This document shows positions 1 to 64,000 of a stretch of 64,000 bases of DNA, piece after piece. The position numbers and the translations under genes are program-made. Position 1 is the first letter of the stretch. Each line of letters starts with the position of its first letter. The notes beneath the pieces are model-generated. The model did not search any database. It saw only the letters and a program-made list of their open reading frames with translations, and was not told the origin of the DNA. The DNA is from an uncultured bacterium (lineage in GTDB: Bacteria > Krumholzibacteriota > Krumholzibacteriia > WVZY01 > JAKEHA01), in the NCBI GenBank assembly GCA_964560355.1, contig CAZLLI010000001.1, forward strand, positions 834-64,833, read 5' to 3'.

Positions 1-395
1 ACCGCCGCCATCACCGCGATGAGGAGAAGCAGGCCCGGGTAGGCCAGGGTGACGTCGGCGCAGCGCATCACCAGCACGTCGACGCGCCCGCCGTAATAAC
101 CCGCGAGCAGCCCGAGGCACGTGCCCAGGAGCAGCGCCAGCAGTCGCGACACCACGCCCACTTCCAGCGAGAAGCGCGCACCGTACATAACGCGGCTCAA
201 GATGTCGCGCCCGAAGGCGTCGGTGCCGAAGACGTGCGACGCGCTCGGCGGCGTGAGCGCGTGGTCCATGTCGATCGCGACGGGGTCGTGCGGCGCGAGC
301 CAGGGCGCGAGGAGCGCCGCCGTCACGACGACCGCCACCAGTGCCGCGCCCACCACCCCGCCCTTGTGCGCGAGAAAGCGCGTCATGTGCGCGCT
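1..395 (-). CDS. ABC transporter permease, DppC/OppC family (N-terminal part; gene continues past the window start)
   Basis: Minus-strand translation from the ATG at 395 reads MTRFLAHKGGVVGAALVAVVV...HVFGTDAFGRDILSRVMYGARFSLEVG. This is the typical DppC/OppC N-terminus with the periplasmic-loop GTD..GRD..SR motif. The ORF overlaps the stop of the upstream permease at 383. Confidence 0.8.
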
Positions 396-1318
396 CCCAA
401 TTTCACGCGCGGGTCGACGCGCGCGTACAAGAGATCGACCAGCAGGTTCACGGTCATGAAGAGGACGGCCATGAACAGTACGGCGCCCTGGATGGCGGGA
501 AGGTCGCGCTTCAAGATGGCGTCGAGGGTGAAGCGGCCGAGACCCGGCCACGCGAAGATGGATTCGGTCAGCACCGCGCCGCTCAAATAGCTCCCGAAGT
601 CGACGCCCACCACCGTGATGATGGGCAAGAGCGCGTTGCGCAGCGCGTGGCGGATGAGCACGCGGCTCTCCCCCGCCCCTTTCGCGCGCGCCGCCTTCAC
701 GTAGGTCTCGTGGATCTCGTCGAGCACGCTCGAGCGCGTGATGCGCGCGATATACGCGGTCGACGCCATCGCGAGCGTCATCGCCGGCAGCACCACGTAG
801 AGCGGGTTGCCGTTGCCGAAGCCGGACGCGGGGAAAATACCGAGGCGCATCGAGAACACGTAGATCAGGAGCACGCCGAGCCAGAATACGGGGATCGAGA
901 CCCCCACCACCGCGCCTCCCACTAGCAGGTAGTCGAGCGCGGACCCGCGGCGCCACGCCGCCAGCACGCCGATGGTGACGCCGCACGCGATCGCGATCGC
1001 CATCGCCGCCGCGGCCAGGCGCAGCGTGTTGGGAAAGCGCTCGCGAATCGAATCCCACACCGGGACGCCGGTGACGTACGACGTCCCCAGGTCGAAGCGC
1101 GCCAGGTCGCCGAGATAGCGCGCGTAGCGCTCGTAGAGCGGGCGGTCGAGGTGCATCTCGGCGCGCAGGCGCGCGAGCGTGTCGGCGTCGTAGCGCTCGC
1201 CCACCATGCTGAGGACGGGGTCGCCGGGGAGCACGTGCAGCAATAAGAAGGTCACGGTCGCGACCCCGAGCAGGATCGGCACGAACCACAGGAGGCGTCG
1301 GAATGCGTACGCGAGCAT
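383..1318 (-). CDS. ABC transporter permease, DppB/OppB family
   Basis: ORF 383..1357 (-). I prefer the start at M14 (MLAYAFRRLLWFVPILLGV), so 1318. It has the type-I ABC permease fold and six transmembrane segments typical of peptide/nickel permeases. Confidence 0.85.
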   Translation of the reverse strand: MLAYAFRRLLWFVPILLGVATVTFLLLHVLPGDPVLSMVGERYDADTLARLRAEMHLDRPLYERYARYLGDLARFDLGTSYVTGVPVWDSIRERFPNTLRLAAAAMAIAIACGVTIGVLAAWRRGSALDYLLVGGAVVGVSIPVFWLGVLLIYVFSMRLGIFPASGFGNGNPLYVVLPAMTLAMASTAYIARITRSSVLDEIHETYVKAARAKGAGESRVLIRHALRNALLPIITVVGVDFGSYLSGAVLTESIFAWPGLGRFTLDAILKRDLPAIQGAVLFMAVLFMTVNLLVDLLYARVDPRVKLGART

Positions 1319-1370
1319 GGCGGCGCCAGCATACGCCCGCGCCCGCGCGCGCTGCAATCGCAGCGTTTGG

Positions 1371-2918
1371 CTAGTGCGCGACGCGCACGCCGGAAAAATC
1401 GTTGCCGAGGTAGAGGCTCGGGAGCCGGTAACCGCTCACGCGTTCGGCCACGATGTGGTGCGTGGTCGGAAAATAGAGGTAGACCCACGGCGCCTGCGCG
1501 TACACCAGGCTGTCGACGCGCGCGTACGCATCCGCGCGCGCGGCGTCGTCGAGCACGCGGCTCGCGCTCACGATGAGCGAGTCGACGCGCGGGTCGGAGA
1601 AGAATGAGCGGTTGCCGCCGCCGCCGCGATTCGCGGAGTGGAACAGCGGGAACAGGAAGTTTTCCGCGTCGGGATAGTCGGCGATCCAATCCAACAGGAA
1701 CGCGTCGACCTTGCCCGCGCTCACCGCCTGCTTGTACGCGCTCCACTCGCGCCGCACCAATTTCGCGTCGACGCCGACCGCGCTCCAGTAGCCCTGCACG
1801 GCTTCGGCGACGCGACCGCCCTCGGCGCTCTCGCGCAACCACAGCTCGAGCGACAGGTGCTCGGCGCCGGCTTCGCGCAGGAGCTCTCGCGCGAGCGCGG
1901 GGTCGTACTCGTATCCGGGGCGCTCGCGGTACCCCGCGATGCCGGGCGGGATCGACCCGTGCGCGGGGATCGCCTCCCCCGCCTGCAACACGCGCGAGAG
2001 CTGCGGCACGTTGACGGCGTGGTTGAGCGCGCGGCGCACGCGCAGGTCGGAGAAGCGCGGGTTGTTGAGCCCGATGTAGAACACGCGCAGCTCGGGGCGC
2101 TTGAGCAGGCGCGGCGCGCGCGCGGGGTCGTGCAAGAAGCGCGGCACCTCGGCGTCCGGGATCTCGAGCACGTCGAGCGTGCCCGACTCGAATTCGGCGA
2201 TGCGCGTGAACGGCTCCGGGATGACGCGGTAGCGCACGCCGGCGAGGTCGCGCGCGCGCCGCGCGTGGTGCGGGTTCGGCGTCAGCGTGACGCGGTCGCC
2301 GCGCACCCACTCCGAGAGCACCCACGGCCCCGCGCCCACCGGCACGTCGCCGGTGGGGGGACTTTCGGTGTCGACGATGCGCGCCGCCGGCAGCGCGAGC
2401 ATGGAGAGAAACGGCGCGAAGGGATCGTCGAGCGTCACCACCACGGTGGAGTCGTCGGGGGTTTCGACCCCCGCCAGCGACGGCGCGCCGCCGTCACGAA
2501 ACGCGGCCGCGCCGCGGATGCGGTCGAGCACCCACGCGCGCGGGGACGCCGTGGCGGGCGCGAGCACGCGCTCGAAGCTCGCGCGCACGTCGGCGGCGTG
2601 CACGGGCCTTCCGGTGGAGAAACGCGCGCGCGCGTCGAGGTGGAAGACGTAGCGGCGTCCGTCGCTCGTCTCCCACGCGCGCGCGACGCCGGGCACGAGC
2701 GCGCCGTCGGGCGCGAGTCCCACCAGCCCGTCGAACACCAGCGCGCAAATCTCGCCTTCGGCGGCGTCGACCGCGAAGGCGGGGTCGAGGCGGTTGGGCG
2801 CGGTCTCGAGCGCGAGCTCGAGCATCGGGGACGACGCGCGCTCGCGCCCGCACCCCGCCGCGAGCGCGCACGCCGCGGAAAGCGCGAAGGCGACCACGCG
2901 CACGCGCGCGCGCGTCAC
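1371..2918 (-). CDS. ABC transporter substrate-binding lipoprotein, family 5 (OppA/DppA-like)
   Basis: The real N-terminus inside ORF 1371..3428 is VTRARVRVVAFALSAACALAAGC, a signal peptide with a lipobox. The GTG at 2918 overlaps the TGA of the upstream gene (GTGA coupling). Everything upstream of residue 171 is Arg-rich shadow sequence. Confidence 0.8.
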   Translation of the reverse strand: MTRARVRVVAFALSAACALAAGCGRERASSPMLELALETAPNRLDPAFAVDAAEGEICALVFDGLVGLAPDGALVPGVARAWETSDGRRYVFHLDARARFSTGRPVHAADVRASFERVLAPATASPRAWVLDRIRGAAAFRDGGAPSLAGVETPDDSTVVVTLDDPFAPFLSMLALPAARIVDTESPPTGDVPVGAGPWVLSEWVRGDRVTLTPNPHHARRARDLAGVRYRVIPEPFTRIAEFESGTLDVLEIPDAEVPRFLHDPARAPRLLKRPELRVFYIGLNNPRFSDLRVRRALNHAVNVPQLSRVLQAGEAIPAHGSIPPGIAGYRERPGYEYDPALARELLREAGAEHLSLELWLRESAEGGRVAEAVQGYWSAVGVDAKLVRREWSAYKQAVSAGKVDAFLLDWIADYPDAENFLFPLFHSANRGGGGNRSFFSDPRVDSLIVSASRVLDDAARADAYARVDSLVYAQAPWVYLYFPTTHHIVAERVSGYRLPSLYLGNDFSGVRVAH

Positions 2919-4186
2919 AAATCGCCTTCCACCAGCTTGAAGTCGCCCACGCCGAACATGTCGAAGAACACGAAGGTGCGATTGACCGTGTAGTAGCGCC
3001 AAATCTCGTACGAGCCCTGCCCGCGCTGGTCCATCGCGGTGTCGATTTGCTCGGGTGCGCCGTAGCGAATGTAGACGCGCCCGCGATCCGAGCGCCAACC
3101 GGGACCGAACTGCGAGAACTCGCGCATGACGTATTGCACGCGCGACAGGTACTGCAGCAGGGCCTCGTTGTCGACCGTGCTGGGGTCGGGGTCGCGCGCG
3201 GCCCAGAACTTGTTCCACGCCGCGGTGCGCGCTTCCAGCGGCGCGTTGCGCAGCGGCTTGAGCTCCTCGTCGGTAGCGATGAGGCTCAGCATCTCGATGG
3301 TGTCGTCGAAGTCGACGCCCAGCATCGCGCGGGTGACGTCGATGCGCACGTCGGCGCTGGCGGTGGCGTCGCGCGCCGGGTCGAGCGTGTGCGCGCGCAG
3401 GTTCACGCGGTACAAGCCCGGCGACCAATCATCGACGTTGAAGGTGAGCAGGAAGTCGTCGTCGCGGCCGGCGAGGTTCAGGCGCCGCTTGCCGTACACC
3501 ACCTGGTGGTCGTTGGCGTCGATCACTTCATAGAAGACGTCGCACATGGTGGAGCGCTCCTCGTTGCCCTCGACGAACAGCGCGAACCGCACCGCGGGCT
3601 GGCGGTCGAAGCCGGAAACGGACGCGTCGGGCGGGGTGTCGGCCTTGAGCGTGGGCGCGACCTCGTGCCAGGGCGCGAACGTCTTCGGGAACGGCGTCGG
3701 CACTGTGATCACGGCCGGCGTTCCGAAGGCGAGTCCGGAGGCGAGAAAGTCGGGGACGCGCAACGAGGTCGAGCGCCGCATCCCGATGCCGGTATTCCGG
3801 ATGGTGAGGAGCGCGTCGATGACGTAGTCCCCCGGCGGGAGCTTGATCTCGCGCCACGCGCGCGATTTCATGTCGCGGCGCTTGGTTTCTTCGTACGTCT
3901 TTACGGTGGCGAAGCCGTGCAGCACGTAGGTGGTGGGCGGCGTGTTCTCCTTCCCCGCCGCGCGCAGCGAGATGTTGGCGTCGAAGCGCGCGTCGTAGTA
4001 ACCCTCCTTCTTCAGGAACACGAGCGTGCGGAACGGCACCTCGACGGTGATGCGCGTCATGGGCGTGCGGGTGGAGTCGAGGTATGCGTTGGCGAACAAG
4101 CCGAAGGGTTGCGCGTGCGCGCGCGCCGCGGAGAGCGCGAGCGCCGCGGAGAGCGAGATGGCGATCCATGCGTGTTTCGGCTTCAT
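2915..4186 (-). CDS. secreted GWxTD-domain protein (function unknown)
   Basis: Signal peptide MKPKHAWIAISLSAALALSAARAHAQ. The C-terminal region FGPGWRSDRGRVYIRYGAPEQID...YEIWRYY matches the GWxTD-domain consensus. Confidence 0.75.
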   Translation of the reverse strand: MKPKHAWIAISLSAALALSAARAHAQPFGLFANAYLDSTRTPMTRITVEVPFRTLVFLKKEGYYDARFDANISLRAAGKENTPPTTYVLHGFATVKTYEETKRRDMKSRAWREIKLPPGDYVIDALLTIRNTGIGMRRSTSLRVPDFLASGLAFGTPAVITVPTPFPKTFAPWHEVAPTLKADTPPDASVSGFDRQPAVRFALFVEGNEERSTMCDVFYEVIDANDHQVVYGKRRLNLAGRDDDFLLTFNVDDWSPGLYRVNLRAHTLDPARDATASADVRIDVTRAMLGVDFDDTIEMLSLIATDEELKPLRNAPLEARTAAWNKFWAARDPDPSTVDNEALLQYLSRVQYVMREFSQFGPGWRSDRGRVYIRYGAPEQIDTAMDQRGQGSYEIWRYYTVNRTFVFFDMFGVGDFKLVEGDL

Positions 4187-4252
4187 TTGGTTTGGGGGGC
4201 GGCGACGAAGGGAAGTTAGGCCACGCCCCTGCGGCGGGGCAAGGGGAACGTG

Positions 4253-5500
4253 CTACTCGTGGCGCAGCGCCGTGACCGGGTCCATGTCGCTCGCGCGGCG
4301 CGCGGGGTAGAGCCCGAACCCGATGCCCACCAGGACCGAAAACACCAGGGCCACGATGGTCCACGCGAGCGAGAACACGAACGGGAAGTGGATCAGCTTC
4401 GACACCCCGTACGCGAGCACCGTGCCCGCGGCCACGCCGATGATGCCGCCGACGCCCGTCAGCGTTCCGGCTTCGATCAGGAACTGGCGCAAGATGTCGC
4501 CGCGCGCGGCGCCGATGGCGCGGCGCACGCCGATTTCGCGCGTGCGCTCGGTGACCGAGACCAGCATGATGTTCATGACGCCGATGCCCCCCACCAAGAG
4601 GCCGATCGACGCGATGATGGTCAGCACGATTCCGATGGGGACCGTGATCTTCTTGACCAAGTCGAGGAACGACTCGCTGGTGCCCACCGCGAAGTCGTCG
4701 GCCTTCCCGGGTCGAAGGCCGTGCTGCACGCGCATCGCGCGCTTCACTTCTTGGGCGCCCTTCTCCAGGTCGGCGTCGTCGTGCACGGTGGCACCGAGCG
4801 TCACCACGTCGTTTTCCGTGTGGAAGTCCTTGGCGAAGGTGGTGTGCGGCACGCACACGAAATTGTCCGACCACGCCCCGAAGATCGAGTGGCGCGGCGC
4901 GATGGTCCCGATCACCTGGTAGCGCGCGCCTCGGATCACCACGTAGCGCCCGATCGGATTCGTCTCCTTGAACAGGTCCTTGGCCGGGCCCGCCGCCAGC
5001 ACCACCACGCGCGCGCGGAAGCGTTCCTCGCTCTCGCTGTAGAAGCGCCCGCGGTCGACGGTGAGCGAGAACAACTCCGGCAGGCGGTAGGTCGAGCCTA
5101 GGATGCTGGTGGGCGGCGTTTTTTCGCCCTCGTAGCGCACCACGAATTCGCCCTGCGACTCCACCATGAACACCGACGCGTCGACGCTCGGGCAATTGCG
5201 CGCGATGGCGGCGGCGTCCTCGCGCGTCAGCTTGGGGCGCCGCTCCAAGTTCTCCTCGTTGTCGCCCGACACCGCGAAGTCGAAACGCTGCACGTAGATG
5301 TAGGGGCGGTTGGCGGACGCCATGTCGGCGTAGATCTTCCGGCTCAAGCCCGAGAGCACCGTCACCATCATGAGCACGGTCGCGATGCCGATAGCGACAC
5401 CGACAATGAGGAGCGCCGACCGCATGCGGTGCGAGCGCATGACCTCGATCGCTTGCGCGACGTTCTCGTCCCAGAGGTTGTTACCGGTCGGCGTCTGCAT
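4253..5500 (-). CDS. MacB/FtsX-family ABC efflux permease (no ATPase domain)
   Basis: 415 aa. N-terminal TM helix, large periplasmic domain, then a C-terminal FtsX-like three-TM bundle (…GVMNIMLVSVTERTREIGVRRAIGA…). Confidence 0.85.
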   Translation of the reverse strand: MQTPTGNNLWDENVAQAIEVMRSHRMRSALLIVGVAIGIATVLMMVTVLSGLSRKIYADMASANRPYIYVQRFDFAVSGDNEENLERRPKLTREDAAAIARNCPSVDASVFMVESQGEFVVRYEGEKTPPTSILGSTYRLPELFSLTVDRGRFYSESEERFRARVVVLAAGPAKDLFKETNPIGRYVVIRGARYQVIGTIAPRHSIFGAWSDNFVCVPHTTFAKDFHTENDVVTLGATVHDDADLEKGAQEVKRAMRVQHGLRPGKADDFAVGTSESFLDLVKKITVPIGIVLTIIASIGLLVGGIGVMNIMLVSVTERTREIGVRRAIGAARGDILRQFLIEAGTLTGVGGIIGVAAGTVLAYGVSKLIHFPFVFSLAWTIVALVFSVLVGIGFGLYPARRASDMDPVTALRHE

Positions 5501-5501
5501 G

Positions 5502-6746
5502 CTACTCCGACCGCAATGCTTCGACCGGGTCGAGGCGCGCGGCGCGCAGCGCGGGGTAGGTGCCGAACACGAGCCCCAGCGCGATCGTCACCGCGAACGC
5601 GATCCCGACCAGGGCCGCGTTCACCACGTACGGAAGCACCGACACCGCCGACACCAGCGCCGCGATCGCGAAGCCGATCGACATGCCGACCACGCCGCCG
5701 AACACCGACAGCGTCGCCGACTCCACCAGGAATTGCCACATGATGGCCGCCTGCGGCGCGCCCACCGCCTTGCGCAGGCCGACTTCGCGCGTCCGCTCGG
5801 TGACCGAGACCACCATGGTGTTCATGAGCACGATGCCGCCCACCAGCATGGAGACGCCGACCAACGCGACCAGCGCCGTCATGATGCCGCGGCTGACCGA
5901 CTTCCACAGTGTGATGAGCTGCTCGCTCGACGCCACCGCGAAGTCGTTTTCGTCGCCGGGGTGGAGCCCGTGCCGCACGCGCATCGCCACCATCGCTTCT
6001 TCCATGGCGTCGTCCATGTGACGGATGTCGGCGGCGGCGATCTGAATGTCGACCGATTGGTTGGGGCCGAACACCTTGCGGTACGCACCCAGCGGAATGA
6101 TGACGAAGCGGTCGCGGCTCTGCCCCAGCACCTTGCCGCGCTTCGCCGCCACCCCCACCACGCGGAAGTGGCGGTTGCCGATGCGCACCGTGCTCCCCAG
6201 CGCCTCGTGCGGCGCGAGCAGGCCTTCGTACACGTCCCACCCCAGCAGCGCGACCTGCGCGTTCTCGCGGTCGTCGACCTCGGTGAGGTGGCGGCCGGTC
6301 GCGACCGGGATGTCGCCCACGTAGGGATAGTAGGCGTCGCACCCGGTGACCGTCACGTTGACGCTCTTCCCCAGCGACGACACGGTGACGTTCCCGGTCT
6401 CGGCGCGTGCGCTCACGTACGACGACCACTGTAACGATTCGCGCAGCGACGCCGCGTCCTCGCGCGTGATCCTGGGGTTGTGCATGAGCTTGTCGATGAA
6501 CTTCTCGAAGTCTTCGATGGCCTCGAAAAAGTTGACGCGCTGGACGGTGAAGACGTTGCTGCCTTCGGAGGCGACTTCGTTGCGCATGTATAGGTCGATC
6601 CCGCCCAACAGCGAGACCACCGCGATCACCGACATGATGCCGACGATATTGCCGAGGAGGGTGAGGAAGGTGCGCAGCTTGTTGGCGAGGAGCGCGTGGT
6701 ACGCGATGCGTACGCCTTCGAAGAGGACGCGGACCGACGGGCGCAC
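5502..6746 (-). CDS. MacB/FtsX-family ABC efflux permease, paralog
   Basis: 414 aa with the same architecture (…LMNTMVVSVTERTREVGLRKAVGA…). Two nucleotides separate it from the downstream permease. Confidence 0.85.
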   Translation of the reverse strand: MRPSVRVLFEGVRIAYHALLANKLRTFLTLLGNIVGIMSVIAVVSLLGGIDLYMRNEVASEGSNVFTVQRVNFFEAIEDFEKFIDKLMHNPRITREDAASLRESLQWSSYVSARAETGNVTVSSLGKSVNVTVTGCDAYYPYVGDIPVATGRHLTEVDDRENAQVALLGWDVYEGLLAPHEALGSTVRIGNRHFRVVGVAAKRGKVLGQSRDRFVIIPLGAYRKVFGPNQSVDIQIAAADIRHMDDAMEEAMVAMRVRHGLHPGDENDFAVASSEQLITLWKSVSRGIMTALVALVGVSMLVGGIVLMNTMVVSVTERTREVGLRKAVGAPQAAIMWQFLVESATLSVFGGVVGMSIGFAIAALVSAVSVLPYVVNAALVGIAFAVTIALGLVFGTYPALRAARLDPVEALRSE

Positions 6747-6750
6747 GCTG

Positions 6751-8034
6751 CTACCTCCGCTTGCGCTTCTCTTTCTTGATCTTCACCGCTTCGCCGTCGC
6801 GCAAGTCGCCGATGGTCTTGAAGGGACCCGACACGACCTGGTCGCCCTCGGCGAGTCCCGAGAGCACGACGAAGTGGCTCTGCCCCGCGATGCCGACGCG
6901 AATGGACCGGAAATGCGCGGAGCCCTTCTCCACCACGAACACGCCTTCGATCTCGCGCGGCTTGCCGTCGGCCGCGGTGGTGTCGGCGGCGGCGCTGTCG
7001 GCGGGGGCCTCTTTCTTCTCGCGCTTGCCGCGCCGGCGTTCCTCCGCGAGGCGCTCGGGGTCGCGCACGGTCAGGCACTGGATGGGAACCGCGAGCGCGT
7101 GCTTCTCCTCCGCCACTTCGATGTCGACGGAGGCCGACAACCCCGGCCGAATGTCGGGGATCGAATCCTGGATCGCGACCACCACCTTGAAATCGACCGA
7201 TTCCTGCCCCAGCCCCACCTGCGCGCGCAGCGCGCTGTTGCCGACCTCGGTCACGACGCCGCGGTAGGTGGTGTCGGGCTGCGCGTCGAGGCGCACGGTG
7301 GCCTTCTGGCCGGGACGCACGCGCACCACTTCGGTTTCGTCGACGCGCACCTCCGCCTCCATCTCCGACAGGTCGGCGATCGTGAGCAGCACGGTGCCGG
7401 GATTGTTGATGGTGCCCATGATCGCGCTCTCGCCTTCTTCCACGTTGAGCGCCGTGATGACGCCCGACATCTCGGCTTCGATGCGCACTTGCCGCAAGTC
7501 GTGCTGCGCCTTCTTGAGGTTGGCCTGCGCCTGCAGGTTCATCTCCTGCGCCGACCTCACGCGCGCCTGCGCCATGTCGAGCGCCGCCTTGGCGTCTTTG
7601 AGCTCGGTGTCGGAGGTAAAGCCCTTCTCGCCCAGCTGTACTGCGCGATCGTAGTCGTACTGCGCCTTCTGCAGCGCTGCTTGCTCGAGTTGGAGCGACG
7701 CCTGCGCGCCGCGCACCGCGGCGGCCAGTTGCTCCACCGCCGACTCGTACGGCGCCGCGTCGATCTCGAGCAAGAAGTCGCCCTTCTTCACGCGCTGTCC
7801 CTCGGTTACCTCCAGCTTGGTCACCTTGCCGATGGTGGTGGCGCTCACGTCGACCTTGCGCTTGGGCTGGATCTCGCCCGATGCCGTCACGACCTTGGCG
7901 ACGTCGCGCCGCACCACCTTCGCGACTTCGACCTCGGTGCGCTTGCCGCGCTTGACGGTCAGATTGATGCCGACCAGAGCCACCACCACGACGCCGAGCA
8001 CCGCCGCGAGGATCACCTTGCGTTTCTTGGTCAC
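6751..8034 (-). CDS. periplasmic adaptor (membrane fusion protein), MacA/HlyD family
   Basis: N-terminal TM anchor, coiled-coil segment (AAVRGAQASLQLEQAALQKAQYDY…), beta-barrel and lipoyl-like segments typical of MFPs. Adjacent to the MacB-type ATPase and permeases. Confidence 0.85.
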   Translation of the reverse strand: MTKKRKVILAAVLGVVVVALVGINLTVKRGKRTEVEVAKVVRRDVAKVVTASGEIQPKRKVDVSATTIGKVTKLEVTEGQRVKKGDFLLEIDAAPYESAVEQLAAAVRGAQASLQLEQAALQKAQYDYDRAVQLGEKGFTSDTELKDAKAALDMAQARVRSAQEMNLQAQANLKKAQHDLRQVRIEAEMSGVITALNVEEGESAIMGTINNPGTVLLTIADLSEMEAEVRVDETEVVRVRPGQKATVRLDAQPDTTYRGVVTEVGNSALRAQVGLGQESVDFKVVVAIQDSIPDIRPGLSASVDIEVAEEKHALAVPIQCLTVRDPERLAEERRRGKREKKEAPADSAAADTTAADGKPREIEGVFVVEKGSAHFRSIRVGIAGQSHFVVLSGLAEGDQVVSGPFKTIGDLRDGEAVKIKKEKRKRR

Positions 8035-8035
8035 G

Positions 8036-8740
<705 letters not shown>

Positions 8741-8823
8741 GGAAGCGCCAGCATAGCACGCGGGCGGGACGCCGCAAAGCGCCCCGCCCGCGTGGGTGGA
8801 ATCGGTGTGCGTGTCGAAGCGGT

Positions 8824-10212
8824 CTAGCGCGAGGTGACCTTGCGCCCGGTGGCGCGCTGCAAGTCGGCGCGATTGACGAGATAGTCGACGCGCGCGTCGA
8901 TCAAGCTCGCCTGCGCTTGTGTGAGCGACGCGCTCGCTTGGATGGTCTCGAGGATGGTGCCGGCGCCGACGCGGTAGCGCTCTTCGGCCAGGCGCAGGTT
9001 TTCCTCCGCGGCCGCGACGGTTTCCTCGGCCAGGTCGAGGCGTTCCTTGGCCTGGTCGATGTTGAGCACGATCTGTTTGACGTCGAGCACGGCGTCGATC
9101 TTGGCCTGCTGCAAGTTGTACTCGGCGATGCGCTGCTGCGCGTGCGCGTTCTGGATGCCGGCTTTGGTCTGGAAGCGGTCGAAGAGATTCCAGTCGAGGA
9201 AGATACCGACCGACCACACGTAGTTGTTCTTGAACACTTCGCCGTCGCCGGGGAAGGTGCGGTCGTTCCAGCCGTAGCTGAACGAACCATTCAGGGTCGG
9301 GTAGCGCGCCTTCTTGGTAACCGAAAGCCCGGCGCGGGCGGCGTCGACGCGCTGGCGGCTCGCGAGCAGGTCCGAGCGGTGCTCGAACATGTAGTCGACT
9401 TCGGAGTTGAGGTCGAAGTCGCCGGGCGTGAACTCGAGCGATTCGTCGACGTCGAGGGGCGCGTCCTGCGGAATGTTGAGCCGCGACTTGAGCCGCGCTT
9501 CCGCGAGGGCTTCGGCGTTGCGCACGTTCAACAGCAAGAGTTCGGCGTTCGAATAGTCGACGCGTGCCTGCAGATAGTCGGCCTTGGTGCGCGAACCGAT
9601 CTTGTAGAAGGCTTCGATTTGTTCGAGGTTGCGGCGCTTGGCTTCCAGGTTGGCGACCTGCACCTGGTCGAGGCGGCGCTGCCGCACCAGCTCGTAGTAC
9701 TCGCGGATGGTGAGCGCGCGCACGAGGTCGCGCGTGTACTCGAGGTTGTATGCCGCCGCGCCCGCGTTACCCTTCGACTGCGTGATGGCGTTGTAGTTCG
9801 CGCCCCAATTGAACACGCTCATCTGGCTCGAGAGCGAAAACGAATACTGCTCGTAGTCGAAGCCCGCGGGCCGGATGGGCCGGCCTTGGCTGTCGACGAC
9901 GATGCCCGTGGTCGGACCCGCCCACGAGTGCCCGCCGTACGCCCCCAGATTGAAGTTCGGCATGAGTGCGCCGTAGCTGCGCAGCACGTCGCTGCGAGCC
10001 GACCTCAATTGCTCGCTTGAAACGCCGACGTTGGTGGACGCGTCGATGGCGAGCGCGAGGCAGCGCTCGAGGTCGTAGCGATCGCCCGACGTCGGCGGCT
10101 GGGCCTGCTGGGTCTGGTCGGTCTGCTGGGTCTGTTCGCTCTGGGCGCGCGCAATCGGCGCGAGCGCGCAGAGGAATAGCATCTGGGCAACGATCGCCCG
10201 GCGAAAACTCAT
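8824..10212 (-). CDS. TolC-family outer-membrane efflux protein
   Basis: Start at M37 ([24 protein letters not shown] signal peptide). Two repeated alpha-helical/beta-barrel halves typical of OEP/TolC. Confidence 0.85.
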
Positions 10213-10348
10213 CTGGTCACCTTCCCATTGGCAAAAAACAAGATGCGGCCACCGCCGCCTGCACGTTCGCGAGCAAAAGACGAACGTAGTACGGCGGGGG
10301 GGGTTCGAATGTTCCGACATTATAGCCGCGAGGGCGGGTCGGAAGGGG

Positions 10349-10378
10349 CAAAAAAAAAGACGCCCCTCGCTCAGGGCG
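10349..10378 (-). terminator. rho-independent terminator after exbD
   Basis: On the minus strand: CGCCC-TGAGCGAG-GGGCG followed by T9 (plus strand shows the A9 run at 10350..10358). The hairpin overlaps the TGA of the 10371..10811 gene. Confidence 0.55.
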
Positions 10379-10811
10379 ACCGCCGAGTGGGGACGGCCGG
10401 TTCTTCGCGCTCGCTGGTAAAGGAGAGCCGGGACGCGCTCGCCTCTTTGAGCTCGTCGATCACGTCCGAAACGACGCCGTAGGGCGCGTGCTCATCGGCG
10501 TTGAGCGCCACCACCGCGTCGGGCGCCTCGAGCAGGGTGCCCGTGATGATTCCCTCCACGTCGGAGGCCACCACCAGCCGGTTGTCGATCGAAATGCGCC
10601 CGTCCTTGTCGATCCAAATATCCGCGACGTGCTCGCGCCCGGGCTTCTCGGTCGCCTCTGCGCTGGGGAGAACGATCTGCAGCCCGCGGTCGAGCCGAAA
10701 GATGGTGGTGGCCATGAAGAAGATGAGCAGCAAGAACGCGATGTCGCCCATCGACACGGTCGGGATGGTATTAGAGACGCGATTCTGGCGCGGAAATCGT
10801 CCCGGGCGCAT
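10371..10811 (-). CDS. exbD: ExbD/TolR-family biopolymer transport protein
   Basis: 146 aa. N-terminal single TM (DIAFLLLIFFMATTIF) followed by a periplasmic domain. Typical ExbD. Confidence 0.85.
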   Translation of the reverse strand: MRPGRFPRQNRVSNTIPTVSMGDIAFLLLIFFMATTIFRLDRGLQIVLPSAEATEKPGREHVADIWIDKDGRISIDNRLVVASDVEGIITGTLLEAPDAVVALNADEHAPYGVVSDVIDELKEASASRLSFTSEREEPAVPTRRSP

Positions 10812-10812
10812 G

Positions 10813-11229
10813 TCACTTCACCGTCTTGAGCGAGATGCGCCGGCAGTTGGCGAGCTTGATCTCGTCCAGAAGATCGACCATGAGGCCGTACTCGGCGTCG
10901 CGATGGATGGTGAGCAGCACCACCAATTGCGGGTTGGCAGCCAGGCGCTGTTCGACCAGCGCGCGCACGTTCGCGGGCGCGATCGCCTGTCCCTGCGCCT
11001 CGACGTGCCCGCCCGCCAGCGCGCGAATCTCGAGCACGTCCTTGGCGTCGACGCGCGTCGCTGTCACGGCCTTGCCCGGCAGCACCAACGGGATGCCTTC
11101 TTCGACCGCGAAGGTAGTCGTCACCACGAAGAACACGAGCAAGAGGAACGCGAGGTCCGACATCGACGCGGCTTGAAATTCGCACGCCCCGAAACGAAAG
11201 CGGGTCTTGCGGCGCTGCATGAAGTGCAT
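10813..11229 (-). CDS. exbD: ExbD/TolR-family biopolymer transport protein (second copy)
   Basis: The ATG at 11229 gives MHFMQRRKTRF…MSDLAFLLLVFFVVTTTF… (138 aa). Tandem with the first exbD, and its start overlaps the exbB stop. Confidence 0.85.
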   Translation of the reverse strand: MHFMQRRKTRFRFGACEFQAASMSDLAFLLLVFFVVTTTFAVEEGIPLVLPGKAVTATRVDAKDVLEIRALAGGHVEAQGQAIAPANVRALVEQRLAANPQLVVLLTIHRDAEYGLMVDLLDEIKLANCRRISLKTVK

Positions 11230-11231
11230 GG

Positions 11232-12068
11232 CTAGCTGCGCGTGAGCGGCGGCTTGCGTTCGGGGCCCTTGGGGTGCTCGAGGTCGATGAGCTCGTCGAC
11301 CAAGTCGGCGCTCGCTTCTTCCATCTCGAGCACGAAGCGGTCGATCTGCAGGACGAAGTACGAGTAGAACGCGGACACCGGCACCGCGATCATGAGGCCG
11401 GCCGCGGTGGTGATGAGCGCCTCCTCGATGCCCTTCGCGACCAGCTTGGCCGACACCTGCTCGGCGGCGGCGATGGCCGCGAAGGCGGCGATCATCCCCG
11501 TCACGGTGCCCAGGAAGCCGAGCAGCGGCGCGACGTTGGAGACCGACGCCAGCGCGAGCAGCCCGCGCTCCAGGTGCGCCATTTCGATTGCGCCCGCCGA
11601 CGCGATGGCTTTCTCCACCGCTTCCGGCCCGCGGTTCGCGCGCAACAGTCCCGCGTGCATGATGGCCGCGATGGGCCCGCGCGTGCGCTGGCACAACGCG
11701 AGCGCGGCGTCGGGGCCCTCGGTGCGCAGCGCCGTCGTCACCTCGACCATGAGCTTGCGCGTGTTGACGCGCGCGCGCGACAGCGTCCACATGCGCTCGA
11801 TGATCAACACCAGGCCGAGGATCGCGCACAACAAGAGCGGGTGCATGCACACGCCTCCCTTCGCGTACAACGTGCCGAGGGCGCTGTGGCCGATGCGGTC
11901 GAAGAAGCCCTGGTGGGCGGTGGTGGTGACGGGAGCGACGGAGAGGACGCTGTCGGAGTCGGAGGTCGCGACGACCCCCTGGGTCTGCGGAATGCCGCCT
12001 TGCGCCGACACCGTGGCCGGCACGAGCGCGAACATGACGAGCAGCAGAATGAGTCGCGACACGGTCAT
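11232..12068 (-). CDS. exbB: ExbB/TolQ/MotA-family proton-channel protein with N-terminal signal peptide
   Basis: Start preferred at M39 (MTVSRLILLLVMFALVPATVSAQ). A periplasmic N-domain, then a three-TM MotA/TolQ/ExbB core (…LLGFLGTVTGMIAAF…). ExbB with a signal peptide is typical of FCB-group bacteria. Confidence 0.8.
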   Translation of the reverse strand: MTVSRLILLLVMFALVPATVSAQGGIPQTQGVVATSDSDSVLSVAPVTTTAHQGFFDRIGHSALGTLYAKGGVCMHPLLLCAILGLVLIIERMWTLSRARVNTRKLMVEVTTALRTEGPDAALALCQRTRGPIAAIMHAGLLRANRGPEAVEKAIASAGAIEMAHLERGLLALASVSNVAPLLGFLGTVTGMIAAFAAIAAAEQVSAKLVAKGIEEALITTAAGLMIAVPVSAFYSYFVLQIDRFVLEMEEASADLVDELIDLEHPKGPERKPPLTRS

Positions 12069-12144
12069 CGGATCACTCGTGGTGCGCGCCGAACGCGCGC
12101 GCCGTGCGCGACCATAGCCGCGGCGGGGTCCATCTGTCAACGCG

Positions 12145-13707
12145 CTACTTGTCGGACACGGTCGAGCTGCGCTCGAGGACATAGGAGCCGTGACCGTCCC
12201 GGTCCACGAATAGGAATCGCATGCCGATGTCCTGCTCCTGCACCTGGTCGCGCTTCAGCATGGGGTCGCCGCCGGCGACGTAGATCCACAATTCGTAGGG
12301 TACGCCGGTGTTGTCCTCGGGGCGATTGCGCGCGTTGGGCGACCCGCCCGAAAGGGTGTTGCGAATCGTGGGCAGCGTGTATTGCTTCGACCCCACCGAG
12401 CTGAAGTTCATCGGATGGTACGGGTCTTCCACCATCGCCTCGGCTTCGAGCAGGGTTTCGTAGTTGAGCGGGATGACGTCCTGGATCAACTCGTCGGGCG
12501 GCCCGTAGCGCAGGTAGATATCCCCGCGCGGGCTGGTGATGGCGGCGCCGCGATCGCCGAAGTGCGCATTGATGTAGTCCATGCGTTCCACGAAGGTGTC
12601 GTACGCTTCGTTGCTGCCGCTGTCGGGCGTGGGGTCGAAGCTCTTCCACAGGGCGTCGAGGACTTGCTCTTGCTCGCCTGGCGACTTCTGCTGGAAGGCC
12701 TTGAATTCGTCGTCGCCGAGGAGGAAGCGCGCTTCCGCGAGGTACTCGCGGCGCGGGACTTCCCACGTGCGCAGATCCCACGCCACCGAGAAATCGCCGC
12801 TCTTCACGCGCGCGATCGACTGCCCCGCGAGTCCGAACGACAAGTAGAGCGTGTACGTGCCCGCCGGCACCGTGGTGAGGTCTTCGCTCAGGAACACGGG
12901 GTACGTGCGCAGCGCGGCGCCTTCCGGCGTCGGGTTGGGGAGCGTGCGCTTGGTCTCGCGCACGGTCTCGCCGGTCGCGTTCACGATCTCGGTGCGGAAG
13001 TCGAAGGTCGGCGCCTGCGCCAGCGAATCGGGGAGATACAGCTCGACGTACACTTCGAGCGTGTCCTTGTACAGCCCGTACATGCGCGCGGCGTTGGGCT
13101 GGTACTTGCGAATCCCCTGCTCGCGCGGGTCCACCGACCACACGAACAGCGGCGTGCTGAACGACGCTTCGTCGTCGGGGATTTCGGGGAGGTTGAGGCG
13201 AACGCGTCGCACCGAGGAAGTCTTGTTCTGGTTCTTGATCAGCCCGACGATGCTCACCTTGGGCGCGTCGAGGTTCTCGAGCGACACCGAGAGCCAGTAG
13301 CCGCCGGCAGCGAGGTGCATTTGCTTGACGACGGTCTGGAACGCGAGCGAGGTCTCGACGCGCGACGGGTCGGTCTCCGCGAAGGTCATGGTCTCCTTCT
13401 GCTTGACGACTTCCTTGCCGGTGTCGTCGGTGAGGAGCCAGCTGAAGGCGACGCGCGTCTTCCACCCCGCCTTGCCCGCGTCCTTGAAGCGCAGCGACGT
13501 GTTGGGAATGCGCACGACGACGTCGGCCATCACCTTGTGGTCGCGGCCGCGGAAGGTGGCGGTGTCGAGATGGAAGTCGAAGTCGCCGCGCCCCGGGTGC
13601 TGCGCGAATGCGGGCAGCACGCCGGCCACAAGCAGCGCCGCGCCCAAGAAAAGATGGGCGCCCCGAGGGGCGCCCATGCTCGCGGAAATCTTCCGCACGA
13701 ACGTCAT
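12145..13707 (-). CDS. secreted GWxTD-family paralog (degenerate motif)
   Basis: Signal peptide MGAPRGAHLFLGAALLVAGVLPAFAQ. The C-terminal region HFGDRGAAITSPRGDIYLRYGPPDELI…YELWIY aligns with the GWxTD region of the 2915..4186 protein. The GW dipeptide itself is absent. Confidence 0.6.
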   Translation of the reverse strand: MTFVRKISASMGAPRGAHLFLGAALLVAGVLPAFAQHPGRGDFDFHLDTATFRGRDHKVMADVVVRIPNTSLRFKDAGKAGWKTRVAFSWLLTDDTGKEVVKQKETMTFAETDPSRVETSLAFQTVVKQMHLAAGGYWLSVSLENLDAPKVSIVGLIKNQNKTSSVRRVRLNLPEIPDDEASFSTPLFVWSVDPREQGIRKYQPNAARMYGLYKDTLEVYVELYLPDSLAQAPTFDFRTEIVNATGETVRETKRTLPNPTPEGAALRTYPVFLSEDLTTVPAGTYTLYLSFGLAGQSIARVKSGDFSVAWDLRTWEVPRREYLAEARFLLGDDEFKAFQQKSPGEQEQVLDALWKSFDPTPDSGSNEAYDTFVERMDYINAHFGDRGAAITSPRGDIYLRYGPPDELIQDVIPLNYETLLEAEAMVEDPYHPMNFSSVGSKQYTLPTIRNTLSGGSPNARNRPEDNTGVPYELWIYVAGGDPMLKRDQVQEQDIGMRFLFVDRDGHGSYVLERSSTVSDK

Positions 13708-13711
13708 ATCT

Positions 13712-14668
13712 CTAGTACGTGAAGCCGAGAGAAATGCGGTGGACATCGCCCAAGAAGTCATAGTCGTTCCACGCGTAGTCGAACGTGAGGTCCGAGGTCT
13801 GACTGGTGTCGATGCGCAGGCCCATGCCCGCCGAGAGTCCCTCGCTGTCGGTGTTGAAGTTGTAGCCGCCGCGCAGGAAGAAGAACTGGTTGAACCCGTA
13901 TTCGGCGCCCAGGTTGATGCGCTCCTGGTTGTCCGACGGGTGCGTGAACTCGAATACGCCCTGCAGGCTGTTCACGCCCTGCGAGTACGGTGTCGCCGCC
14001 ATCGCGACCTTGAACTGCGTCGGCATCTTGGAGCTGCGGTCGTCGTAGTCGACCTCGCCGCCCAAGCTCTGGATCATCATGCCGAGGCGCATGCCCCACA
14101 GGCCAATGCGATAGATCAAGCCGAAGTCGAACGCAAACGTGTTGACGCTCTTCTCCGCGAGACCCGAGTGGATGAAATGCACGGTCGCGCCCGACGAGAA
14201 CTTGTCGGTGAAGAACTTCGCGTACGACAAGCCGAACGACATGTCGCCGGCGTCGAACTCTTCGCCCGTGCCCTGCGGCAAGAAGACGGTGCGCACGACC
14301 TGCGGATCCATGGTGAGAGCGCGCGCGCTTACACCCCAGGTGCCGGGGACGAACGGCAGCGTGAACGCGCCCGCCGCGTAGTTGAGCTTGATGTCCGCGG
14401 GCCACCACGTGTACGAAAGCGACACGTCGGTGCGCGTGATGTCGACCATGCCGGCCGGATTCCAGTACGTGGCGGTAGCATCGTTCGAGATGGCGGTGAA
14501 CGCGCCGCCCATCCCGGAACCGCGCGCCGAAACGCCGATCTTCAGGAATTGGAGGGCGTACGTTCCCACCTTCGCGAACGGCTCGGTGGCAAACGACTGC
14601 GCCGGCAACGCCGCCACGATCAGCGCTGCAACGACACTCTGTTTGATCCTCGATCTCACTTTTTCCAA
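13712..14668 (-). CDS. outer-membrane beta-barrel protein, PorV/PorQ (FadL-like) family
   Basis: Signal peptide. An N-terminal GSGMGGAFTAISNDATATYWNPAGM motif (FadL/PorV-type, with the NPA element). Alternating amphipathic strands ending in …ISLGFTY. Confidence 0.6.
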   Translation of the reverse strand: MEKVRSRIKQSVVAALIVAALPAQSFATEPFAKVGTYALQFLKIGVSARGSGMGGAFTAISNDATATYWNPAGMVDITRTDVSLSYTWWPADIKLNYAAGAFTLPFVPGTWGVSARALTMDPQVVRTVFLPQGTGEEFDAGDMSFGLSYAKFFTDKFSSGATVHFIHSGLAEKSVNTFAFDFGLIYRIGLWGMRLGMMIQSLGGEVDYDDRSSKMPTQFKVAMAATPYSQGVNSLQGVFEFTHPSDNQERINLGAEYGFNQFFFLRGGYNFNTDSEGLSAGMGLRIDTSQTSDLTFDYAWNDYDFLGDVHRISLGFTY

Positions 14669-14698
14669 CCTCCTGGAAGGAAACCGGCCCGGCCGGAT

Positions 14699-17600
14699 CT
14701 AGAACTCGAACCCGAGACCCAGGCGCCACAAGCGGTGGGTTTCCCAAATCGTCGGGTCGAACACCGGGTTGAAATCGTCCCGGCCGTCGGCGTTCTGGTC
14801 TTGGAGGTACGCGCCGCCGTATTCCCCCGTCTCCGTCAAATAAGAACCGTTGTCCATGGTGGCCGCTACCAGTCCGGGGAACGCGCCCGGGGCGTCGCCG
14901 CCCGGCAGGAGCACGTCCTCATCCAACAAATTGCGGCCCTCGAAGAACAGTGTCAACTCACGACCATACACGTTGAAGAGCTTTCTGCCCTGGATGCTCA
15001 GCTTGTGGGTCGGCTCCAGGCGGCGGGAGTTCTCCCAGGTGGGGTCGTTCAAGCGCGCGAAGCGGTCGACCGGCGTCCACGGGAGGCCCGAGCCGTACTG
15101 GTAGATCATCGTCGCGCCCCACTTGTTGCGGTCCTGCAAGCGCAGCGTCACGTTGAAGGTGTTTCGCTGGTCCCAGTCGAGCGGGTATTCCTCGGTCGGC
15201 AAGTGGGTCAAACCCTCGGCCGAGCGCCCGAAGTCGGCGTCGCTGGCCACACCGTCGGCGAACGAGTAGGTGTAGTAAACCTCGAAGCCGAGACGGCGCG
15301 TGAGCCGCTTCTCGAGCGACAGTTCGACGCCGCGCGAGCTCGCGTACGTTCTATTGATGAAGCGGAACGCCTGCACGCCGGTCGAGTCGTCGGTGACGCG
15401 CGTCGACGAAATCAGGCCGTAGATGTCCTTGTTGAACACGACGAAGTTGCCCGCGATGTCGTCGGTGAACTGGTGCGAGATGCCGGCTTGGTACGACACC
15501 GTGAGCTCGGGCTCCAGGTTCGGGTTGCCGAGCGTCCCCGTCGAACCGACCGGGTCCTGGGTGCGGAACAAGTACACGCGGCTCGGCCACTGCGTGAAGC
15601 GGCCGTAGTGGAAGAAGAACTTGTCGCGGTCGGTGATCGGGAACGCGACGCCCAAGCGCGGCGACAGGTTCCACTTGAACTCGTCGACCGACTGGTCGAT
15701 CTCCGAGCTCGCGATGTCGATCGCGCTGTTGTTGCCGACCGTGAACCATTCGTAGCGAAGGCCGCCGTTGACGACCATGCCCTCGTAGTCCCACTTGTCC
15801 TGCACGTAGACGGCGCCTTCGGCGTTGAAGTTCTCGTAGATATTGACGTTTAGACCCTGCTGGATCATCCCGTTCTCGTCGATGCGGGTCTGCGCCGGGT
15901 TGACGCGCTCGTCGTCGTTGAGATCGTTATAAAGGAGCTGAATACCGGTCTTGATGCGGTGCCCCTTGAACTGGTCCGACACCACGTCGCCCTTGAAGAG
16001 GTACTGGATCGACTCCTGGTCCGAATAGAACGGATAGTCGTACGCGGTGACGAAATACGGAAAGTCGTCGTCGGTGTACCAGACAGCGTTCGACACGCCC
16101 GCGTTCAGGTAGGTGCCGTCGGGCAGCGTGACCGGCAGGCCCGCGGTCGAGAATTCGGCGGGTGCCTTCGGATTGCCGAGGTCGTCGAGCACGGTGCTCG
16201 AGGTCTTGAGGTCGAGGCGGCTCACCTTCAGCGTGTAGAGCAGCTTCGGCGTGATGTTGTGGCTGAAGCCGAGCTTGAGCTGCAAGTTCTCCGCGAGTGT
16301 CTGCGGCGTCGTGGTGGCCGAGTTGAAGGGCACGAACGACGAGTCGGCCCCTTGCGGCGCGGTCAGGTACGGCTTGAAGTCGCTCGCGCCGCGCTGGAAG
16401 CCTTCGAACAACGCCCACGGCTTGTAGCCGACGGAACCGTCGGGCGCCTGCTGCGCCTCGTCCCACACCACCGTCACGACGTTGTTGCCGATGCGGAAGT
16501 CGGCGGCGCGAAAATCGGTGTAGGTGACGACGTACTGGGTGCCGTCGGGATTGCGCACCAGGTCGATCACGTCGACCGGTCGCACGTTGAGCTGCGCGGC
16601 TTGCTTCGCCGGATCCGTGATTTCCGCCCACGGCCCGTGATTGATCGCGCGCAAACGGCCGAACTGGAATTGCTCGCGCCCGTTGACGGGCGGGCCGGCC
16701 ACGTCGAGGCCCTGGAAGTACCACACCTTCGACACGTAGCCCGAGATGTTCCAGTTGTTGATGTAGTCGTCGCCGCGCGACTCGGAGTAGATGGCTTCGC
16801 CGTCGAGCTTCATGCGCGCCATCTTGTAGGTGAGCTTGCCCTGCAGGTTGTACGCCGAGGTCTGTCGCTGCCGGAACTTGAGCCAGTCGGTGATCTTGTG
16901 CTCTTCGCGCGGCTCGATGGTGGTGTTCTCGGTGTCGCTCCAGGTCGCTTCGCCCGACATGTAGTAGCGCAGGTTCTTCCACCAGGTGGGACCGCCGAAG
17001 CCCAAGCTCAAGCGGTCGAAGTTGGTGTAGGTCTTGTCGGAGCGGCCGAAGTCGTCGGTGAAGTAGCGCACTTCGCCGCCGAAGGTCGCGCCGCCTTCCT
17101 TGGTCGCGATATTGATGACGGCCGACTGCGCGTCGCCGTATTCGGCGTCCATACCGCCCGACACGATTTCGGAGCCCGAAGTGCCGAGCATGCCGACGTC
17201 GACCGAGCCGCCGCCGAGCGGGTCGGACACGGGGACGCCGTCGATCTGGATTTGGACTTCGTTGCTGCGGCCGCCGCGCACGTGCATGTCGTCGCCGGTC
17301 TTCACGATGCCGGCCTTGAGGCCGACCGCTTCGATGATGTCGTCGACCGGCATTTCTCCCAGCTGTTGCTCGGTGACGTTACCGGTGACCTTGGTCTCGG
17401 TCACCTCGACCATCGCTTTTTCCGCCGTCACGACGATCTCTTGGATCTGCGCGACCACTTTTTCTTTGAGGCGAAACGACGTCGTCGCGGCGGCTCCGAC
17501 GTTCACGACCACGCCGGCCTTTTCGACCGCCTCGAAACCCATCATCATCGCTTTGACGGTGTACGTGCCGATGGGCACGCCTTTGATCTCGAACTTGCCG

Positions 17601-17767
17601 TCGGTGAGGCTCATGGCACCCATGGTGGTGCCGACGACCATGACGTTTGCGTAAGGGAGGGGCTTACCGTCTTTTTCGGACACGACGGTTCCGGTGATGG
17701 AACCGGTTTGCGCCATCGCCAACGACGACGCCAATCCCAACAGCGCGACGACGATCGCACCGATCAT
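14699..17767 (-). CDS. TonB-dependent receptor with N-terminal carboxypeptidase-regulatory-like domain
   Basis: 1022 aa from the ATG at 17767; an alternative start is 17794. Signal peptide MIGAIVVALLGLASSLAMAQ. A CarbopepD_reg-like segment (GSITGTVVSEKDGKPLPYANVMVV…), a plug (…VVTAEKAMVE…IQIDGVPVSDP…), a long 22-strand barrel and the terminal …LGLGFEF. Confidence 0.85.
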   Translation of the reverse strand: MIGAIVVALLGLASSLAMAQTGSITGTVVSEKDGKPLPYANVMVVGTTMGAMSLTDGKFEIKGVPIGTYTVKAMMMGFEAVEKAGVVVNVGAAATTSFRLKEKVVAQIQEIVVTAEKAMVEVTETKVTGNVTEQQLGEMPVDDIIEAVGLKAGIVKTGDDMHVRGGRSNEVQIQIDGVPVSDPLGGGSVDVGMLGTSGSEIVSGGMDAEYGDAQSAVINIATKEGGATFGGEVRYFTDDFGRSDKTYTNFDRLSLGFGGPTWWKNLRYYMSGEATWSDTENTTIEPREEHKITDWLKFRQRQTSAYNLQGKLTYKMARMKLDGEAIYSESRGDDYINNWNISGYVSKVWYFQGLDVAGPPVNGREQFQFGRLRAINHGPWAEITDPAKQAAQLNVRPVDVIDLVRNPDGTQYVVTYTDFRAADFRIGNNVVTVVWDEAQQAPDGSVGYKPWALFEGFQRGASDFKPYLTAPQGADSSFVPFNSATTTPQTLAENLQLKLGFSHNITPKLLYTLKVSRLDLKTSSTVLDDLGNPKAPAEFSTAGLPVTLPDGTYLNAGVSNAVWYTDDDFPYFVTAYDYPFYSDQESIQYLFKGDVVSDQFKGHRIKTGIQLLYNDLNDDERVNPAQTRIDENGMIQQGLNVNIYENFNAEGAVYVQDKWDYEGMVVNGGLRYEWFTVGNNSAIDIASSEIDQSVDEFKWNLSPRLGVAFPITDRDKFFFHYGRFTQWPSRVYLFRTQDPVGSTGTLGNPNLEPELTVSYQAGISHQFTDDIAGNFVVFNKDIYGLISSTRVTDDSTGVQAFRFINRTYASSRGVELSLEKRLTRRLGFEVYYTYSFADGVASDADFGRSAEGLTHLPTEEYPLDWDQRNTFNVTLRLQDRNKWGATMIYQYGSGLPWTPVDRFARLNDPTWENSRRLEPTHKLSIQGRKLFNVYGRELTLFFEGRNLLDEDVLLPGGDAPGAFPGLVAATMDNGSYLTETGEYGGAYLQDQNADGRDDFNPVFDPTIWETHRLWRLGLGFEF

Positions 17768-17851
17768 CGTTCCGCGTCCGTCCCGTGGAAGCATTCGCGA
17801 AACCCCTTTCGCCTTCCGACACAAAGCCCGGACCTCCGGGGATGTGTTCAC

Positions 17852-18213
17852 AAGCCGATTACTATGTTGTGGTGGGGACGATCCCGTCGCGGCGGTCCCA
17901 GCCGACGCGGCGGCTTCGAACAGGTGGGGTCACTCTATCACAGCCGTCCGCTGCAATACTAGCAATATCACTGACTTCGACGCCAATATAGACCGCCCCG
18001 GCGATGGTTGTCAATATTAGTCATCTGTCGGGCATCTCCGGGTTCTAAGCAGCGGTCAAACCTCAAGCTCTTGAACCAATTAGCATTCACCGATCGAGGG
18101 CCGTGAGGCGGGGTGACGGCCCGTGGGGAACTTGGGGGAGGGTGCTCCAGCAGTGGATGCACACTCATTATGTCTTCGTCGCGCGCGACCGTCAACCCGG
18201 CCGGCGCAAGATT
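17852..18213. promoter_or_regulatory. GC-poor intergenic region upstream of the TonB-dependent receptor gene, with CAATA(C/T) direct repeats
   Basis: This is the only clearly AT-enriched stretch in the window (about 17940..18080). CAATAY appears at about 17954, 17963, 17984 and 18012. It lies 5' of the receptor gene and 3' of oppF. Confidence 0.3.
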
Positions 18214-19225
18214 CTACTTTTCGTACAGCCAGCAGGCGGTTCGATGGCCCGGCTCGAGCTCTTTGTCGGGCGGAGTCTGCTCGCGGCAGATCGACATCGC
18301 GTGCGGGCAGCGGGTGTGGAACGCGCACCCGCGCGGCGCCTGCGCCGGGCTCGGAATGTCGCCGGGCAAGATGATGCGCTGGCGCTTCACACCCGGCTCC
18401 AGGCTCGGCACCGCGCTCAAGAGTGCCTGCGTGTACGGGTGCTTGGGGTCGCGATACAACTTGGTCGCGGGCGCGAGCTCGACCACGCGGCCGAGGTACA
18501 TCACCGCGACGCGGTCGCTAATGTACTCGACGACGCCCAGGTCGTGCGCGATGAAGAGGTACGTCAGGTCGAGCGCTTCCTGGAGATCTTTGAGCAGGTT
18601 GATGATCTGCGCCTGAATCGACTCGTCGAGCGAGCTCACCGGTTCGTCGTCGATGAAGAGATCGGGGTTGACCGCGAGCGCGCGCGCGATGCCGATGCGC
18701 TGGCGCTGTCCGCCCGAGAACTCGTGCGGGTAGCGGTTCATGTACTCGGCGGGAATGCCGACGCGATCGAGCAACTCCGCGACGCGCTGATTGACCGCCT
18801 CGCCGACCGCGAGCTTGTGGATCTTGATCGCTTCCGCGATCATGCTGCCCACCGTGAGGCGCGGGTTGAGCGATCCGTACGGGTCCTGGAAGACGATTTG
18901 CATGCGCTTCCTGAGCTTGCGCATGTCGGCCGCGCTCTGGTCGAAGACGGAGATGCCGTCGAAGGTGACCTTGCCAGACGTGATATCGGTCAGGCGCAGG
19001 ATCGCGCGCGCGAGTGTAGTCTTGCCGCAGCCGCTCTCCCCCACCAGGCCCAGCGTCTCGCCGCGGTAGATCTCGAAGCTGACGCCGTCGACGGCGCGCA
19101 CCCAGCCCACCACGCGCGAAAGCACGCCGCGACGAATCGGGAAGTGCTTGCACAGGTCTTCGACCTTGAGCAGCATTTCGCCGCGCCGCGCGCTCTTGCG
19201 CTCGCTCTGCACGTCGACTTCGGTG

Positions 19226-19233
<8 letters not shown>
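18214..19233 (-). CDS. dppF: oligopeptide/dipeptide ABC transporter ATP-binding protein (OppF/DppF type)
   Basis: GESGCGKTT Walker [16 protein letters not shown] signature, and the C-terminal oligopeptide-transporter extension with Cys residues ([11 protein letters not shown]). Confidence 0.9.
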
Positions 19234-20284
<1,051 letters not shown>

Positions 20285-20290
20285 TCCATT

Positions 20291-21148
20291 CTATCGAGCA
20301 TCCAGCGCGTCGCGGATGCCGTCTCCCACCAAGTTGAGCGCCGTGACCGCGACCGTGATCGCGAGCGCGGGGAACGCGCTCACCCACCACGCGGTCGCGA
20401 GGGCGTCGCGTCCTTCGAATACCATTCCGCCCCAGCTCGGCGTCGGCGGCGTGAGGCCCAACCCCAGAAACGACAGCGACGACTCGAGCAAGATCACGGT
20501 CCCCGCGTTCAACGTCGCCGCGACGACGAGCGCGCCGAGCGCGTTGGGAAGCAGGTGGCGCGCGACCAGTCGCGGCGTCCCCACTCCCGACGCCACCGCG
20601 GCGTCGACGAATTCGCGCGAGCGCAGGCGCCTCACTTCCCCGCGCACGATGCGCGCCATCCCCATCCACCCGGTGGCCGCGATGAACACCGCGAGCGTCC
20701 CCGCGCCGGGCGGCACCAGCGCCACCACCGTCAGCAAGAGCAAGAGCCGCGGGAACGACAGGAGCCCGTCGACGGTCCGCATCATGGCGTCGTCGACGCG
20801 ACGCGGTGCGACCCCCGACAGCGCCCCGAACAACGTCCCCATCGCCGCCGCCAGCGCGACCGACAGCGCGCACACTCCGAACGATGCGCGCCCGCCGTAC
20901 GCCACCCGCGACCACACGTCGCGGCCGAAGCGATCCGTCCCCATGGGGTGGATCGCGGCGGGCGCCCGGTAGCGCGTGTCCGGCGCGACGTCGGCCGGGT
21001 GCGCACCCACCACGAGCGGCGCCAGGATCGACGCCGCCACCATGATCACCAACACCGCGAGCGCCGCGGTGGCCATGGCGTCGTCGTCGAAGCGCCGGCG
21101 CATGCGGCCGCGCGCTCGCGCGCCCCACACCATCGCGGCGACCAACAT
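20291..21148 (-). CDS. dppC: ABC transporter permease, DppC/OppC family
   Basis: Core …HPMGTDRFGRDVWSRVAYGGRASFGV… plus six TM segments. The start is uncertain. I place the ATG at 21148 (MLVAAMVWGARARGRMRRRFDDD…). A GTG at 21322 overlapping the dppB TGA (GTGA) is also possible. Confidence 0.75.
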   Translation of the reverse strand: MLVAAMVWGARARGRMRRRFDDDAMATAALAVLVIMVAASILAPLVVGAHPADVAPDTRYRAPAAIHPMGTDRFGRDVWSRVAYGGRASFGVCALSVALAAAMGTLFGALSGVAPRRVDDAMMRTVDGLLSFPRLLLLLTVVALVPPGAGTLAVFIAATGWMGMARIVRGEVRRLRSREFVDAAVASGVGTPRLVARHLLPNALGALVVAATLNAGTVILLESSLSFLGLGLTPPTPSWGGMVFEGRDALATAWWVSAFPALAITVAVTALNLVGDGIRDALDAR

Positions 21149-21318
21149 CACCCACCCGGCGAGCACAACCACGCGCTCGTCGGCGGGAAGCCCGCGCCAC
21201 GCGGCGAACCGCGCCACGGCGATGACGGTGTACGCGCACGAGCCCGCTGCAAGAACGGCGCCAACGCCTCGCCGTGCCGCCGGGGTGGCAAAGGGCAGCC
21301 AGGCCGGTCTCTGCGCCG

Positions 21319-22293
21319 TCACGACTCGCCTCCCGGTTCCGCGGTGCGCGGGTCGGCGCGCAGCGTGGCCGCGTCCGCTAGGAAATTTCCGCCGATCACG
21401 AGGCACGCGGCCACGAAGTTGACCGCCAGCACCACCGGGTAGTCGCGGGCGTAGATCGACTCCACCATGAGCGACCCCATCCCGGGCCACGCGAACACCG
21501 TCTCCACCACCACCGCCCCGCCGAGGAGAAACGGCGCGCTCAGCCCGGCCAGCGTGATCAACACGCCGAGCGCGTTTCGAAATGCGTGCCGCCACACCAC
21601 GCGCGACTCCGGGAGTCCCTTCGCGCGCGCGGTGCGCACGAAGTCCTCCGCGAGCGCGTCGACCATGCTGCCGCGCGTGAAGCGCGCGAAGCCGGCGGCG
21701 CTCGCGACGCCGAGCACGATCGACGGGAGCACGAGGTGACGCGCGCGATCGACGAAGGACGCCGCGCCGGCGACGTCGAGGCCGGGGGTCGCGATGCCGG
21801 AGGTCGGCAGCCACGAGCGCGTGACCGCGAACGCGTCGATCAGGAGATAGGCGAGATAGAAAGACGGGATCGCGTACAGCACGATTACCGAAAAGGAGAG
21901 CACGCGGTCGACGGCGCGGCGCCGGTAGCGTGCGGCGATGGTGCCGGCCACGACACCGATGGTGAGTTGGAGCGCGAGCGCGATCGACGTGAGCAGGAGC
22001 GTGCGCGGAATCGTCTCCGCGACGACGTCGCGCACCGGGCGGTGGCTCGCGAGGCTCACGCCGAAGTCGCCCACCAGGAACGCCTTCGCCCAGCGCGCGA
22101 ATTGCACGAGGAGCGGCCGGTCGAGTCCGAGCGAATGGCGGATGCGCTCGACGTCGGCGAGGTCGACGCCGGCGTCGACGTAGCGCGCGAGCGGGTCGCC
22201 GGGGGCGAGGTGGAGCAGAACGAAGGTGAGCGTCAGCGTGATCGCGACGAGGACAACGGCTTGCAGGGCGCGGCGAGCGAGAAACGAGCCCAT
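21319..22293 (-). CDS. dppB: ABC transporter permease, DppB/OppB family
   Basis: MGSFLARRALQAVVLVAITLTLTFVLLHLAPGDP… is the canonical DppB N-terminus. 324 aa. Confidence 0.85.
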   Translation of the reverse strand: MGSFLARRALQAVVLVAITLTLTFVLLHLAPGDPLARYVDAGVDLADVERIRHSLGLDRPLLVQFARWAKAFLVGDFGVSLASHRPVRDVVAETIPRTLLLTSIALALQLTIGVVAGTIAARYRRRAVDRVLSFSVIVLYAIPSFYLAYLLIDAFAVTRSWLPTSGIATPGLDVAGAASFVDRARHLVLPSIVLGVASAAGFARFTRGSMVDALAEDFVRTARAKGLPESRVVWRHAFRNALGVLITLAGLSAPFLLGGAVVVETVFAWPGMGSLMVESIYARDYPVVLAVNFVAACLVIGGNFLADAATLRADPRTAEPGGES

Positions 22294-22299
22294 GTCCTC

Positions 22300-23754
22300 C
22301 TACGAATCCATCGGCACCGTGAGAACCGGGTTGCGGTTGGCGCTGGCTTCGTCGACGCGCCGCACCGGCGTGCGCGTCGGCGCCGACGTGAGCACGTCGG
22401 GCGTCGCGGCCGCTTCCTTCGCGATCTGAATCATCGCGTCGGCGAAACGGTCGAGCGCTTCCTTCCCTTCCGTCTCGGTCGGCTCCACCATGAGCGCCTC
22501 GGGAACCACGAGCGGGAAATAGATGGTGGGCGCGTAGAATCCGAAATCGAGCAGCCGCTTGGCGACGTCGAGCGTCTTCACGCCGTACTTCTTCAAGGGC
22601 TCGCCGGTGGCGACGAATTCGTGCATGCAGCGCTCGCCGTACGGAACCGGGTAGTGCGAGGAGACGCGCTTGGCGAGGTAGTTCGCGTTCAGAATCGCGG
22701 TCGCGCTCGCGCGGCGAACGCCGTCGGAGCCCAGGCGCGTGATGTAGGTGTAGGCGCGCAGGTAGATGCCGAAATTACCGAAGAACGAGTGCAGCGCGCC
22801 GACGCTCTTCGGGCGGTTGTACTCGAGGCGCAGCACGCCGTCCTTCTGCACCACGCGCGGCGTGGGCAGGAACGGCTCCAAGTGCGAGCGCACCGCCACC
22901 GGACCCGACCCGGGGCCGCCGCCGCCGTGCGGCGTCGAAAACGTCTTGTGCAGGTTGAAGTGCATCATGTCGAAGCCGAAGTCGCCGGGGCGCGCCTGCC
23001 CCATGAGCGCGTTCATGTTGGCGCCGTCCATGTAGCACAACCCGCCGTGCTTGTGCACGAGGTCGACGATGTCGCCGATGCGCGTCTCGAACAACCCCAG
23101 CGTGTTGGGCACGGTCAGCATCAGCACGGCGACGTCGTCGTCGAGCGCGGCGCGCAGCACGTCCAAGTCGACGCGCCCGTCCTTACCCGACGCGAAGGTC
23201 TTGGTCTCGAATCCGACCACCGTCGCGGTGGCGGGGTTGGTGCCGTGCGCGGTGTCGGGGACGAGCACTTTGTGGCGCGATTCCTTGCGATCGGCGAAGT
23301 ACGCGCGCGCGAGCAGCAGCCCCAGCATCTCGCCTTGCGCGCCCGCCGCGGGCTGCGCGCTCACCGCGTCCATGCCCGACACGGCGACCAGCGCCTGCTC
23401 GAGCGCGTGCATTACCGCGAGCGCGCCTTGCACGTCGGCGTCGCTCTGCTCGGGGTGAAGCCCCGCGAAGCCCGGCATGGCCGCGACCTCTTCGTTCACC
23501 TTGGGGTTGTACTTCATGGTGCAGCTGCCGAGCGGGAACAGGTCCTTGTCGACGTGGTGATTCTTGGTCGACAAGTCGACGTAGTGCCGCATCACTTGCG
23601 GTTCCGACACCTCCGGCAATCCGATGCGTCCCTCGCGCAAGTACTCGCGCGGGATGTCGCGCGGCGCGTCGGCGGCGCGCGACGAGATGCGGTAGCCGTG
23701 GCGACCGCGGCGGCTCTTGCCGTAGATGGTCTGCGAAAAATCCTTGTGCTCCAT
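22300..23754 (-). CDS. gcvPB: glycine dehydrogenase (decarboxylating) subunit 2
   Basis: 484 aa. PLP-dependent P-protein C-terminal half (…GSCTMKYNP…NLHKTFSTPHGGGGPG…). Confidence 0.9.
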   Translation of the reverse strand: MEHKDFSQTIYGKSRRGRHGYRISSRAADAPRDIPREYLREGRIGLPEVSEPQVMRHYVDLSTKNHHVDKDLFPLGSCTMKYNPKVNEEVAAMPGFAGLHPEQSDADVQGALAVMHALEQALVAVSGMDAVSAQPAAGAQGEMLGLLLARAYFADRKESRHKVLVPDTAHGTNPATATVVGFETKTFASGKDGRVDLDVLRAALDDDVAVLMLTVPNTLGLFETRIGDIVDLVHKHGGLCYMDGANMNALMGQARPGDFGFDMMHFNLHKTFSTPHGGGGPGSGPVAVRSHLEPFLPTPRVVQKDGVLRLEYNRPKSVGALHSFFGNFGIYLRAYTYITRLGSDGVRRASATAILNANYLAKRVSSHYPVPYGERCMHEFVATGEPLKKYGVKTLDVAKRLLDFGFYAPTIYFPLVVPEALMVEPTETEGKEALDRFADAMIQIAKEAAATPDVLTSAPTRTPVRRVDEASANRNPVLTVPMDS

Positions 23755-23757
23755 TCC

Positions 23758-25119
23758 CTATCCCACCTTCACCATGGCCGCGCGCGACAGCGCGCCGCAC
23801 AGTAGCTCGAACTCTTCGTCGGAATGCCGGTCCGTCGCCGTCACCAGCAAGAGGTTGCGGGCGCTCGGTCCGAAATAGCGTGACAAAGGAATGCCCGCCA
23901 AGATGCCGTGCTTGCGCACGGCCTCCATCACGGCGTCGGCGTCGGTCGGGCACGCCACCACGAATTCGCGGAAGAACGGCGCGCGGTAGCGCAGCGCATA
24001 GCCGTCGAGCGCGGCGATCATCCCCGCGAGCTTGTGCGCGCGCTCGTGGCACACGCGCCCGAGCTCGGTGAAGCCGTGCTCGCCCAACAGGCTCACGTAC
24101 ACGGTGGCGCGCGTCGCCAAGAGTCCCTGGTTGGTGCAGATGTTCGACGTCGCCTTCTCGCGACGGATGTGCTGCTCGCGCGTCTGCAAGGTCAGCACGA
24201 AGGCGTCGCGCCCGTCGACGTCCTTGGTGGCACTCACCAAGCGCCCGGGCATCTGGCGGATGTACTCCTGCTTGCACGCCATGAATCCGACCAGCGGACC
24301 GCCGAAGCTCATGTCGTTGCCGAGCGGTTGGCACTCGCCCACCGCGATGTCGGCGTCCCACTCGCCGGGCGGCTTCAAGAGCGACAGCGACACCGGGTCG
24401 ACCGAAGCGACCACCAGCGCGCCCGCCGCGTGCACGTCCTTGGCGAAGTCCCACGGGCGCTCGAGCGCGCCGAAATAGTTGGGCGTCTGCACCACCACCG
24501 CGGCCACGCGCTCGCCGAGCTCGCGCTTGAGCGCGGCCGCGTCGACGTCGCCGTTCTCGGAGGTCGGAATGGTCTTGAGCTCGATCTTCTGCCCCGACAC
24601 GTACGAGCGCACCACGCGCGCGTAGCGCGGGTTGAGCGCGTGCGGGATCAAAATCAAGTCGCGGCGCGTGATCTTCGACGCCATCAGGCACGCTTCCGCG
24701 AGCGCGGAGGCGCCGTCGTACATCGACGCGTTGGCGACCGGGAGTCGCGTCAGGCGCGAGATGTGGGTCTGGAATTCGAAGATGACCTGCAGCGTGCCCT
24801 GGCTCGCCTCGGGCTGGTACGGCGTGTACGCGGTCGCGAACTCGGGTCGGCTGGTGATGTTCTTCACCGCCGAAGGCACCGTGTGTTCGTAGATGCCGCC
24901 GCCCAAGAAGCTCACGAGGTGCGCGGCGGGCGCGTTGCGCGCCGCCAGCCGCGACAACAGGCGCAGCGTCTCGGGTTCGGTCTTCCCGCGCTCGATGGGA
25001 AGCAGGCCGCGCAGGCGGTATTTTTCCGGAATGACGTCGACGAGTTCGTCCTCGGAGGCGGCGCCGAGGACGTCGAGCATGGCCCGGCGGTCGTCGTCGG
25101 TGTGATACGTGTACGGCAT
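23758..25119 (-). CDS. gcvPA: glycine dehydrogenase (decarboxylating) subunit 1
   Basis: 453 aa. P-protein N-terminal half (…YTPYQPEASQGTLQVIFEFQT…). Confidence 0.9.
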   Translation of the reverse strand: MPYTYHTDDDRRAMLDVLGAASEDELVDVIPEKYRLRGLLPIERGKTEPETLRLLSRLAARNAPAAHLVSFLGGGIYEHTVPSAVKNITSRPEFATAYTPYQPEASQGTLQVIFEFQTHISRLTRLPVANASMYDGASALAEACLMASKITRRDLILIPHALNPRYARVVRSYVSGQKIELKTIPTSENGDVDAAALKRELGERVAAVVVQTPNYFGALERPWDFAKDVHAAGALVVASVDPVSLSLLKPPGEWDADIAVGECQPLGNDMSFGGPLVGFMACKQEYIRQMPGRLVSATKDVDGRDAFVLTLQTREQHIRREKATSNICTNQGLLATRATVYVSLLGEHGFTELGRVCHERAHKLAGMIAALDGYALRYRAPFFREFVVACPTDADAVMEAVRKHGILAGIPLSRYFGPSARNLLLVTATDRHSDEEFELLCGALSRAAMVKVG

Positions 25120-25121
25120 GG

Positions 25122-25499
25122 CTACTTTCCGATCATGGTCTTATACGCGGCCTGGTCCATTAGCGAATCGAGCTCTTTCTTGTTCGACATCTTCACGCGC
25201 ACGAACCACCCGTCGCCGTAGGGGTCCTTGTTGACGAGGTCGGGGCCGTGCTCGAGCGCGCCGTTGATGGCGGCGACCACGCCCGACACGGGCGCGAACA
25301 AGTCGGCGACGGTCTTGACCGCTTCGATGGTGCCCATCGACTGCATGGCGGTGACGCTGGCGCCGACCTTGGGCAGTTCGACGTACACGATGTCGCCGAG
25401 CTCGCCCGCCGCGAAGTCGGTGATGCCGATGGTGGCTTCGTCGCCGTCGACGCGAATCCATTCGTGCTCTTTGGTGAACTTGAGATTCTTCTGATCCAT
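25122..25499 (-). CDS. gcvH: glycine cleavage system H protein
   Basis: 125 aa. Lipoyl-lysine context …GTIEAVKTVADL…, with typical GcvH length and motifs. Confidence 0.9.
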   Translation of the reverse strand: MDQKNLKFTKEHEWIRVDGDEATIGITDFAAGELGDIVYVELPKVGASVTAMQSMGTIEAVKTVADLFAPVSGVVAAINGALEHGPDLVNKDPYGDGWFVRVKMSNKKELDSLMDQAAYKTMIGK

Positions 25500-25514
25500 G
25501 CTAGCTCCTGTGTT

Positions 25515-26630
25515 TCAATCTCGGGCCCGGCTCTTGTAGAACGGAAGCGGCACGCGTTTCACCGGGACGGTGTGCGCGCGCACTTGCACGGTCAACGCGG
25601 CGTCGATGCTGTCGGCGTCGACGTAGGCCATGCACAAACTCTTTTTCAAGGTGGGCGCGTGGGTTCCGCTCGTCACCTTGCCGACGACGGCGTCGCCGCG
25701 CATGACGGCGTAACCCTGGCGCGCGATGTTGCGCCCGTCCAATTCGAGTCCGACGAGCTTCTTCTTGGAACCGCGCTCGCGCTCCTTCACCAGCGCGGCG
25801 CGTCCGACGAACTCGGGCTTGTCGAGCTTGACCAGCCACGACAGGCCCGCTTCGAGCGGCGTGGTCTCGTCGTCGAGCTCGTGACCGTACAGGCACAGCG
25901 CCGCCTCGAAGCGCAGCGTGTCGCGCGCACCCAGGCCCGCGGGCACGACGCCGAACGGCGCCCCCGCGGCCATCAATTGCTGCCACAATTCGGCCGCGCG
26001 CGCGGGCGGCACGAAGACCTCGACGCCCTTCTCGCCGGTGTAGCCGGTGCGCGACACGATGATGCGGCCGCCGGCCGACTCGAACGAGCGCCAGCGGTAG
26101 TACGACACCGAGTCGATCTGGTCGCGCACGGGTGCGAGCATCGGCGTCGCCTTGACGACGTCGAAGGCGCGCGGCCCCTGCACCGCGATGAGCGCCCACT
26201 CGTCGCTCGCGTCGTGCAGCTCGACGCGGCTGCGCGACAGGTTCGACGCCGCCCACTTCATGTGGCCGAAATCCTTGTCGATGTTGGACGCGTTCACGAC
26301 GACGAGCGCGCGGTCATCGGCGATCTTGGTTACCAGGAGGTCGTCGACCACGCCGCCGTTCTCGTGGCACATGGCGGTGTAGAGGACGCCGTCGGGCGGG
26401 AGCTTCGAGCAGTCGTTGGTGACGACGTGGTCGAGGTACTTCCAGGTGTCGGGGCCCGACACGATGAACTCACCCATGTGGCTCACGTCGAACAACCCCG
26501 CGCGCTCGCGCACGGCGGTGTGCTCTTCGATGCCGCCCGCGTAGCTCACCGGCATCTCGAAGCCCGCGAACGGCACCATCTTGCCGCCGGCCGCGACGTG
26601 CGCGTCATATAATGGAGTGCGTTTGAGCAT
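25515..26630 (-). CDS. gcvT: glycine cleavage system aminomethyltransferase T
   Basis: Start at M38 (MLKRTPLYDAHVAAGGKMVPFAGFEMPVSY…). 371 aa. Canonical GcvT N-terminus. Confidence 0.9.
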   Translation of the reverse strand: MLKRTPLYDAHVAAGGKMVPFAGFEMPVSYAGGIEEHTAVRERAGLFDVSHMGEFIVSGPDTWKYLDHVVTNDCSKLPPDGVLYTAMCHENGGVVDDLLVTKIADDRALVVVNASNIDKDFGHMKWAASNLSRSRVELHDASDEWALIAVQGPRAFDVVKATPMLAPVRDQIDSVSYYRWRSFESAGGRIIVSRTGYTGEKGVEVFVPPARAAELWQQLMAAGAPFGVVPAGLGARDTLRFEAALCLYGHELDDETTPLEAGLSWLVKLDKPEFVGRAALVKERERGSKKKLVGLELDGRNIARQGYAVMRGDAVVGKVTSGTHAPTLKKSLCMAYVDADSIDAALTVQVRAHTVPVKRVPLPFYKSRARD

Positions 26631-26644
26631 TTTTGATTTCGGCG

Positions 26645-29503
26645 CTAGGCGACGGTCTCGTCGCGGGGCGGTCGCGCCACGAGCGGGGCTCGCGCCCCCG
26701 CCATCTCGCGCAGCATGGCCCCCGTGTGCGACTCCGCGCACTGCATGATGTCGTACGGAGAACCGGTCGCCACCACCTCGCCTCCCGCGTCACCGCCTTC
26801 CGGCCCAAGATCGATGATGTGATCGGCAGCCAATATTACATCGGGGTTGTGCTCGATCACAATCACTGTATTTCCTTTGTCGACAAGCCGGTCCAGAACC
26901 TGGAGCAGCATGCGGACGTCCTCGTGGTGGAGCCCCGTGGTGGGCTCGTCGAGGATGTAGAGCGTGTTGCCGGTGCCGCGCTTCGAGAGCTCCGCCGCGA
27001 GCTTGACGCGCTGCGCCTCCCCGCCCGAGAGCGTCGTCGCTTGCTGGCCGAGCTTGATGTACCCGAGTCCCACCGAGTGCAGCGTCTCGCACACGCGCTT
27101 GATGAGCGGAAAGGTCGCGAAGACCTCCGCCGCTTCCTCGACGCTCATGTCCAGTACATCCGCGATGCTGCGACCCTTGTACGTCACTTGCAGGGTCTCG
27201 TGGTTGTAGCGACGTCCCTTGCACGCTTCGCAGGTGACGTAGACGTCGGGCAGGAAATGCATCTCGATCTTGATGACGCCGTCGCCTTCGCACTTCTCGC
27301 AGCGACCGCCCGCGACGTTGAAGCTGAAGCGCCCCACCTTGTAGCCGCGCGCGCGCGCGTCGGGCAATTGGGCGAACAGGTCGCGGATGGGCGTGAACAC
27401 GCCGGTGTAGGTGGCCGGGTTCGAGCGCGGCGTGCGCCCGATGGGCGACTGGTCGATCTCGATTACTTTGTCGATCTTGTCGACGCCCGATAGGGCGTCA
27501 TGCGCTCCGGGGAGCACGTTTCCACCGTAGTGGATTCGGTGCAAGGCACGAAAGAGAATGTCATTTACCAACGTGCTCTTCCCCGATCCGCTCACACCCG
27601 TCACGCACGTGAACACGCCGAGCGGAAACTCGACGTCGATGTTCTTCAAGTTGTTCTCGCGCGCGCCGCGCACGGTGATGGCGTCCTTGATCAAGTGGCC
27701 GCGCGCGCCGCGGGTGATGGGCGGACGGTCGTCGCGCAGGTACTTGCCGGTCAAGCTCTCGGGCACGCGGCGAATTTCTTCCGGCGTCCCCACCGCCACC
27801 ACTTCGCCGCCGTGGATGCCGGCGCCGGGACCCAAGTCGACCACGTAGTCGGCCGCGAGGATGGTGTCGCGGTCGTGCTCGATCACCAGCACGGTGTTGC
27901 CGATGTCGCGCAGGTCCTTGAGCGTCTTGATGAGGCGCGCGTTGTCGCGGTGGTGGAGTCCGATCGAGGGCTCGTCCAGTATATAAAGGACGCCCATCAG
28001 CTTCGACCCGATCTGCGTCGCCAGGCGCAGACGCTGGGCTTCGCCGCCCGCGAGCGTCGCCGAGCTGCGGTCGAGCGAGAGGTATCCGAGGCCCACGTCG
28101 GACAAGAAGCGCATGCGCGATACGATCTCGTGCAGAATGGGCGCTCCGATCACCGCGGCGTTGCCTTCCAACTTGAGCGCGTTCATCTCGAACAGCCCGC
28201 GCGACACGCTCATGCGTACCACGTCGGCGATGGTATGCGGGCCCACGCGCACCGCGAGCGCTTCCGGCTTCAAGCGCGCGCCGCCGCAGGCCGCGCACGG
28301 CTCGATGGTCATGAAGGTCTCGACCCACTTGCGAATGCTCTCCGACGACGTGTTCTTGTAGCGCCGGCGCAGCCACGGGATCAGGCCTTCGTAGGTGGTG
28401 CGGTATTCGCCCTCGACCTTCGCGAAGTCCATCTTCACCGAGATCTCGTCGTCGATGCCGTAGAGGATGGCGTCGCGCGCGCGCTTCGCGAGCTTCGACC
28501 ACGGCGTGTCGAGTTTGAATCCCACGTGTTCACCGAGCGCGTCGAGTTGCGAACGCCCCCAGTCACCCTTGAGCTTCCCCATCGGCGCCAGTGCGCCCGC
28601 GTCGAGGGAGAGATCGCCGTTCGGCACCACCAACGCTTCGTTGAAGTCCATGCGCGAGCCCAGGCCGCTGCACTCGGTGCACGCGCCGTACGGCGAGTTG
28701 AACGAAAACAAGCGCGGCGAGAGTTCGCCGAAGCTCGTCCCGCAGTGCGCGCACGCGAACTGTTGCGAGAACACGTGCTCCTCGCCGCCCGCCACCACGG
28801 TGACGGTACCGCCCGAGAGCTTCACCGCCGCTTCCAGCGAGTCGGCGATGCGGCGCGCGTTCTTCGCGTCCACCACCAGGCGGTCGACCACGGCGTCGAT
28901 GTCGTGCTTCTTCTGCTTGTGGAGCGCGGGCACGTTCTCGATCTCGTAGGTCTCGCCGTCGACGCGCGCGCGCACGTAGCCCTGCGACTCGATGGTCTCG
29001 AGCACCTTCTTGTGCTCGCCCTTGCGCCCCTTGACGAGCGGCGCCAGGATGGCCACCCGCGTCCCCGCGGGCAGCGCGAGGATACGCTCCTGCATTTGCT
29101 GGATTGATTGCTGCGCGATCACGCGCCCGCACGTAGGACAGTGCGGCGTACCCGTGCGCGCGAACAACAAGCGCAGGTAGTCGTAGATCTCCGTCATGGT
29201 GCCGACGGTCGAGCGCGGGTTGCGCCCCGTGGTCTTCTGCTCGATGGAGATGGCGGGCGAGAGCCCTTCGATGCGGTCGACGTCGGGCTTTTCCATCTGC
29301 CCCAGGAACTGGCGCGCGTACGCGGACAACGACTCCACGTAACGACGATGCCCTTCGGCGTAGATGGTGTCGAAGGCGAGCGAGGACTTCCCGGAGCCGC
29401 TCAAGCCGGTCACGACGACCAGCTGGTTACGCGGGATCGTCACATTTATGGACTTGAGATTGTGTTCGCGGGCGCCCCGGACGACGAGGTGCTTCGGTTT
29501 CAT
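26645..29503 (-). CDS. uvrA: excinuclease ABC subunit A
   Basis: Two ABC ATPase modules ([19 protein letters not shown]… and [15 protein letters not shown]…) and zinc-finger CxxC clusters ([32 protein letters not shown]). ATG at 29503; the upstream TTG at 29527 is less likely. Confidence 0.95.
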
Positions 29504-29567
29504 CGCGGGTCGCCGCAAAGGTAACAAAACCGGGGGGCGTGGGCAACCGCCCCCCGGTAGTCGATCC

Positions 29568-30167
29568 TTATCGGTACAGGGCCTTGACGGCGCCCCACGT
29601 CGAGGGCTGCACCGGCAAGGGCGTTCCCGCGGTCTGCCCGCGCGCCACCACTTCGCCGTTGCCCCCGAAGACGAGGTACGGCGACCCCGAAGCGGCCATC
29701 ACGCGCGACGCCGTCGCGCGTTCCTGCGGATAGTTGAAGTAGAGACCGTCGAGTACCGCCCCGTCCGCGAGGGGCGGGTTCGATCCCAACACATAGTAAA
29801 CGATGACTTGCTCGTAGCCGGGAAACTCGGTGGCGAAGGGATAAAGCGACGTGTCGGGAAACGGCCAATCGGTCGGACGTCTTCCCCAGTCATTCACATC
29901 CCATTCGTCGGGGCCGACGCGCGTCGGCTCCCACACGTCGACCAGGTCGGGGTAACGCACGACCGTGAGGGTCGCGCCGTTGTTCCCGACCGCGATCATG
30001 TAGACGCCGGCCCCGGTCGCGTTGGTGACGGTGAACTCCCAATAGCCTCCCGCTTCCCAGCCGGGATCCACGTTCCACAACTCGGTGATGATGAGGTCAG
30101 CGCGCGCGGACGCGGGTAGGATGCCGGCGGCGAGAACGATACAAAGCACGATCGCATTGGTTCGCAT
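29568..30167 (-). CDS. hypothetical secreted protein ending in [11 protein letters not shown]
   Basis: The ATG at 30167 gives [23 protein letters not shown] (signal peptide). 199 aa, with no recognisable catalytic motifs. The C-terminal 11 aa resemble those of the 56803..57534 protein. Confidence 0.55.
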
Positions 30168-30241
30168 ACGAACCTCCTTGTGGATTACTGTACTGTAAAC
30201 AGATACCACAGACGGTCCGCCGTGTCGAGGCCCTTGCGCGC

Positions 30242-30796
30242 TCAGCGCTCGCGCGCGCGTCCGTCGAGCGGTACCGACAGCACCACGCGGTTCTCTTCCC
30301 ATTGCAGCGACGCGTCGGTCATCGTCCACGGCTGCGGGACGTCCTCCCAGGTCGGCGAGTGGACTAGGCTTCCGACCAACATTCCCAAAGCGGTGCCGAC
30401 GGCGCCGAAGAGCAGCATGTAGCCACCGGTCGACGTGTTGACGTCGGGGTCCTGCCCTTCGTCGTTCTTTGCGCCCACGTAGCCGACCATCGCACCGACC
30501 CCCAGTCCGACCAGTCCACCCGCGGTGATGTGATTCGTCTCCCCCACGACGCGCTGCATGCGCACGGAGGAATCGATTCGCAGCGCGATGGTCTCGTCCT
30601 GGGTGGCGACTACGAGCGAATCCTTCGAGAGCGAAACCAGATGGCCGGCTTCATAGCTCTCTCCCCAACCGCGCGCCACGCGAACGCGTTCACCCGCGGT
30701 GAGCCGCGATTGCGCCTGCGCGACCGTGGCGGAGAAGGGAAGCATCGCGGCGAGAAGCAGGAACGGCGGGGCTACTCGAGGGTGATTCAACCACAT
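30242..30796 (-). CDS. hypothetical secreted protein with glycine-zipper segment
   Basis: The ATG at 30796 gives MWLNHPRVAPPFLLLAAMLPFSATVAQAQ (signal peptide). Then GGLVGLGVGAMVGYVGA…GGYMLLFGAVGTALGMLVGSLV, a GxxxG glycine zipper. Confidence 0.5.
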   Translation of the reverse strand: MWLNHPRVAPPFLLLAAMLPFSATVAQAQSRLTAGERVRVARGWGESYEAGHLVSLSKDSLVVATQDETIALRIDSSVRMQRVVGETNHITAGGLVGLGVGAMVGYVGAKNDEGQDPDVNTSTGGYMLLFGAVGTALGMLVGSLVHSPTWEDVPQPWTMTDASLQWEENRVVLSVPLDGRARER

Positions 30797-30940
30797 GGCG
30801 TGGGCCTCCTCAGGATCGGGTAGCAGGGGCTTTCTGAATGCTACCAAGGTAGCCCCACTACCGACTCGCGCTCCCGCGCTGTCGCACAAGTGCCGCTCTG
30901 CGAGCGAGTTAATCATAATGATCGGACTTGACGAGAGCAC

Positions 30941-31549
30941 ATGATGGACGCGCCGACGTCTCCCGTCGTAGTCTCTCCCATGCCTCCCCGACTTCGACTC
31001 GCGACCCCCGCCGACGCCGCCGCGTGCCTTTCCATCTACCGCCCCTTCGTCGAGTCGTCCCACACCACCTTCGAGACCGAAGTCCCGTCGCTCGACGAGT
31101 TCGCGCGCCGCATTTCGTCGACGCTCGCGGCGCGGCCATGGATCGTCGCGGAAGAAGACGGGCGCGTCGTGGGCTACGCGTACGCGTCGCCCATCAAGGA
31201 CCGCATCGCGTACCAATGGAGCGTGGAAGTCGCGATCTACGTCGCGGCCGACATGCGCGGTCGCGGCGTGGGGCGCGCGCTTTACGCGGCGCTGTTCCGC
31301 GTGCTCGCGGGCCAGGGCTTCGTCAACGCGATCGGCATCATCGCGCTCCCCAACGACGCTAGCATCGCGCTGCACGAATCACTCGGCTTCGAGAAGATTT
31401 CGCACCTAAAGCAAATCGGATTCAAGCTGGGCGCGTGGCACGACTCGGGTTGGTGGCAGAAGCGTCTAGCTCCGCTTCTATCGAAGCCGTCGCCGCCGCG
31501 ACCGCTCGCGCAGTGCGGCGACGACGTGGATCGTTGGCTTCGCGGCTGA
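30941..31549 (+). CDS. GNAT-family N-acetyltransferase (phosphinothricin-acetyltransferase-like)
   Basis: Acetyl-CoA binding motif …RGRGVGRALYAALFRVL… and the GNAT fold length. This is the only plus-strand gene. Its stop lies 3 nt from the convergent peroxiredoxin stop. Confidence 0.8.
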   Translation: MMDAPTSPVVVSPMPPRLRLATPADAAACLSIYRPFVESSHTTFETEVPSLDEFARRISSTLAARPWIVAEEDGRVVGYAYASPIKDRIAYQWSVEVAIYVAADMRGRGVGRALYAALFRVLAGQGFVNAIGIIALPNDASIALHESLGFEKISHLKQIGFKLGAWHDSGWWQKRLAPLLSKPSPPRPLAQCGDDVDRWLRG

Positions 31550-31552
31550 AAG

Positions 31553-32221
31553 TTATTTGCGATCTTCCGGCTGCGGAACGATGCGCAGGTATGGCTTGGG
31601 CGACTTCCAGCCGCCCGGGAACTTCTTCTGCGCGTCCTCGTTCGACACCGACGCCAGGATGATCACTTCGTCGCCGTTCTTCCAGTTGACGGGAGTCGCG
31701 ACGGAGTACTTCGAGGTGAGCTGCATGGAGTCGATCACGCGCAGCACTTCGTCGAAGTTGCGGCCGGTGCTCATGGGATAGGTGAGCATGAGCTTGATCT
31801 TCTTGTCGGGGCCGACCACGAACACGGTGCGCACGGTGGCGATGTCGGCCGCGGTGCGCGTCGACGCGGCGCCGGTCGCGTTGGGGTGGATCATCCCATA
31901 CAGTTTGGCCACCGACATGTCGCTGTCGCCGATCATCGGATAGGTGACGGCGGCACCCGACGTCTCCTTGATGTCGTTCTTCCAGCGCTGGTGGTCGTCG
32001 ACGGAGTCGACCGAGATGCCCATGATCTTCACGTTGCGCTTGTCGAACTCGGGCTTGATCTTGGCCATGTAGCCGAGCTCCGTCGTGCACACGGGGGTGA
32101 AGTCTTTGGGGTGCGAGAAGAGCACGCCCCACGAACTCCCGAGCCATTCGTGGAACTTGAGCCGCCCTTCCGTGGTTTGGGCTTCGAAATCCGGCGCGAT
32201 ATCGCCGATTTGCAGTGACAT
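31553..32221 (-). CDS. 1-Cys peroxiredoxin (Prx6 subfamily, AhpC/TSA fold)
   Basis: The ATG at 32221 is preceded by a GGAGG SD. MSLQIGDIAPDFEAQTTEG…HPKDFTPVCTTELG contains the peroxidatic Cys. 222 aa. Confidence 0.9.
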   Translation of the reverse strand: MSLQIGDIAPDFEAQTTEGRLKFHEWLGSSWGVLFSHPKDFTPVCTTELGYMAKIKPEFDKRNVKIMGISVDSVDDHQRWKNDIKETSGAAVTYPMIGDSDMSVAKLYGMIHPNATGAASTRTAADIATVRTVFVVGPDKKIKLMLTYPMSTGRNFDEVLRVIDSMQLTSKYSVATPVNWKNGDEVIILASVSNEDAQKKFPGGWKSPKPYLRIVPQPEDRK

Positions 32222-32374
32222 GGTTTTCCTCCTGAATCGATGGTTGCGGGCCGTGACGGCTCCCGCGTGTTGGCTACCGTCTTGAGACACCGTTTTAGCA
32301 AATACGTCACAAAGAAAGTAACAGTTCCCGTTTAGACCCAAACGAAAACTAGGGGACGCGTGCGGCCCGCCGAT

Positions 32375-34525
32375 CTACTTGAGCTTTTTCATCATCGCTT
32401 GGAAGCGTGGGTCATCGCGTAGCGAGTCGTAGTCGGGGTCGTGCTCGATCCAGTCGCGCTTGCCGAAGCCACGCGCGAAGGTCTGCTCCAGGCATTCGAG
32501 CGCCTCTTCCTTCTTCCCCAACTTGGCGTACATGCACGCTGCGTTGAAGTAGATGCTCGGGTCTTCCGGCGCGGTGGCCAGCGCGCGGCCGATCCACTGG
32601 AACGCGCGCTCGGGCTGGCCGTCGTAGACCATCGATGAACCGCCCAATGCCAACGCACGCAAGTTGTTGGGGTCGAGTTCGAGCAAGCGTTCGGCGCGGC
32701 GGATCCCCTCGCGATTGGACTCGCGCGCCTCGTCGTCGCGCTTGAGCATCCATAACGATTGGGCCCGCAGCACCGGACACTGGAAATCCTCGGGACGAAC
32801 TTCGCCGCCGCGCTTGAACAACTCCGCGGATTTTTCGATTTGACCGCTCGCGAACGCAGCGCGTCCATAGTAGTAATACGCCTCGAATGAGTTGGGATTG
32901 AGGCGCAGCGCTTCTTCGAACTCGCGCGCAGCTTCGTCGTAGCGACCGCGCTGGGCGAGCGCGACCGCGCGCGCGGTATGCGACTCCGACATCTGCGGAG
33001 CCAATTCAAGCGCCTTCCGGCTGGCATCGTCGGCGGCGCGCGCCGATGATTCGCCCCCGCCCCACCACTCGGTGTCCCACGCGTGCAGTTCCGCGAGTCC
33101 TGCGTACGCAGGCGCGTAGTTGGGATCGATCTCAATCGCACGCTCGAACATTTCCTTCGCCGTCTTGGCGTTGGTGCGCGACAGCGTGTGGATCTGCTGG
33201 CGGCCGCGGAGGTAGTGCTCGTAGGCCTCCATTTCGGTCCCGGGCCGGCGCATCGCGTCCTTCTCGCGGCCGGTGAGAATACCGCGCAGCGTGGTCGCAA
33301 CGCTCTCTGCAATCTGATCCTGGATATCGAATACATCCTCGATGGTGCCGTCGAAACGGTGCGACCACCGCTGGTAGCCGTCGGCGACGTCGACCAGGTG
33401 CACGGTGATGCGCAGTCTCTCGCCCGACTTGCGCACACCGCCTTCGAGTACGCTGTCGACGCCGAGGCGCGCGCCCACGGCGCGGGAATCGGCGCCGGCC
33501 GCCTTGAACTGAAACGACGAGCTGCGCGCCGCCACCCGCAGACCGTCGACGTGCGAGAGTGCATTGATCAACTCTTCCGCGATGCCGTCGCACAGATAGC
33601 CTTGGTCGCGCGCCGAGCTCATGTCGAGAAACGGCAGTACCGCGATGGACGTGCTCCCGGCGCGTCGCGCCGCCTTGACCACCTTGCGGACGTCGACGGC
33701 GCGCGCGGCGTCCAGCGCCCCCGCCAACTCGCTCGCGTTTTGGAAGCGCTCCTCGGGCGTGCGGCGCAGGCAGCGCTCCACCACGTCGCCAAGCACACCA
33801 GAAATGTCACCGCCGAGCGGCGAAGGCGATTCGTGCAGAATCGCCGCCAGGGTCTCGGTCGGCGACTTGCGCGCGAACGGATTGAAGCCGGCGAGCATCT
33901 CGTAAATGATGGTGCCGATCGAGAAGATATCCGAGCGCTCGTCGACGACCGCGCCGCGTACTTGCTCGGGGGACATGTAGCCGGGCGTGCCCACCAACAT
34001 GCCGGGGCTCGACAACCCCACCGTGTCGGAATCCACATCAACGACGCTGCTGTCGTGCAGCTTGGCCAGCCCGAAGTCCAGCACCTTGAGCGTCCCGCTG
34101 CGGGTGACCAGCAAATTCTCGGGTTTGAGGTCGCGGTGAATCACGCGCAGCGAGTGCGCCGCCGCCACGCCGCGCGCGAGCTGCAGGGCGAGATCGAGAA
34201 CCACGCCGGAGTCGAGCGGCCCCGACTTCAGGCGATCGCGCACCGTCTCCCCGTCCAATAGCTCGCACACCAGGAACGGCGCACCGTCGTGGGTGCCGAC
34301 GTCGAAGATGGTCAGAATGTTGGAGTGCGCGAGCAAAGCGGTCGCGCGCGCTTCCCGCTCGAAGCGCGCCAGACGATCTGCATCCGGCGCCATCTTGAGC
34401 ACCTTGATGGCCACCTCACGCCCCAGGCGAGGGTCCTGCGCGCGGTACACGTCGCCCATGCCGCCCGAACCCAGCGGCTCGAGCACGACGTACGGACCCA
34501 ACGACGTTCCCTTGGAGAGCGGCAT
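32375..34525 (-). CDS. Ser/Thr protein kinase with C-terminal TPR repeats
   Basis: Hanks kinase motifs GSGGMGDVY, AIKVL, HRDLKPENLL, DFGLAK, GTPGYMSPE. A C-terminal region of about 300 aa carries TPR-like repeats (…AYYYYGRAAFASGQIEKSAELF…). Confidence 0.85.
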   Translation of the reverse strand: MPLSKGTSLGPYVVLEPLGSGGMGDVYRAQDPRLGREVAIKVLKMAPDADRLARFEREARATALLAHSNILTIFDVGTHDGAPFLVCELLDGETVRDRLKSGPLDSGVVLDLALQLARGVAAAHSLRVIHRDLKPENLLVTRSGTLKVLDFGLAKLHDSSVVDVDSDTVGLSSPGMLVGTPGYMSPEQVRGAVVDERSDIFSIGTIIYEMLAGFNPFARKSPTETLAAILHESPSPLGGDISGVLGDVVERCLRRTPEERFQNASELAGALDAARAVDVRKVVKAARRAGSTSIAVLPFLDMSSARDQGYLCDGIAEELINALSHVDGLRVAARSSSFQFKAAGADSRAVGARLGVDSVLEGGVRKSGERLRITVHLVDVADGYQRWSHRFDGTIEDVFDIQDQIAESVATTLRGILTGREKDAMRRPGTEMEAYEHYLRGRQQIHTLSRTNAKTAKEMFERAIEIDPNYAPAYAGLAELHAWDTEWWGGGESSARAADDASRKALELAPQMSESHTARAVALAQRGRYDEAAREFEEALRLNPNSFEAYYYYGRAAFASGQIEKSAELFKRGGEVRPEDFQCPVLRAQSLWMLKRDDEARESNREGIRRAERLLELDPNNLRALALGGSSMVYDGQPERAFQWIGRALATAPEDPSIYFNAACMYAKLGKKEEALECLEQTFARGFGKRDWIEHDPDYDSLRDDPRFQAMMKKLK

Positions 34526-34621
34526 GCTCCGGATAATAGCATCGGCCCGCGCGTCGTGAAAGACGCACGGGCCGAATCGAAACCCCGCCGTGGGACCGCG
34601 CGATCGCGGCGGCGGAGGCGG

Positions 34622-35623
34622 TTACTCGACTGCGGGGTATATCGTCTTCCAATCGTTCTTCATATCGACCACGGTCCACCCCTTGGCGGTCGCTTCGTCC
34701 CACGCCTTGTCGAGCATCCCGATATGGCTCTCGCGATCGTACGCCCACTCGCGCTCGGCGTCGGTATGGTGGACGAGCCCCATGAAGCGCGCGCCGGCGC
34801 CGGCCGCGGTCCACTCCAGCATCTGCTGGTCGCCGTCGGAGTTGCCGAAGACGAAGATGGGCCGGCGACCAATGTGCTGTTGGATACCGACGGGCTTGCC
34901 GGGTCCGTCGTCGACGAAGTCGATGTCGGCGACCTTCACCAGCACGGGGCCGGTGTCGCGCATCTCCCACTTCAACTTGCCGCGGCTTCCCACGACTTGT
35001 TCGGGCGGGATCCCGTACACGCCCTCGCTCCACGCGCGCATGAATTCGATTCCGCCGCCCGACACGATGAAGGTTTTGAAGTCGTTCGCGCGCAGGTACG
35101 TGAGCAGCTCGAGCATGGGCTGGTACACCATGTCGGTGTAGGAGCGCCCAGTCGTCGGGTGCTTGGCGGTCGCAACCCAGTCGGAGACCGACCGCGCGAA
35201 TTCCTCGGTCGTCATCCCCGCGTGCGACGCCATCACGATGGCGAGGATCGCTTTCTCTCCCCCCGCGAGCGCGCCCGCCGCGTCGCCCTGCAGGAGCGAC
35301 GCGAACGGCTCTTGCTTCGACCACTCGGGATGCTGCGGCGCCATCGCCTTCACGCGGTCGAGCGCGAACGCGAGTTGGAAGTACATCGGTTGCTCCGCCC
35401 ACAACGTACCGTCGTTGTCGAACACTGCAATGCGCTCCTCGACGGGGACGAAGTCGGCGCTGCCGACTTGCGTCACGCGCACGACGAAGTCGACGATGGA
35501 CGCTTTCGCCGCGCCCTCGTTCCACGACGGCAGCGGGTCGACGGCCGGTTCGTGCACCACCTCGGGCGCGCGCTGGCAGGCACTCAACACCGCTACCGTG
35601 ACCAATAGGGCGATTCGACGCAT
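34622..35623 (-). CDS. HAD-superfamily hydrolase lipoprotein
   Basis: The ATG at 35623 gives MRRIALLVTVAVLSAC (lipobox). HAD motif I FDNDGTLW. Confidence 0.7.
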   Translation of the reverse strand: MRRIALLVTVAVLSACQRAPEVVHEPAVDPLPSWNEGAAKASIVDFVVRVTQVGSADFVPVEERIAVFDNDGTLWAEQPMYFQLAFALDRVKAMAPQHPEWSKQEPFASLLQGDAAGALAGGEKAILAIVMASHAGMTTEEFARSVSDWVATAKHPTTGRSYTDMVYQPMLELLTYLRANDFKTFIVSGGGIEFMRAWSEGVYGIPPEQVVGSRGKLKWEMRDTGPVLVKVADIDFVDDGPGKPVGIQQHIGRRPIFVFGNSDGDQQMLEWTAAGAGARFMGLVHHTDAEREWAYDRESHIGMLDKAWDEATAKGWTVVDMKNDWKTIYPAVE

Positions 35624-35690
35624 GGGATCCCTTCGCGCGAGGGGGAGCTCGCGAGGTCTGTTCGACCCCACGAGCTCCCGCTGAAATCGG

Positions 35691-37367
35691 TTACTTTTTG
35701 CCTTTCTTCTTGGTGTCGAGCATTGGGTACGCCGCCTCTAGCTTGTTCATAGCCTTGATCATCTTCAGCTCGGATTCCAGCATGGTCGCGGGGTTGAAAC
35801 TCTGGGGTGACGATCGCGGCGGGAATTCCTTGAACGTCTCCATGAATTCCACGACCCCACCCATGCCCAGGTAGACCTGCGGCACGTGGTTCATGATCCA
35901 ATCCCAATACGTGTTCGACGTAATGTCGGCGCGCTCGAAGGGATCCTGCATCAGGTTGTAGAGTTTGGTCATGCGCAACATGGTGAACGGTTCGGCCCAG
36001 ACCTCCATCGTGCCGGGCGAACGCTGCTCGGCGAAACTCATCTTGTAGTCCCCCATGCGCAGCCCGACCAACATGCCGTCGTCATCGGAGTAGTAGAACG
36101 AATTGCGCGCGCTCTTCACACCATTGTTGCGCCCCGCGGTTCCTTCAATCGAGGTCAGGAACTTGCTCTGGTCATAACCATCGAGGTGCACTTGGTACGT
36201 CTTGCCGTTGGCCTTGTACCCCTTCAGACACTTCCCCACCACGTCCGGTTCGCCCGCGATCGCGCACAGTGTGGGAACCCAATCGTTGTGGCTCATGAGC
36301 TGATTGGTGATGGTACCAGCCTTGATGTGTCCGGGCCAGCGCACCAGGCACGGCACGCGGAAGGCACCCTCCCAGTTGGTGTTCTTCTCGGAACGGAACC
36401 AGGTCATAGCACCGTCGGGCCACGTGTTCATGTGCGGGCCGTTGTCGCTCGTGTAGACCACGATGGTGTTATCCGCGATGCCCATGTCGTCCAGCGCTTT
36501 CAGCAACGCGCCGATGGTGGCGTCGTGCTCGATCATCCCGTCGAGGTACTCGCTGTCACCGTGTTCGTAGCGGCCGCGGTGCTCGGCGCGCACGTGGGTG
36601 CGCAAGTGCATGCGCGTCGAGTTGAACCAACAGAAGAATGTCTTGCCGTCGTCGTGCTGGCGCTTCATGAAGTCGATCGCGGCCGCCGAGGTTTCGTCGT
36701 CGATCGTCTCCATGCGCTTCTTGGTCAGCGGGCCGGTGTCTTCGATGGTCTGCTTGCCGACTTTGCCGAAACGCGGATCGACGGTCGGGTCGTCTTTAGT
36801 CGACGCCTTGCAGCGCAGCACGCCACGCGGGCCCCACTGCGCCTTGAAGGCCGGGTCCTTCGGGTAATCCGGCAGTTCGGGCTCTTCTTCCGCGTTCAAG
36901 TGATACAGATTGCCGAAGAACTCGTCGAAGCCGTTGACCGTCGGCAGGGTCTCGTTGCGGTCGCCGACATGGTTCTTGCCGAATTGTCCCGTTGTATAGC
37001 CGAGATTCTTGAGCAGCCCGCCGATGGTCGGGTCGAGCTGGCTCAGACCCATGGGTGCCCCGGGAAAACCGACCTTGCTCAATCCGGTTCGAATGATGTG
37101 CTGACCGGTCAAGAACGCCGAGCGTCCCGCGGTACACGACTGTTCTCCGTAGTAATGGAGAAAGCGAATGCCTTCGTTGCCGATGCGATCGATGTTGGGT
37201 GTTTCGAAACCCATCAAGCCGTCGCTGTACGCGCTGACGTCGGCGACGCCGATGTCGTCGCCGAAGATGACGAGGATGTTGGGCTTCGATTGCTGGGCGC
37301 GAACGCTCGGCGCGCCGATCGTGACGACGAAAAGCGACGCCGCGACGGCGCAAAGGACGGACTTCAT
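35691..37367 (-). CDS. arylsulfatase (formylglycine-dependent sulfatase family)
   Basis: The ATG at 37367 has GGGAGGAG 8 nt upstream. Signal peptide MKSVLCAVAASLFVVTIGAPSVRAQ. Sulfatase signature CTAGRSAFLTG (the CxAxR variant of CxPxR) and …GKNHVGD…. Confidence 0.9.
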   Translation of the reverse strand: MKSVLCAVAASLFVVTIGAPSVRAQQSKPNILVIFGDDIGVADVSAYSDGLMGFETPNIDRIGNEGIRFLHYYGEQSCTAGRSAFLTGQHIIRTGLSKVGFPGAPMGLSQLDPTIGGLLKNLGYTTGQFGKNHVGDRNETLPTVNGFDEFFGNLYHLNAEEEPELPDYPKDPAFKAQWGPRGVLRCKASTKDDPTVDPRFGKVGKQTIEDTGPLTKKRMETIDDETSAAAIDFMKRQHDDGKTFFCWFNSTRMHLRTHVRAEHRGRYEHGDSEYLDGMIEHDATIGALLKALDDMGIADNTIVVYTSDNGPHMNTWPDGAMTWFRSEKNTNWEGAFRVPCLVRWPGHIKAGTITNQLMSHNDWVPTLCAIAGEPDVVGKCLKGYKANGKTYQVHLDGYDQSKFLTSIEGTAGRNNGVKSARNSFYYSDDDGMLVGLRMGDYKMSFAEQRSPGTMEVWAEPFTMLRMTKLYNLMQDPFERADITSNTYWDWIMNHVPQVYLGMGGVVEFMETFKEFPPRSSPQSFNPATMLESELKMIKAMNKLEAAYPMLDTKKKGKK

Positions 37368-37452
37368 GACGACTCCTCCCGGATTGGTGGGACACAGAAG
37401 CGAGATCGGGAGGAATACTAGACGAACGATCTTCTTTTGTCGACCCGCCTTG

Positions 37453-40400
37453 CTAGAAGTCGGTAACCGCGTGCTTGCGCTTGAGTTGCAGGACGCGCAC
37501 GTCGGGATCCACCACCACCTTTTCGGGGTCGAAGGCGCAGTGGATGGTGAGCGTCTTCGACTCGCCCGCGCCGAGTGTGACGACGCCGCGCGCGTCTTGG
37601 TAGTCGGGGTTCGCGGTGTAGTCGGCGCCGGTGGAGTCGGGTTTGTTCCAGCGCTCACCCTTGGTCGCCGCGACTTCGACCGGCATGACGCCGGTGCCGA
37701 TGTTCTCCACCGTGACCGCCACGTCGAAGCCGTCGCCGTTCGTGGTCTTCTCCGCCGACGTCACGCGGTACTGCGGAACCACTTTGTCTTCGAACCACTG
37801 CTTGGTGAAAGCGTCGTAGGCGGCCGCGTCTTGCGCATACGGTCGCAGCGCGGCGACGAAGTCCTGCAGCGCGGGGTGGTCGCGGCTCGCACTCCAGGTC
37901 TGGAAGAAGTTGCGATACGCGGCCTGCGCGCGCTCGGCGCCCATGAAGTCGTACAGCATCCAGAACACCCAGCCGCCGCGATCGTAGATAATCGTGTTGT
38001 CGGAGTCGCGCTTGCCGTCGACGTCGTACATGGGGCGCTCGTCGTCGGCGCGGCGGCGGTTGTTGTAGCGCTCCTCGATTCCTTTCGCGAATTCCATGCG
38101 CCCGCGCGGCCCCTTGACCTCCTCGAACAAGAGCAGCACCGAGAAGTGCGCGGCGCCCTCGGAGAGAAAATCGCCGCTCGGTCCGTTGGCGGGCGTGAGG
38201 ATGTTGCCCCACCACTGGTGCGCGGCTTCGTGCGCGGTCACGAGGTAGGTGGCGTCGGTCTTGGCGTCGTTCTTGGTCAAGAAACCGATGTTCTCGCTGA
38301 ACGTGATGTTGGTGCCGAAGCCTTGCGCGTAGCCGGCGTAGCCGGGAAACTCAGAGAGCTTGAGCTCGCGCCACGGATACGGGAGGAACCACTGCGAGAA
38401 CCACCGCCGCGAGTCGTCGAGCGCCTTCGACATCTCGTCGACGTTGTAGGGATGCCCCGCGTAGTAGTACACCGCCGTGTTCTCTTTTCCTTCCTTCACC
38501 TTCCAGCGGCCGCCCACAATGTTGAGGATCTTGACGGGATGATCGGTCTCCCACACTTGCGTGCGGCGGCCGTCGGCGACGGTGTTGCTGGTGCACACGC
38601 CGACCGAGTTCAGCGTGTACGCTTCCGGGCCCGTCACCGAGATGCGCGCCGGGAACCACGACGTGGCTCCGTAGCCGGCGCGTGTGATGCCCTTCCAGTA
38701 GTCGCGCGGGTACACGCGCGGGTCCATCTGGTTCTCGCGATCCATGCCGACCTCTTCGCGGTAGCCGATCACGGGCATGAAGCTGGGCGTGAAACCGGTC
38801 AGCACGATGCCCGACGGCAGAATGAACTCCGAGGTGTTCTCGCCCTTGCGCGTGATGCCGTCGGGGAAGCGGCCGTCGAACTTCCAGCCGATCACGACGC
38901 TGTCGCCCTTCGCGAGCGGACGCGCCGGCGTGAAGACGTAGAGGTGCTGGCTGTCGTCGGGGGTGTAGTCGGCGCCGTCCATGGTCCACGAGAGGTGCTT
39001 CCAGTGCAGCCCGCCCGTGAGCGGTATCTTCGCGAGCGCGGAGTCGAGAGGATTGACGAGCGTCAGCGTGCCTTCGCTCACGATTCCGTGGCGCGCGGGG
39101 TCGAGTGATACCGCGACGTCGACGCGCGCGATGTCGGGAAGCGGCGCGTCGATCCAGGTCTTGAGATTCTTGCCCCAGTAGTTCTTGTTCGCTTTCTTGA
39201 CCGCGCCGCCGCCGATGCCCTGGCTCACGAGATACATCAGCACCACCGCGGACCCGATCGGCACCGCCGCGTAAGGCGCATGGCGCACGGCGGTGCGCGC
39301 GACGCGGCGCGGCGCGAGGGCGTGCATGGTGCGCACGGCGTCGCCGCCGCGGCGCCCGAAGAGTTTCACGGCCACCACGGTGAAGAACACCGCGCACCCC
39401 AGCACCATCAGGCGATTCCAGAACAGCGCCGCGCGGTCGGTCTCGAAGAAACCGAGGTCGCTCCAACGCACAGCGCCCCACAACATCCAGTTACCGGCCC
39501 AGCTCATCTTGTCGACGAGGGCGCGGTAGCCGGTGAAGATGAGGAGCGCGAGGGAGAGCGCGTACGCCGCGTAGCGATTCCCCACCGCCGCGTACACCGC
39601 CATCACGAACGCGGTCCAGCCGAGGAAGGTGGGGACCAGCGCGACGCCCCACAGCAAGAGGTACGGCGTCAGCGAAAACGGCACCGTGCCCTGAACGAGC
39701 AGTGCCACCGCGCACGCGAGCAGCGTCGCGATCATGACCACGCCCGCGATGGCGCCGTTCGCGAGCGCCTTGCCGGTCAGGAACGCCGCCGTACGCATGG
39801 GCGTGGCGTAGAGAACGTTGGCGAATCCGGTTGTGCGCTCGCGCTCGAGCGCTTCGACGGTGTAGAAGAGCAGCAGCAAGCACACCAGCGTCGCCGATTG
39901 GCTGACCACCGCGGCCGCCGTGGTGCCGGGGGTGAGCAGGAGCGGCGTGTCGAAGGCGCCTACCGCGAGCATCACGTTACCGAAGACTTGGATGAGAATG
40001 AGCGGGACGAAGATGTAGAGCCCCGCTTGCCGGCGCAGCTCGCGCAGCTCCGCGCCCGCCACGTGCTTCACGGTGGCGACGAACGACGGCGCGCCGCTCT
40101 TCATGTCCAGCGCGCGCAGCGCGCCCGCCTGCGCCTCCGCCCACTCGCCCGCTTCGGCGGCCTTGCGCTTCCTTCGCCACGCGCGCTTGGGGGCTACCGC
40201 GCCGCGCACCGACTGCTCGACGGAGCGAACCGTCAACCACACCGCGCCCAAGCCGAGCAGCACCAGCCACAATCGATTCAGCCAGAACAGTCCGTCGTAC
40301 GGCACGCGCTGCGTGTTGTAGAACTCGACGCCGCGGTCGACCTTGAGGTGGGTCTCGTTGAGCCAGCGGTACCCGGAGGGTTCGAGCACCTGCAGGATCT

Positions 40401-41052
40401 GGTTCACGCGCAGCGAGAGCCACGACGGCGACCACGTCCACAAGAAGAAGCCGGACACGAGGAGCGCCGCCACCGGCAGCACGAACACGAGCACCGCGCT
40501 GCGCGTGCGCTCGCCCACCATCATCGACATGCCGGTGAAGAAGATGAGGAACGGAAGCCCGATCGTCACCACCGGGACGATGTAGTTCATCGGGTTGAAG
40601 GGGCCGCGCATCTCTTGCGCGTTGGCGTTGGGGATGGCGTGGTTGAAGAACGCGGTGGCCGCGATTTGCACGCCCATCAAGGCGACGAAGCTCCCGATCA
40701 CCGCCCAGAAGCGGCCCCACACGTACTCCGCGGGGGTGAGCGGCGTCGAGTGCAGGAGCACGTCGACTTTGACTTCGCGGTCGCGCAGGAGCGTCAAGCC
40801 CGCCGCGACCGCGATGAAGAACGCATAGTAGAGCAGCACCAGGTACGTCATGGTTTGCGTCTGCGCAAACTCGGACGTGATCCAGGCCTTCTTGCCGCCC
40901 ACCGACGTCTCGCCCGACGAAATCTGCATGTGCCCGCTCGCGAGCCCGAAGGCGGTGAGGATGATCACCACCGCCAGCATGAAGAACAGCGGGCGCCGGA
41001 ACGAGTGGAAGAACTCGACGCTGAAGGAGGCGTAGGACCGCTTGAAGTTCAT
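37453..41052 (-). CDS. fusion protein: duplicated ABC-2-type transmembrane permease + C-terminal M1-family zinc metallopeptidase domain
   Basis: The ATG at 41052 overlaps the TGA of the upstream ATPase (ATGA). The N-terminal ~760 aa contain two sets of ABC-2-like TM helices. The C-terminal ~450 aa carry HEAAHQWWG…(x19)…E (HEXXH-X18-E gluzincin). The canonical GAMEN aminopeptidase motif is replaced by GYAQG. Confidence 0.8.
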   Translation of the reverse strand: MNFKRSYASFSVEFFHSFRRPLFFMLAVVIILTAFGLASGHMQISSGETSVGGKKAWITSEFAQTQTMTYLVLLYYAFFIAVAAGLTLLRDREVKVDVLLHSTPLTPAEYVWGRFWAVIGSFVALMGVQIAATAFFNHAIPNANAQEMRGPFNPMNYIVPVVTIGLPFLIFFTGMSMMVGERTRSAVLVFVLPVAALLVSGFFLWTWSPSWLSLRVNQILQVLEPSGYRWLNETHLKVDRGVEFYNTQRVPYDGLFWLNRLWLVLLGLGAVWLTVRSVEQSVRGAVAPKRAWRRKRKAAEAGEWAEAQAGALRALDMKSGAPSFVATVKHVAGAELRELRRQAGLYIFVPLILIQVFGNVMLAVGAFDTPLLLTPGTTAAAVVSQSATLVCLLLLFYTVEALERERTTGFANVLYATPMRTAAFLTGKALANGAIAGVVMIATLLACAVALLVQGTVPFSLTPYLLLWGVALVPTFLGWTAFVMAVYAAVGNRYAAYALSLALLIFTGYRALVDKMSWAGNWMLWGAVRWSDLGFFETDRAALFWNRLMVLGCAVFFTVVAVKLFGRRGGDAVRTMHALAPRRVARTAVRHAPYAAVPIGSAVVLMYLVSQGIGGGAVKKANKNYWGKNLKTWIDAPLPDIARVDVAVSLDPARHGIVSEGTLTLVNPLDSALAKIPLTGGLHWKHLSWTMDGADYTPDDSQHLYVFTPARPLAKGDSVVIGWKFDGRFPDGITRKGENTSEFILPSGIVLTGFTPSFMPVIGYREEVGMDRENQMDPRVYPRDYWKGITRAGYGATSWFPARISVTGPEAYTLNSVGVCTSNTVADGRRTQVWETDHPVKILNIVGGRWKVKEGKENTAVYYYAGHPYNVDEMSKALDDSRRWFSQWFLPYPWRELKLSEFPGYAGYAQGFGTNITFSENIGFLTKNDAKTDATYLVTAHEAAHQWWGNILTPANGPSGDFLSEGAAHFSVLLLFEEVKGPRGRMEFAKGIEERYNNRRRADDERPMYDVDGKRDSDNTIIYDRGGWVFWMLYDFMGAERAQAAYRNFFQTWSASRDHPALQDFVAALRPYAQDAAAYDAFTKQWFEDKVVPQYRVTSAEKTTNGDGFDVAVTVENIGTGVMPVEVAATKGERWNKPDSTGADYTANPDYQDARGVVTLGAGESKTLTIHCAFDPEKVVVDPDVRVLQLKRKHAVTDF

Positions 41053-41966
41053 CGCGCGGCACCCGCGGCGATCCCGTTGGCGTCGACGCCCCGCAGCTCG
41101 CCGAGGCGCATGAGCACGAGGTACGCGTCCTCGAGCGTGACCGGCACGCGCGCGAAGCCGGCCGGCGGATTGCCCTTGGGTTCGTAGATGCGCGCGCGGT
41201 TGCGCCCTTCGAAGAGGAGCGCTTGCGTCACCGTGCGCTCGCCGCGCAGCTTGGGCAGTTCGGCGACGTCGACAACGCCTTCGTAGATGTGCCCGTCGAT
41301 GGCGGCGCGCGCTTCGCTCGGGGTGGTGAGCGCGAGCAGGCGCCCTTCGCGAATCACCGCGAAGCGCGGGCACAGCACCGCGACGTCTTCGACGATGTGG
41401 GTCGAGAGCAGCACGATGCGGTCGGCCGCGAGCTCCGACAACAATTGGTAGAAGCGCAGGCGTTCCTCCGGGTCGAGGCCCGCGGTGGGCTCGTCGACGA
41501 TGATCAGGCGCGGGTCGCCCGCGATCGCTTGCGCGATCCCGAGGCGCTGGCGCATGCCGCCCGAGTAGCCCTTGACCGCGCGCTTGGCGGCGAACGTGAG
41601 GTTGACGCGATCGAGCAGCGCCGCCACCAGCTGCTTGCGCCCGTGCGGTCCGTCGACGCCTTTGAGCGTCAAGAGGTGCGTCAGCATCGCTTCGCCCGAA
41701 AGGTGCGGGTAGAACCCGAACTCCTGCGGGAGGTAGCCGAGCCGCGGCCACAAGCGTTCGGGGTGCGCGAGAATGTCGACGCCGTCGAGCGTGACGGTGC
41801 CCGAGGTCGGCTCGAGGAGGCCCGCGAGAATCTTCATGAAGGTCGACTTGCCGGCGCCGTTTGGGCCCAGGAGGCCGAACATACCGGGCGCGACATCGAG
41901 GTCGACGCCGTTCAAGGCGGTGACGGGACCGGGATAAATCTTGGTGAGCGCGCGAGCGGAGAGCAC
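41049..41966 (-). CDS. ABC transporter ATP-binding protein (ABC-2 type partner)
   Basis: The GTG at 41966 has GAGGAGG 7 nt upstream. GPNGAGKSTF Walker A, YSGGMRQRLGIAQA signature, LIIVDEPTAGLD Walker B. 305 aa. Confidence 0.9.
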   Translation of the reverse strand: MLSARALTKIYPGPVTALNGVDLDVAPGMFGLLGPNGAGKSTFMKILAGLLEPTSGTVTLDGVDILAHPERLWPRLGYLPQEFGFYPHLSGEAMLTHLLTLKGVDGPHGRKQLVAALLDRVNLTFAAKRAVKGYSGGMRQRLGIAQAIAGDPRLIIVDEPTAGLDPEERLRFYQLLSELAADRIVLLSTHIVEDVAVLCPRFAVIREGRLLALTTPSEARAAIDGHIYEGVVDVAELPKLRGERTVTQALLFEGRNRARIYEPKGNPPAGFARVPVTLEDAYLVLMRLGELRGVDANGIAAGAAR

Positions 41967-42056
41967 GTGGGGACCTCCTCGTTGGCGGGTGCTATGGCTC
42001 GTGTCGGGAAACGAAAGTGTGTACGAAGCCCTCGCCGGCGAGGTTGCGTCGGCGGG

Positions 42057-42851
42057 TCAGTCCTCTCGGTATCGTTCCGGCGCGAAGCGGCGGGCCAAGA
42101 GGCCGGTCGCCTTGGCGGGGTCGATCGACTGCACCAGGACGCCTTCCTCGCCGTACGCCAGGTACGCCTGACACGCGCCGGTCGGGTCGACGAGGCTCGT
42201 CGCCGACTCGGGATACTTGAGCGCGTAGTTCACGCTCGCGAAATAGATCGTGTTCTCGCGCGCGCGCATCGCCATCGCCTGCTCGTAGTACGGATTCTCG
42301 CGCGCGCCCCACGTCGAGAGGCGCGGGCCCTTGCGCTCGAAGCCGGTGTGCTGCGGTTGAAAGACGATGTGCGCGCCGCGCGCCGCCGCCCAGCGCACCG
42401 TCTCCGGGTAGCGCCAGCCTTCGTGGCAGATGGCGATCCCGAACGCGAGGCCGTTGAGACGAAACAAGTGGCGTGTGTTGCCGGGCACGTAGAAGCGGTC
42501 CTCGCTGGGGTCGAGCTGGTTCTTGGTCTGCACGCCTTGCAGCGCGCCGTCGGCGCCGATGACGAAGGCCGCGATCTGCGCGCCCGCGCTGGTCGATCGC
42601 TCCATGCACAGAATGGTGGTCAGGGAGTAGGCACGCGCCCATTCCGACACCGCCTTGAGCGCGCGCTCTTCTCCCTTGTCGTCGAAGGCGAAGACGTCGA
42701 AATCCTGCCCGCGCAGCCCCGGCAGGTACGCTTCCGGAAAGCAGACGATGCGCGCGCCCTGCGACGCCGCTTGCGACATGAGTCGCTTGATGCGATCCAG
42801 TCCGTCGTCCAACGACGACGCCACCCGCGGCGATGCCAGCGCGATGATCAT
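42057..42851 (-). CDS. carbon-nitrogen hydrolase (nitrilase superfamily)
   Basis: 264 aa. The E-K-C catalytic-triad context (…VCFPEAYL…, …GIAICHEGWRYPE…) is typical of the nitrilase/amidase fold. Confidence 0.85.
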   Translation of the reverse strand: MIIALASPRVASSLDDGLDRIKRLMSQAASQGARIVCFPEAYLPGLRGQDFDVFAFDDKGEERALKAVSEWARAYSLTTILCMERSTSAGAQIAAFVIGADGALQGVQTKNQLDPSEDRFYVPGNTRHLFRLNGLAFGIAICHEGWRYPETVRWAAARGAHIVFQPQHTGFERKGPRLSTWGARENPYYEQAMAMRARENTIYFASVNYALKYPESATSLVDPTGACQAYLAYGEEGVLVQSIDPAKATGLLARRFAPERYRED

Positions 42852-42865
42852 GAGCGGCCCCTTGG

Positions 42866-44269
42866 CTACGGGCTCTTCACTCTATCGAGCGCCGGCTTCT
42901 TCCATGTTCCGTCGAACGCCTCCGGCTTCGGCCAGTACAGGCGCATCGCCACGAAGAAGGGACCGTTGGGCGCGGGCAGCCAGTTCGCCTGCTTGCCCGG
43001 GCCGGGCGAGGCGTACTGAATGTACAGCGTGATGCCGCCGTCCTTGTCCTTCTTGAGCTTCGGTACCATCGGCGAGTTGATGAGGTACCGTTCGATGGGA
43101 TTCGTGATCAAGAGTCGCGTCTTGGCGTCGTACATGGTGAGTGACCAGAACGCGTTGACGGGGGGCAACTGCCCGGGCGCGAAACGTAGCGTGTACTTGT
43201 TGCCGTTCGCGTCCAGCTTCTGACCGTCGGAATCGATCACGTAGGCGGGATAGATCGCCTCTTCTTTGGAATTGCCGTAGATACCGTCGACGGCGGCCGC
43301 CATACGATAGAGGTAGTGGCTTCCGAGATACTCGCGCGTACCGAAGATGTCGGCGCTGGTAATGCGGCCCGCCGCGAGCTCCTTCTCCAGCGAGTCGTAG
43401 GCCGCCCACGCGTCGGCGCGCCCGTCTTCGATCGCCTTTGCGATCTCCGGCGCGAGCTTGGTGGCGTCGAACGTCAAGCCCGCGCCCACGCCGATGGTGG
43501 CGAAGCGTGCCATCTTCGCCTGCTCGGTGGGATGCGTGGGGCAAAACTTGAGCAGGAAGTTCAGCACGTTGAAGAACTCGAGCGACGTTCGCTCGTCCTT
43601 GGCGGAGAGCGGTTTCATGAAGTCGGCGGTGCTCGGGATCGACCCGTCGCTCGTCCTCAAGTACTGCGAGAGCGTGTACACCTTGTAACGGTTCTGGATC
43701 TCTTCGACGTTGTGCAGGTCTTTTTCGCCGAGGAGCTGCGTGCGATACCCCACCAACGCGATCTCGGTCTCGCAGCGAAAGACCTGTTTGACGTCGGGGG
43801 GTGCTTCGCCGGTCCAGTTGGGACCCGCGAGCATATACGTCCCGCCGTCGTTGCCCGTCGAGCGACTCCCGACGTACGCGAAATTGTATGTGTACAGGTC
43901 GACGAACTGCAGCGAGTAGTAGCGTCCCTCTTCGACCGGCGGGACCACGAAGACCAACGGCTCCGCGCGCAGGTCGGCGCCCACGAACGAGTACGGCGTG
44001 TCGGCGTTGGGAGTTTGGATCGACTTGTCCGCGGGCGTGTAGACGCGCGCGACGTTGAGCACCTGATTCGTCGGACCTTTGTACTCGGGGTCAGTCGTGT
44101 CGATGAAATAGGAATACAGAACGCGATAGTTGTCGACGATCGGGAAGCCGTAGATGTACGCCTCTTTCGCGATCTTGCGCACCGCCTCGGGCGAAACGGC
44201 CGGCTCCTTCGAGCACCCGGAGAGGACGAAGGCGACGAATGCCGTCGCGACCCACACGCGTGTTTTCAT
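42866..44269 (-). CDS. lipoprotein with DUF1254/DUF1214 architecture (function unknown)
   Basis: Signal peptide with lipobox MKTRVWVATAFVAFVLSGC. About 450 aa and soluble, matching the conserved two-domain DUF1254+DUF1214 family. Confidence 0.65.
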   Translation of the reverse strand: MKTRVWVATAFVAFVLSGCSKEPAVSPEAVRKIAKEAYIYGFPIVDNYRVLYSYFIDTTDPEYKGPTNQVLNVARVYTPADKSIQTPNADTPYSFVGADLRAEPLVFVVPPVEEGRYYSLQFVDLYTYNFAYVGSRSTGNDGGTYMLAGPNWTGEAPPDVKQVFRCETEIALVGYRTQLLGEKDLHNVEEIQNRYKVYTLSQYLRTSDGSIPSTADFMKPLSAKDERTSLEFFNVLNFLLKFCPTHPTEQAKMARFATIGVGAGLTFDATKLAPEIAKAIEDGRADAWAAYDSLEKELAAGRITSADIFGTREYLGSHYLYRMAAAVDGIYGNSKEEAIYPAYVIDSDGQKLDANGNKYTLRFAPGQLPPVNAFWSLTMYDAKTRLLITNPIERYLINSPMVPKLKKDKDGGITLYIQYASPGPGKQANWLPAPNGPFFVAMRLYWPKPEAFDGTWKKPALDRVKSP

Positions 44270-44330
44270 CGAATCCCTTTCGTTCGTGCCACGAAACCTT
44301 GGGTGGGAAGCGAAGGCGATGGTAGCCGAA

Positions 44331-44358
44331 CCCTGGGCGGTACGTCTACCGCCCAGGG
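44331..44358. terminator. perfect 12-bp stem / 4-nt loop hairpin downstream of the RND operon
   Basis: CCCTGGGCGGTA-cgtc-TACCGCCCAGGG. It lies 38 nt 3' of the RND permease stop (44396) and about 60 nt 5' of the DUF1254 gene start. There is no U-tract. Confidence 0.5.
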
Positions 44359-44395
44359 TCGAAGGTGGATGCGGTGTCGCGCTCGCGGCCGGCAG

Positions 44396-47300
44396 CTAGA
44401 CGGCGGCGGCGGCGGGAACCTCGTCGCCGTTCTCGTCGACCGCGCGGGCGGCCGGCGCCGTACGCTTGCGGGTTTTCGCCACGAGCGTGTAGATGGCGGG
44501 CACGAAGAACAGCGTGAAGGCGGAGCCGATGATCATGCCGCTCACCAGCATGATACCGATCGAGTTGCGCGCTCCGGCGCCGGGGCCCTTCGCGAACACG
44601 AGCGGCAAGTGACCCATGACGGTGGCGGCGGTCGTCATCAGGATGGGACGCAGTCGGGTGCCGGCGGCTTCGATGACCGCGGTGAACTTGTCGCGGCCTT
44701 CGGCCTGTAGATGGTTCGCGAACTCCACGATCAGAATGCCGTTCTTCGCCACCAAGCCCACCAGCGTGATGAGACCGACCTGGCTGTAGATGTTGAGCGT
44801 GGTCAGCCCGAGGAACGAGAACGTGAGCGCGCCCGAGAGCGCGAGCGGCACCGACCCGAACAGAATGACGAAGGGGTCGCGGAAGCTCTCGAACTGCGCG
44901 GCCAGCACCAAGTAGATGAGGATCGCCGACAGCATGAACACGGCCATGAACTTGCTGCCCTCGGTGCGCAGCTGGCGCGATTCGCCCGCGTAGTCGATAG
45001 AGTATCCGGGCGGCAGGATCTTGCGCGACTCGTCTTCGAAGTACTTGAGCGCCTTGTCGAGCGAGGTCCCCCACGCCTGCACGCCCTGGATCCGCACCGC
45101 GTTGAGCTGCTGGAAGCGCTTGAGCTCGCGCGGCTCGGTCGACGTCGAAAGGGTCGCGAACGTCGACAGCGGCACCAGTCTTCCATTCCCACCGGTCACA
45201 TAGATCTGTTCGAGCTGGTCGGGCGTCAGGCGGTCGGCACGCTTGATCTGCGGGATCACCTTGTAGCTGCGCCCTTGAATGCTGAACCGGTTGACGTAGT
45301 TGCCGCTCAAGAGCGTCGAAAGGTCGCGGCCGACTTCGGCCATGTCGACGCCTTCCGAACGCAGCTTGTCGCGGTTGAACACGACCTGCGCCTGCGGCTG
45401 GTCGAATTTCAAATCGGTGTCGGTGAACATGAACAAGCCGCTCTGGTACGACTTCATTACCAGCTGGTTGGCGAAGTCGACCAGCTGCTGCGGCTCGCCG
45501 GTGCCCATGATCACGAAGTCGACCGGGAACCCGCCGCCGCCAGGAAGCGCCGGCGGAACGATCGGGATCACGCGCACGCCGGCGATCTTGGCGAGCGCGC
45601 CCGACGATTCCATGTGCAGCTGGGCCGACGTCTTCTTGCGCTCGTTCCACGGCTTGGCCACCATGCCGCCGAAGCCTCCCGTCGGCGACGTGATCTGGAA
45701 GGTCGCCTTGGTCTCGGGGAACGAGTGGTAGACGTCGTACACCTGGGCCGCGAACAGCTTGGTCTGGTCGAGGGTCGCGTTGGCGGGCGCCTGCACGATG
45801 CCGAACACCACGCTCTGGTCCTCGTTGGGCGCGAGCTCGCGCTGCGAGAACATGTAGAACGGCACCATCAGGAGCACCACGATGGCCCAGACGGTGAACA
45901 CGATGGCGCGGTACTTGAGGACGCCGGCGAGCGTGCGCATGTAGAACTGGCGTACGATCTCGAAGTGCCGGTTGATCATGCCGGCGAAGCCCTTCTCGGT
46001 GTCGCCCGCGCGCAGCATCTTCGAACCCATCATGGGCGAGAGCGTGAGCGCGACCACGCCCGACACGATCACGGCGCCCGAAAGCGCGAACGCGAACTCG
46101 CGGAAGAGAGCGCCGGTAAGACCGCCCTGGATGGCGACCGGCGTGTACACCGCCGCCAGCGTGATGGTCATGGCGATGATGGGACCGACCAGCTCGCGCG
46201 CGGCTTTGATGGCTGCTTCGAACGGTTTCTCGCCCAGGTGTAAGTGTCGTTCGACGTTCTCCACCATGACGATGGCGTCGTCGACCACGAGACCGACCGA
46301 CAGCACGATGGCGAGCAGGGTCAACAGGTTGATGGTGAAGCCCGCCACCGCCATGATGAACACCGCGCCGATGAGCGAGATCGGAATCGCGATCACCGGG
46401 ATGATCATGGCGCGAATCGAGCCCAGGAACATGAAGATCACCGCGATGACGATCAAGAGCGTCTCGCTCAAGGTCTTCAGCACTTCGCGGATGGCGTGGT
46501 CGATGTACTCGGTGGCGTCGTACGGGATGCCCGCCTTCATGCCCGCCGGCAGCTGCGCCTCGATCTCCGGCATGGCGTCGCGCACGCGCTTGATGACTTC
46601 GAGCGAGTTGGCGGTGGGCAGCACCCAGATGCCGATGAACGTCGCGGCCTCGCCGTTGAAGCGCACCTCGGATTCGTAGTTCTCCGCGCCCAGCACGACG
46701 TCGGCGATCTCGCCCAGTCGCACCACCACGCCGTTCTCTTCCTTGACCACGAGTTCCTTGAACTCGTCGACGGTCTTGAGGTTGGTGTTGGCGACCAAGT
46801 TCACCGACGTCATCGTGCCCTTGGTGCTGCCGAGCGCCGACAGGTAGTTGTTGGCGGCCAGCGCGTCGTGCACCTCGGAGGGCGAAATGTTGAGCGCCGC
46901 CATCTTGTCGGGCTTGAGCCACACGCGCATCGCGAAGGTGCGCCCGCCCAGGATGTCGGCGCGCTGCACGCCGCTGATCGACGAGAGCTTGGGCTGCACG
47001 ACGCGCGTCAGGTAGTCGGTGATCTGGTTTTCGTCCAAGTCGGTCGACGAAAACCCGAGGTACATCGACGCGAACTGGCTGTCCGCCGTCTCCAGGTTGA
47101 TGATGGGCGCTTCCGCCTCCGGCGGAAGGTCGTTGCGCACCTGCGCCACCTTGGACTGGATTTGCGTCAGCGCGGCGTTGGTGTCGTAGTTGAGCTTGAG
47201 GTGCACCGTGATGGTGCTCATGCTCTGCGCGCTCGACGACTCGATGTAGTCGATGCCGTCCGCGCTCGCGATCACGCGCTCGAGCGGCGTCGTGATGAAG

Positions 47301-47482
47301 CCGCGCACGAGGTCGGCGTTGGCGCCGATGTACGCCGTGGTGACGTTGATCACCGCGATGTCGCTGCGCGGGTACTGACGCACGGACAGCGAGCGAATCG
47401 ACTGCAACCCGGCGATCAGAATCACCAGGTTGACGACCATCGCGAGGACGGGTCGTCGGATGAAGAGATCCGTGAACTTCAT
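44396..47482 (-). CDS. RND-family efflux transporter permease (HAE1, AcrB-like)
   Basis: 1028 aa, 12 TM with two large periplasmic loops. N-terminus MKFTDLFIRRPVLAMVVNLVILIAGL is canonical AcrB-type. Confidence 0.9.
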   Translation of the reverse strand: MKFTDLFIRRPVLAMVVNLVILIAGLQSIRSLSVRQYPRSDIAVINVTTAYIGANADLVRGFITTPLERVIASADGIDYIESSSAQSMSTITVHLKLNYDTNAALTQIQSKVAQVRNDLPPEAEAPIINLETADSQFASMYLGFSSTDLDENQITDYLTRVVQPKLSSISGVQRADILGGRTFAMRVWLKPDKMAALNISPSEVHDALAANNYLSALGSTKGTMTSVNLVANTNLKTVDEFKELVVKEENGVVVRLGEIADVVLGAENYESEVRFNGEAATFIGIWVLPTANSLEVIKRVRDAMPEIEAQLPAGMKAGIPYDATEYIDHAIREVLKTLSETLLIVIAVIFMFLGSIRAMIIPVIAIPISLIGAVFIMAVAGFTINLLTLLAIVLSVGLVVDDAIVMVENVERHLHLGEKPFEAAIKAARELVGPIIAMTITLAAVYTPVAIQGGLTGALFREFAFALSGAVIVSGVVALTLSPMMGSKMLRAGDTEKGFAGMINRHFEIVRQFYMRTLAGVLKYRAIVFTVWAIVVLLMVPFYMFSQRELAPNEDQSVVFGIVQAPANATLDQTKLFAAQVYDVYHSFPETKATFQITSPTGGFGGMVAKPWNERKKTSAQLHMESSGALAKIAGVRVIPIVPPALPGGGGFPVDFVIMGTGEPQQLVDFANQLVMKSYQSGLFMFTDTDLKFDQPQAQVVFNRDKLRSEGVDMAEVGRDLSTLLSGNYVNRFSIQGRSYKVIPQIKRADRLTPDQLEQIYVTGGNGRLVPLSTFATLSTSTEPRELKRFQQLNAVRIQGVQAWGTSLDKALKYFEDESRKILPPGYSIDYAGESRQLRTEGSKFMAVFMLSAILIYLVLAAQFESFRDPFVILFGSVPLALSGALTFSFLGLTTLNIYSQVGLITLVGLVAKNGILIVEFANHLQAEGRDKFTAVIEAAGTRLRPILMTTAATVMGHLPLVFAKGPGAGARNSIGIMLVSGMIIGSAFTLFFVPAIYTLVAKTRKRTAPAARAVDENGDEVPAAAAV

Positions 47483-48604
47483 TTAGCTGTCCTCGGGCTT
47501 GGGCGCGGGGTCGTTCGACGGCGTCACCGAGTTGTTCACTTCTACCGCGGCGCCGGGGCGCAGCTTGAACACGCCCGACGACACGACCTCTTCGCCCGGC
47601 TTGACGCCGGAGAGCACCGCGACCTGGTCGCCGCGGCCGCTACCGAGCTTCACGAACTGCTGGCGCACGCCCTTGTAGGTCTTGCCGTCTTGCCCCGTCA
47701 CGTCTTCGACGATGAACACCGAGTCGCCGTAGGGCGCGTAGTTGATGGCCGAGACCGGTAGCGCGATGACGCTGTCTTGCTGGCTACCCATCACCTGCAC
47801 TTCGACGAACATGCCCGGGCGCAGCTTGCCGTTGTTATTGCGGAACGACGCCTGCACTTCGACGTTGCGCGTGTCGGGGTCAATCAGCGAATTGATCGCG
47901 GTGACCTTGCCGGTGCCGGCGGTGCCGTCGATGCCGTCGGTGGTCACGTGCACGTCGGCGCCGACCTTGAGCATGGCGACGTCCTGCTGCGGCACCCCGA
48001 AGTTGACGTAGATGGGGTCGAGCGACTGCAGCGGCACGATGGCGTCGCCGCCCGCGAGGTACTGACCCAGGTTCACCTGGCGAATGCCGAGAATCCCCGT
48101 GAACGGCGCGCGGATGGTCTTGCGCGCGATGATGGCGCGGTACGACTCCGCGGTCGCGATGGCTTTCTTCGCCTCCGCTTCCCAGCTGTCGTACTCGGCC
48201 TGCGAGATGACCGCCTTCTCGCGCAGCTCCTTGGCGCGGTCGAGGTTCATCTTGGCGAGGTCGGCCTGCGCTTCCGCGGCCGCAAGCTGCGCCTTCTCCT
48301 GGCTCGTATCGAGGCGCACCAGCACTTCGCCTTCTTTCACCCAGCGACCGGAGTCGAACGTGATCTCGGTCACGACGCCGGGGAGGTCGGCACTCAGGGT
48401 GACGCCCTGCACCGCGACCACGGTGCCGATCGCGTTGTGGCTGGCGAGCCAGCTCTCCTCTTTCGCGACCACCGTCGTCACCGCTTCTGGCGGCTGCGAC
48501 CACGGCGTGCTCATCGCCACTTTGATCTGGTGATACTTGGCGTATGCGAGCCCCGCGATGATCACGAGCAGGATACCAATCGAAATGAAGAATCGCTTTC
48601 GCAT
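47483..48604 (-). CDS. RND efflux membrane fusion protein (AcrA/HlyD family)
   Basis: 373 aa. N-terminal anchor, coiled-coil (…EKAQLAAAEAQADLAKMNLDRAKEL…), lipoyl and beta-barrel domains. Its stop abuts the permease start (47482/47483). Confidence 0.85.
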   Translation of the reverse strand: MRKRFFISIGILLVIIAGLAYAKYHQIKVAMSTPWSQPPEAVTTVVAKEESWLASHNAIGTVVAVQGVTLSADLPGVVTEITFDSGRWVKEGEVLVRLDTSQEKAQLAAAEAQADLAKMNLDRAKELREKAVISQAEYDSWEAEAKKAIATAESYRAIIARKTIRAPFTGILGIRQVNLGQYLAGGDAIVPLQSLDPIYVNFGVPQQDVAMLKVGADVHVTTDGIDGTAGTGKVTAINSLIDPDTRNVEVQASFRNNNGKLRPGMFVEVQVMGSQQDSVIALPVSAINYAPYGDSVFIVEDVTGQDGKTYKGVRQQFVKLGSGRGDQVAVLSGVKPGEEVVSSGVFKLRPGAAVEVNNSVTPSNDPAPKPEDS

Positions 48605-48922
48605 GTCGAGAAGCCCCTCCTACCAGGGCATGGATCGAAGTATCGCTTGGAGGGCGACACCGGAATTTCGAATCAGAATAGAACGAGCGGCCCGCGCAAG
48701 CGGGCACCCATACTTCGTGGGCCCGACGAACCGCTTTGGTGACAGAAAGAGGCGGTGCGGACTGCGGCCCGATTAAGATACAGCCTAGGATGTACTTCGG
48801 GCAATCGGGGGAAAATCTTTGAGAAAGTTTTTCGCGCCCGAGCCGGGCGCGGCGACCCCGCCGGGAAGTCGTGCATAGTTTTGCTACGAAATCCCCCCGT
48901 CATTATAGGGGGGCTCGCCGGG

Positions 48923-49294
48923 CTACCCCCCGCTCAACCACGCCACCGCGCTCTCGAAGTCGCGGAAGACCTCCACGTCGACGCCGACAGCACCGCTGTA
49001 CACCGAGCCCAGCCGGCTCAACCCGAAGTGCACGTCGCTCGACGCCACCACCGCCGCGCGCCCGCCGACCCGGTCCCCGTACGGACCGATGTACTCCGCG
49101 ACGCGACGGATGTCGGCGACCGCCGCCGTGGCGAGCGTCTCCGAGCGACGCACGTCGGCGATGAGCGCGACCGGATTCGGACACAACGGGTCGTTCATCG
49201 CCGTGACGAACGTCTTGATGACGTCGTCGGGCTCGTACGTCCCGACCAATTCCAATTTGAGCAGGTTCCCGTGAAAGGAATACGTCACCGGCAT
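48923..49294 (-). CDS. small hypothetical protein (about 123 aa; possibly STAS-like)
   Basis: MPVTYSFHGNLLKLELVGTYEPDDV… lies inside the longer ORF 48923..50329. The tail …VEVFRDFESAVAWLSGG resembles anti-sigma antagonist/STAS C-termini. A CCCCCC-gtcattata-GGGGGG hairpin follows the stop (48893..48915). Confidence 0.4.
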   Translation of the reverse strand: MPVTYSFHGNLLKLELVGTYEPDDVIKTFVTAMNDPLCPNPVALIADVRRSETLATAAVADIRRVAEYIGPYGDRVGGRAAVVASSDVHFGLSRLGSVYSGAVGVDVEVFRDFESAVAWLSGG

Positions 49295-49320
49295 GGGGGG
49301 CACCTCACACTGCAGAGGGA

Positions 49321-52221
49321 CTACTTGAGCAACACCATCTTGCGCGTCATCCGCTGACCGTCGACGTCGAGCACGCAGAAGTATACGCCGCTCGACACCG
49401 ATCCGCCGTTGCGATCTTTTCCATCCCACACCGCGGCGTGCGACCCGGCCGGGAAGGTCTGGTCCACCAGCGTACGCACGACGCGCCCCGACGTGTCGAG
49501 CACGAACAGGCGCACGCGCGACGCCGCCGGGACGTCGAACGGAATCGTCGTTTGCGGATTGAACGGGTTGGGGTGGTTCTGTCCCAGCGCGAGCGTGAGC
49601 GCAGCCGTGGTCACGGTCGCGGTCGGCGAGCGGTACTCGCTCCCCTCGCGCGTGCGCACCACCAGATCGTAGTGGTACGTGGTGCTGGGCTCTACGCCGC
49701 GGTCGACGAACGAGCGCGTGTCGTCGGCGGGGCCTTGCGCCACCACGACCGGCGTCGCGGCGCCGGCGTCGCGGCGGTACAGCGTGTACGTCGCCATGGG
49801 TTCGTCGCTCGAGAAGTTCCAGCTCACTTCGACGGCGGAGCCCGCGCGCACGGCTTCGAAGCGCGTGATCAAGACCGGGGTCGGGCCGCCGTCGCGGTTG
49901 ACGGGAATCACGACGTCGTTGGCGCCGGCGAAATCGTCGACGAAATACGAAAGGCGCGCGTATCCCGGCGTGCCCTGCGGCAGCACGAAGCGAAGCTCGA
50001 GCACCGCGACGGCGAAGTTGGCTGGCACGCCCGAGAGCGTGTAGGCCCCGATACGACGCGACCACGGAATCGGAATCGGAACCGGGATCGGCGCCGGGTA
50101 AACCGCGAGTGCCTCCCAGCCGAGGGTCGCACCGATGCGCGACGCCCGAATGAACGACACGGTGGGATCGGTGCTCACGGTGAACGCGAACGATTGCAGC
50201 GACGGAATTCCCGACGCAAACACTTGGGTGATGAGCGTGTCGCCTTCCGCCCAGGTCGGGTACGCGAACACGGTCGGCGTGGTCGGATTCGCCGGCGCCG
50301 CGGCGGCAGCCCCGCCGCAGAACGTGCACGACCCATCGACCGCTTGCTTGTGGATGCAGCGCGCGTCGCGCGGCGTCACAATGCTATTACAGTCGACGTC
50401 GGCGCGCCGGTCGGACCCGGTGCCCCCGCACGCCGCGCCCACGGCAAGCTGGAGCGCGCACTGCGCGTCGTCGACGGTGAGCGATCCGTCGCCGTTGACG
50501 TCGCCGTCGCCGGTCCCGCCCGGTACCACGGTGAACGACCACAACGGGCCGATCGTCAGGTTGGCCCCGTCGAACACGTCGATGCGCCAGTAGTACCGCA
50601 TCCCCACCGTGAGCGTGCCCGGGGCGTAGGAGCGCGACGGCCAATCGGCGGCGACGGCGGGGGGCGACGTCGTCGTCCCGAAGTAGACGACATGCGTCAG
50701 CGGGTCGCCGTTGGGGTCCGTCGACGACCAGGTCAAGACGGAGAGCGGGAACGCGATCCCGCCGTTGGGCGGGGACGGGTTGAAGGCCGGGTTGGGCGGA
50801 GAATTGTTGGCGCGCGTGCGGAAGGTCCACACCGGTCCGTCGCTCTGTGCGCCGAGCGGATCGCGCGCCATGACGCGCCAGAAGTACGACGTGTTGGGAA
50901 GCAGGGTGCCGGGATCGTACGAACGCGTCGTCAACCCGGGGCCGGCCAGGGGCGGGTTCGAATCCGTGCCGAAATACACGTCGAAGGTGAGCGGGTCGGC
51001 GTCGGGGTCGAAGCACGACCACGTCAGCCCGGGATCGAGCGAGACGTTGTCGGCCCCGTGGACGGGATTGGGGTTGTAGGGAATCACGGGCTGGCCGTTG
51101 GCCTCGCGCGTGGTGAACGTCCACGTCGGCCCCGATGTCTCCGCCAGCCCGTCACTGGCGACGACGCGCCAATAGTAGGGCGTGTCGGGCGCGAGGACGC
51201 CGGGCGTGTACTCGGGCTGCAAGACGTCCTCCGCGACCAAGGGCGGATTCGGCGACGTGCCGAGGTAGACGTCAAAGGTCAGCACGTCGTTGTCGATGTC
51301 GCCCGCCCCCCAGAAGAGGGTCGCGTTCAGCTGGACGCCGCTCTGACCGCTGATCGGGTGCGGGCTCTCGGGCGGAAACGGCGGCGTGTTGCTCGCGCGC
51401 GTGGTAAACGCCCACACCGGCCCCGACGATTCGAGTCCGAGCGCGTCGCGCGCAACCACGCGCCAGTAGTGCTGGGTGAACGGCGCGAGCGCGGCCGGGA
51501 CGTAGTTCGGCTCCGAAAGGTGCGACGCGACCAAGGGCGGCGACGGCGTGGTGCCGATATAGATGTCGTAGTCCACCAGGTTGCCGTCGACATCGTCCGC
51601 GTACCAATTCATGAACGGGCGCGTGCTCGACCCCGCAGTATTGTCTTGCGGGAACGGATTCGACGGCGCGTAGGGCGCGCTGTTGCCGAGGCACGCGCAC
51701 GACGCGTCCGCGTTCATGTGACTGGTGACGCCGGCGATGGGAAGGTCCTGAAACGCGCAGTCGCTCGCGGACAGCGTCTCCAGCGCGGGGTCGGGGATGA
51801 TCGGATAGGGGCAGCACGACGCGGTCGCGCCGCCGGTTTGGTAGTAGACGATCTGCAGCACGTTGACGGGATCGTCGACGCACTGCGAGAGCGCGACCGA
51901 CACGCCGGTCTGCGAATTCCCGAGTACGAGCGCGGCGCTGGCCGCTTGGTCGTAGAGATAGGTGGCGCCGTAGCACGCGGGTAGTGGTGCGGCGAATTGG
52001 ACCGCGGTGACGCCGCGCGGGTCGGGACGAACGACGACGTACGCGGTGACGTAGCCGGGCGCGTCGCCGCTGAACGAGCACGAGTTCCCGGACGCGTCGC
52101 TATAGAGGCCGATGGAAGCGTTCTGCGCGCGGGCGGACGTCGCCGCCATGCAAATCGAAAGGAGAAGTGCCGCCCGAACGAGTCGCGCGGCGAAACCGCG
52201 TGGCCAGAAGAACTCCGGCAT
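49321..52221 (-). CDS. giant secreted T9SS-cargo protein (paralog 1): Cys-rich N-domain + 4 FN3-like repeats + dockerin-like segment + type-A CTD
   Basis: Signal peptide MPEFFWPRGFAARLVRAALLLSICMAATSARAQ. Conserved Cys-rich domain at aa 33-177. Four repeats of the form DPDGDxLTFDVYFGT…PPLV…YYWRVVARD…GPxWxFTT. GDGDVNGDGSLTVDDAQCA…ADVDCNSIVTPRDARC is a paired dockerin-like Ca loop. The C-terminus …GQNHPNPFNPQTTIPFDVP…SGVYFCVLDVDGQRMTRKMVLLK is the Por secretion-system sorting domain. Confidence 0.85.
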   Translation of the reverse strand: MPEFFWPRGFAARLVRAALLLSICMAATSARAQNASIGLYSDASGNSCSFSGDAPGYVTAYVVVRPDPRGVTAVQFAAPLPACYGATYLYDQAASAALVLGNSQTGVSVALSQCVDDPVNVLQIVYYQTGGATASCCPYPIIPDPALETLSASDCAFQDLPIAGVTSHMNADASCACLGNSAPYAPSNPFPQDNTAGSSTRPFMNWYADDVDGNLVDYDIYIGTTPSPPLVASHLSEPNYVPAALAPFTQHYWRVVARDALGLESSGPVWAFTTRASNTPPFPPESPHPISGQSGVQLNATLFWGAGDIDNDVLTFDVYLGTSPNPPLVAEDVLQPEYTPGVLAPDTPYYWRVVASDGLAETSGPTWTFTTREANGQPVIPYNPNPVHGADNVSLDPGLTWSCFDPDADPLTFDVYFGTDSNPPLAGPGLTTRSYDPGTLLPNTSYFWRVMARDPLGAQSDGPVWTFRTRANNSPPNPAFNPSPPNGGIAFPLSVLTWSSTDPNGDPLTHVVYFGTTTSPPAVAADWPSRSYAPGTLTVGMRYYWRIDVFDGANLTIGPLWSFTVVPGGTGDGDVNGDGSLTVDDAQCALQLAVGAACGGTGSDRRADVDCNSIVTPRDARCIHKQAVDGSCTFCGGAAAAAPANPTTPTVFAYPTWAEGDTLITQVFASGIPSLQSFAFTVSTDPTVSFIRASRIGATLGWEALAVYPAPIPVPIPIPWSRRIGAYTLSGVPANFAVAVLELRFVLPQGTPGYARLSYFVDDFAGANDVVIPVNRDGGPTPVLITRFEAVRAGSAVEVSWNFSSDEPMATYTLYRRDAGAATPVVVAQGPADDTRSFVDRGVEPSTTYHYDLVVRTREGSEYRSPTATVTTAALTLALGQNHPNPFNPQTTIPFDVPAASRVRLFVLDTSGRVVRTLVDQTFPAGSHAAVWDGKDRNGGSVSSGVYFCVLDVDGQRMTRKMVLLK

Positions 52222-52293
52222 GGGTATCCGACGCCGGGTTGGAACTGTGGCGTCGCAAGGAAGTGTACACCGCGCGCTAAAACGCCGTCAATG
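51700..52293. repeat. about 0.6-kb direct repeat, copy A (partner at 54700..55293, offset exactly 3000 bp)
   Basis: Aligning 51795..52278 against 54795..55278 by eye shows essentially 100% identity. A few mismatches occur in 51700..51795 and after 52278. The repeat covers the 5'UTR, start codon, signal peptide and Cys-rich domain of paralog 1. Confidence 0.85.
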
Positions 52294-52296
52294 AGC

Positions 52297-55221
52297 TCAC
52301 TTCAGCAGCACCATCTTGCGCGTGAGTCGCTCGCCGCCTACGTCGAGCACGTAGAAGTAAACGCCACTCGACACCGAGCGGCCACCACCGTCCCTTCCAT
52401 CCCACACAGCGTTGTGTGCACCCGCTGGCACGTTCTCATCCACCAACTTGCGCACCATGCGCCCGGCCGCGTCCATCACGAGCAATCTGACGCGCGCCGG
52501 TGCAGGTATGTCGAACGGGATCGTCGTCTGGGGATTGAACGGGTTCGGGTGGTTCTGACCGAGCGCCAGTGCCACCTGCGCCGTCGTTACGGTGACCGAT
52601 TGCGAGCGGAACTCGCCGCCGGCCTGAGTGCGAACGACCAGCTCGTAGTGATAGGTCGTGCCCGGCAGCACCGCGCGATCGACGTAAGAGCGCGTGCCGA
52701 CGTCGACGCCCTCCACGATTGCGACCGGCTTCGCCGCCCCCACGTCGTGACGGTAGACCGTGTAGCCCGCGATGGGTTCGTCGCTCGCGTAATCCCAGCG
52801 CACTTCAACATCAGAGCCGCTGCGAACGGCTTCGAAGCGCGAGATCAAAACAGGAGTCGGCGGGGCGCTCGGAACGATGATAAATGTGACCGGTTCGGCG
52901 CCCGCGAGATCGTCGATGCACGAGCTTATGGTCGCCGTGCCCGCGCGGTCGTCCGTCAGGTCGAAGTAAAGCAGCAGCATCAGCACGAAGTTCTCCGCGG
53001 GCGCTCCCGAGAGCGAGTAGCCGCCGACGCGTCCGAAGAATCCCGGGAAGGGGATAGCCAAACTTTGTAACCGGGCGAAACCGATTGTCGCACCGGCATT
53101 GACAGCGCCTTGAAACACCGCGTTACCACTGAGGTCGAGTTGGAAACCCAGCGCCTCGAGCGAGGCAACACCCGAGACGAAGACCGGCGCAACCACGAAT
53201 TGGCCCTCCGAATACGTCGTCCCCACGTAGAGTGTCGGCACCAGCACCGCCGCGTGGTCGATCTCGACGGCGCTCGCGGCCGACGCGCCAACACAAAACG
53301 CGCAGGAACCGTCGAGCACGTGCTTGTGGATACAGCGGGCGTCGCGCGGGGTCACGGAAGCATTGCAGTCGACATCGGCGCGTTGGGCTGAATACCCTGG
53401 GCAGCCGGAGCCGCCATAGACGTACCCGCCTAACGCGCAGGACGCATCATCTAACGTGATCGAATTGTCTCCATTCACATCGCCTTTGCCGGGTGCTGGT
53501 AACGTGGTGAACGACCACGTTGGGCCGTCGGTCGTCAGCAAACCGTCCGACGCGACCACTTTCCACAAGTACGTGGTGAGCGGTGCCAGCCCGCCCGGCA
53601 TCACGCCGTGCGACGTCGTCAGGCCCGTCGCGATGAGGGTCAGCGGTGCGACGGTCCCGAAATACAAGTCGTAACTGACGGGATCGGCATCGGGGTCGCT
53701 ACCCACCCAATGCACCGTGCCCAACCCCGCGGGGACCGGGATGGTCCCACCGTCGGGGGGAGTGGGAAACGCAGGAACCGACGGTGCCGCGTTGAACAAC
53801 CGCGTTTGGAACGACCAGATCGGGCCGGCCGTCGTCAATCCGGCGGGATCGCGCGCCACCACATACCAATAATACGTGGTGCCCAAGGCGAGGAGTCCCG
53901 TCGGGAATACCCCCGCCGACAAGTTGTCACTGACCAACGGCGGAGGAGTCGTCGTGCCGAAGTACACGTCATAACGGAGCGCGTCTCCATCGGGATCGCT
54001 GCCACCCCAGGTCAGCGTCAGGCCAGCAAATGGGTGATCCACGCTTCCATCGGGCGGAGTGGGGCTGGTCGGTGGGTTGGGCGGTCGGTTCGCAAAGCTT
54101 CTGGTCGTAAATCTCCATGTGGGTCCCGAGACTACATTGAGTCCGTCCGTAACCACGATACGCCAGAAATACTCCGTCGCTGTCGCGAGCGGCCCCGGCG
54201 AGTACGTCATGGCAGTTTGGTTGTCCGACACGAGGGGCGGCGGATCCGACGTGCCGAAATACACGTCGAAGCCGACGGCGTCGCCATCGGGGTCCTCGCC
54301 GACCCACGTGAGCGTTGGACTCAGTATTACGTTATTCTCGAAATCAGGCGGTTGTGGACTGTCTACTATGTAGGGCGGCGAATTCCCTCCCGAAGCCCTC
54401 GTGGCGAATGTCCACGTTGGCCCCGATGTCTCGAGTCCCTGCTCGTCGCGGGCGACTACGCGCCAGTAGTGCAGCGTGTTGGCAGCCAACTGTGGCGAAA
54501 AGTAATTCGCAGACGGGAGACCGGACGCGACCAACGGGGGCGACGGCGTCGTCCCCAAGTAGATATCGTACTCCGACAGATTGCCGTCGATATCGGACGC
54601 GTACCAACTCATGATCGGAGTCCGGCTGATCCCCGACGTCAGGTCTTGCGGAATGGGATTGGACGCCATCGAGGGGGCGCTATTTCCGGCACACTGGCAC
54701 GACGCGTCCGCGTTCATGTGGCTGGTGACGCCCGCGATGGGAAGGTCTTGGAACGCGCAGTCGCTCGCGGACAGCGTCCCCAGCGCGGGGTCGGGGATGA
54801 TCGGATAGGGGCAGCACGACGCGGTCGCGCCGCCGGTTTGGTAGTAGACGATCTGCAGCACGTTGACGGGATCGTCGACGCACTGCGAGAGCGCGACCGA
54901 CACGCCGGTCTGCGAATTCCCGAGTACGAGCGCGGCGCTGGCCGCTTGGTCGTAGAGATAGGTGGCGCCGTAGCACGCGGGTAGTGGTGCGGCGAATTGG
55001 ACCGCGGTGACGCCGCGCGGGTCGGGACGAACGACGACGTACGCGGTGACGTAGCCGGGCGCGTCGCCGCTGAACGAGCACGAGTTCCCGGACGCGTCGC
55101 TATAGAGGCCGATGGAAGCGTTCTGCGCGCGGGCGGACGTCGCCGCCATGCAAATCGAAAGGAGAAGTGCCGCCCGAACGAGTCGCGCGGCGAAACCGCG
55201 TGGCCAGAAGAACTCCGGCAT
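52297..55221 (-). CDS. giant secreted T9SS-cargo protein (paralog 2)
   Basis: The first ~175 aa are identical to paralog 1 (DNA duplication). It diverges afterwards, with about 5 FN3-like repeats, a dockerin-like GDVNGDNSITLDDASCA…ADVDCNASVTPRDARC and the CTD …NHPNPFNPQTTIPFDIP…SGVYFYVLDVGGERLTRKMVLLK. Confidence 0.85.
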   Translation of the reverse strand: MPEFFWPRGFAARLVRAALLLSICMAATSARAQNASIGLYSDASGNSCSFSGDAPGYVTAYVVVRPDPRGVTAVQFAAPLPACYGATYLYDQAASAALVLGNSQTGVSVALSQCVDDPVNVLQIVYYQTGGATASCCPYPIIPDPALGTLSASDCAFQDLPIAGVTSHMNADASCQCAGNSAPSMASNPIPQDLTSGISRTPIMSWYASDIDGNLSEYDIYLGTTPSPPLVASGLPSANYFSPQLAANTLHYWRVVARDEQGLETSGPTWTFATRASGGNSPPYIVDSPQPPDFENNVILSPTLTWVGEDPDGDAVGFDVYFGTSDPPPLVSDNQTAMTYSPGPLATATEYFWRIVVTDGLNVVSGPTWRFTTRSFANRPPNPPTSPTPPDGSVDHPFAGLTLTWGGSDPDGDALRYDVYFGTTTPPPLVSDNLSAGVFPTGLLALGTTYYWYVVARDPAGLTTAGPIWSFQTRLFNAAPSVPAFPTPPDGGTIPVPAGLGTVHWVGSDPDADPVSYDLYFGTVAPLTLIATGLTTSHGVMPGGLAPLTTYLWKVVASDGLLTTDGPTWSFTTLPAPGKGDVNGDNSITLDDASCALGGYVYGGSGCPGYSAQRADVDCNASVTPRDARCIHKHVLDGSCAFCVGASAASAVEIDHAAVLVPTLYVGTTYSEGQFVVAPVFVSGVASLEALGFQLDLSGNAVFQGAVNAGATIGFARLQSLAIPFPGFFGRVGGYSLSGAPAENFVLMLLLYFDLTDDRAGTATISSCIDDLAGAEPVTFIIVPSAPPTPVLISRFEAVRSGSDVEVRWDYASDEPIAGYTVYRHDVGAAKPVAIVEGVDVGTRSYVDRAVLPGTTYHYELVVRTQAGGEFRSQSVTVTTAQVALALGQNHPNPFNPQTTIPFDIPAPARVRLLVMDAAGRMVRKLVDENVPAGAHNAVWDGRDGGGRSVSSGVYFYVLDVGGERLTRKMVLLK

Positions 55222-55293
55222 GGGTATCCGACGCCGGGTTGGAACTGTGGCGTCGCAAGGAAGTGTACACCGCGCGCTAAAGCGCCGTCAATC
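54700..55293. repeat. about 0.6-kb direct repeat, copy B
   Basis: Partner of 51700..52293. It covers the 5' end of paralog 2 (the antisense ORFs 54680..55081 and 51272..52081 in the track share an identical 108-aa prefix). Confidence 0.85.
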
Positions 55294-56772
55294 GCCGTCT
55301 TCGGTGGTGTCGCTCATCTCGGTGACGAAGGGCGGCGGCAGCATGGATTCCACGCAGGAGGCGTCGAGACCCACCGTAGTGCCGGCGTCGAGAAAGGCGA
55401 GAATGAGCGCGTCGTAGCACTCCATGTTGGCGACGCCGTCGGGATAGTGACCCAAGTAGTCGATCACCACCACGCGGCTGTCGGAGAGCCGCGACGAGAC
55501 CTCCTGCGCCCACACCATCGGCGTCACGTAGTCCATGCCGCCCGCGATCAGCAGGGTCGGGATCGACGCCGCCACCGGCGCGAGCGCGTCGTCGGAGAGC
55601 GCGACCGTCGGCCACAACTTGCACGCGCCCGCTTGCTGGTCGACCCGATAGCGCCCCAGGAACGTTCCCGCCGTTTCGCTCTCGATTTCGTCTTCGGAAA
55701 TTCGCTGCGTCGCTTCCGGGCACGTTACGCACAGGTACATTCCCTCCGCGAACGGAGATTCCCCGCTGTCGGGACTCACGATCGAGAAGAACGGCGCGAA
55801 GTCGCCTTGCGCGGCGTGGTGGACGATGTACGGCACCCCGCGCTGGTACTCCGTAGTAATGAGCAGCGTGCGCAGCGCTTCGAAGAACGGCCCGCGCTGG
55901 AGCGTCACCAGCCGCGTGTCCGAGGTGTCGGAGTAGACCGCGCCCTCGGAGCCGTCCGCGAAGGCGTCCAGCAACGCTTCCCAGTCGCTGCGGATCGACG
56001 GGAAGGCGTCGCCGCACAACGGATCGCGTTCGCAGTCGTCGATTAGTTTTTGCATGACCTCTTCGGACGCGCGCGCGTGGTGGAGCGGGAGCTTCTCGTC
56101 GATCGGCACCGTGCCCGTCAAGACCGCGCAGCGCACGTTCTGCGGGTACTCGCGCATGTACGTCTGCGCGACGATGGTGCCGTACGACAACCCGATGAGG
56201 TCGATCTTCTCGTAGCCCATCGCGAGTCGCACCGCTTCCAAGTCGCGCACCGCGGCCATCGTGGTGTACTGCGTGAGGTCGGCGATCTTCTCCAGCTCGT
56301 CGCGGCAGCGCTTGACCGCGTCCGGCGGATACATCTCGTCGAGCTTGGACGCGCGCTCGAGCTCGGGGCAGCGCAGCGGATTCGACTCACCCGTACCGCG
56401 CTGGTCGACCAGGACCACGTCGCGCGTCGCGCGATAGCCCGTGCTGTCTTGCGCGTACCACGACGCCGCGCTCGACGCCGCCATACCCGGCCCACCCGCG
56501 AGGTCGAAGAGCGGCGCGTCCTTGACCCCGTTCGTGAGCGCGGGAATCACGATCACGCGCAGCGCGATCGTGCGCCCGCCGGGCTGGTCGCGATTCTCGG
56601 GCACCACGAGCTTCCCGACCAGCACCGAGGCGCTGTCGATCAATGTCGGTTCGAGCGCGAGCGTGCGCGGACGCGGCACCGTGTGCATCTCCGGAACCGG
56701 CGCTTGCGCCATTGCCAAAGCCGCGAGCAGAAACAGTAACGCGACGAAGAAGGCCGTCCGTGTCGAAATCAT
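55288..56772 (-). CDS. secreted alpha/beta-hydrolase, S33-type (tripeptidyl/prolyl aminopeptidase-like)
   Basis: Signal peptide MISTRTAFFVALLFLLAALAMAQA. GLSYG nucleophile elbow. Length and Cys pattern resemble secreted tripeptidyl aminopeptidases. Confidence 0.75.
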   Translation of the reverse strand: MISTRTAFFVALLFLLAALAMAQAPVPEMHTVPRPRTLALEPTLIDSASVLVGKLVVPENRDQPGGRTIALRVIVIPALTNGVKDAPLFDLAGGPGMAASSAASWYAQDSTGYRATRDVVLVDQRGTGESNPLRCPELERASKLDEMYPPDAVKRCRDELEKIADLTQYTTMAAVRDLEAVRLAMGYEKIDLIGLSYGTIVAQTYMREYPQNVRCAVLTGTVPIDEKLPLHHARASEEVMQKLIDDCERDPLCGDAFPSIRSDWEALLDAFADGSEGAVYSDTSDTRLVTLQRGPFFEALRTLLITTEYQRGVPYIVHHAAQGDFAPFFSIVSPDSGESPFAEGMYLCVTCPEATQRISEDEIESETAGTFLGRYRVDQQAGACKLWPTVALSDDALAPVAASIPTLLIAGGMDYVTPMVWAQEVSSRLSDSRVVVIDYLGHYPDGVANMECYDALILAFLDAGTTVGLDASCVESMLPPPFVTEMSDTTEDGD

Positions 56773-56802
56773 CGGACGGCGACTATACCAGAGGCCGGCG
56801 CT

Positions 56803-57534
56803 TCAGCGGTACAGCGCTTTGATTCTTCCCCACGTCGAGGCTTCGACCGCGAGCGGCATGACGTAGAAGCGCCACACCAGGCTGCTGCTGTTGAAGGTCC
56901 CGTCCGACGCCACCACGCGCCAATAGTAGACGGTGTTCGCTTGCAGCGGGCCGACGTCGAAGAAGCGATCGCTGATCGCAGCCGCCACCTGCGGCGGCGG
57001 GTTGGTGGTGCCGAAGAGGACGCGGTAGGTAACGGGCTGAAGATCGGTGTCGCCCGACCGCCACCGCAGCGTGACGGTGGGAGGCGCGTACCCCAAGTTG
57101 GCCGGCGTTGGGTCGAAGGGCGGAATCGGCGGCGTGTTCTCTTTGGTGACGAACGACCACGTCGGGCTCGCGGCCTCGAGCCCGGCGGGATCGCGCGCGA
57201 CGACGCGCCAGTGATACGACGTGATGAACTCGAGCGTGGGCGGAATGTAGTAAGGCGTGGCGACGCCGGTCGCGACCAGCGGCGGATCGTCGCTCGCGCC
57301 GAAATAGATGTCGTAGGTGACGTTGTCGCCGTCGGGGTCGCCGCCGACCCAAGACACGGACGAGCCGATCATCTGCTCGGCCGCGCCGTCGAACGGTCGC
57401 GGGACCGACGGGACGTTGGGCGCCGTGTTGTCGGCGAAAGAGACTTGCGGCAGGAGCGCCGCGATCAGCGCGAGCGCGACGAACGCGACGCACCGATCAG
57501 CACGTCGTTCGTGTACGTATGCTGACATGCTCAT
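56803..57534 (-). CDS. small secreted protein with two FN3-like repeats, ending in STWGRIKALYR
   Basis: Signal peptide (…VAFVALALIAALLPQVSFA). Two repeats (DPDGDNVTYDIYFGASDDPPLVA…YHWRVVARD…; …VTYRVLFGTTNPPPQVA…YYWRVVASD…). It has no T9SS CTD; the C-terminal motif is shared with the 29568..30167 protein. Confidence 0.65.
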   Translation of the reverse strand: MSMSAYVHERRADRCVAFVALALIAALLPQVSFADNTAPNVPSVPRPFDGAAEQMIGSSVSWVGGDPDGDNVTYDIYFGASDDPPLVATGVATPYYIPPTLEFITSYHWRVVARDPAGLEAASPTWSFVTKENTPPIPPFDPTPANLGYAPPTVTLRWRSGDTDLQPVTYRVLFGTTNPPPQVAAAISDRFFDVGPLQANTVYYWRVVASDGTFNSSSLVWRFYVMPLAVEASTWGRIKALYR

Positions 57535-57591
57535 GCCTCCTCGGGCGCTGGAGTCAGAGCTACTACTCGACGCCGCGGGCGCGAGCGCGCC

Positions 57592-60500
57592 TCACTTGAG
57601 CAGCACGAGCTTCCTCGTCAACCGCTCGCCTCCGACATCGAGGACGTAGAAGTATACACCACTCGAGACGGCCGCACCGCGATCGTCCTTGCCCTGCCAC
57701 TCGACGCGATGCGAGCCCCCTCCCTGCTCCTCGTCGACCAGCGTCTTCACGAGGCGACCTGAAAGGTCGATTATGCGCAGGCGGACGCCCTCTCGTTCCG
57801 TCGAGGCTGGCAATTCGTACGTAATCGTGGTCCTCGGATTGAACGGGTTGGGGTAGTTCTGGTGCAGCGCAAGCTCCTGGGTCGCGGGCCGGACCTCGAC
57901 AGTCGGGCCCAAGTCTATGAATAGTTGTGGCGCGTCCATGAGATCGTCGACGAACCCGCTGATCAGGATATCGCCATTGATCCCGCGGCTCATGTCGAAA
58001 TAGAGCTCGATGAATTCCCCGGTGCCCGTGACCGCCGCACTCGCAAGGGTGTAGGCGCCGATCACGGACGTACCCAAACTCGGGGTGCGGACCTCGATGA
58101 TTTCGAAGTCGCTGGACGCACCCCGACGCGCGGCGCCGATCATCGGCATCTTGGCGTTCGACATTGAATAGAACCCGAACGCTTCTAGTGAAGGCACATT
58201 TGCCGCTGAAAGTCGCACGACGAGCGTGTCGGCACGCGTCGACGTTGAAGCGAGTGACACCACTGGCCACATGGCGGTCCGCTTTCCCCGCGCCGACGCA
58301 CCGGCGACGGCGCGATCGCAAAGTTCACACGAACCGTCGATCGCTGCCTTGTGGATACAACGCGCGTCGCGTGGCGTCACCGCGCCGCCACAGTCGACGT
58401 CGCCCACGGTGTACGCGGCAGCTCCGCCGCAATCCGGGTTCCATAGCGCGACGTCCATCGCGCATTGCGCGTCGGCGAGCGTCAACACTCCGTCCTGCAC
58501 CAGGTCACCGGGCTGCCGTACCACAAAATTCCAAAGTGACCCCGGCGTCGTCGCCACGCCGTCCGACACGTCCACGCGCCAGTAATAGGCGCGTCCTATT
58601 TCCAACCGACCAGGTGCGTACTGTGGTTCGGGCGTCGACGAAACTACCAGGGGCGGCGAAGATGTCCGGCCGAAGTACACCGCGTAGGTGAGAGACTGGC
58701 CATCGACATCGCTCGCGGTCCAGGTGAGCACAGGATACGACGGCCCCGACGCGCCGCCGTGCCACGGCCACGGACTCGACGCGGCGGTCGGCGGCGTGTT
58801 GGGCTTGGTCGTGAAGGACCAGGTCGGTCCCGACGCCGCGGCGCCGACGGTGTCGCGAGCAACGACGTGCCAGTAGTATCGCGTTGCCAACGCAAGTGCG
58901 CCCGGGCTGTACGTGCGATTGACGATCGATGTCGCGACAAGGGGCGGGACGTCGCCGGTACCGAAGTACACGTCGTAGGTCACGAGATCCCCATCGGGGT
59001 CACCGCTGCTCCATGAGAGATTGGCCGTGGGTGAAACCCCACTCGCACCGTCGGACGGCGATGGATACGACGGCACTGAGGGCGCTCGATTCGACGCGGC
59101 GGTCGTGAATGACCATTGGACTCCCGACGTGGAGTCGCCGTGCGCGTCCGTTGCGACGACGCGCCACTGATACCCGGTCGCGTACGCAAGCGTGGCGGGT
59201 TTGAACGAACGCGACACCAGGTTCGACGCGACGAGCGGCGGATTGGGCCCAGGTCCGAGGTACACGCGATACGTGATCGCGTCCAAGTCCGGATCACTGC
59301 AGCTCCACGTGAGCGTCGGATTGCGTGTGATATCGCTCGCACCGTTGACGGGCGACGGGCCGGCGGGTTCGCCGGGTGGGCTATTGCCCGGAATCGTTGT
59401 GAAGGTCCACAGCGGACCTAGCGTTGTGAGTCCGCCGGTGTCCCGCGCCAGCACGCGCCAGTAGTAGCGCATCCCGCGAACGAGGATCGGCGGCGCGTAG
59501 GACGGCGAGATGCGATTCGTCGCCACGAGCGGCGGATTCGGCGAGGTCCCCAGATAAACGTCGTAATAGAGAAACTGTCCCTCCGGATCACTCGCGCTCC
59601 ACGATAGGACGGGCCCCGCCGAGACGTTGGTCGCGCCGTCGGGGGGCGATGGATTCGCCGGGGGTGTTGGCGGACTGTTACCGGCCATCGTGTTGAATCG
59701 CCACGTTGGCCCCGACGTCGCAGCCCCCTTCGAATCGCGCGCCACGATGCGCCAGTAATAGCGCGTCGAGAATCCGAGCGCTCCGGGGGAGTACGTACTG
59801 GCGGCCACGTTGCTCGCCACCAATGGCGGAGTCACCGCCGTTCCGAAGTACACATCGAACTTGACCACGTCGGCGTCCGGGTCGGTGCCGGTCCATGCGA
59901 GCGTCTGGTCGACCGGTCGGTTTGTAGCCGCGTTCGCTGGGACTGGATTCGACGGCGCGTTGGGCGGAAGGTTGGACGGACGGGTCGTAAACGTCCACGT
60001 CGGTCCCGATGTCTCTGCTCCCGCCGGATCGCGCGCGACGATTCGCCAATAGTGCGGAGTCGAGAAGCTGAGCGTGTCGGGGTCGTAGGTGGCGGCCGGC
60101 CACGCGGTCACCACGAGCGGCGGCGGCGACACCGTCCCGAAGTACACATCGAAAGTAAGCGGATCGTTGTCGCGATCGCTTGCGGACCAGGACACTCTTT
60201 GGTCGATAGGACGGTTGGTAGCGTTGTTCGACGGAACCGGAGCGAGGGGAACGCTGGGCGGGTAATTGGCGGGGCGCGTGACGAAACTCCACACCGGTCC
60301 CGAGGTCTCGTGTGCCGCGATATCGCGGGCGACCACGCGCCAGTAGTATGTGACCGAGAATGTGAGCAGCGCGGGTGTGAAAGTAGAGATGGTCTGGTTT
60401 GCGGCGACCAACGGGGGCGACGATGCCGTGCCGAAGTACACGTCGTACATCAACGGGTCGCCGTCGATGTCGGCTCCTTGCCACGCCAAGGTCACGGCGA

Positions 60501-61368
60501 GCAGCACATCGGTCGCGGTGTTCGCGGGCGAAGGCTCGTACGGCGAGCTCGGCGGCGAATTAGCGGCGCGAGTGGTAAACGTCCAGGTAGGGCCGGATTC
60601 CTCGAGTCCGAAAGCGTCGCGGACGACGACACGCCAGTAGTGCTGCGTCAATTCGGCAAGCGGAGTCGACGGCGTGTAGTTCGCAGTTGCGAGGCCGGCC
60701 GCCGCAAGGGGAGGTGTCGTCGTTGTACCGAGGTAGACGTCGTAGCCCGCGATATTGTTGTCGAAATCCTGCGATGTCCACGTCATCAGCGGGATGACGC
60801 TGTGACTGGAAGTCTGATTCGCTGGCGACGGCGCCGAGGGCGGTATCGGCGGGCTGTTGCCGACGCACTCGCAGGTCGCATCCGCGTTGAAGTGCGCCAC
60901 GACACTCGTGGTCGGTATTTCGCTGTAGTCGCAACCGCTCGCCGCGATGCTCCCCATGGATGGGGCCGGTAGAATCGGGTACGGACAGCAAGACTGCGTC
61001 GACCCCGAACGCATGTAATTGATCCGCAGCACGCTCACGGGTTGCGTATAGCAGCTTTGCAACACAATCGAGACGCCGGTCTGCGAGTTCCCGAACTTCA
61101 TCATCCCCGGTGTGACCGTCTCTCCGACGTACACCGCCCCTAGACAGGCCGGCACTGGAGCTGAAAACTGCACGGTGTTGACGCCCGCGAAATCGGGGCG
61201 GAACACGACGTAGGCCGTGATGGGACCGGGGTTGTTTCCTGAGAAGCTGCAGGTGTTACCGGTGACATCGGTGTAAAGACCGATGTTGGCGCCCGCGGCG
61301 CGGGCAGGACGCGCCACGAGCATCGCGCATAGAAACGCGGCGGCCAGACAAGCGCACAGTACCCTCAT
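57592..61368 (-). CDS. giant secreted T9SS-cargo protein (paralog 3, about 9 FN3-like repeats)
   Basis: 1258 aa. Signal peptide MRVLCACLAAAFLCAMLVARPARA. The Cys-rich N-domain is about 50% identical to paralogs 1 and 2 (…GLYTDVTGNTCSFSG…CCPYPILP…DATCEC). It has about nine FN3-like repeats and a dockerin-like segment (…GDVDCGGAVTPRDARCIHK…). The CTD is …NYPNPFNPRTTITYELP…SGVYFYVLDVGGERLTRKLVLLK. Confidence 0.85.
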   Translation of the reverse strand: MRVLCACLAAAFLCAMLVARPARAAGANIGLYTDVTGNTCSFSGNNPGPITAYVVFRPDFAGVNTVQFSAPVPACLGAVYVGETVTPGMMKFGNSQTGVSIVLQSCYTQPVSVLRINYMRSGSTQSCCPYPILPAPSMGSIAASGCDYSEIPTTSVVAHFNADATCECVGNSPPIPPSAPSPANQTSSHSVIPLMTWTSQDFDNNIAGYDVYLGTTTTPPLAAAGLATANYTPSTPLAELTQHYWRVVVRDAFGLEESGPTWTFTTRAANSPPSSPYEPSPANTATDVLLAVTLAWQGADIDGDPLMYDVYFGTASSPPLVAANQTISTFTPALLTFSVTYYWRVVARDIAAHETSGPVWSFVTRPANYPPSVPLAPVPSNNATNRPIDQRVSWSASDRDNDPLTFDVYFGTVSPPPLVVTAWPAATYDPDTLSFSTPHYWRIVARDPAGAETSGPTWTFTTRPSNLPPNAPSNPVPANAATNRPVDQTLAWTGTDPDADVVKFDVYFGTAVTPPLVASNVAASTYSPGALGFSTRYYWRIVARDSKGAATSGPTWRFNTMAGNSPPTPPANPSPPDGATNVSAGPVLSWSASDPEGQFLYYDVYLGTSPNPPLVATNRISPSYAPPILVRGMRYYWRVLARDTGGLTTLGPLWTFTTIPGNSPPGEPAGPSPVNGASDITRNPTLTWSCSDPDLDAITYRVYLGPGPNPPLVASNLVSRSFKPATLAYATGYQWRVVATDAHGDSTSGVQWSFTTAASNRAPSVPSYPSPSDGASGVSPTANLSWSSGDPDGDLVTYDVYFGTGDVPPLVATSIVNRTYSPGALALATRYYWHVVARDTVGAAASGPTWSFTTKPNTPPTAASSPWPWHGGASGPSYPVLTWTASDVDGQSLTYAVYFGRTSSPPLVVSSTPEPQYAPGRLEIGRAYYWRVDVSDGVATTPGSLWNFVVRQPGDLVQDGVLTLADAQCAMDVALWNPDCGGAAAYTVGDVDCGGAVTPRDARCIHKAAIDGSCELCDRAVAGASARGKRTAMWPVVSLASTSTRADTLVVRLSAANVPSLEAFGFYSMSNAKMPMIGAARRGASSDFEIIEVRTPSLGTSVIGAYTLASAAVTGTGEFIELYFDMSRGINGDILISGFVDDLMDAPQLFIDLGPTVEVRPATQELALHQNYPNPFNPRTTITYELPASTEREGVRLRIIDLSGRLVKTLVDEEQGGGSHRVEWQGKDDRGAAVSSGVYFYVLDVGGERLTRKLVLLK

Positions 61369-61433
61369 GATAGGTGCCCCCTAAAGGAGTTGGCACCACA
61401 GGCTAGTGCGCCAATTCGTGCCCTAGCGGCTAA

Positions 61434-62846
61434 TCATGCCGTCTTCCCGTGCCACCTTTCCATGTGGCGCGCGTGCGTCTCCAGGTAGGAGCCGGGCGCG
61501 AAGTGGGTGTCGTAAAAACCGAGATCCAGGTGGTGGGCCTGCAAATAGGTTAGCACGAAGATCGACGGCACGGTGCCGGGGAACTTGCCGAAGCGGTCGA
61601 AGATGTACTGGGCCTGGTGGGCGACGCAGGCCTTGAATTCGTCGTCGTGGACCTTGCCGGCGCCGCGCACGCGCGGGTTCTCCTTGTACGGGCCCGGTGT
61701 CTCCGCGTTGAAAGGACCGCCGGGGCCGAACTTGCGCCGCACGACGGCTTCGGTGGCGTCGCGCATGTCCTTATAGTGCGGCGGGCAGAATCCTTCGAAC
61801 ACGCCGGTGAGTCCGGTGACGTTGGGGAGTGCCCACTTGGGGTTGGTGTCGAAGCGAAATCCCAGGCCGGGCATCGCGGGGTCGCCGCTCGCGCCAAGCA
61901 CGCTGAAGGGCGTGAGCCCGTCGAACATCCAGCCGCCCAGGCCGGTCGCTTGCAGCATGAGCATCCCCGCGTAGCACGCGGTGGAAAGCTCCGCGGTCAC
62001 TTCCGCGAGACACAGCTGCTCCAAGTAGGTGAGCGGATACGGATTGTTGACGTCCACGAGGTGCGCGTACTTCTCGATGCCGGGAATCTTGTTGCCGTTC
62101 ACGTCGTCGAAGAAGCACGCGCCGTTTTGCACGATGTAGCAGATCCCCGCGAGCGTGTGCTGCGCCAAGTCGGCGACGGGAATGATGAGCGTGCTGCCGG
62201 GCCGGTTCACGCACCACGGGTTGTGCTGGTCGATGTGCGCGGGGTTGTCGGGAATGTGGAGGCGCGTGTCGGACAGCTTGCGAACGCGCGCGCGGTGCGC
62301 CGCGAAGTACGCGTTCAAGTCGAGGTTGCCGTCGGCGTCGAGCGGGCGCAGGTCGGGCGCGTCGCGGGTCGGGAAGAAATACACGCCGGAGTCGTCGGTG
62401 AAGAAGATCTCGCTGGTGTGGAATCCGGCCGCGGACGGAAACGTGCGCCCGCCGGCGCCGACCGCGTAGTTGGGAATGCTGGGGATGTAGTGTTTGTTGT
62501 ACGGGTGGAGGTAGAACCAGCCCGTGTTCCCCGCCGTCGCCGTGAGCACCATCATCTGCTCGAGGTCGTCGAGCGGCATCGGTTGCTCTTGCGACGTGAA
62601 CGCGAGCGGGCCGTCGGGGATCGACGCACCCAGCGAGAAACGGCGCGCGCGGCGGCCGTGGAGCGCTTCGATCAGCGGGAACTGGACGGCGTCGTCCAAG
62701 CCCGGAGGCGCCGATGAAACGCGGTCGAGGAGCACGCGGCCCTTGCGCTTCATGCGCTCGCCGCGCGAGTTGAGTCCACAACCGGCGAGCAATACGCCGG
62801 TACCGAGAGCCATGTAACCGAGCATCGAGCGACGGGTGAGTTTCAT
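61434..62846 (-). CDS. Tat-exported lipoprotein, tentatively nitroreductase/SagB-like fold
   Basis: MKLTRRSMLGYMALGTGVLLAGC is a twin-arginine motif plus lipobox. The family assignment is tentative (R..S.R.F-like stretch HGRRARRFSL…). 470 aa. Confidence 0.5.
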   Translation of the reverse strand: MKLTRRSMLGYMALGTGVLLAGCGLNSRGERMKRKGRVLLDRVSSAPPGLDDAVQFPLIEALHGRRARRFSLGASIPDGPLAFTSQEQPMPLDDLEQMMVLTATAGNTGWFYLHPYNKHYIPSIPNYAVGAGGRTFPSAAGFHTSEIFFTDDSGVYFFPTRDAPDLRPLDADGNLDLNAYFAAHRARVRKLSDTRLHIPDNPAHIDQHNPWCVNRPGSTLIIPVADLAQHTLAGICYIVQNGACFFDDVNGNKIPGIEKYAHLVDVNNPYPLTYLEQLCLAEVTAELSTACYAGMLMLQATGLGGWMFDGLTPFSVLGASGDPAMPGLGFRFDTNPKWALPNVTGLTGVFEGFCPPHYKDMRDATEAVVRRKFGPGGPFNAETPGPYKENPRVRGAGKVHDDEFKACVAHQAQYIFDRFGKFPGTVPSIFVLTYLQAHHLDLGFYDTHFAPGSYLETHARHMERWHGKTA

Positions 62847-62889
62847 GGCCGCATGCTATCACCGCGCGACGATTCCTGGCCAGCGCCTC

Positions 62890-63459
62890 CTACGTCGGTC
62901 CCCGGTACCGTCGCTCGGCCTGGCGGCGTATCTCCGCGACGGTGAGCTTGCGAATCAGCACAATGCCGACGCCGAACGTGCGCCAGTAGCGTTGGAAGCG
63001 GTGCCGCGATTCCGCGTCGGTGGCGACGACGCGCGTGCGCGTGCGCACGCGCGAGCGCGCGCCGCCGTCGAGCGGCTCCGCTTCGATCGTCCACGCGATC
63101 TTGACGAAGCCCGGCGTGTCGAAGCGCGCGAAGCGTTCCGGCTCGATCGCCTTGAACACCACGTCCGCTTCCCACGGTTTCGTCACCGCGCCCATCACCC
63201 ACTCGCGCCCCGGCGTGTGCGACAGCACGCCCCACCCCAAGTCGCGCATGTCGGCGATCAAGCCCTTCGAACCCACGAAGTGCGGCGCCTCCGCGCGCAG
63301 CACCCGCGCGCGCGTGGTGAAGATCCAGCGCACCAGCGGAATCGACATCAAGTCGAAGCGCTCGGCGACGTCGAACACCACGTTCACCGGTGCGCGCACC
63401 GTCGCCTCGTGGCGCTCGTCGATGTCGGGCGCCGGGATGAAGGCGTCGATCGGCGGCAC
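62890..63459 (-). CDS. SRPBCC-superfamily protein (polyketide cyclase/dehydrase-like)
   Basis: The GTG at 63459 lies immediately after the TAG of the upstream gene. N-terminus …IDERHEATVRAPVNVVFDVAERFD… is the SRPBCC-type start. About 189 aa. Confidence 0.5.
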   Translation of the reverse strand: MPPIDAFIPAPDIDERHEATVRAPVNVVFDVAERFDLMSIPLVRWIFTTRARVLRAEAPHFVGSKGLIADMRDLGWGVLSHTPGREWVMGAVTKPWEADVVFKAIEPERFARFDTPGFVKIAWTIEAEPLDGGARSRVRTRTRVVATDAESRHRFQRYWRTFGVGIVLIRKLTVAEIRRQAERRYRGPT

Positions 63460-63461
63460 GG

Positions 63462-64000
63462 CTAGAAGCGTCCCGCGTCGACGTCGTGGATGAACTGCAC
63501 GACGCCCTGCATGTACGTCGCCTGGTCGTCGTACATGGCGAGGTGGCTCCCGTTCGGGCAGTACAAGTAGCGCCCGTGCTTCACCACGCCCGCCATCATC
63601 TCCATGTGCTTGGGATCCATGGTGTCGTATTGCGCGCCGATCACCAGCGTCGGCACCGTGATGTTCGCGAGGTCGGCGGTGCGATTCCATTTCTCCAGCT
63701 TGCCGCTCGCGTCCAATTCGCTCGGGCCCTGCATGGGAATGTAGACCGCCGGGTTCATGTGCTTGAACGCGCGCAGCACCGGGTCGGGCCACTGCGCGTA
63801 CGGCATGCGCAGGATGTGGTGCTCGTAGTGGTTCGGAATCAAAAGCTCCATGTAGCGTGGGTTCGCGTAGTCCTTCGCCGCTTCGATCTTCTGCAGCTCC
63901 GCGAGCACGTTCGGGTCCATGCTCGCCTTGAAGACCGATTTTGCATACGCGCTGTAGTCGGGGATGCTCGACATCATGTTGGAGATGACGAGTCCCTTCA
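63462..64000 (-). CDS. alpha/beta-hydrolase (proline iminopeptidase-like), C-terminal part; gene continues past the window end
   Basis: The ORF is open to the window edge. …TVPTLVIGAQYDTMDP…GSHLAMYDD… is the cap/His region of an alpha/beta hydrolase. Confidence 0.7.
   Translation of the reverse strand, partial: KGLVISNMMSSIPDYSAYAKSVFKASMDPNVLAELQKIEAAKDYANPRYMELLIPNHYEHHILRMPYAQWPDPVLRAFKHMNPAVYIPMQGPSELDASGKLEKWNRTADLANITVPTLVIGAQYDTMDPKHMEMMAGVVKHGRYLYCPNGSHLAMYDDQATYMQGVVQFIHDVDAGRF

Follow-up and report, generated by a model that had tools for sequence, protein, structure and literature searches.

In both the type IX secretion system and the Bacteroidota BAM complex, PorV-like barrels are known to anchor partner proteins (PMC12611786). 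In PorV-PorU, PorQ-PorZ and BamG-BamH, a FadL-like 14-strand barrel is encoded, and presumably works, with a dedicated partner. The tripartite ABC exporters MacAB-TolC, DevBCA-HgdD and YknWXYZ combine permeases of the MacB_PCD+FtsX architecture with a MacA/YknX-like adaptor and a TolC-family duct, and FtsEX (with EnvC, CwlO, RipC or PcsB) and LolCDE (with LolA) join a MacB-superfamily ABC complex to the gene of an exported soluble partner. In SusC/SusD loci with ExbBD-TonB, a TonB-dependent receptor (TBDR) with a CarboxypepD_reg domain and accessory outer-membrane or periplasmic proteins are found beside ExbB-ExbD-ExbD.

The locus described here lies in a 64 kb window (the whole stretch of DNA that was analysed), resembles each of these systems in part and encodes, in addition, two members, GWxTD-1 and GWxTD-2, of GWxTD, a very large family of uncharacterised exported proteins of which we found no mention in the literature. 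Our preferred reading, to which we assign a probability of roughly 0.4, is that GWxTD proteins are paired in the periplasm and serve outer-membrane or outer-membrane-spanning machines as accessory or adaptor subunits. Their recurrent pairings offer an initial, testable lead on what this large family does.

The gene content is directly observed: a gene-by-gene profile check found every gene named in the preliminary description, on the minus strand and in the order claimed there.

14699-17794, minus strand: TBDR-like outer-membrane barrel with an N-terminal CarboxypepD_reg domain (start ATG at 17767 or 17794)
13712-14668, minus strand: PorV/PorQ-family 14-strand (FadL-like) outer-membrane barrel (NF033709, 212.8 bits; cut-off 90)
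12145-13707, minus strand: GWxTD-2, divergent GWxTD-domain protein (TIGR04514, 59.5 bits; cut-off 28)
11232-12068, minus strand: ExbB, MotA/TolQ/ExbB proton channel (PF01618, 103.7 bits)
10813-11229, minus strand: ExbD, copy 1 (PF02472, 71.7 bits)
10371-10811, minus strand: ExbD, copy 2 (PF02472, 77.9 bits)
10361-10378, minus strand: terminator-like GC hairpin followed by a T9 run (consensus pattern match only)
8824-10212, minus strand: TolC-family outer-membrane efflux protein (PF02321, 205 bits; TIGR01844, 129.6 bits, below the cut-off of 225)
8036-8740, minus strand: stand-alone ABC ATPase of the MacB/LolD/FtsE type, 234 residues
6751-8034, minus strand: periplasmic adaptor (membrane fusion protein), MacA/YknX-like (RND_mfp TIGR01730, 171 bits; cut-off 94.9)
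5502-6746, minus strand: MacB-type permease a (MacB_PCD and FtsX)
4253-5500, minus strand: MacB-type permease b (MacB_PCD and FtsX)
2915-4186, minus strand: GWxTD-1, canonical GWxTD-domain protein (TIGR04514, 97.6 bits; Pfam PF20094, 48.7 bits)
1371-2918, minus strand: SBP_bac_5, family-5 solute-binding protein (Opp/Dpp type), GTG start
383-1357, minus strand: Opp/Dpp-type ABC importer permease

The TBDR scores 92.8 bits for the barrel (cut-off 27) and 63.4 bits for CarboxypepD_reg, its Plug domain falls marginally below the cut-off (23.4 against 23.9 bits), and the SusC/RagA model gives 43 bits against a cut-off of 368. Promoter-like sites lie 5' of the TBDR gene (18014-17985) and near exbB (TTGACA at 12140), and 4 nt separate the PorV/PorQ-family gene from the GWxTD-2 start. 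The gene content and order of the supercluster stand as first described. The view of it as a single module bracketed by two GWxTD genes is limited by gene spacing and the terminator-like site, which divide it into what read as three units: the TBDR, the PorV/PorQ-family barrel and GWxTD-2; ExbB-ExbD-ExbD; and TolC, the ATPase, the adaptor, the two MacB-type permeases, GWxTD-1, the family-5 binding protein and permeases. The GTGA overlap of the GWxTD-1 stop with the binding-protein start, also noted earlier, is confirmed at 2915-2918 and kept in orthologues.

The ExbB-ExbD-TonB motor is represented at the locus by ExbB and ExbD subunits, with no TonB_C-domain protein; a profile of 8 TonB proteins from orthologous loci detected no tonB in the whole 64 kb (E<=10), and tonB is likewise absent at the locus in an 86%-identical relative. 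More distant orthologous loci carry tonB between exbD and tolC, in the 160-bp gap where the terminator-like hairpin sits in the window. Apart from the missing tonB, the locus differs from SusC/SusD loci in having no SusD-like lipoprotein, its accessories being the PorV-type barrel and a GWxTD protein.

The family is represented by two models, TIGR04514 (cut-off 28 bits) and PF20094 (cut-off 26.9 bits); GWxTD-1 exceeds both, and GWxTD-2 exceeds TIGR04514 only, with just 16.4 bits for the Pfam model. The two proteins are diverged paralogs, as had been claimed, with an identity of only 29% over 76 residues. The signature motif reads GWRSDRG in GWxTD-1 and GAAITSPRG in GWxTD-2, where both GW and TD are gone (GVFTDRG and GALSDRG in its clade mates), and the C-terminal domain of GWxTD-2 holds an insertion of about 70 residues; the start of this protein is fixed by P0121, a protein of 520 residues that is 100% identical to it. 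Export signals are directly observed in both paralogs, with signal peptides ending AHA-Q in GWxTD-1 and AFA-Q in GWxTD-2 (A-x-A|Q in both). Signal-like N-termini were seen in 71 of 102 family members in a rough screen, and a lipobox-like pattern in 8. The domain architecture of GWxTD-1, equally a direct observation, comprises the signal peptide, a pair of beta-sandwich domains and, at the C-terminus, the alpha/beta GWxTD domain; the structure models are of high confidence, with a pLDDT of 85 over the whole protein and of 94 over its C-terminal domain. In structure comparison of the model, the beta-sandwich pair is similar to Ig-like tandems of scaffolding and adaptor proteins; no solved structural relative was found for the alpha/beta domain, nor did any known fold that binds peptidoglycan or LPS match. 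The residues that never vary in the family are Trp, Gly, Pro and Tyr, with Asp, Arg and Phe nearly invariant. Ser, Cys and His are not conserved at any position, and neither a recognisable hydrolase signature nor an obvious set of catalytic residues is seen. The suggestion that GWxTD proteins are accessory components rather than enzymes is plausible, given their export and the lack of an obvious catalytic set. The family is not strictly restricted to FCB-type bacteria, as the preliminary description had it, because Acidobacteriota also carry it. The window itself stems from a Krumholzibacteria-like genome and not from one of the Gemmatimonadota.

We surveyed 80 GWxTD loci from different species (1.2 Mb of GWxTD-centred sequence), a sample that is biased because the loci were picked by similarity to GWxTD-1. 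Recurrent adjacency to transport genes is directly observed in this set: 16 of the 18 PorV-family genes are the immediate upstream neighbour of a GWxTD gene, in the same orientation and at a distance of 36-149 bp, and MacB-type permease pairs end -7 to 99 bp upstream of a GWxTD gene in every case (9/9). The former arrangement occurs in Krumholzibacteria, Latescibacterota, Ignavibacteria/Bacteroidota and Gemmatimonadales, and the latter in Krumholzibacteria, Zixibacteria, one Ignavibacteriales genome and an unplaced lineage. Pump identity across these groups is about 35% (33-37% in Zixibacteria, the Ignavibacteriales genome and locus L017), with the a/b order of the permeases conserved. In L017, the order PorV-GW2-ExbBDD-TonB-TolC-adaptor-MacB-MacB-GW is kept although GWxTD-1 is just 23% identical. 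Additionally, a TBDR adjoins GWxTD in Aminicenantes and TolC does so in L007, and a gene for a Yip1 (YknW-like) membrane protein lies upstream of the pump in Zixibacteria, L017 and L031. The idea of a link to trans-envelope transport survives, since the homologues do have a conserved transport neighbourhood across phyla, next to both the pump and PorV. Of the partners, the PorV-type barrel is the strongest, ahead of MacB and ExbBD.

These counts bear on the notion that the gene order was simply inherited and says nothing about GWxTD function, the envelope operons being chance neighbours in this lineage. A stretch of about 25 kb, including GcvP and a split Opp gene set, is syntenic within Krumholzibacteria, and conservation within the phylum proves little because synteny there extends to unrelated flanking genes, GcvP among them. 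Nevertheless, we consider this explanation improbable: identical immediate adjacencies occur in other phyla where all the surrounding genes are different, a gene placed uniformly over +/-10 kb would, by our estimate, fall in the 300 bp upstream and on the same strand with a probability below 1%, and the present counts of GWxTD-PorV and GWxTD-MacB adjacency already point away from chance.

The linkage of GWxTD to outer-membrane machines and the pump is recurrent yet not universal. In many phyla, both paralogue types are adjacent tandem genes amid housekeeping genes, with no transport genes nearby; in WOR-3, TA06, Cloacimonadota and UBP2, for example, the surrounding genes are those of Lon, aldolase, DnaE and V-ATPase; in other lineages, GWxTD lies beside MiaB, glycerate kinase or pyrimidine genes. 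GWxTD-1 also outlasts the loss of pump genes, being retained next to TolC without any inner-membrane components of the pump in L007 and without permeases or adaptor in L040. These observations would fit GWxTD pairs that are autonomous periplasmic factors of envelope maintenance and that might, for instance, bind or process lipopolysaccharide, peptidoglycan or muropeptides. Such pairs would be physically independent of both pump and barrels, their genes being simply co-regulated or co-located with other envelope operons. The tandem GWxTD-GWxTD pair on its own is the most widespread unit, and the recurrent neighbours are varied envelope-biogenesis genes (among them NlpC/P60, M23 peptidase, LpxL, GT9 heptosyltransferase and TPR proteins); NlpC/P60 neighbours GWxTD also in L017 and L040, where the binding protein is absent, and an Opp-type importer is a neighbour also in L061 from Gemmatimonadales. 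Loose co-regulation, however, would not be expected to fix PorV-family and MacB genes immediately upstream across phyla, and neither a hydrolase signature nor a known peptidoglycan- or LPS-binding fold was recognised in GWxTD proteins. Accordingly, we regard autonomous envelope maintenance as possible but somewhat unlikely.

Under the preferred reading, that of paired accessory or adaptor subunits, GWxTD proteins would be soluble, Sec-exported and probably active in the periplasm, where two ancient paralogue types would usually form a pair. GWxTD-2 would be made together with the TBDR and the PorV/PorQ-type anchor barrel, in a unit adjoining the ExbB-ExbD motor, and GWxTD-1, whose gene comes right behind the permease pair of a tripartite YknXYZ/MacAB-TolC-type ABC pump, is translationally coupled to the binding protein of the peptide importer. 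The two N-terminal beta-sandwich domains could serve as a docking or spacer arm, and the conserved aromatic/charged face of the C-terminal domain (FWxxRDP...NE...GWxTDRGxxYxxYGxP) would bind the partner barrel or pump on its periplasmic side or, alternatively, a shared ligand in the envelope. Physical contact with the partners is, like periplasmic residence and the role of each domain, a prediction of the model. A more specific version, in which GWxTD is a new, FCB-envelope-specific class of periplasmic subunits that dock as a heteromeric A/B pair under PorV/PorQ-type barrels, with their TonB-dependent barrel neighbours, and under TolC-coupled type VII ABC pumps, appears to us rather doubtful; GWxTD would then be a component so far missing from the FCB outer-membrane machines, and one whose fold lacks any solved relative.

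The barrel of the locus, encoded with GWxTD-2, is the counterpart of the barrels in PorV-PorU, PorQ-PorZ and BamG-BamH. It scores below the equivalog cut-offs for PorQ (97 against 220), PorV (94 against 250) and PorV2 (74 against 325), and below that for BamG, and is not an equivalog of PorV, PorQ or PorV2; it could still be a divergent true PorV or PorQ, given that the equivalog models are Bacteroidota-based. The Ignavibacteria, Bacteroidota and Gemmatimonadales loci also encode a large protein with a PorZ/PorU-like C-terminal domain (CTD); no CTD-bearing neighbour gene is present at the window locus. Proteins with a type IX sorting domain are encoded by the window organism. Unlike PorU, PorZ and BamH, the GWxTD proteins have neither a type IX CTD nor a lipid anchor and are, for this reason, unlikely to be surface partners of that kind, and no GWxTD protein is reported in the literature on the type IX PorV/PorQ and BamG-BamH complexes.

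The pump works like MacAB-TolC but is not an equivalog: it scores 208-264 bits against 966 for MacB, 126 against 342 for MacA and 69 against 495 for TolC, with permeases a and b both recognised by PF12704 (115-118 bits) and PF02687 (72-74 bits). In E. coli MacAB-TolC, the ATPase is fused to the permease in MacB, whereas in the window it is a separate gene, and the two diverged permease genes imply a permease heterodimer. Pumps of this type have one or two GWxTD genes after the permeases, a component unlike any in the described MacAB, Dev or Ykn systems.

FtsEX is the precedent for an ABC complex that controls a hydrolase via a partner protein. By analogy with FtsEX-EnvC, FtsEX-CwlO and FtsEX-RipC, GWxTD-1 could be a periplasmic adaptor through which a MacB-type (type VII ABC) mechanotransmitter controls a downstream NlpC/P60 endopeptidase, with the Opp-type system importing the released peptides. 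In relatives, an NlpC/P60 hydrolase gene belongs to this gene string: Krumholzibacteria and Latescibacterota keep the order MacB-MacB-GWxTD-(binding protein-permeases)-NlpC/P60, and NlpC/P60 directly follows GWxTD in L017 and L040. This linkage is not universal: no NlpC/P60 is near the pump and the GWxTD pair of Zixibacteria and L031, and L007 has GWxTD-1 and NlpC/P60 but no permeases. Moreover, the window pump has a full adaptor and a TolC, which argues for efflux rather than hydrolase control; we judge control of the endopeptidase to be quite unlikely. The presence of adaptor and TolC sets the locus apart from FtsEX and Lol, as does the GWxTD fold, which is unrelated to EnvC, PcsB and LolA.

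Some MacB-type systems export small proteins or peptides, and the GWxTD gene is the last in the pump operon, so that GWxTD proteins might themselves be cargo that leaves the cell either through the MacAB-TolC-type pump or, in type IX secretion, through the PorV-like barrel. This appears highly improbable, given that they are folded three-domain proteins of about 45-55 kDa, too large for the TolC duct, and that neither GWxTD-1 nor GWxTD-2 gave a match to the type IX C-terminal sorting domain, whereas the large neighbouring proteins in other phyla do carry this domain.

Every gene of the envelope region, which lies in sequence of ~66% GC, is carried by the minus strand. Pfam and NCBIfam scans, together with inspection of start codons, yield the following features:

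14699-17767/17794, minus: TonB-dependent receptor (TBDR) with an N-terminal CarboxypepD_reg domain (Pfam/NCBIfam)
13712-14668, minus: PorV/PorQ-family barrel (NF033709, 212.8 bits, cut-off 90)
12145-13707, minus: GWxTD-2 (NCBIfam)
11232-12068, minus: ExbB
10813-11229, minus: first ExbD
10371-10811, minus: second ExbD
10378-10361, minus: GC hairpin followed by T9, terminator-like by pattern match only
8824-10212, minus: TolC-family protein
8036-8740, minus: stand-alone ABC ATPase
6751-8034, minus: MacA/YknX-like adaptor
5502-6746 and 4253-5500, minus: two MacB-type permeases
2915-4186, minus: GWxTD-1
1371-2918, minus: family-5 solute-binding protein, GTG start overlapping the GWxTD-1 stop (GTGA)
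383-1357, minus: permease

These calls bear out both the co-oriented gene order proposed in the preliminary description and the GTGA overlap that it reported. The barrel does not reach the equivalog cut-offs for PorV, PorQ or PorV2, and database proteins near-identical to those of the window are labelled Candidatus Krumholzibacteria. The transport genes are in themselves ordinary. The pump, running from TolC through the two permeases (a and b), resembles MacAB and YknXYZ but is not an equivalog, with a separate ATPase gene and two permease genes. No riboswitch or other RNA hinting at a substrate was found upstream of the TBDR in a scan of positions 1-24000. The genes of an Opp/Dpp-type importer are split around the cluster: those upstream of the TBDR (18217-22299) comprise permease, (permease), ATPase and ATPase, without a binding protein, and those downstream of GWxTD-1 (383-2918) comprise the binding protein and permeases, without ATPases. 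The same split is kept in the related loci L084-L086 (L numbers denote GWxTD-centred loci of other genomes).

Within Krumholzibacteria, the whole gene order is kept in orthologous loci at 39-51% identity. Because unrelated flanking genes are kept too (GcvP and four Opp-type importer genes upstream; NlpC/P60, rhomboid, RadC and MreB downstream), this conservation is weak evidence for function. In the relatives at 39-51% identity, a TonB_C gene sits between exbD (second copy) and tolC. This tonB is absent from the locus in the window and in an 86%-identical relative; its place in the window is taken by a 160-bp spacer (10212-10371) with the terminator-like hairpin, and no TonB_C-like ORF was found anywhere in the 64 kb. 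In relatives, TonB and TolC are ~240 bp apart; the GWxTD-2-ExbB gap is ~50-216 bp. Gene spacing and the terminator-like site after exbD point to three units: TBDR-PorV-GWxTD-2; exbB-exbD-exbD(-tonB); and tolC through GWxTD-1 to the binding protein, permeases and, in relatives, NlpC/P60. The genes of the proposed supercluster are thus present in the order claimed, but do not read as a single module.

A scan of one genome per species gave 80 GWxTD loci, picked by similarity to GWxTD-1, from Krumholzi-, Latesci- and Zixibacteria, WOR-3, TA06, KSB1, Cloacimonadota, Ignavibacteria, Chlorobi, Bacteroidota, Gemmatimonadota, Aminicenantes and other Acidobacteriota. Six-frame ORFs were annotated both with the window proteins as queries and by unbiased all-against-all clustering.

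Most recurrent neighbour families at the 80 loci, after GWxTD itself
PorV-family barrel: 19 loci
ABC ATPases (all types, not only that of the pump): 19 loci
Type IX sorting-domain proteins: 16 loci
TBDR: 16 loci
LpxL (Ignavibacteria-type loci): 14 loci
TolC: 14 loci
Large protein (~1,060-1,190 residues) between TBDR and PorV: 13 loci
ExbB: 13 loci
MacB-type permeases: 13 loci
Adaptor: 12 loci

Positions relative to GWxTD are fixed: 16 of the 18 PorV-family ORFs stand immediately before a GWxTD gene on the same strand, 36-149 bp upstream, and all nine permease pairs (9/9) end -7 to 99 bp upstream of it. The pump is orthologous across lineages: Zixibacteria (L009, L014, L015, L025), an Ignavibacteriales genome (L031) and L017 all keep the a/b order of the permeases, at 33-37% identity. 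L009 reads ExbB-ExbD-ExbD-TonB-Yip1-TolC-adaptor-ATPase-MacB-MacB-GWxTD-GWxTD; L017, with a GWxTD-1 of only 23% identity, has the order PorV-GWxTD-2-ExbBDD-TonB-Yip1-TolC-adaptor-MacB-MacB-GWxTD-NlpC/P60. The module found in Ignavibacteria, Bacteroidota and Gemmatimonadales consists, in this order, of the TBDR, the large protein, the PorV-family barrel and GWxTD, and in Aminicenantes GWxTD genes come after a TBDR gene and before one for a TPR protein. PorV-family and pump adjacency recurs across phyla, so that the lack of any conserved transport neighbourhood in other genomes, which the preliminary description named as refuting its idea, was not observed. Pure synteny, with which the shared Krumholzibacteria flanks would agree, is unlikely as an account of an arrangement that keeps its spacing between phyla. 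The novelty lies in this genetic linkage at fixed positions and across phyla, which concerns a very large, uncharacterised family and gives it, in PorV-type barrels and the conserved two-permease TolC pump, its first concrete and testable candidate partners. In five of the loci (L009, L014, L017, L025, L031), a gene for a Yip1-domain membrane protein lies just upstream of tolC, recalling YknW of Bacillus YknWXYZ; the window has none.

The large protein between TBDR and PorV is conserved, with ~1,060-1,310 residues; it lies from about 4.4 to 7.9 kb in each of L023, L029, L051, L056, L057, L063, L069, L073 and L083, and at 3941-7873 in L043. Its sole match to known families is through a C-terminal domain resembling that of PorZ and PorU, with no Pfam domain beyond this type IX domain and PorZ (5M11) as the only PDB sequence match; it probably sits on the cell surface, with the neighbouring barrel as its anchor. 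The window itself encodes three paralogous fn3/Ig-like-repeat proteins:

49324-52287, minus: first paralogue
52300-55287, minus: second paralogue
57595-61380, minus: third paralogue, reaching the TIGR04183 cut-off with 31.3 bits

All three (~990-1,260 residues) end in a FlgD_ig/type IX type-A sorting domain, and the presence of such proteins suggests that the organism has type IX secretion.

The linkage has limits. In WOR-3, TA06, Cloacimonadota and UBP2, a tandem GWxTD-GWxTD pair sits among genes such as Lon, aldolase, DnaE and V-ATPase, and other lineages have a single GWxTD gene beside MiaB, glycerate kinase or pyrimidine genes. In a rough neighbour-joining tree, indicative only, the first and second pair members fall in different clades, so the two-paralogue pair, the common GWxTD unit, looks old. 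The two diverged paralogues of the preliminary description stand; the picture of one module bracketed by them is weakened, as the pair looks to have been split in Krumholzibacteria and not placed as a bracket by design. Orthology of GWxTD-2 to the PorV-linked Ignavibacteria proteins finds no support in sequence, all members of other than Krumholzi type scoring closer to GWxTD-1. In L007 (Latescibacterota), TolC is followed directly by GWxTD-1, with ATPase, adaptor and permeases absent, and L040 reads TolC-ATPase-GWxTD; GWxTD-1 is thus kept without the inner-membrane pump, the outer-membrane protein still adjoining.

The stand-alone pairs favour the main rival explanation, that the GWxTD proteins are autonomous envelope-maintenance factors merely co-located with transport operons, as do links to NlpC/P60, the Opp-type importer, M23 peptidase and LpxL. 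The fixed PorV and permease positions speak against it, and we regard it as less likely than not, though not far behind the reading favoured below. A more specific idea starts from FtsEX, which couples to the hydrolases CwlO or RipC: by analogy, GWxTD-1 might couple a MacB-type transporter to the NlpC/P60 hydrolase. The order MacB-GWxTD-...-NlpC/P60 fits, but the presence of adaptor and TolC fits poorly, as do loci without one or other component.

GWxTD-1 is canonical (TIGR04514, 97.6 bits; Pfam, 48.7 bits). GWxTD-2, to which the database protein P0121 (in an NCBI assembly) is 100% identical, passes TIGR04514 with 59.5 bits and falls below the Pfam cut-off (16.4 against 26.9); it has lost the GW motif, has a ~70-residue insertion in its C-terminal domain and shares only 29% identity with GWxTD-1 over 76 residues. 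A perfect 24-nt palindrome, ATGGGCGCCCCTCGGGGCGCCCAT (13654-13677, minus), flagged by the terminator scan, lies within the first codons of GWxTD-2 and contains an alternative ATG in frame. It may influence how translation starts, or may have arisen by chance in DNA so rich in GC. Both proteins start with signal peptides ending in A-x-A before Gln, and a crude screen of 102 members encoded at other loci finds a signal-like N-terminus in 71 and a lipobox-like pattern in 8. The AlphaFold2 model of GWxTD-1 (pLDDT 85) has two beta-sandwich domains, then a helix/sheet domain (five helices, four-stranded sheet; pLDDT 94 when modelled alone). Foldseek matched the model only to generic Ig-like tandems in the PDB, a profile search of PDB sequences gave no matches, and no solved structure was found to be related to the signature domain. 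Trp, Asp, Arg, Gly, Tyr, Pro and Phe residues are invariant or nearly so across 38 diverse members. This set contains no Ser, Cys or His, suggesting a module for binding or docking and no obvious hydrolase.

The family, which forms 13,444 clusters at 50% identity, occurs in Acidobacteriota as well as in the FCB phyla, and is not strictly confined to FCB as the preliminary description supposed. In Acidobacteriota/Aminicenantes loci L058, L066, L071 and L076, the GWxTD domain is N-terminal, straight after the signal peptide and followed by 350-500 residues, the reverse of the FCB architecture. Most hits of a domain-profile homologue search were fragments, and the only name given to any hit was 'GWxTD domain-containing protein'; no cultured organism was found among the names of cluster members, and no paper in the searchable literature mentions GWxTD, TIGR04514, PF20094 or IPR030959.

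The recurrent partners (PorV-type barrels, TBDRs and TolC) have the outer membrane in common. According to recent cryo-EM, the type IX secretion and BAM machines of FCB bacteria have lineage-specific subunits built around PorV-like barrels, a picture that a further periplasmic partner class would extend. Such barrels are known anchors of PorU, PorZ and BamH, and the Bacteroidota BAM paper describes the PorV-like BamG and no GWxTD-like subunit (PMC12611786). GWxTD proteins have neither the type IX sorting domain nor a lipid anchor, so that a periplasmic location would be the most economical reading; that they are exported cargo is unlikely. We give a rough probability of 0.4 to GWxTD proteins working in pairs in the periplasm, as accessory factors or adaptors of machines that span the outer membrane. 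The linkage yields specific, testable partner hypotheses; if the link were only regulatory, it would still assign the family to envelope biology and show the paralogue pair to be its usual unit.

Two further loci lie elsewhere in the window. An RND efflux pump (AcrB-type transporter and adaptor; 42869-48619, minus), beside a DUF1254/DUF1214 protein, is a second efflux system, unrelated to the TolC/MacB-type pump. A 1,512-residue ORF (37456-41991, minus) is an unusual fusion of ABC-2-type membrane permease regions with a C-terminal, aminopeptidase N-like Peptidase_M1 domain.

Follow-up and report, generated by a model that had tools for sequence, protein, structure and literature searches.

An identical promoter-and-head module at two diverged tandem surface-protein genes suggests recent gene conversion in an uncultured Krumholzibacteriia-like bacterium

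Two adjacent genes for secreted surface proteins, here called g1 and g2, lie in a 64,000-nucleotide stretch of DNA (the window) from an uncultured Krumholzibacteriia-like bacterium. Their front ends are nearly the same sequence, whereas the remainders of the two genes have diverged greatly. How could neighboring genes come to be so alike in one part and so different in the other? The sequence-only reading that drew attention to this locus offered two answers: either a recent gene conversion or duplication homogenised only the N-terminal module, or the assembly is in error. Our analysis favors a form of the first answer. We consider it likely that one of the two copies recently overwrote the front end of the other: a front module would have been copied at an older stage, and its core would then have undergone a recent gene conversion.

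Table 1. Features of the g1/g2 locus, in coordinates of the window.
Feature	Coordinates	Strand	Remarks
g1	49321..52221	-	966 aa; secreted surface protein
g2	52297..55221	-	974 aa; architecture as g1; body about 52% identical to g1 in protein
g3	55288..56772	-	alpha/beta hydrolase; conserved upstream neighbor and synteny anchor; syntenic in L001, L003, L015 and L021
g5	57592..61368	-	third paralog, 1258 aa; N-domain 52% identical in protein, not homogenised
Cys-rich N-domain of g1	51691..52125	-	aa 33-177; g2 equivalent 54691-55125
Exact repeat, copy 1	51780..52281	-	60 bp upstream of g1 ATG plus g1 codons 1-147; 502/502 identical to 54780-55281
Exact repeat, copy 2	54780..55281	-	60 bp upstream of g2 ATG plus g2 codons 1-147
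Near-identical module at g1	51697..52292	-	596 bp; 6 differences from g2 copy
Near-identical module at g2	54697..55292	-	first bases overlap g3 stop codon (55288-55290)
Promoter-like site TTGACG-18-TACACT upstream of g1	52262..52291	-	probable derived second copy
Promoter-like site TTGACG-18-TACACT upstream of g2	55262..55291	-	probable ancestral position, adjoining g3
Leader element CGACGCCACAGTTCCAACCCGGCGTC, copy at g1	52230..52255	-	inverted repeat GACGCC/GGCGTC
Leader element CGACGCCACAGTTCCAACCCGGCGTC, copy at g2	55230..55255	-	same element

A near-identical direct repeat of about 0.6 kb had been described at the 5′ ends of both paralogs, and it is indeed present as a module in which 590 of 596 positions agree. 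The module contains the promoter-like site, the leader, the signal peptide and the N-terminal domain (N-domain) through Cys175. Two segments that had been judged essentially identical by eye (51795-52278 and 54795-55278) match at 484 of 484 positions, and the exact tract extends further, to 502 bp. Outward from this tract, homology continues with one mismatch up to 52292/55292 and with five mismatches down to 51697/54697. Specifically, the promoter-side mismatch is a T at 52282 in the g1 copy versus a C at 55282 in the g2 copy, and the other five fall at 51779, 51751, 51748, 51733 and 51721 (g2-copy counterparts 54779, 54751, 54748, 54733 and 54721). The earlier placement of the whole Cys-rich domain within the repeat is correct for the module, which reaches the end of that domain at codon 175, but not for the exact tract, which takes in five of the eight cysteines.

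The 502-bp tract is the sole shared run of at least 31 bases in the window, and its region is the sole high-identity self-match there. Identity on this scale is far above chance. The longest identical run in the g1/g2 coding alignment is 442 nucleotides, against a maximum of 46 in a Sawyer-type permutation test in which the differences were permuted 10,000 times.

Outside the module, the two genes are more distant than the 80% identity first estimated for them, with about 61% identity in DNA (42-79% in sliding windows) and the protein identity given in Table 1. The value of dS is 0 over the 116 synonymous sites of codons 1-147, 0.24 in codons 148-175 and about 1.1 in the remainder (dN about 0.43), where synonymous divergence is saturated. 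The 60 non-coding bases upstream of the ATG are likewise identical between the copies. Because identity is equal at synonymous and non-coding positions, it indicates recency rather than purifying selection. Selection to keep the N-domains identical had been proposed, and strong constraint on the head domain, acting without recombination, would accord with the Cys and Gly positions of the N-domain that are invariant across the family. However, protein-level selection cannot freeze silent sites, and orthologous N-domains differ at 22-47% of their DNA positions. The synonymous-site data refute this explanation, which we find scarcely credible.

Comparison of the identity profile among relatives reveals that their paralogous 5′ ends are not homogenised. 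Inside the tract g1 and g2 are the same sequence, yet they have only 53-78% DNA identity to the orthologues A (from locus L001) and X (from L003); outside the tract, sliding-window identities and trees place g1 equally far from g2 and from the two orthologues. In L001, A and its neighbor R are 73% identical in DNA at their 5′ ends, and the N-domains of X and Y in L003 differ at 49% of protein positions. These observations, together with the absence of synonymous change in the tract and its abundance elsewhere, uphold the proposal that a recent conversion or duplication homogenised only the 5′ module.

The locus is dynamic, in that gene copy number differs between relatives. After g3, there is one copy in L015, one copy and a 108-aa remnant in L001, and two copies in L003. 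No spacer separates the copies in L001 or L003, where the downstream one begins at a start codon that overlaps the upstream one's stop codon. At their 3′ ends, the L003 genes X and Y have in common a core of about 180 bp that is 92-98% identical. Relatives recovered in a genome scan all have at most 62% identity. No relative emerged from a metagenome scan with the N-domain of g1, and a protein search with the g2-specific region for same-species partial sequences in Logan yielded none above 57% identity; a metagenome scan anchored on g3 recovered L015 through L020.

The roughly 60 bp upstream of each start codon had been read as a 5′ untranslated region. This does not hold for the segment as a whole, since the 60-70 bp in question comprise the promoter-like site and a leader that would be about 33 nucleotides long. 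In an alignment of five sequences, TTGACG and TACACT are invariant and the spacer is variable, and in L003 TTGACG and the stop codon of the g3 homologue overlap, just as TTGACG and the g3 stop codon do at the g2 module. Conservation of TTGACG-N18-TACACT and the leader in four other lineages supports the earlier suggestion of a shared promoter, and g1 and g2 would accordingly be expected to be co-regulated. The leader element has two matches in the window, where none is expected by chance. Given that this promoter/leader element occurs once in each of L001, L003, L015/L016 and L017, and twice only in the window, the duplication appears to be lineage-specific. A structured-RNA reading of the leader was dropped, as the leader matches no Rfam family and its folding is not significantly better than that of shuffled sequence (z = -1.7).

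When g1 and g2 are compared along their lengths, three tiers of divergence emerge: 0/502 in the core, 6/94 at the module edges and about 30% outside. The edge tier differs from the core (Fisher p = 1.3e-5) and also from the adjoining 200 bp, in which 61 positions differ (p = 1.2e-6). These tiers lead us to hypothesize an older copying of the module and a recent conversion of its core. Specifically, g1 and g2 would be old tandem paralogs, and a first event in this lineage would have placed the 596-bp front module, with its putative sigma-70-like promoter, before both genes. One junction of that event would be non-homologous and lie 5 bp past the stop codon of g2, and the other would fall in the conserved NADASC motif that closes the domain. 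The module copies would then have diverged by about 6%, until a recent non-reciprocal homologous recombination, a gene conversion within the chromosome, made the inner 502 bp identical again; about 11 bp at the 5′ edge would have escaped conversion, as would 83 bp at the 3′ edge. The outcome would be two genes with the same promoter and leader, and with the same head on different stalks.

Alternatively, a single event whose end was repaired patchily could have produced the intermediate tier. According to this scheme, the whole 596-bp module was copied once and recently, the five 3′ differences are ancestral bases of g1 that were retained through patchy mismatch repair of a heteroduplex, the difference at 52282 arose by one subsequent mutation, and no second conversion took place. 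The placement of the mismatches is compatible with such an event, in that only one lies in the 513 bp on the 5′ side and the other five are confined to a 59-bp stretch at the 3′ boundary, beside the NADASC motif, at which a crossover would be resolved. However, about 25 differences are expected in 83 bp at the background of about 30%, and keeping only five of them would demand unusual repair. Moreover, four of the five are synonymous third-position differences, as for new neutral mutations, and intermediate divergence is similar at both edges of the exact tract. On balance we regard a single event as rather unlikely.

If the module was copied and its core later converted, the evidence on the direction of transfer is in disagreement. 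Position favors the g2-side module as ancestral, whereas by similarity of the bodies it is g1 that is orthologous to the gene following g3 in relatives. The single gene of L015 has a protein identity of 58.6% to g1 versus 53.0% to g2.

The spacing of the repeat copies is exactly 3000 bp in the assembled sequence, as had been reported, and this round number was originally held to be suspicious. It proves to be the native alignment register of the paralogs, because diverged homology at 51419-51696 (67-72% identity) continues without gaps at the same offset. The distance equals the length of g2 (2925 bp) plus a 75-bp spacer, and the 3′ ends of the genes align at an offset of 2976. As a sign of artificial copying, the offset is ruled out by this same-register homology and by the graded edges of the module.

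An artefact of assembly or polishing, or a merging of strain haplotypes, would mean that the true genome reads g3-module-g1 and that g2, with a copied front, was threaded through the repeat node. Such a view draws on the fact that complete g1 and g2 are recorded solely on one NCBI contig (112,735 bp), unlike g3 and g5, which are also present in Logan assemblies. It draws as well on L021, a Logan contig (SRR26815634) that is the sole independent assembly over the tract and that passes from g3 straight to g1-type sequence. This contig proceeds from g3 to the g2-side promoter variant (a C matching 55282), through the 502-bp tract and on to g1-type variants at five of five edge positions, and it runs to 51596, 184 bp beyond the exact tract, in g1-specific sequence. 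It confirms two of the four junctions, those of g3 to module and of module to g1 body, and skips g2; the junctions of the g2 stop to the promoter and of the head to the g2 body rest on one assembly.

Nevertheless, private variants at both edges (the T/C pair at 52282/55282 and the five at 51721-51779) indicate two physical copies of the module edges, and the g2 stop and the second promoter have no common k-mer that might bridge them, homology beginning 5 bp past the stop. Duplication by the assembler would make the entire 3-kb unit identical, whereas only 0.5 kb of 3.0 kb is, and an edge divergence of about 6% is too high for cross-mapping reads to be polished to identity. Furthermore, two-copy arrays are present at the same site in relatives. 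The Logan contigs of these runs are short, and they end at places where the window has no exact repeat, so L021 can be a tip-clipped path. (Prediction of Logan contig ends from shared 31-mers failed, the 502-bp tract being the only shared run in the window.) L021 itself confirms the junction of head to g1, and we judge the error of assembly that had been raised as an alternative to be quite improbable. Either L021 derives from a deletion variant or its assembly took a path through the repeat; its skipping of g2 could reflect a dominant genome in that sample that is single-copy.

Identical direct repeats are a classic substrate for deletion or amplification of tandem units. Here the 502-bp repeats lie 3 kb apart, and L021 has exactly the deletion structure predicted from them, be it as a haplotype or as a graph path. 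The repeats may likewise permit deletion and re-duplication of the 3.0-kb g2 unit. A bolder extension is that the promoter-plus-head modules form a recombination switch that reversibly deletes and re-creates this unit, with L021 as the deleted state and with recurrent conversion keeping one head and promoter on alternative stalks. We put this forward tentatively and consider it doubtful. If true, a switch would imply population-level variation of a self-assembling surface layer (predicted to be cohesin-like and dockerin-like) in Krumholzibacteriia, and would explain why a g1-like body always adjoins g3 in single-copy relatives.

Tandem arrays of surface-protein genes whose copy number varies between relatives are also what a programmed variation system might produce, such as a diversity-generating retroelement pair, an invertible cassette or silent-cassette antigenic variation. 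However, the repeats at this locus are direct, exact and inclusive of the promoter, the tract has no flanking inverted repeats, and adenine positions are not singled out among the six edge differences. With two complete genes that each have a promoter, there is no silent cassette. On these features of the repeats and the genes, a programmed system is very improbable.

Partial gene conversion of surface-protein paralogs is already known as a textbook process, and the general significance of the present example is modest. The g1 and g2 genes resemble the Helicobacter pylori OMP paralogs babA/babB, homA/homB and sabA/sabB, whose copies within a genome agree almost fully in one segment and have diverged in the rest; this pattern is attributed to RecA-dependent intragenomic gene conversion, and conversion between these paralogs alters expression and copy number (PMC3960876). 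The bab and hom loci are dispersed and are homogenised at the 3′ end, whereas g1 and g2 are adjacent, in direct orientation, and homogenised at the 5′ end, promoter included. A further likeness is to concerted evolution of duplicated prokaryotic genes such as tuf, for which a survey describes paralogs within a genome that are closer than orthologues through recurrent gene conversion (PMC6053082), as is the tract shared by g1 and g2. Those cases concern whole housekeeping genes over long times, whereas in g1 and g2 only the promoter and head module are involved and the bodies are saturated at silent sites. The locus would provide a clean natural example of module-level gene conversion, including a promoter, in a barely studied candidate phylum. 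It suggests that tandem surface-protein genes there evolve as mosaics, so that single assemblies cannot give orthology or copy number at this locus. Assemblies from short reads will break at this spot or follow a wrong path through it.

Incidentally, the locus also exposes a widespread, unannotated domain that is predicted to be cohesin-like. The g1 protein comprises, in order, a signal peptide, the cohesin-like N-domain, four FN3-like repeats, a dockerin-like segment (aa 569-640), a second cohesin-like sandwich, an fn3 domain and a FlgD_ig/T9SS-type C-terminal domain. No Pfam match was found in aa 1-190 of g1, g2 or g5 (E<=0.01), and the Cohesin profile (PF00963) is thus unmatched. The fold predicted for the N-domain is a nine-stranded beta-sandwich that is superimposable on solved cohesins, which suggests a cohesin-like head. 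Unlike the cohesins of cellulosomal and non-cellulosomal scaffoldins, this head domain lacks a Pfam Cohesin match (5-14% identity to solved cohesins), carries eight conserved cysteines, and occurs either together with a T9SS-type C-terminal domain or by itself, ending in a TWGxIKALY tail. Weak matches to dockerin type I (PF00404) occur in five of six family members (best E 6e-4; 16.6 bits in g2, below the gathering threshold of 22.9), and PDB dockerins match with E values of 0.14-0.7. TIGR04183, the T9SS type A sorting domain (cut-off 23), scores above its cut-off in g5 (31.3) and just below it in g1 (21.0) and g2 (21.8). FlgD_ig (PF13860) exceeds its cut-off of 27 in g1 (34.3), g2 (33.3) and g5 (31.4).

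The front ends of two adjacent surface-protein paralogs, g1 and g2, are near-identical over a 596-bp module. The sequence-only reading had described two stretches here as essentially identical, and indeed 484 of 484 positions match. Specifically, an exact 502-bp tract, the only run of at least 31 bases shared within the 64 kb, forms the core of the module. Homology begins, in gene sense, with one mismatch (52282) before the core, and extends beyond it to 51697/54697 with five more (51779, 51751, 51748, 51733 and 51721). Past 51697, identity falls to 67-72%, in the same ungapped register, as far as 51419. Self-BLAST returns this as the sole strong repeat in the window (874 bp aligned over 882 columns, 90.5% identity). 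The spacing of exactly 3000 bp had been considered suspicious. However, the offset at the 3′ ends of the two genes is 2976, not 3000, and the diverged homology keeps its ungapped register. Thus, the offset is simply the length of g2 (2925 bp) plus a 75-bp spacer, in a stretch free of indels. Weak direct matches elsewhere in the window (4433-4596 with 5682-5845, and 19640-19736 with 41472-41569) show 78% and 81% identity; the former falls in two adjacent ORFs that are probably another tandem paralog pair.

Coordinates of the genes, the repeat and its elements
Feature	Position	Strand	Description
g1	49321-52221	minus	966 aa, paralog
g2	52297-55221	minus	974 aa, paralog
g3	55288-56772	minus	494 aa, alpha/beta hydrolase
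g4	56803-57534	minus	243 aa, two FN3-like repeats
g5	57592-61368	minus	1258 aa, third paralog
Module, g1 and g2 copies	51697-52292; 54697-55292	minus	596 bp
Exact tract	51780-52281; 54780-55281	minus	502 bp
Promoter-like site	52291-52262; 55291-55262	minus	TTGACG-18-TACACT
Leader	52230-52255; 55230-55255		inverted repeat GACGCC-N13-GGCGTC
Dockerin-like segment and second sandwich, g1	49855-50517	minus	aa 569-789
Same, g2	52831-53496	minus	
Same, g5	57871-58518	minus	
Adjacent ORFs	4253-5500; 5502-6746		~415 aa each

The divergence between g1 and g2 is sharply tiered. Codons 1-147 differ at 0 of 116 synonymous sites (dS 0), codons 148-175 hold one replacement (E148G) besides four synonymous changes (dS 0.24), and beyond codon 175 dS reaches ~1.1 and dN ~0.43; outside codons 1-175, DNA identity is 61%. 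In the coding alignment the two genes match without interruption for up to 442 nt; 10,000 permutations gave no run above 46. The core (0/502 differences) is distinct from the edge tier (6/94; p=1.3e-5), and the edge tier from the next 200 bp (61/200; p=1.2e-6). Within the tract g1 equals g2, yet both have only 53-78% DNA identity to the paralogs A and X of two related loci (L001 and L003, respectively), whereas outside the tract the g1-g2 distance equals that from g1 to A or X. Selection to keep the N-domains identical had been proposed earlier. Silent and non-coding sites are identical as well, and protein-level selection is therefore excluded as the cause, so that we give it practically no weight.

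The history with the best support runs in three steps. First, an older event would have set the module before both genes, the copies would then have diverged by ~6%, and a recent gene conversion would have made the inner 502 bp identical. This conversion would have ended short of the homology edges because gene conversion requires flanking homology. A single event with patchy repair is the most serious of the alternatives, but we consider it unlikely; an assembly artefact or a merge of haplotypes appears improbable.

Parts of this locus recur in independent assemblies. Records of g1 and g2 each come from a single NCBI contig (112,735 bp), whereas g3 and g5 are present in Logan assemblies too. 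Two Logan contigs (L022 and L023) are 100% identical to the window and stop inside g3. A third, 2234 bp long (L021; SRR26815634), agrees with g3 and has the C of the g2-side promoter variant at the site matching 55282; it crosses the 502-bp tract, and then has the g1-type base at 5/5 edge positions. It reaches 51596, which is 184 bp beyond the exact tract and ~100 bp inside fully g1-specific sequence. Separate reads thus confirm two joins, one between the head module and the g1 body and one between g3 and the module. L021 passes from g3 through the repeat straight into g1-type sequence without g2, as would be expected if the two repeats had recombined and g2 had been lost. A natural 3.0-kb deletion haplotype explains the contig no better than an assembler path left after tip clipping, given how fragmentary and low in coverage the graphs are.

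The direction of transfer can be read both ways: position makes the g2-side copy ancestral, and body similarity makes g1 the orthologue of the g3-adjacent gene in relatives. A repeat-to-repeat deletion would always leave a g1-like body beside g3 and, we infer, could reconcile the two.

The nearest relatives are Candidatus Krumholzibacteriia MAGs. Related loci differ in their arrangement after the g3 homologue. An ENA contig (L001) has A (962 aa) and then R (108 aa; P0004, 10001-10327), whose ATG shares bases with the A stop codon; at their 5′ ends, A and R are 73% identical in DNA. R joins the opening 95 aa of an N-domain gene to the final residues of the C-terminal domain (RTRKMVLLK), and is what an internal deletion has left of the downstream paralog. 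A Krumholzibacteriia MAG (L003) has X (964 aa) and then Y (760 aa), which starts with GTG overlapping the X stop codon. The N-domains of X and Y have different residues at 49% of positions, and 548 bp at their 3′ ends are 81% identical, including a ~180-bp core (3950-4130 versus 6230-6410) at 92-98% in genes otherwise 50-60% identical. This pattern points to gene conversion in that lineage on the 3′ side, opposite to the end affected in the window. A 330-kb JGI contig (L015/L016) has one paralog only (protein identity 58.6% to g1, 53.0% to g2), followed by homologues of the window's downstream genes. Given these differences, the site is a dynamic array, and the second copy of promoter, leader and head is specific to the window's lineage. 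A programmed variation system is a very remote prospect. In a distant family member (L013), an internal direct repeat of ~1.2 kb (8667-10539; 92% identity, 660-bp offset) probably consists of domains repeated in tandem.

RecA-dependent conversion underlies segmental concerted evolution of the Helicobacter pylori surface-protein paralogs babA/babB, homA/homB and sabA/sabB (PMC3960876), and a survey covers concerted evolution in prokaryotes generally (PMC6053082). The process is already well documented. Unlike these cases, the window homogenises a 5′ end together with its promoter, in adjacent genes of an uncultured lineage. The case is real and well delimited, and its general interest is modest.

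The module opens with a promoter-like sequence, whose two copies are 2 of the 4 such sites found in 13.4 kb. In an alignment that adds the DNA preceding the first paralog of L001, L003 and L015, both hexamers are invariant and the spacer varies, and the leader directly before the ATG is nearly invariant (CGACGCCAC.GTT.CAACCCGGCGTC). This motif has two matches in the window, where chance would give none, and a single copy in each relative (L001, L003, L015/L016 and L017). The leader matches no Rfam family, and its predicted fold is not significant. It contains an inverted repeat, and is almost invariant over four lineages whose coding DNA is ~70-75% identical. In the g2 copy the stop codon of g3 shares bases with the -35 hexamer, an arrangement also seen in L003, and the g1 copy of the module starts 5 bp past the stop codon of g2. 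On the 3′ side, the older boundary (codon 175/176) falls in a conserved NADASC-x-C motif at the domain end.

One architecture is common to g1, g2 and g5: a signal peptide, a Cys-rich N-domain, FN3-like repeats of ~98 aa, a weak dockerin-like segment, a further beta-sandwich, one fn3 domain and a FlgD_ig/T9SS-type C-terminal domain. The N-domain has no Pfam match in these proteins; a profile search finds it in 1569 representative clusters, where it lies at either the N- or the C-terminus or makes up a protein of its own (~185 aa). The dockerin-like segment includes Cys (DVNGDG...TPRDARCIHK), scores below the threshold for Pfam Dockerin_1, and precedes a second, cohesin-like sandwich, such that each protein may hold both putative partners of a cohesin-dockerin-type interaction. 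A tail motif, TWG[RKG]IK[AV]LY[KRDE], closes g4 and the stand-alone N-domain homologues P0005, P0007 and P0009, and looks like a sorting tag, distinct from the C-terminal domain of g1, g2 and g5.

Follow-up and report, generated by a model that had tools for sequence, protein, structure and literature searches.

The window, a 64,000-nucleotide stretch of DNA from an uncultured bacterium, contains two minus-strand genes whose products end in a common short tail, here called the TWG tail. The first gene (56803..57534) encodes a predicted secreted protein of 243 residues, the FN3 mini-protein, in which two FN3-like domains are followed by the tail; its database copy, P0036, has 241 residues. Residues 1–34 of the translation (57433..57534) form a predicted Sec signal peptide, whose putative cleavage site, ...LLPQVSFA|DN, is placed by the AxA rule. 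The translated C-terminus reads ...MPLAVEASTWGRIKALYR*. Translation and motif scan place the spacer and tail, MPLAVEA-STWGRIKALYR, at 56806..56859 and the core tail, STWGRIKALYR, at 56806..56838, with the TGA stop codon at 56803..56805. This segment fits the consensus of 124 carriers, P-V-P-V-E-x-S-TWG-x-[IV]-K-[AS]-[LM]-Y-R. In the AF2 model the two domains are β-sandwiches at pLDDT 70–90 and the tail is below 50, which is weak evidence of disorder since the alignments held only 15–20 sequences.

The second gene (29568..30167, minus strand) encodes a predicted secreted protein of 199 residues that begins MRTNAIVL, a start codon backed by the orthologue alignment A1. Its predicted Sec signal peptide, taken from the translation, spans residues 1–23 (30099..30167; ...ILPASARA|DL). 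The core tail (29571..29603) is preceded by the spacer TPLPVQP and followed by a TAA stop codon (29568..29570). The body of this protein matches no Pfam or NCBIfam domain, and since the AF2 model of the family has a mean pLDDT of 54, no structural conclusion is drawn from it.

The sequence-only reading of this DNA had reported a common C-terminal tail on two proteins with signal peptides. Both ORFs are present on the minus strand as it described them, and both N-termini are, by inspection, typical of signal peptides. Its phrase "identical terminal 11-mer" slightly overstates the likeness: the tail is shared, but the two copies agree at 9 of 11 positions, the differences being R/A and I/V, which its title had given correctly. 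Strict and relaxed six-frame motif scans detect no copies in the window besides these two. The shared residues are encoded by different synonymous codons (aaa/aag, gcg/gcc, cgc/cga), the stop codons differ (TGA and TAA), and the DNA 3′ of the two stop codons is unrelated. The likeness is therefore kept at the protein level, and a repeated DNA element or a terminator-encoded ending is ruled out.

Giant genes lie beside the FN3 mini-protein gene, all on the minus strand. One (57592..61368) encodes a 1258-residue protein that combines FN3-like repeats with a T9SS type-A CTD (TIGR04183, 31.3 bits; cutoff 23), the repeats being 45% identical to the body of the FN3 mini-protein. Two more giant FN3 proteins (49321..52221 and 52297..55221), which have repeats in common with the mini-protein, end in a FlgD_ig CTD. 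The earlier reading had set both tail proteins apart from giant neighbours bearing a T9SS CTD. Both do lack this domain, giving no match to FlgD_ig, Por_Secre_tail or TIGR04183, but the giants flank the first gene only, while the 199-residue protein gene adjoins uvrA. A PorV/PorQ-family outer-membrane protein (13712..14668, minus strand; NF033709, 212.8 bits, cutoff 90) indicates that the organism has T9SS-type machinery, a finding that is silent on whether the tail uses it.

Distribution and conservation of the tail

The core motif is [ST]-W-G-x-[IVLM]-K-x-x-[YF]-[RKH], usually following a short Pro/Val/Thr/Glu spacer that resembles P-V-P-V-E-x-S. Species-representative genomes were scanned with a DNA pattern that does not require a stop codon, and at least 130 copies were found. 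The tail lies directly before a stop codon in 104 of the 130 listed matches (80%), where about 5% would be expected by chance; in 23 more the stop follows within 1–6 residues, and most of these additions are D, E, N or Q. The carriers fall into at least 59 BLAST clusters, representing unrelated protein families mostly with signal peptides, and several single MAGs have at least about six or seven carriers each. A signal-peptide-like h-region is present in 122 of 136 complete carriers, compared with 168 of 417 other ORFs. The Pfam domains found among passengers are types known from secreted or surface proteins (LTD, Beta_helix, CHRD, CAP, CBM96, DUF4114), and about 85 of 105 carriers have no Pfam domain at all. 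Among the matches listed, all carriers come from MAGs, labelled mainly as Eisenbacteria, Krumholzibacteriia, Latescibacteria, Gemmatimonadota or Fibrobacteraceae, and the tail does not extend beyond a set of related FCB-type candidate phyla, its carriers being Krumholzibacteriota, Eisenbacteria, Latescibacterota and allied FCB-type bacteria.

The tail behaves as a portable module rather than as part of either fold, purifying selection acts on it, and its position is almost always terminal. TWGx[VI]K[AS][LM]YR is invariant among 20 orthologues of the 199-residue protein that are 48–72% identical, and the adjoining spacer varies. Seven homologues of the FN3 mini-protein (P0036–P0042, about 196–243 residues) keep the tail, with R or H at the last position. 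Phyla and families alike retain the W, G, K and Y/F-R/K/H positions. A Cys is found 8–10 residues before the Thr of the tail, about 18–20 residues from the end, in 57% of carriers and is absent from 43%, including both window proteins. Of 68 carriers with this proximal Cys, 51 have an even number of Cys and none has a single one, so the upstream Cys appears to be disulfide-paired, and a free Cys for lipidation is unlikely. Some carriers have tandem double tails. In one bin (L072) the motif lies inside proteins, as a module preceding an M23 peptidase domain; these internal copies come from a single, possibly mis-binned contig.

The idea that the tail has no function of its own is effectively refuted, whether it is taken as a coincidence, as the remnant of a truncated signal or as a repeat at the DNA level. 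Chance plainly accounts for a few of the matches, in AT-rich viral contigs (L126, L128), but the invariance among orthologues, the exact C-terminal position of four-fifths of the listed matches to a stop-free pattern, the number of passenger families and the codon and post-stop differences in the window all argue against this explanation. The search of related genomes that the sequence-only reading had proposed thus contradicts a motif limited to its two proteins. Its failure to recognise the tail as any named motif is likewise borne out: isolated tails give no match to Pfam and NCBIfam models at E ≤ 10, and a full-text literature search for tail strings found nothing relevant. A PDB profile search with the tails gives no match, and a tail-profile search of a 5.8-billion-protein collection, for which the word index is too restrictive, returned 12 short fragments only. 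On sequence evidence, the tail is a C-terminal tag that is widespread among uncultured Krumholzibacteria/Eisenbacteria-type bacteria and has so far gone uncatalogued.

Exchange with known sorting domains

In homologous proteins, the tail occupies the junction at which a T9SS type-A CTD or a PEP-CTERM/VPLPA-CTERM domain is otherwise found. Eight close homologues of the FN3 mini-protein (P0043–P0050; 51–58% identity over 72–95% of the query) sit in the same kind of gene cluster but diverge just after WRFYVxx[VL][PA]V, continuing into an extra domain and FlgD_ig/Por_Secre_tail. The N-terminal domain (about 165 residues) of the CTD-bearing giants at 49321..55221 occurs elsewhere as stand-alone TWG-tagged proteins. 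For the body of the 199-residue protein, the remote homologues are PEP-CTERM/VPLPA-CTERM proteins, which have that domain at the same junction as the tail. These swaps on homologous passengers are natural experiments on the role of each ending.

The T9SS type-A CTD (TIGR04183/PF18962/PF13860-like) resembles the tail in being a C-terminal ending found in the same genomes and gene clusters. It is, however, a folded Ig-like domain of about 70–100 residues, while the tail has 10–18 residues that are unstructured in the AF2 model. A known CTD subclass is rejected, since no Pfam or NCBIfam model matches the tail while the positive controls were detected (PEP_CTERM at 32.4 bits, cutoff 16; VPLPA-CTERM at 25.6 bits, cutoff 25.35).

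PEP-CTERM/VPLPA-CTERM, the exosortase-associated domains (TIGR02595, TIGR03370), resemble the tail in several respects. Both endings lie at the extreme C-terminus of signal-peptide proteins, both have many paralogous carriers with unrelated passengers, and both have a Pro-rich motif before them. They also co-occur, since canonical PEP-CTERM ORFs are present in two of the tail loci (L067, L068). In the family alignment A7, the tail aligns column for column with the first 15 or so residues of PEP-CTERM/VPLPA-CTERM, with the P, W and L columns in common and the tail spacer opposite VP[VLE]P. The same alignment is chosen by hhalign when independent tail sets are compared with PEP-CTERM, although at E 0.42 over 9 columns the likeness is not significant. 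Both domains replaced by the tail are cleaved signals (10.1101/2023.06.07.544157; PMC7468200), which by analogy favours a processed tail and counts against docking. The tail might have been derived from PEP-CTERM as a shortened signal, cut by an exosortase or by a CPBP/Rce1-type intramembrane protease that passes the passenger to a surface acceptor.

The differences make such processing unlikely. PEP-CTERM has a defining tripartite architecture (10.1101/2023.06.07.544157). The tail shares two properties with tripartite sorting domains (PEP-CTERM, VPLPA-CTERM, LPXTG, GlyGly-CTERM, MYXO-CTERM), namely its C-terminal position and the presence of several unrelated carriers per genome, but has neither a transmembrane helix nor an Arg cluster to hold a substrate in the membrane. 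Only about eight residues follow the Trp, including the invariant Lys, and the median best 15-residue hydropathy in the last 40 residues of carriers is 0.59. In place of a terminal Arg/Lys cluster there is a single R, K or H. Pro-Glu-Pro is not conserved in the carrier consensus (E at −3 in 43%, P at −2 in 19%), and W-G-x-I-K-x-L-Y-R has no counterpart in PEP-CTERM. Six tails searched against NCBIfam, including TIGR02595 and TIGR03370, give no match at E ≤ 10. Processing is also argued against by the upstream Cys, which looks paired rather than available for lipidation, and by the narrow range of the link to a candidate protease described below.

Two other known types of C-terminal signal were rejected. 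The tail is not a β-signal of outer-membrane proteins (BAM substrates), since its last residue is R, K or H and its passengers are FN3-like or other soluble domains rather than β-barrels. It is not a CAAX-type substrate of CPBP/Rce1 proteases either, as there is no Cys at the fourth position from the C-terminus.

Neighbouring genes

The sequence-only reading had suggested a co-occurring transpeptidase or sortase-like gene, and none is found in the carrier neighbourhoods of about 8 kb. BLAST clustering and Pfam searches of 137 flanking genes reveal no enzyme family common across loci, and the sole family that recurs across them is that of T9SS-CTD proteins (9 and 4 of the 137 neighbours). The one lead is a gene for a CPBP-family protease, which lies directly downstream of TWG genes, on the same strand, in two loci (L090, L094), and likewise in 8 of 10 orthologous metagenome loci. 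This arrangement favours a processed tail and recalls the myxosortase-type system, as does the upstream Cys in 57% of carriers. In the tail, however, the Cys is not invariant and appears to be paired, a transmembrane segment and an Arg cluster are lacking, and the adjoining CPBP proteins score far below every curated myxosortase cutoff. The link is, moreover, confined to one passenger family, and CopA-like, LemA and HtpX-like genes in the block retain their order too, so that the link may reflect lineage synteny and the protease is only a lead. More distant CPBP homologues have no TWG neighbours.

A second recurrent arrangement, in Eisenbacteria-type loci, is a gene for a membrane Ser/Thr kinase with two co-directional TWG genes after it (L006, L028, L064, L081, L113). 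Together with the exposed C-terminal position of the tail, it would fit a recognition tag for a periplasmic PDZ protease or for a stress or kinase sensor, the tail serving as a degron or signalling ligand in the way that OMP C-termini serve DegS. This explanation is very improbable. PDZ recognition needs a fixed free carboxylate, but the tail tolerates 1–6 extra residues; the tail replaces surface-sorting domains and is not added to stress sensors; the kinase link extends to about 11 of 119 loci, mainly in one passenger family; and the Ser/Thr kinase in the window has no predicted transmembrane segment.

Neither the Ser/Thr kinase (11 loci) nor an ECF sigma factor (a neighbour in 4 loci) is accepted as a general partner, since both are tied to particular passenger families. 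The α/β-hydrolase gene that adjoins the FN3 mini-protein gene is found at the same place in relatives. It was also rejected as a partner, since its family is of the aminopeptidase type and it is equally part of the CTD-version clusters. Control at the level of termination through the stop codon was considered as well. TAG is used by 55–59% of carriers compared with 38–41% of other ORFs, but T9SS-CTD proteins share the preference (16 of 30); since tailed proteins are thus not alone in it, this idea was discarded.

Possible roles of the tail

The suggestion in the sequence-only reading that the tail is a sorting, anchoring or protease-recognition signal is supported by its strictly C-terminal position, its conservation, its presence in at least 59 unrelated families of predicted secreted proteins and its exchange with known sorting domains. 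It is probably a new, transmembrane-less sorting or anchoring tail of Sec-exported proteins of the envelope. That it acts by docking, binding a receptor non-covalently as a short linear peptide, has a chance a little short of even. In a docking mechanism, the passenger would be exported by Sec and its signal peptide removed, and the flexible tail, which in the AF2 model is not packed on its own passenger, would remain exposed. A conserved envelope component would then recognise the tail and keep the passenger at, or deliver it to, the outer membrane or cell surface.

Docking is favoured over sortase-like cleavage because the tail lacks a membrane-spanning segment that would keep it at an intramembrane enzyme, and because extra terminal residues, tandem double tails and, in one bin, an internal position before an M23 domain are tolerated. 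The low pLDDT of the tail and its lack of contact with its own body were also counted in favour of docking. On the other side, ten residues are short for a specific docking module, and the possible mis-binning of the single contig with internal copies counts against it. Dockerin–cohesin pairs and PTS1 or TPR-bound peptides offer a functional analogy only: in each, a modular terminal element on diverse passengers is bound by a common receptor, and the tandem duplication and occasional internal placement of the tail fit such binding modules. Dockerins, however, are folded domains of about 70 residues, and the PTS1 and TPR systems operate in the cytosol and depend on a free carboxylate.

The tail could instead tether periplasmic proteins by binding the membrane directly, without a protein partner. 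It would then lie in the plane of the leaflet, as do the amphipathic C-terminal anchors of PBP5/6 and the membrane-targeting sequence of MinD. Its composition (W, I/V, L and Y with K and R), the G-x-x-x-[AS] spacing in the consensus and its location at a free end, away from its own body, are consistent with such an interfacial anchor. The helical hydrophobic moment, however, is 0.41 against a mean of 0.42 for shuffled sequences, 51% of which reach it, and lipid-binding helices normally conserve a pattern, while in the tail particular residues are held across phyla and families. Since the tail also has only ten residues, an anchor of this kind is improbable.

Whether by docking or by processing, the TWG tail might tentatively be placed in a third class of bacterial C-terminal surface-sorting signals, with its own putative receptor or processing machinery. 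We propose, with equal reserve, that this class would be a linear peptide of 10–18 residues with no membrane anchor, distinct from the folded T9SS CTD and from the tripartite sortase/exosortase-type domains and common to Eisenbacteria, Krumholzibacteriota, Latescibacterota and allied FCB lineages. Earlier C-terminal tags (LPXTG, PEP-CTERM, GlyGly-CTERM, MYXO-CTERM and the T9SS CTD) each led to a sorting machine and to an inventory of surface proteins. With the TWG tail as a marker, dozens of secreted proteins that otherwise defy annotation stand out in several candidate phyla that are uncultured and widespread in the environment. Given a basic model of the motif, these could be annotated together as a class and used in phylogenetic profiling for partner machinery; such a model would also show how diderms can target proteins that have neither a membrane-spanning signal nor a folded CTD. 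Under the third-class reading, phages and a candidate Patescibacteria-type episymbiont, whose own secreted proteins have the motif, may be making use of the tail too.

A conserved C-terminal tail

The window holds no more than two copies of the TWG tail, the C-terminal motif under study, in strict and relaxed scans of all six reading frames. One ends the FN3 mini-protein, a 243-aa protein encoded at 56803..57534 on the minus strand, whose sequence closes with ...WRFYVMPLAVEASTWGRIKALYR before a TGA stop codon. The other ends a 199-aa protein encoded at 29568..30167, also on the minus strand, with a TAA stop codon. The sequence-only reading described an identical terminal 11-mer on two proteins with signal peptides. 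The shared tail stands, but not its full identity, since nine of the 11 positions agree; typical Sec signal peptides are present in each by inspection (...LLPQVSFA/DN and ...ILPASARA/DL). No Pfam or NCBIfam family matches through the tail of either protein. The DNA 3' of the two stop codons is unrelated, and synonymous codons differ at several residues common to both tails, so that it is the peptide that is conserved and a DNA repeat is ruled out. In the AF2 model of the FN3 mini-protein, two beta-sandwich domains have pLDDT values of 70-90 while the tail falls below 50, and the model does not place the tail against its own passenger, as the rest of a tailed protein (carrier) is called here.

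Across 20 orthologues of the 199-aa protein (48-72% identity), T-W-G-x-[VI]-K-[AS]-[LM]-Y-R is invariant and the ~40 residues N-terminal of it vary freely. Seven homologues of the FN3 mini-protein (P0036-P0042; ~196-243 aa, 60-70% identical) end in STWGxIKALY[RH], sometimes plus D. A pattern search, which the sequence-only reading had proposed, was made in one genome per GTDB species with the back-translated TWGx[IVM]K[AS][LIM]Y[RS], a stop codon not being demanded. It gives at least 130 matches at no fewer than 118 loci (L001-L118), so the motif is neither confined to the two window proteins nor unconserved. A stop codon directly follows the motif in 104 of the 130 matches listed, where ~5% would be expected by chance; 1-6 extra residues follow in 23 and 12 in one, and the motif is internal in only two, both in locus L072. 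That the tail is without function is scarcely credible.

The extended consensus of the 124 carriers listed is (G)-P-[VT]-P-[VT]-E-x-[ST]-T-W-G-x-[IV]-K-[AS]-[LM]-Y-R, preceded in 57% by a Cys at -8..-10. Because T, W, G, K and Y are fixed by the scan pattern, homologues and neighbours are the guide to natural variation. In these, T may be S, W-G is rarely S or F, I/V may be L, the two positions after K accept any small or polar residue, Y may be F, and the final R may be K, H or E, which gives [ST]-W-G-x-[IVLM]-K-x-x-[YF]-[RKH] as the core. The proximal Cys seems to have a structural role. The number of Cys residues in the mature protein is even in 51 of the 68 carriers that have it and one in none, which suggests that this Cys marks the end of a disulfide-stapled passenger, followed by a fixed spacer of ~8 residues and then the tail. 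Shuffled versions of the tail have a helical hydrophobic moment at least as high, and a role as a lipid-interface anchor is improbable. In three metagenome loci (L136, L139, L140), some proteins of the 'LWEIxxWxD' family have two tandem tails, for example ...STWGSIKALYWEQDGRIVESTWGSIKALYL and ...ASSTWGSIKALYWEQDGRIVESTWGSIKALYL, each followed by a stop codon.

Interchange with established sorting domains

The analysis shows the tail to be a peptide module under selection at the end of exported proteins. Most informative of all is that two established surface-sorting domains take its place in homologues. Up to WRFYVxx[VL][PA]V, the FN3 mini-protein shares its body with its closest longer homologues (P0043-P0050; mostly ~410-420 aa, with 51-58% identity over 72-95% of the query). 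Beyond this point the homologues have an extra ~75-aa domain and a FlgD_ig/Por_Secre_tail T9SS type-A CTD ending in ...RKLVLLK, where the short form has xxSTWGxIKALYR. Both forms occur in the same type of cluster, whose other genes encode a GDSL lipase, an Abhydrolase_1+Abhydrolase_4 hydrolase and giant FN3-CTD proteins. The three giant CTD-bearing neighbours of the mini-protein (49321..52221, 52297..55221 and 57592..61368, all on the minus strand) have repeats that share 40-45% identity with the FN3 modules of the mini-protein, and the N-terminal ~165-aa Cys-rich domain of these giants occurs in other MAGs as stand-alone TWG-tailed proteins.

A profile of the 199-aa family, run against 1.84 billion representative proteins, gives 35 relatives. 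The nearer ones end in TWGGVKALYR, TWGGIKALFE, SWGAIKALSR, NFGRIKSLYR and the like, while more distant ones have classical ...VVPVPAAVWLFGSGLLGLVGIARRR tails, called VPLPA-CTERM/PEP-CTERM by NCBIfam. The two kinds of ending begin at one junction and match position for position ([LV]P[VT][EQ]x[ST]TWGx[IV]KAL[YF][RE] against VP[VLE]PAAxWLFGSGLLGL...RRR, with P, W and L columns in common), so that the tail looks like the first half of PEP-CTERM without its membrane helix and Arg cluster. The same alignment is chosen by hhalign between diverse TWG and PEP-CTERM tails (E 0.42); the resemblance is a lead, short of demonstrated homology. Both L067 and L068 have canonical PEP-CTERM ORFs as well as TWG carriers.

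What defines the small C-terminal sorting domains is a signature motif together with a transmembrane helix and a cluster of Arg (10.1101/2023.06.07.544157). The TWG tail has neither the helix nor the cluster; where PEP-CTERM has its Pro-Glu-Pro motif, the spacer of the carriers listed has E at -3 in 43% and P at -2 in 19%. Nor does the tail belong to the T9SS CTDs, the OMP beta-signals or the CAAX boxes. Neither Pfam (2025 copy) nor NCBIfam 20.0 contains it. Full-text literature searches with tail strings give no relevant paper, and searches by keyword for these phyla or for sorting signals give no description of it, in agreement with the earlier view that it is no named C-terminal sorting motif. 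The tail therefore appears to be a new, short C-terminal sorting tag without a membrane segment. At somewhat less than even odds, it forms a sorting class apart, served by dedicated machinery.

Two features of the giant-FN3 cluster are of separate interest. A gene for a secreted Abhydrolase_1+Abhydrolase_4 protein ('TAP-like', prolyl/tripeptidyl aminopeptidase family) at 55288..56772 adjoins that of the mini-protein, and its position is kept in L119, L122, L124 and L125, whether the mini-protein has a TWG tail or a T9SS CTD. The tandem giant genes 49321..52221 and 52297..55221 share 90% identity in their first ~800 nt and encode an identical 35-aa N-terminus, while the whole proteins are 60% identical, which suggests 5' gene conversion or a recent partial duplication.

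Hosts and passengers

All loci listed are from MAGs. Counted from record titles, the 118 loci among the matches listed comprise 28 of Eisenbacteria/Eiseniibacteriota, 13 of Krumholzibacteri(i)a, eight of Latescibacteria/-ota, five of Gemmatimonadota, three of Fibrobacteraceae, one each in a Patescibacteria and a Woesearchaeota bin, each possibly mis-binned, and 59 titled 'bacterium' only. Going by the sources named for its nearest homologues, the window itself probably belongs to a Krumholzibacteria-type MAG. The 124 strict carriers listed form at least 59 BLAST clusters, and the median carrier length among the matches listed is 245 aa. A signal-peptide-like hydrophobic region is present in 122 of 136 complete carriers, compared with 168 of 417 other ORFs of the same loci, and the last 40 residues contain a transmembrane-like segment in no carrier. 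Some 85 of 105 carriers lack any Pfam domain; the domains of the remainder (LTD, Beta_helix, CHRD, CAP, CBM96, DUF4114 and plastocyanin-like) are secreted or surface-type modules. Tandem paralogous carriers are frequent (L015, L093, L103), and several single MAGs each have at least 6-7 copies of the tail. TAG is the most frequent stop codon of TWG carriers in L001-L118 (55-59%, against 38-41% of other ORFs of these loci), and it ends 16 of 30 T9SS-CTD proteins as well; the bias appears to be a trait of secreted proteins in general and not of the tail.

Some hosts are unusual. In L091 (CAZJUI010000022.1, 'Woesearchaeota archaeon' bin, GC 31%) an ORF ends ...LSCTTPVIPVTWGTIKAMYRTR before its stop codon and has the customary Cys and Pro/Val spacer. 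Unless this contig is mis-binned, the tail also exists in AT-rich organisms. Two secreted paralogues in L072 (489-1271 and 3009-3851, minus strand; JBBTRH010000024.1, 'Patescibacteria group' bin, GC 53%), one with Peptidase_M23, have an internal ...KPA[IV]RSTWGAIKALYR ~30 residues past the signal peptide, N-terminal to the catalytic region. Mis-binning of the contig would explain these copies; the alternative is that an episymbiont uses the tail of its host as a targeting module. In IMG/VR the same pattern gives five matches, two of them in AT-rich DNA and plainly due to chance. The other three are ORFs on GC-rich contigs classed as viral (L127, L129:5572-6423 and L130:3250-4098), with the tail exactly C-terminal. 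The L129 carrier gene is convergent with the gene of an 865-aa phage tail protein (PHROG 1101, E 4e-86).

Proposed recognition of the tail and candidate partners

The sequence-only reading looked to a sortase-like partner, but the carrier loci share no family, either in BLAST clustering of all ORFs of the 118 loci listed or by Pfam among 137 immediate neighbours. The sole recurrent neighbours by Pfam are T9SS-CTD proteins (FlgD_ig, nine; Por_Secre_tail, four). A Ser/Thr kinase with TPR repeats occurs at 11 of 119 carrier loci, the window (32375..34525) among them, and an ECF sigma factor at four. In five Eisenbacteria-type loci (L006, L028, L064, L081 and L113) the kinase gene is followed by one or two same-strand TWG genes, and a transmembrane segment is predicted in the kinase only in L028, L081 and L113. 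The window kinase has no such predicted segment, and two other genes lie between it and the tailed gene. The kinase link is tied to one passenger family.

CPBP-family intramembrane proteases, members of the Rce1/myxosortase superfamily, provide one partner lead. In L090 (1513-2583) and L094 (1645-2817) such a gene, below all curated cutoffs, directly follows same-strand TWG genes of the 'LWEIxxWxD' family. A metagenome scan with this protease gives ten orthologous loci (47-74% identity), eight of which have 1-3 TWG genes of this family directly upstream (10 of 12 counting L090 and L094; L132-L141); 70 more distant CPBP loci have none. Gene order is kept across the whole block (CopA-like ATPase, LemA and HtpX-like genes plus, on the opposite strand, a second TWG family), so the adjacency may be lineage synteny. 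This adjacency, the position of the tail, which matches that of PEP-CTERM, and the analogy with the cleaved signals that it replaces support the main rival to docking, itself rather unlikely: a processed signal of PEP-CTERM descent that would be cut by an exosortase or a CPBP protease. No sortase, exosortase or CPBP gene is found among the window ORFs scanned.

Non-covalent docking of the tail is favoured, if at slightly less than even confidence, because no membrane segment presents the tail to an intramembrane enzyme, tandem double tails exist, the L072 motif is internal, just past the signal peptide, and residues added after the tail are tolerated. That the tail is the ligand of a PDZ protease or sensor is very improbable. 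More generally, the tail probably directs its passenger to the envelope or the cell surface, or retains it there, through recognition by another conserved component.

The organism of the window has T9SS-type components, as the type-A CTDs of the giants and a PorV/PorQ-family outer-membrane protein (13712..14668, minus strand; NF033709, 212.8 bits) show. The latter belongs to a three-gene cluster at 12145..17851 (minus strand), together with a GWxTD-domain protein (12145..13761) and a TonB-dependent-receptor-like protein with a CarboxypepD_reg domain (14699..17851). With a second GWxTD protein (2915..4186), this cluster may form a T9SS-associated outer-membrane module. Elsewhere in the window, a single 1432-aa ORF at 37453..41751 (minus strand) combines an ABC-2-type permease-like membrane region (residues ~565-740) with Peptidase_M1 (residues ~1121-1304).
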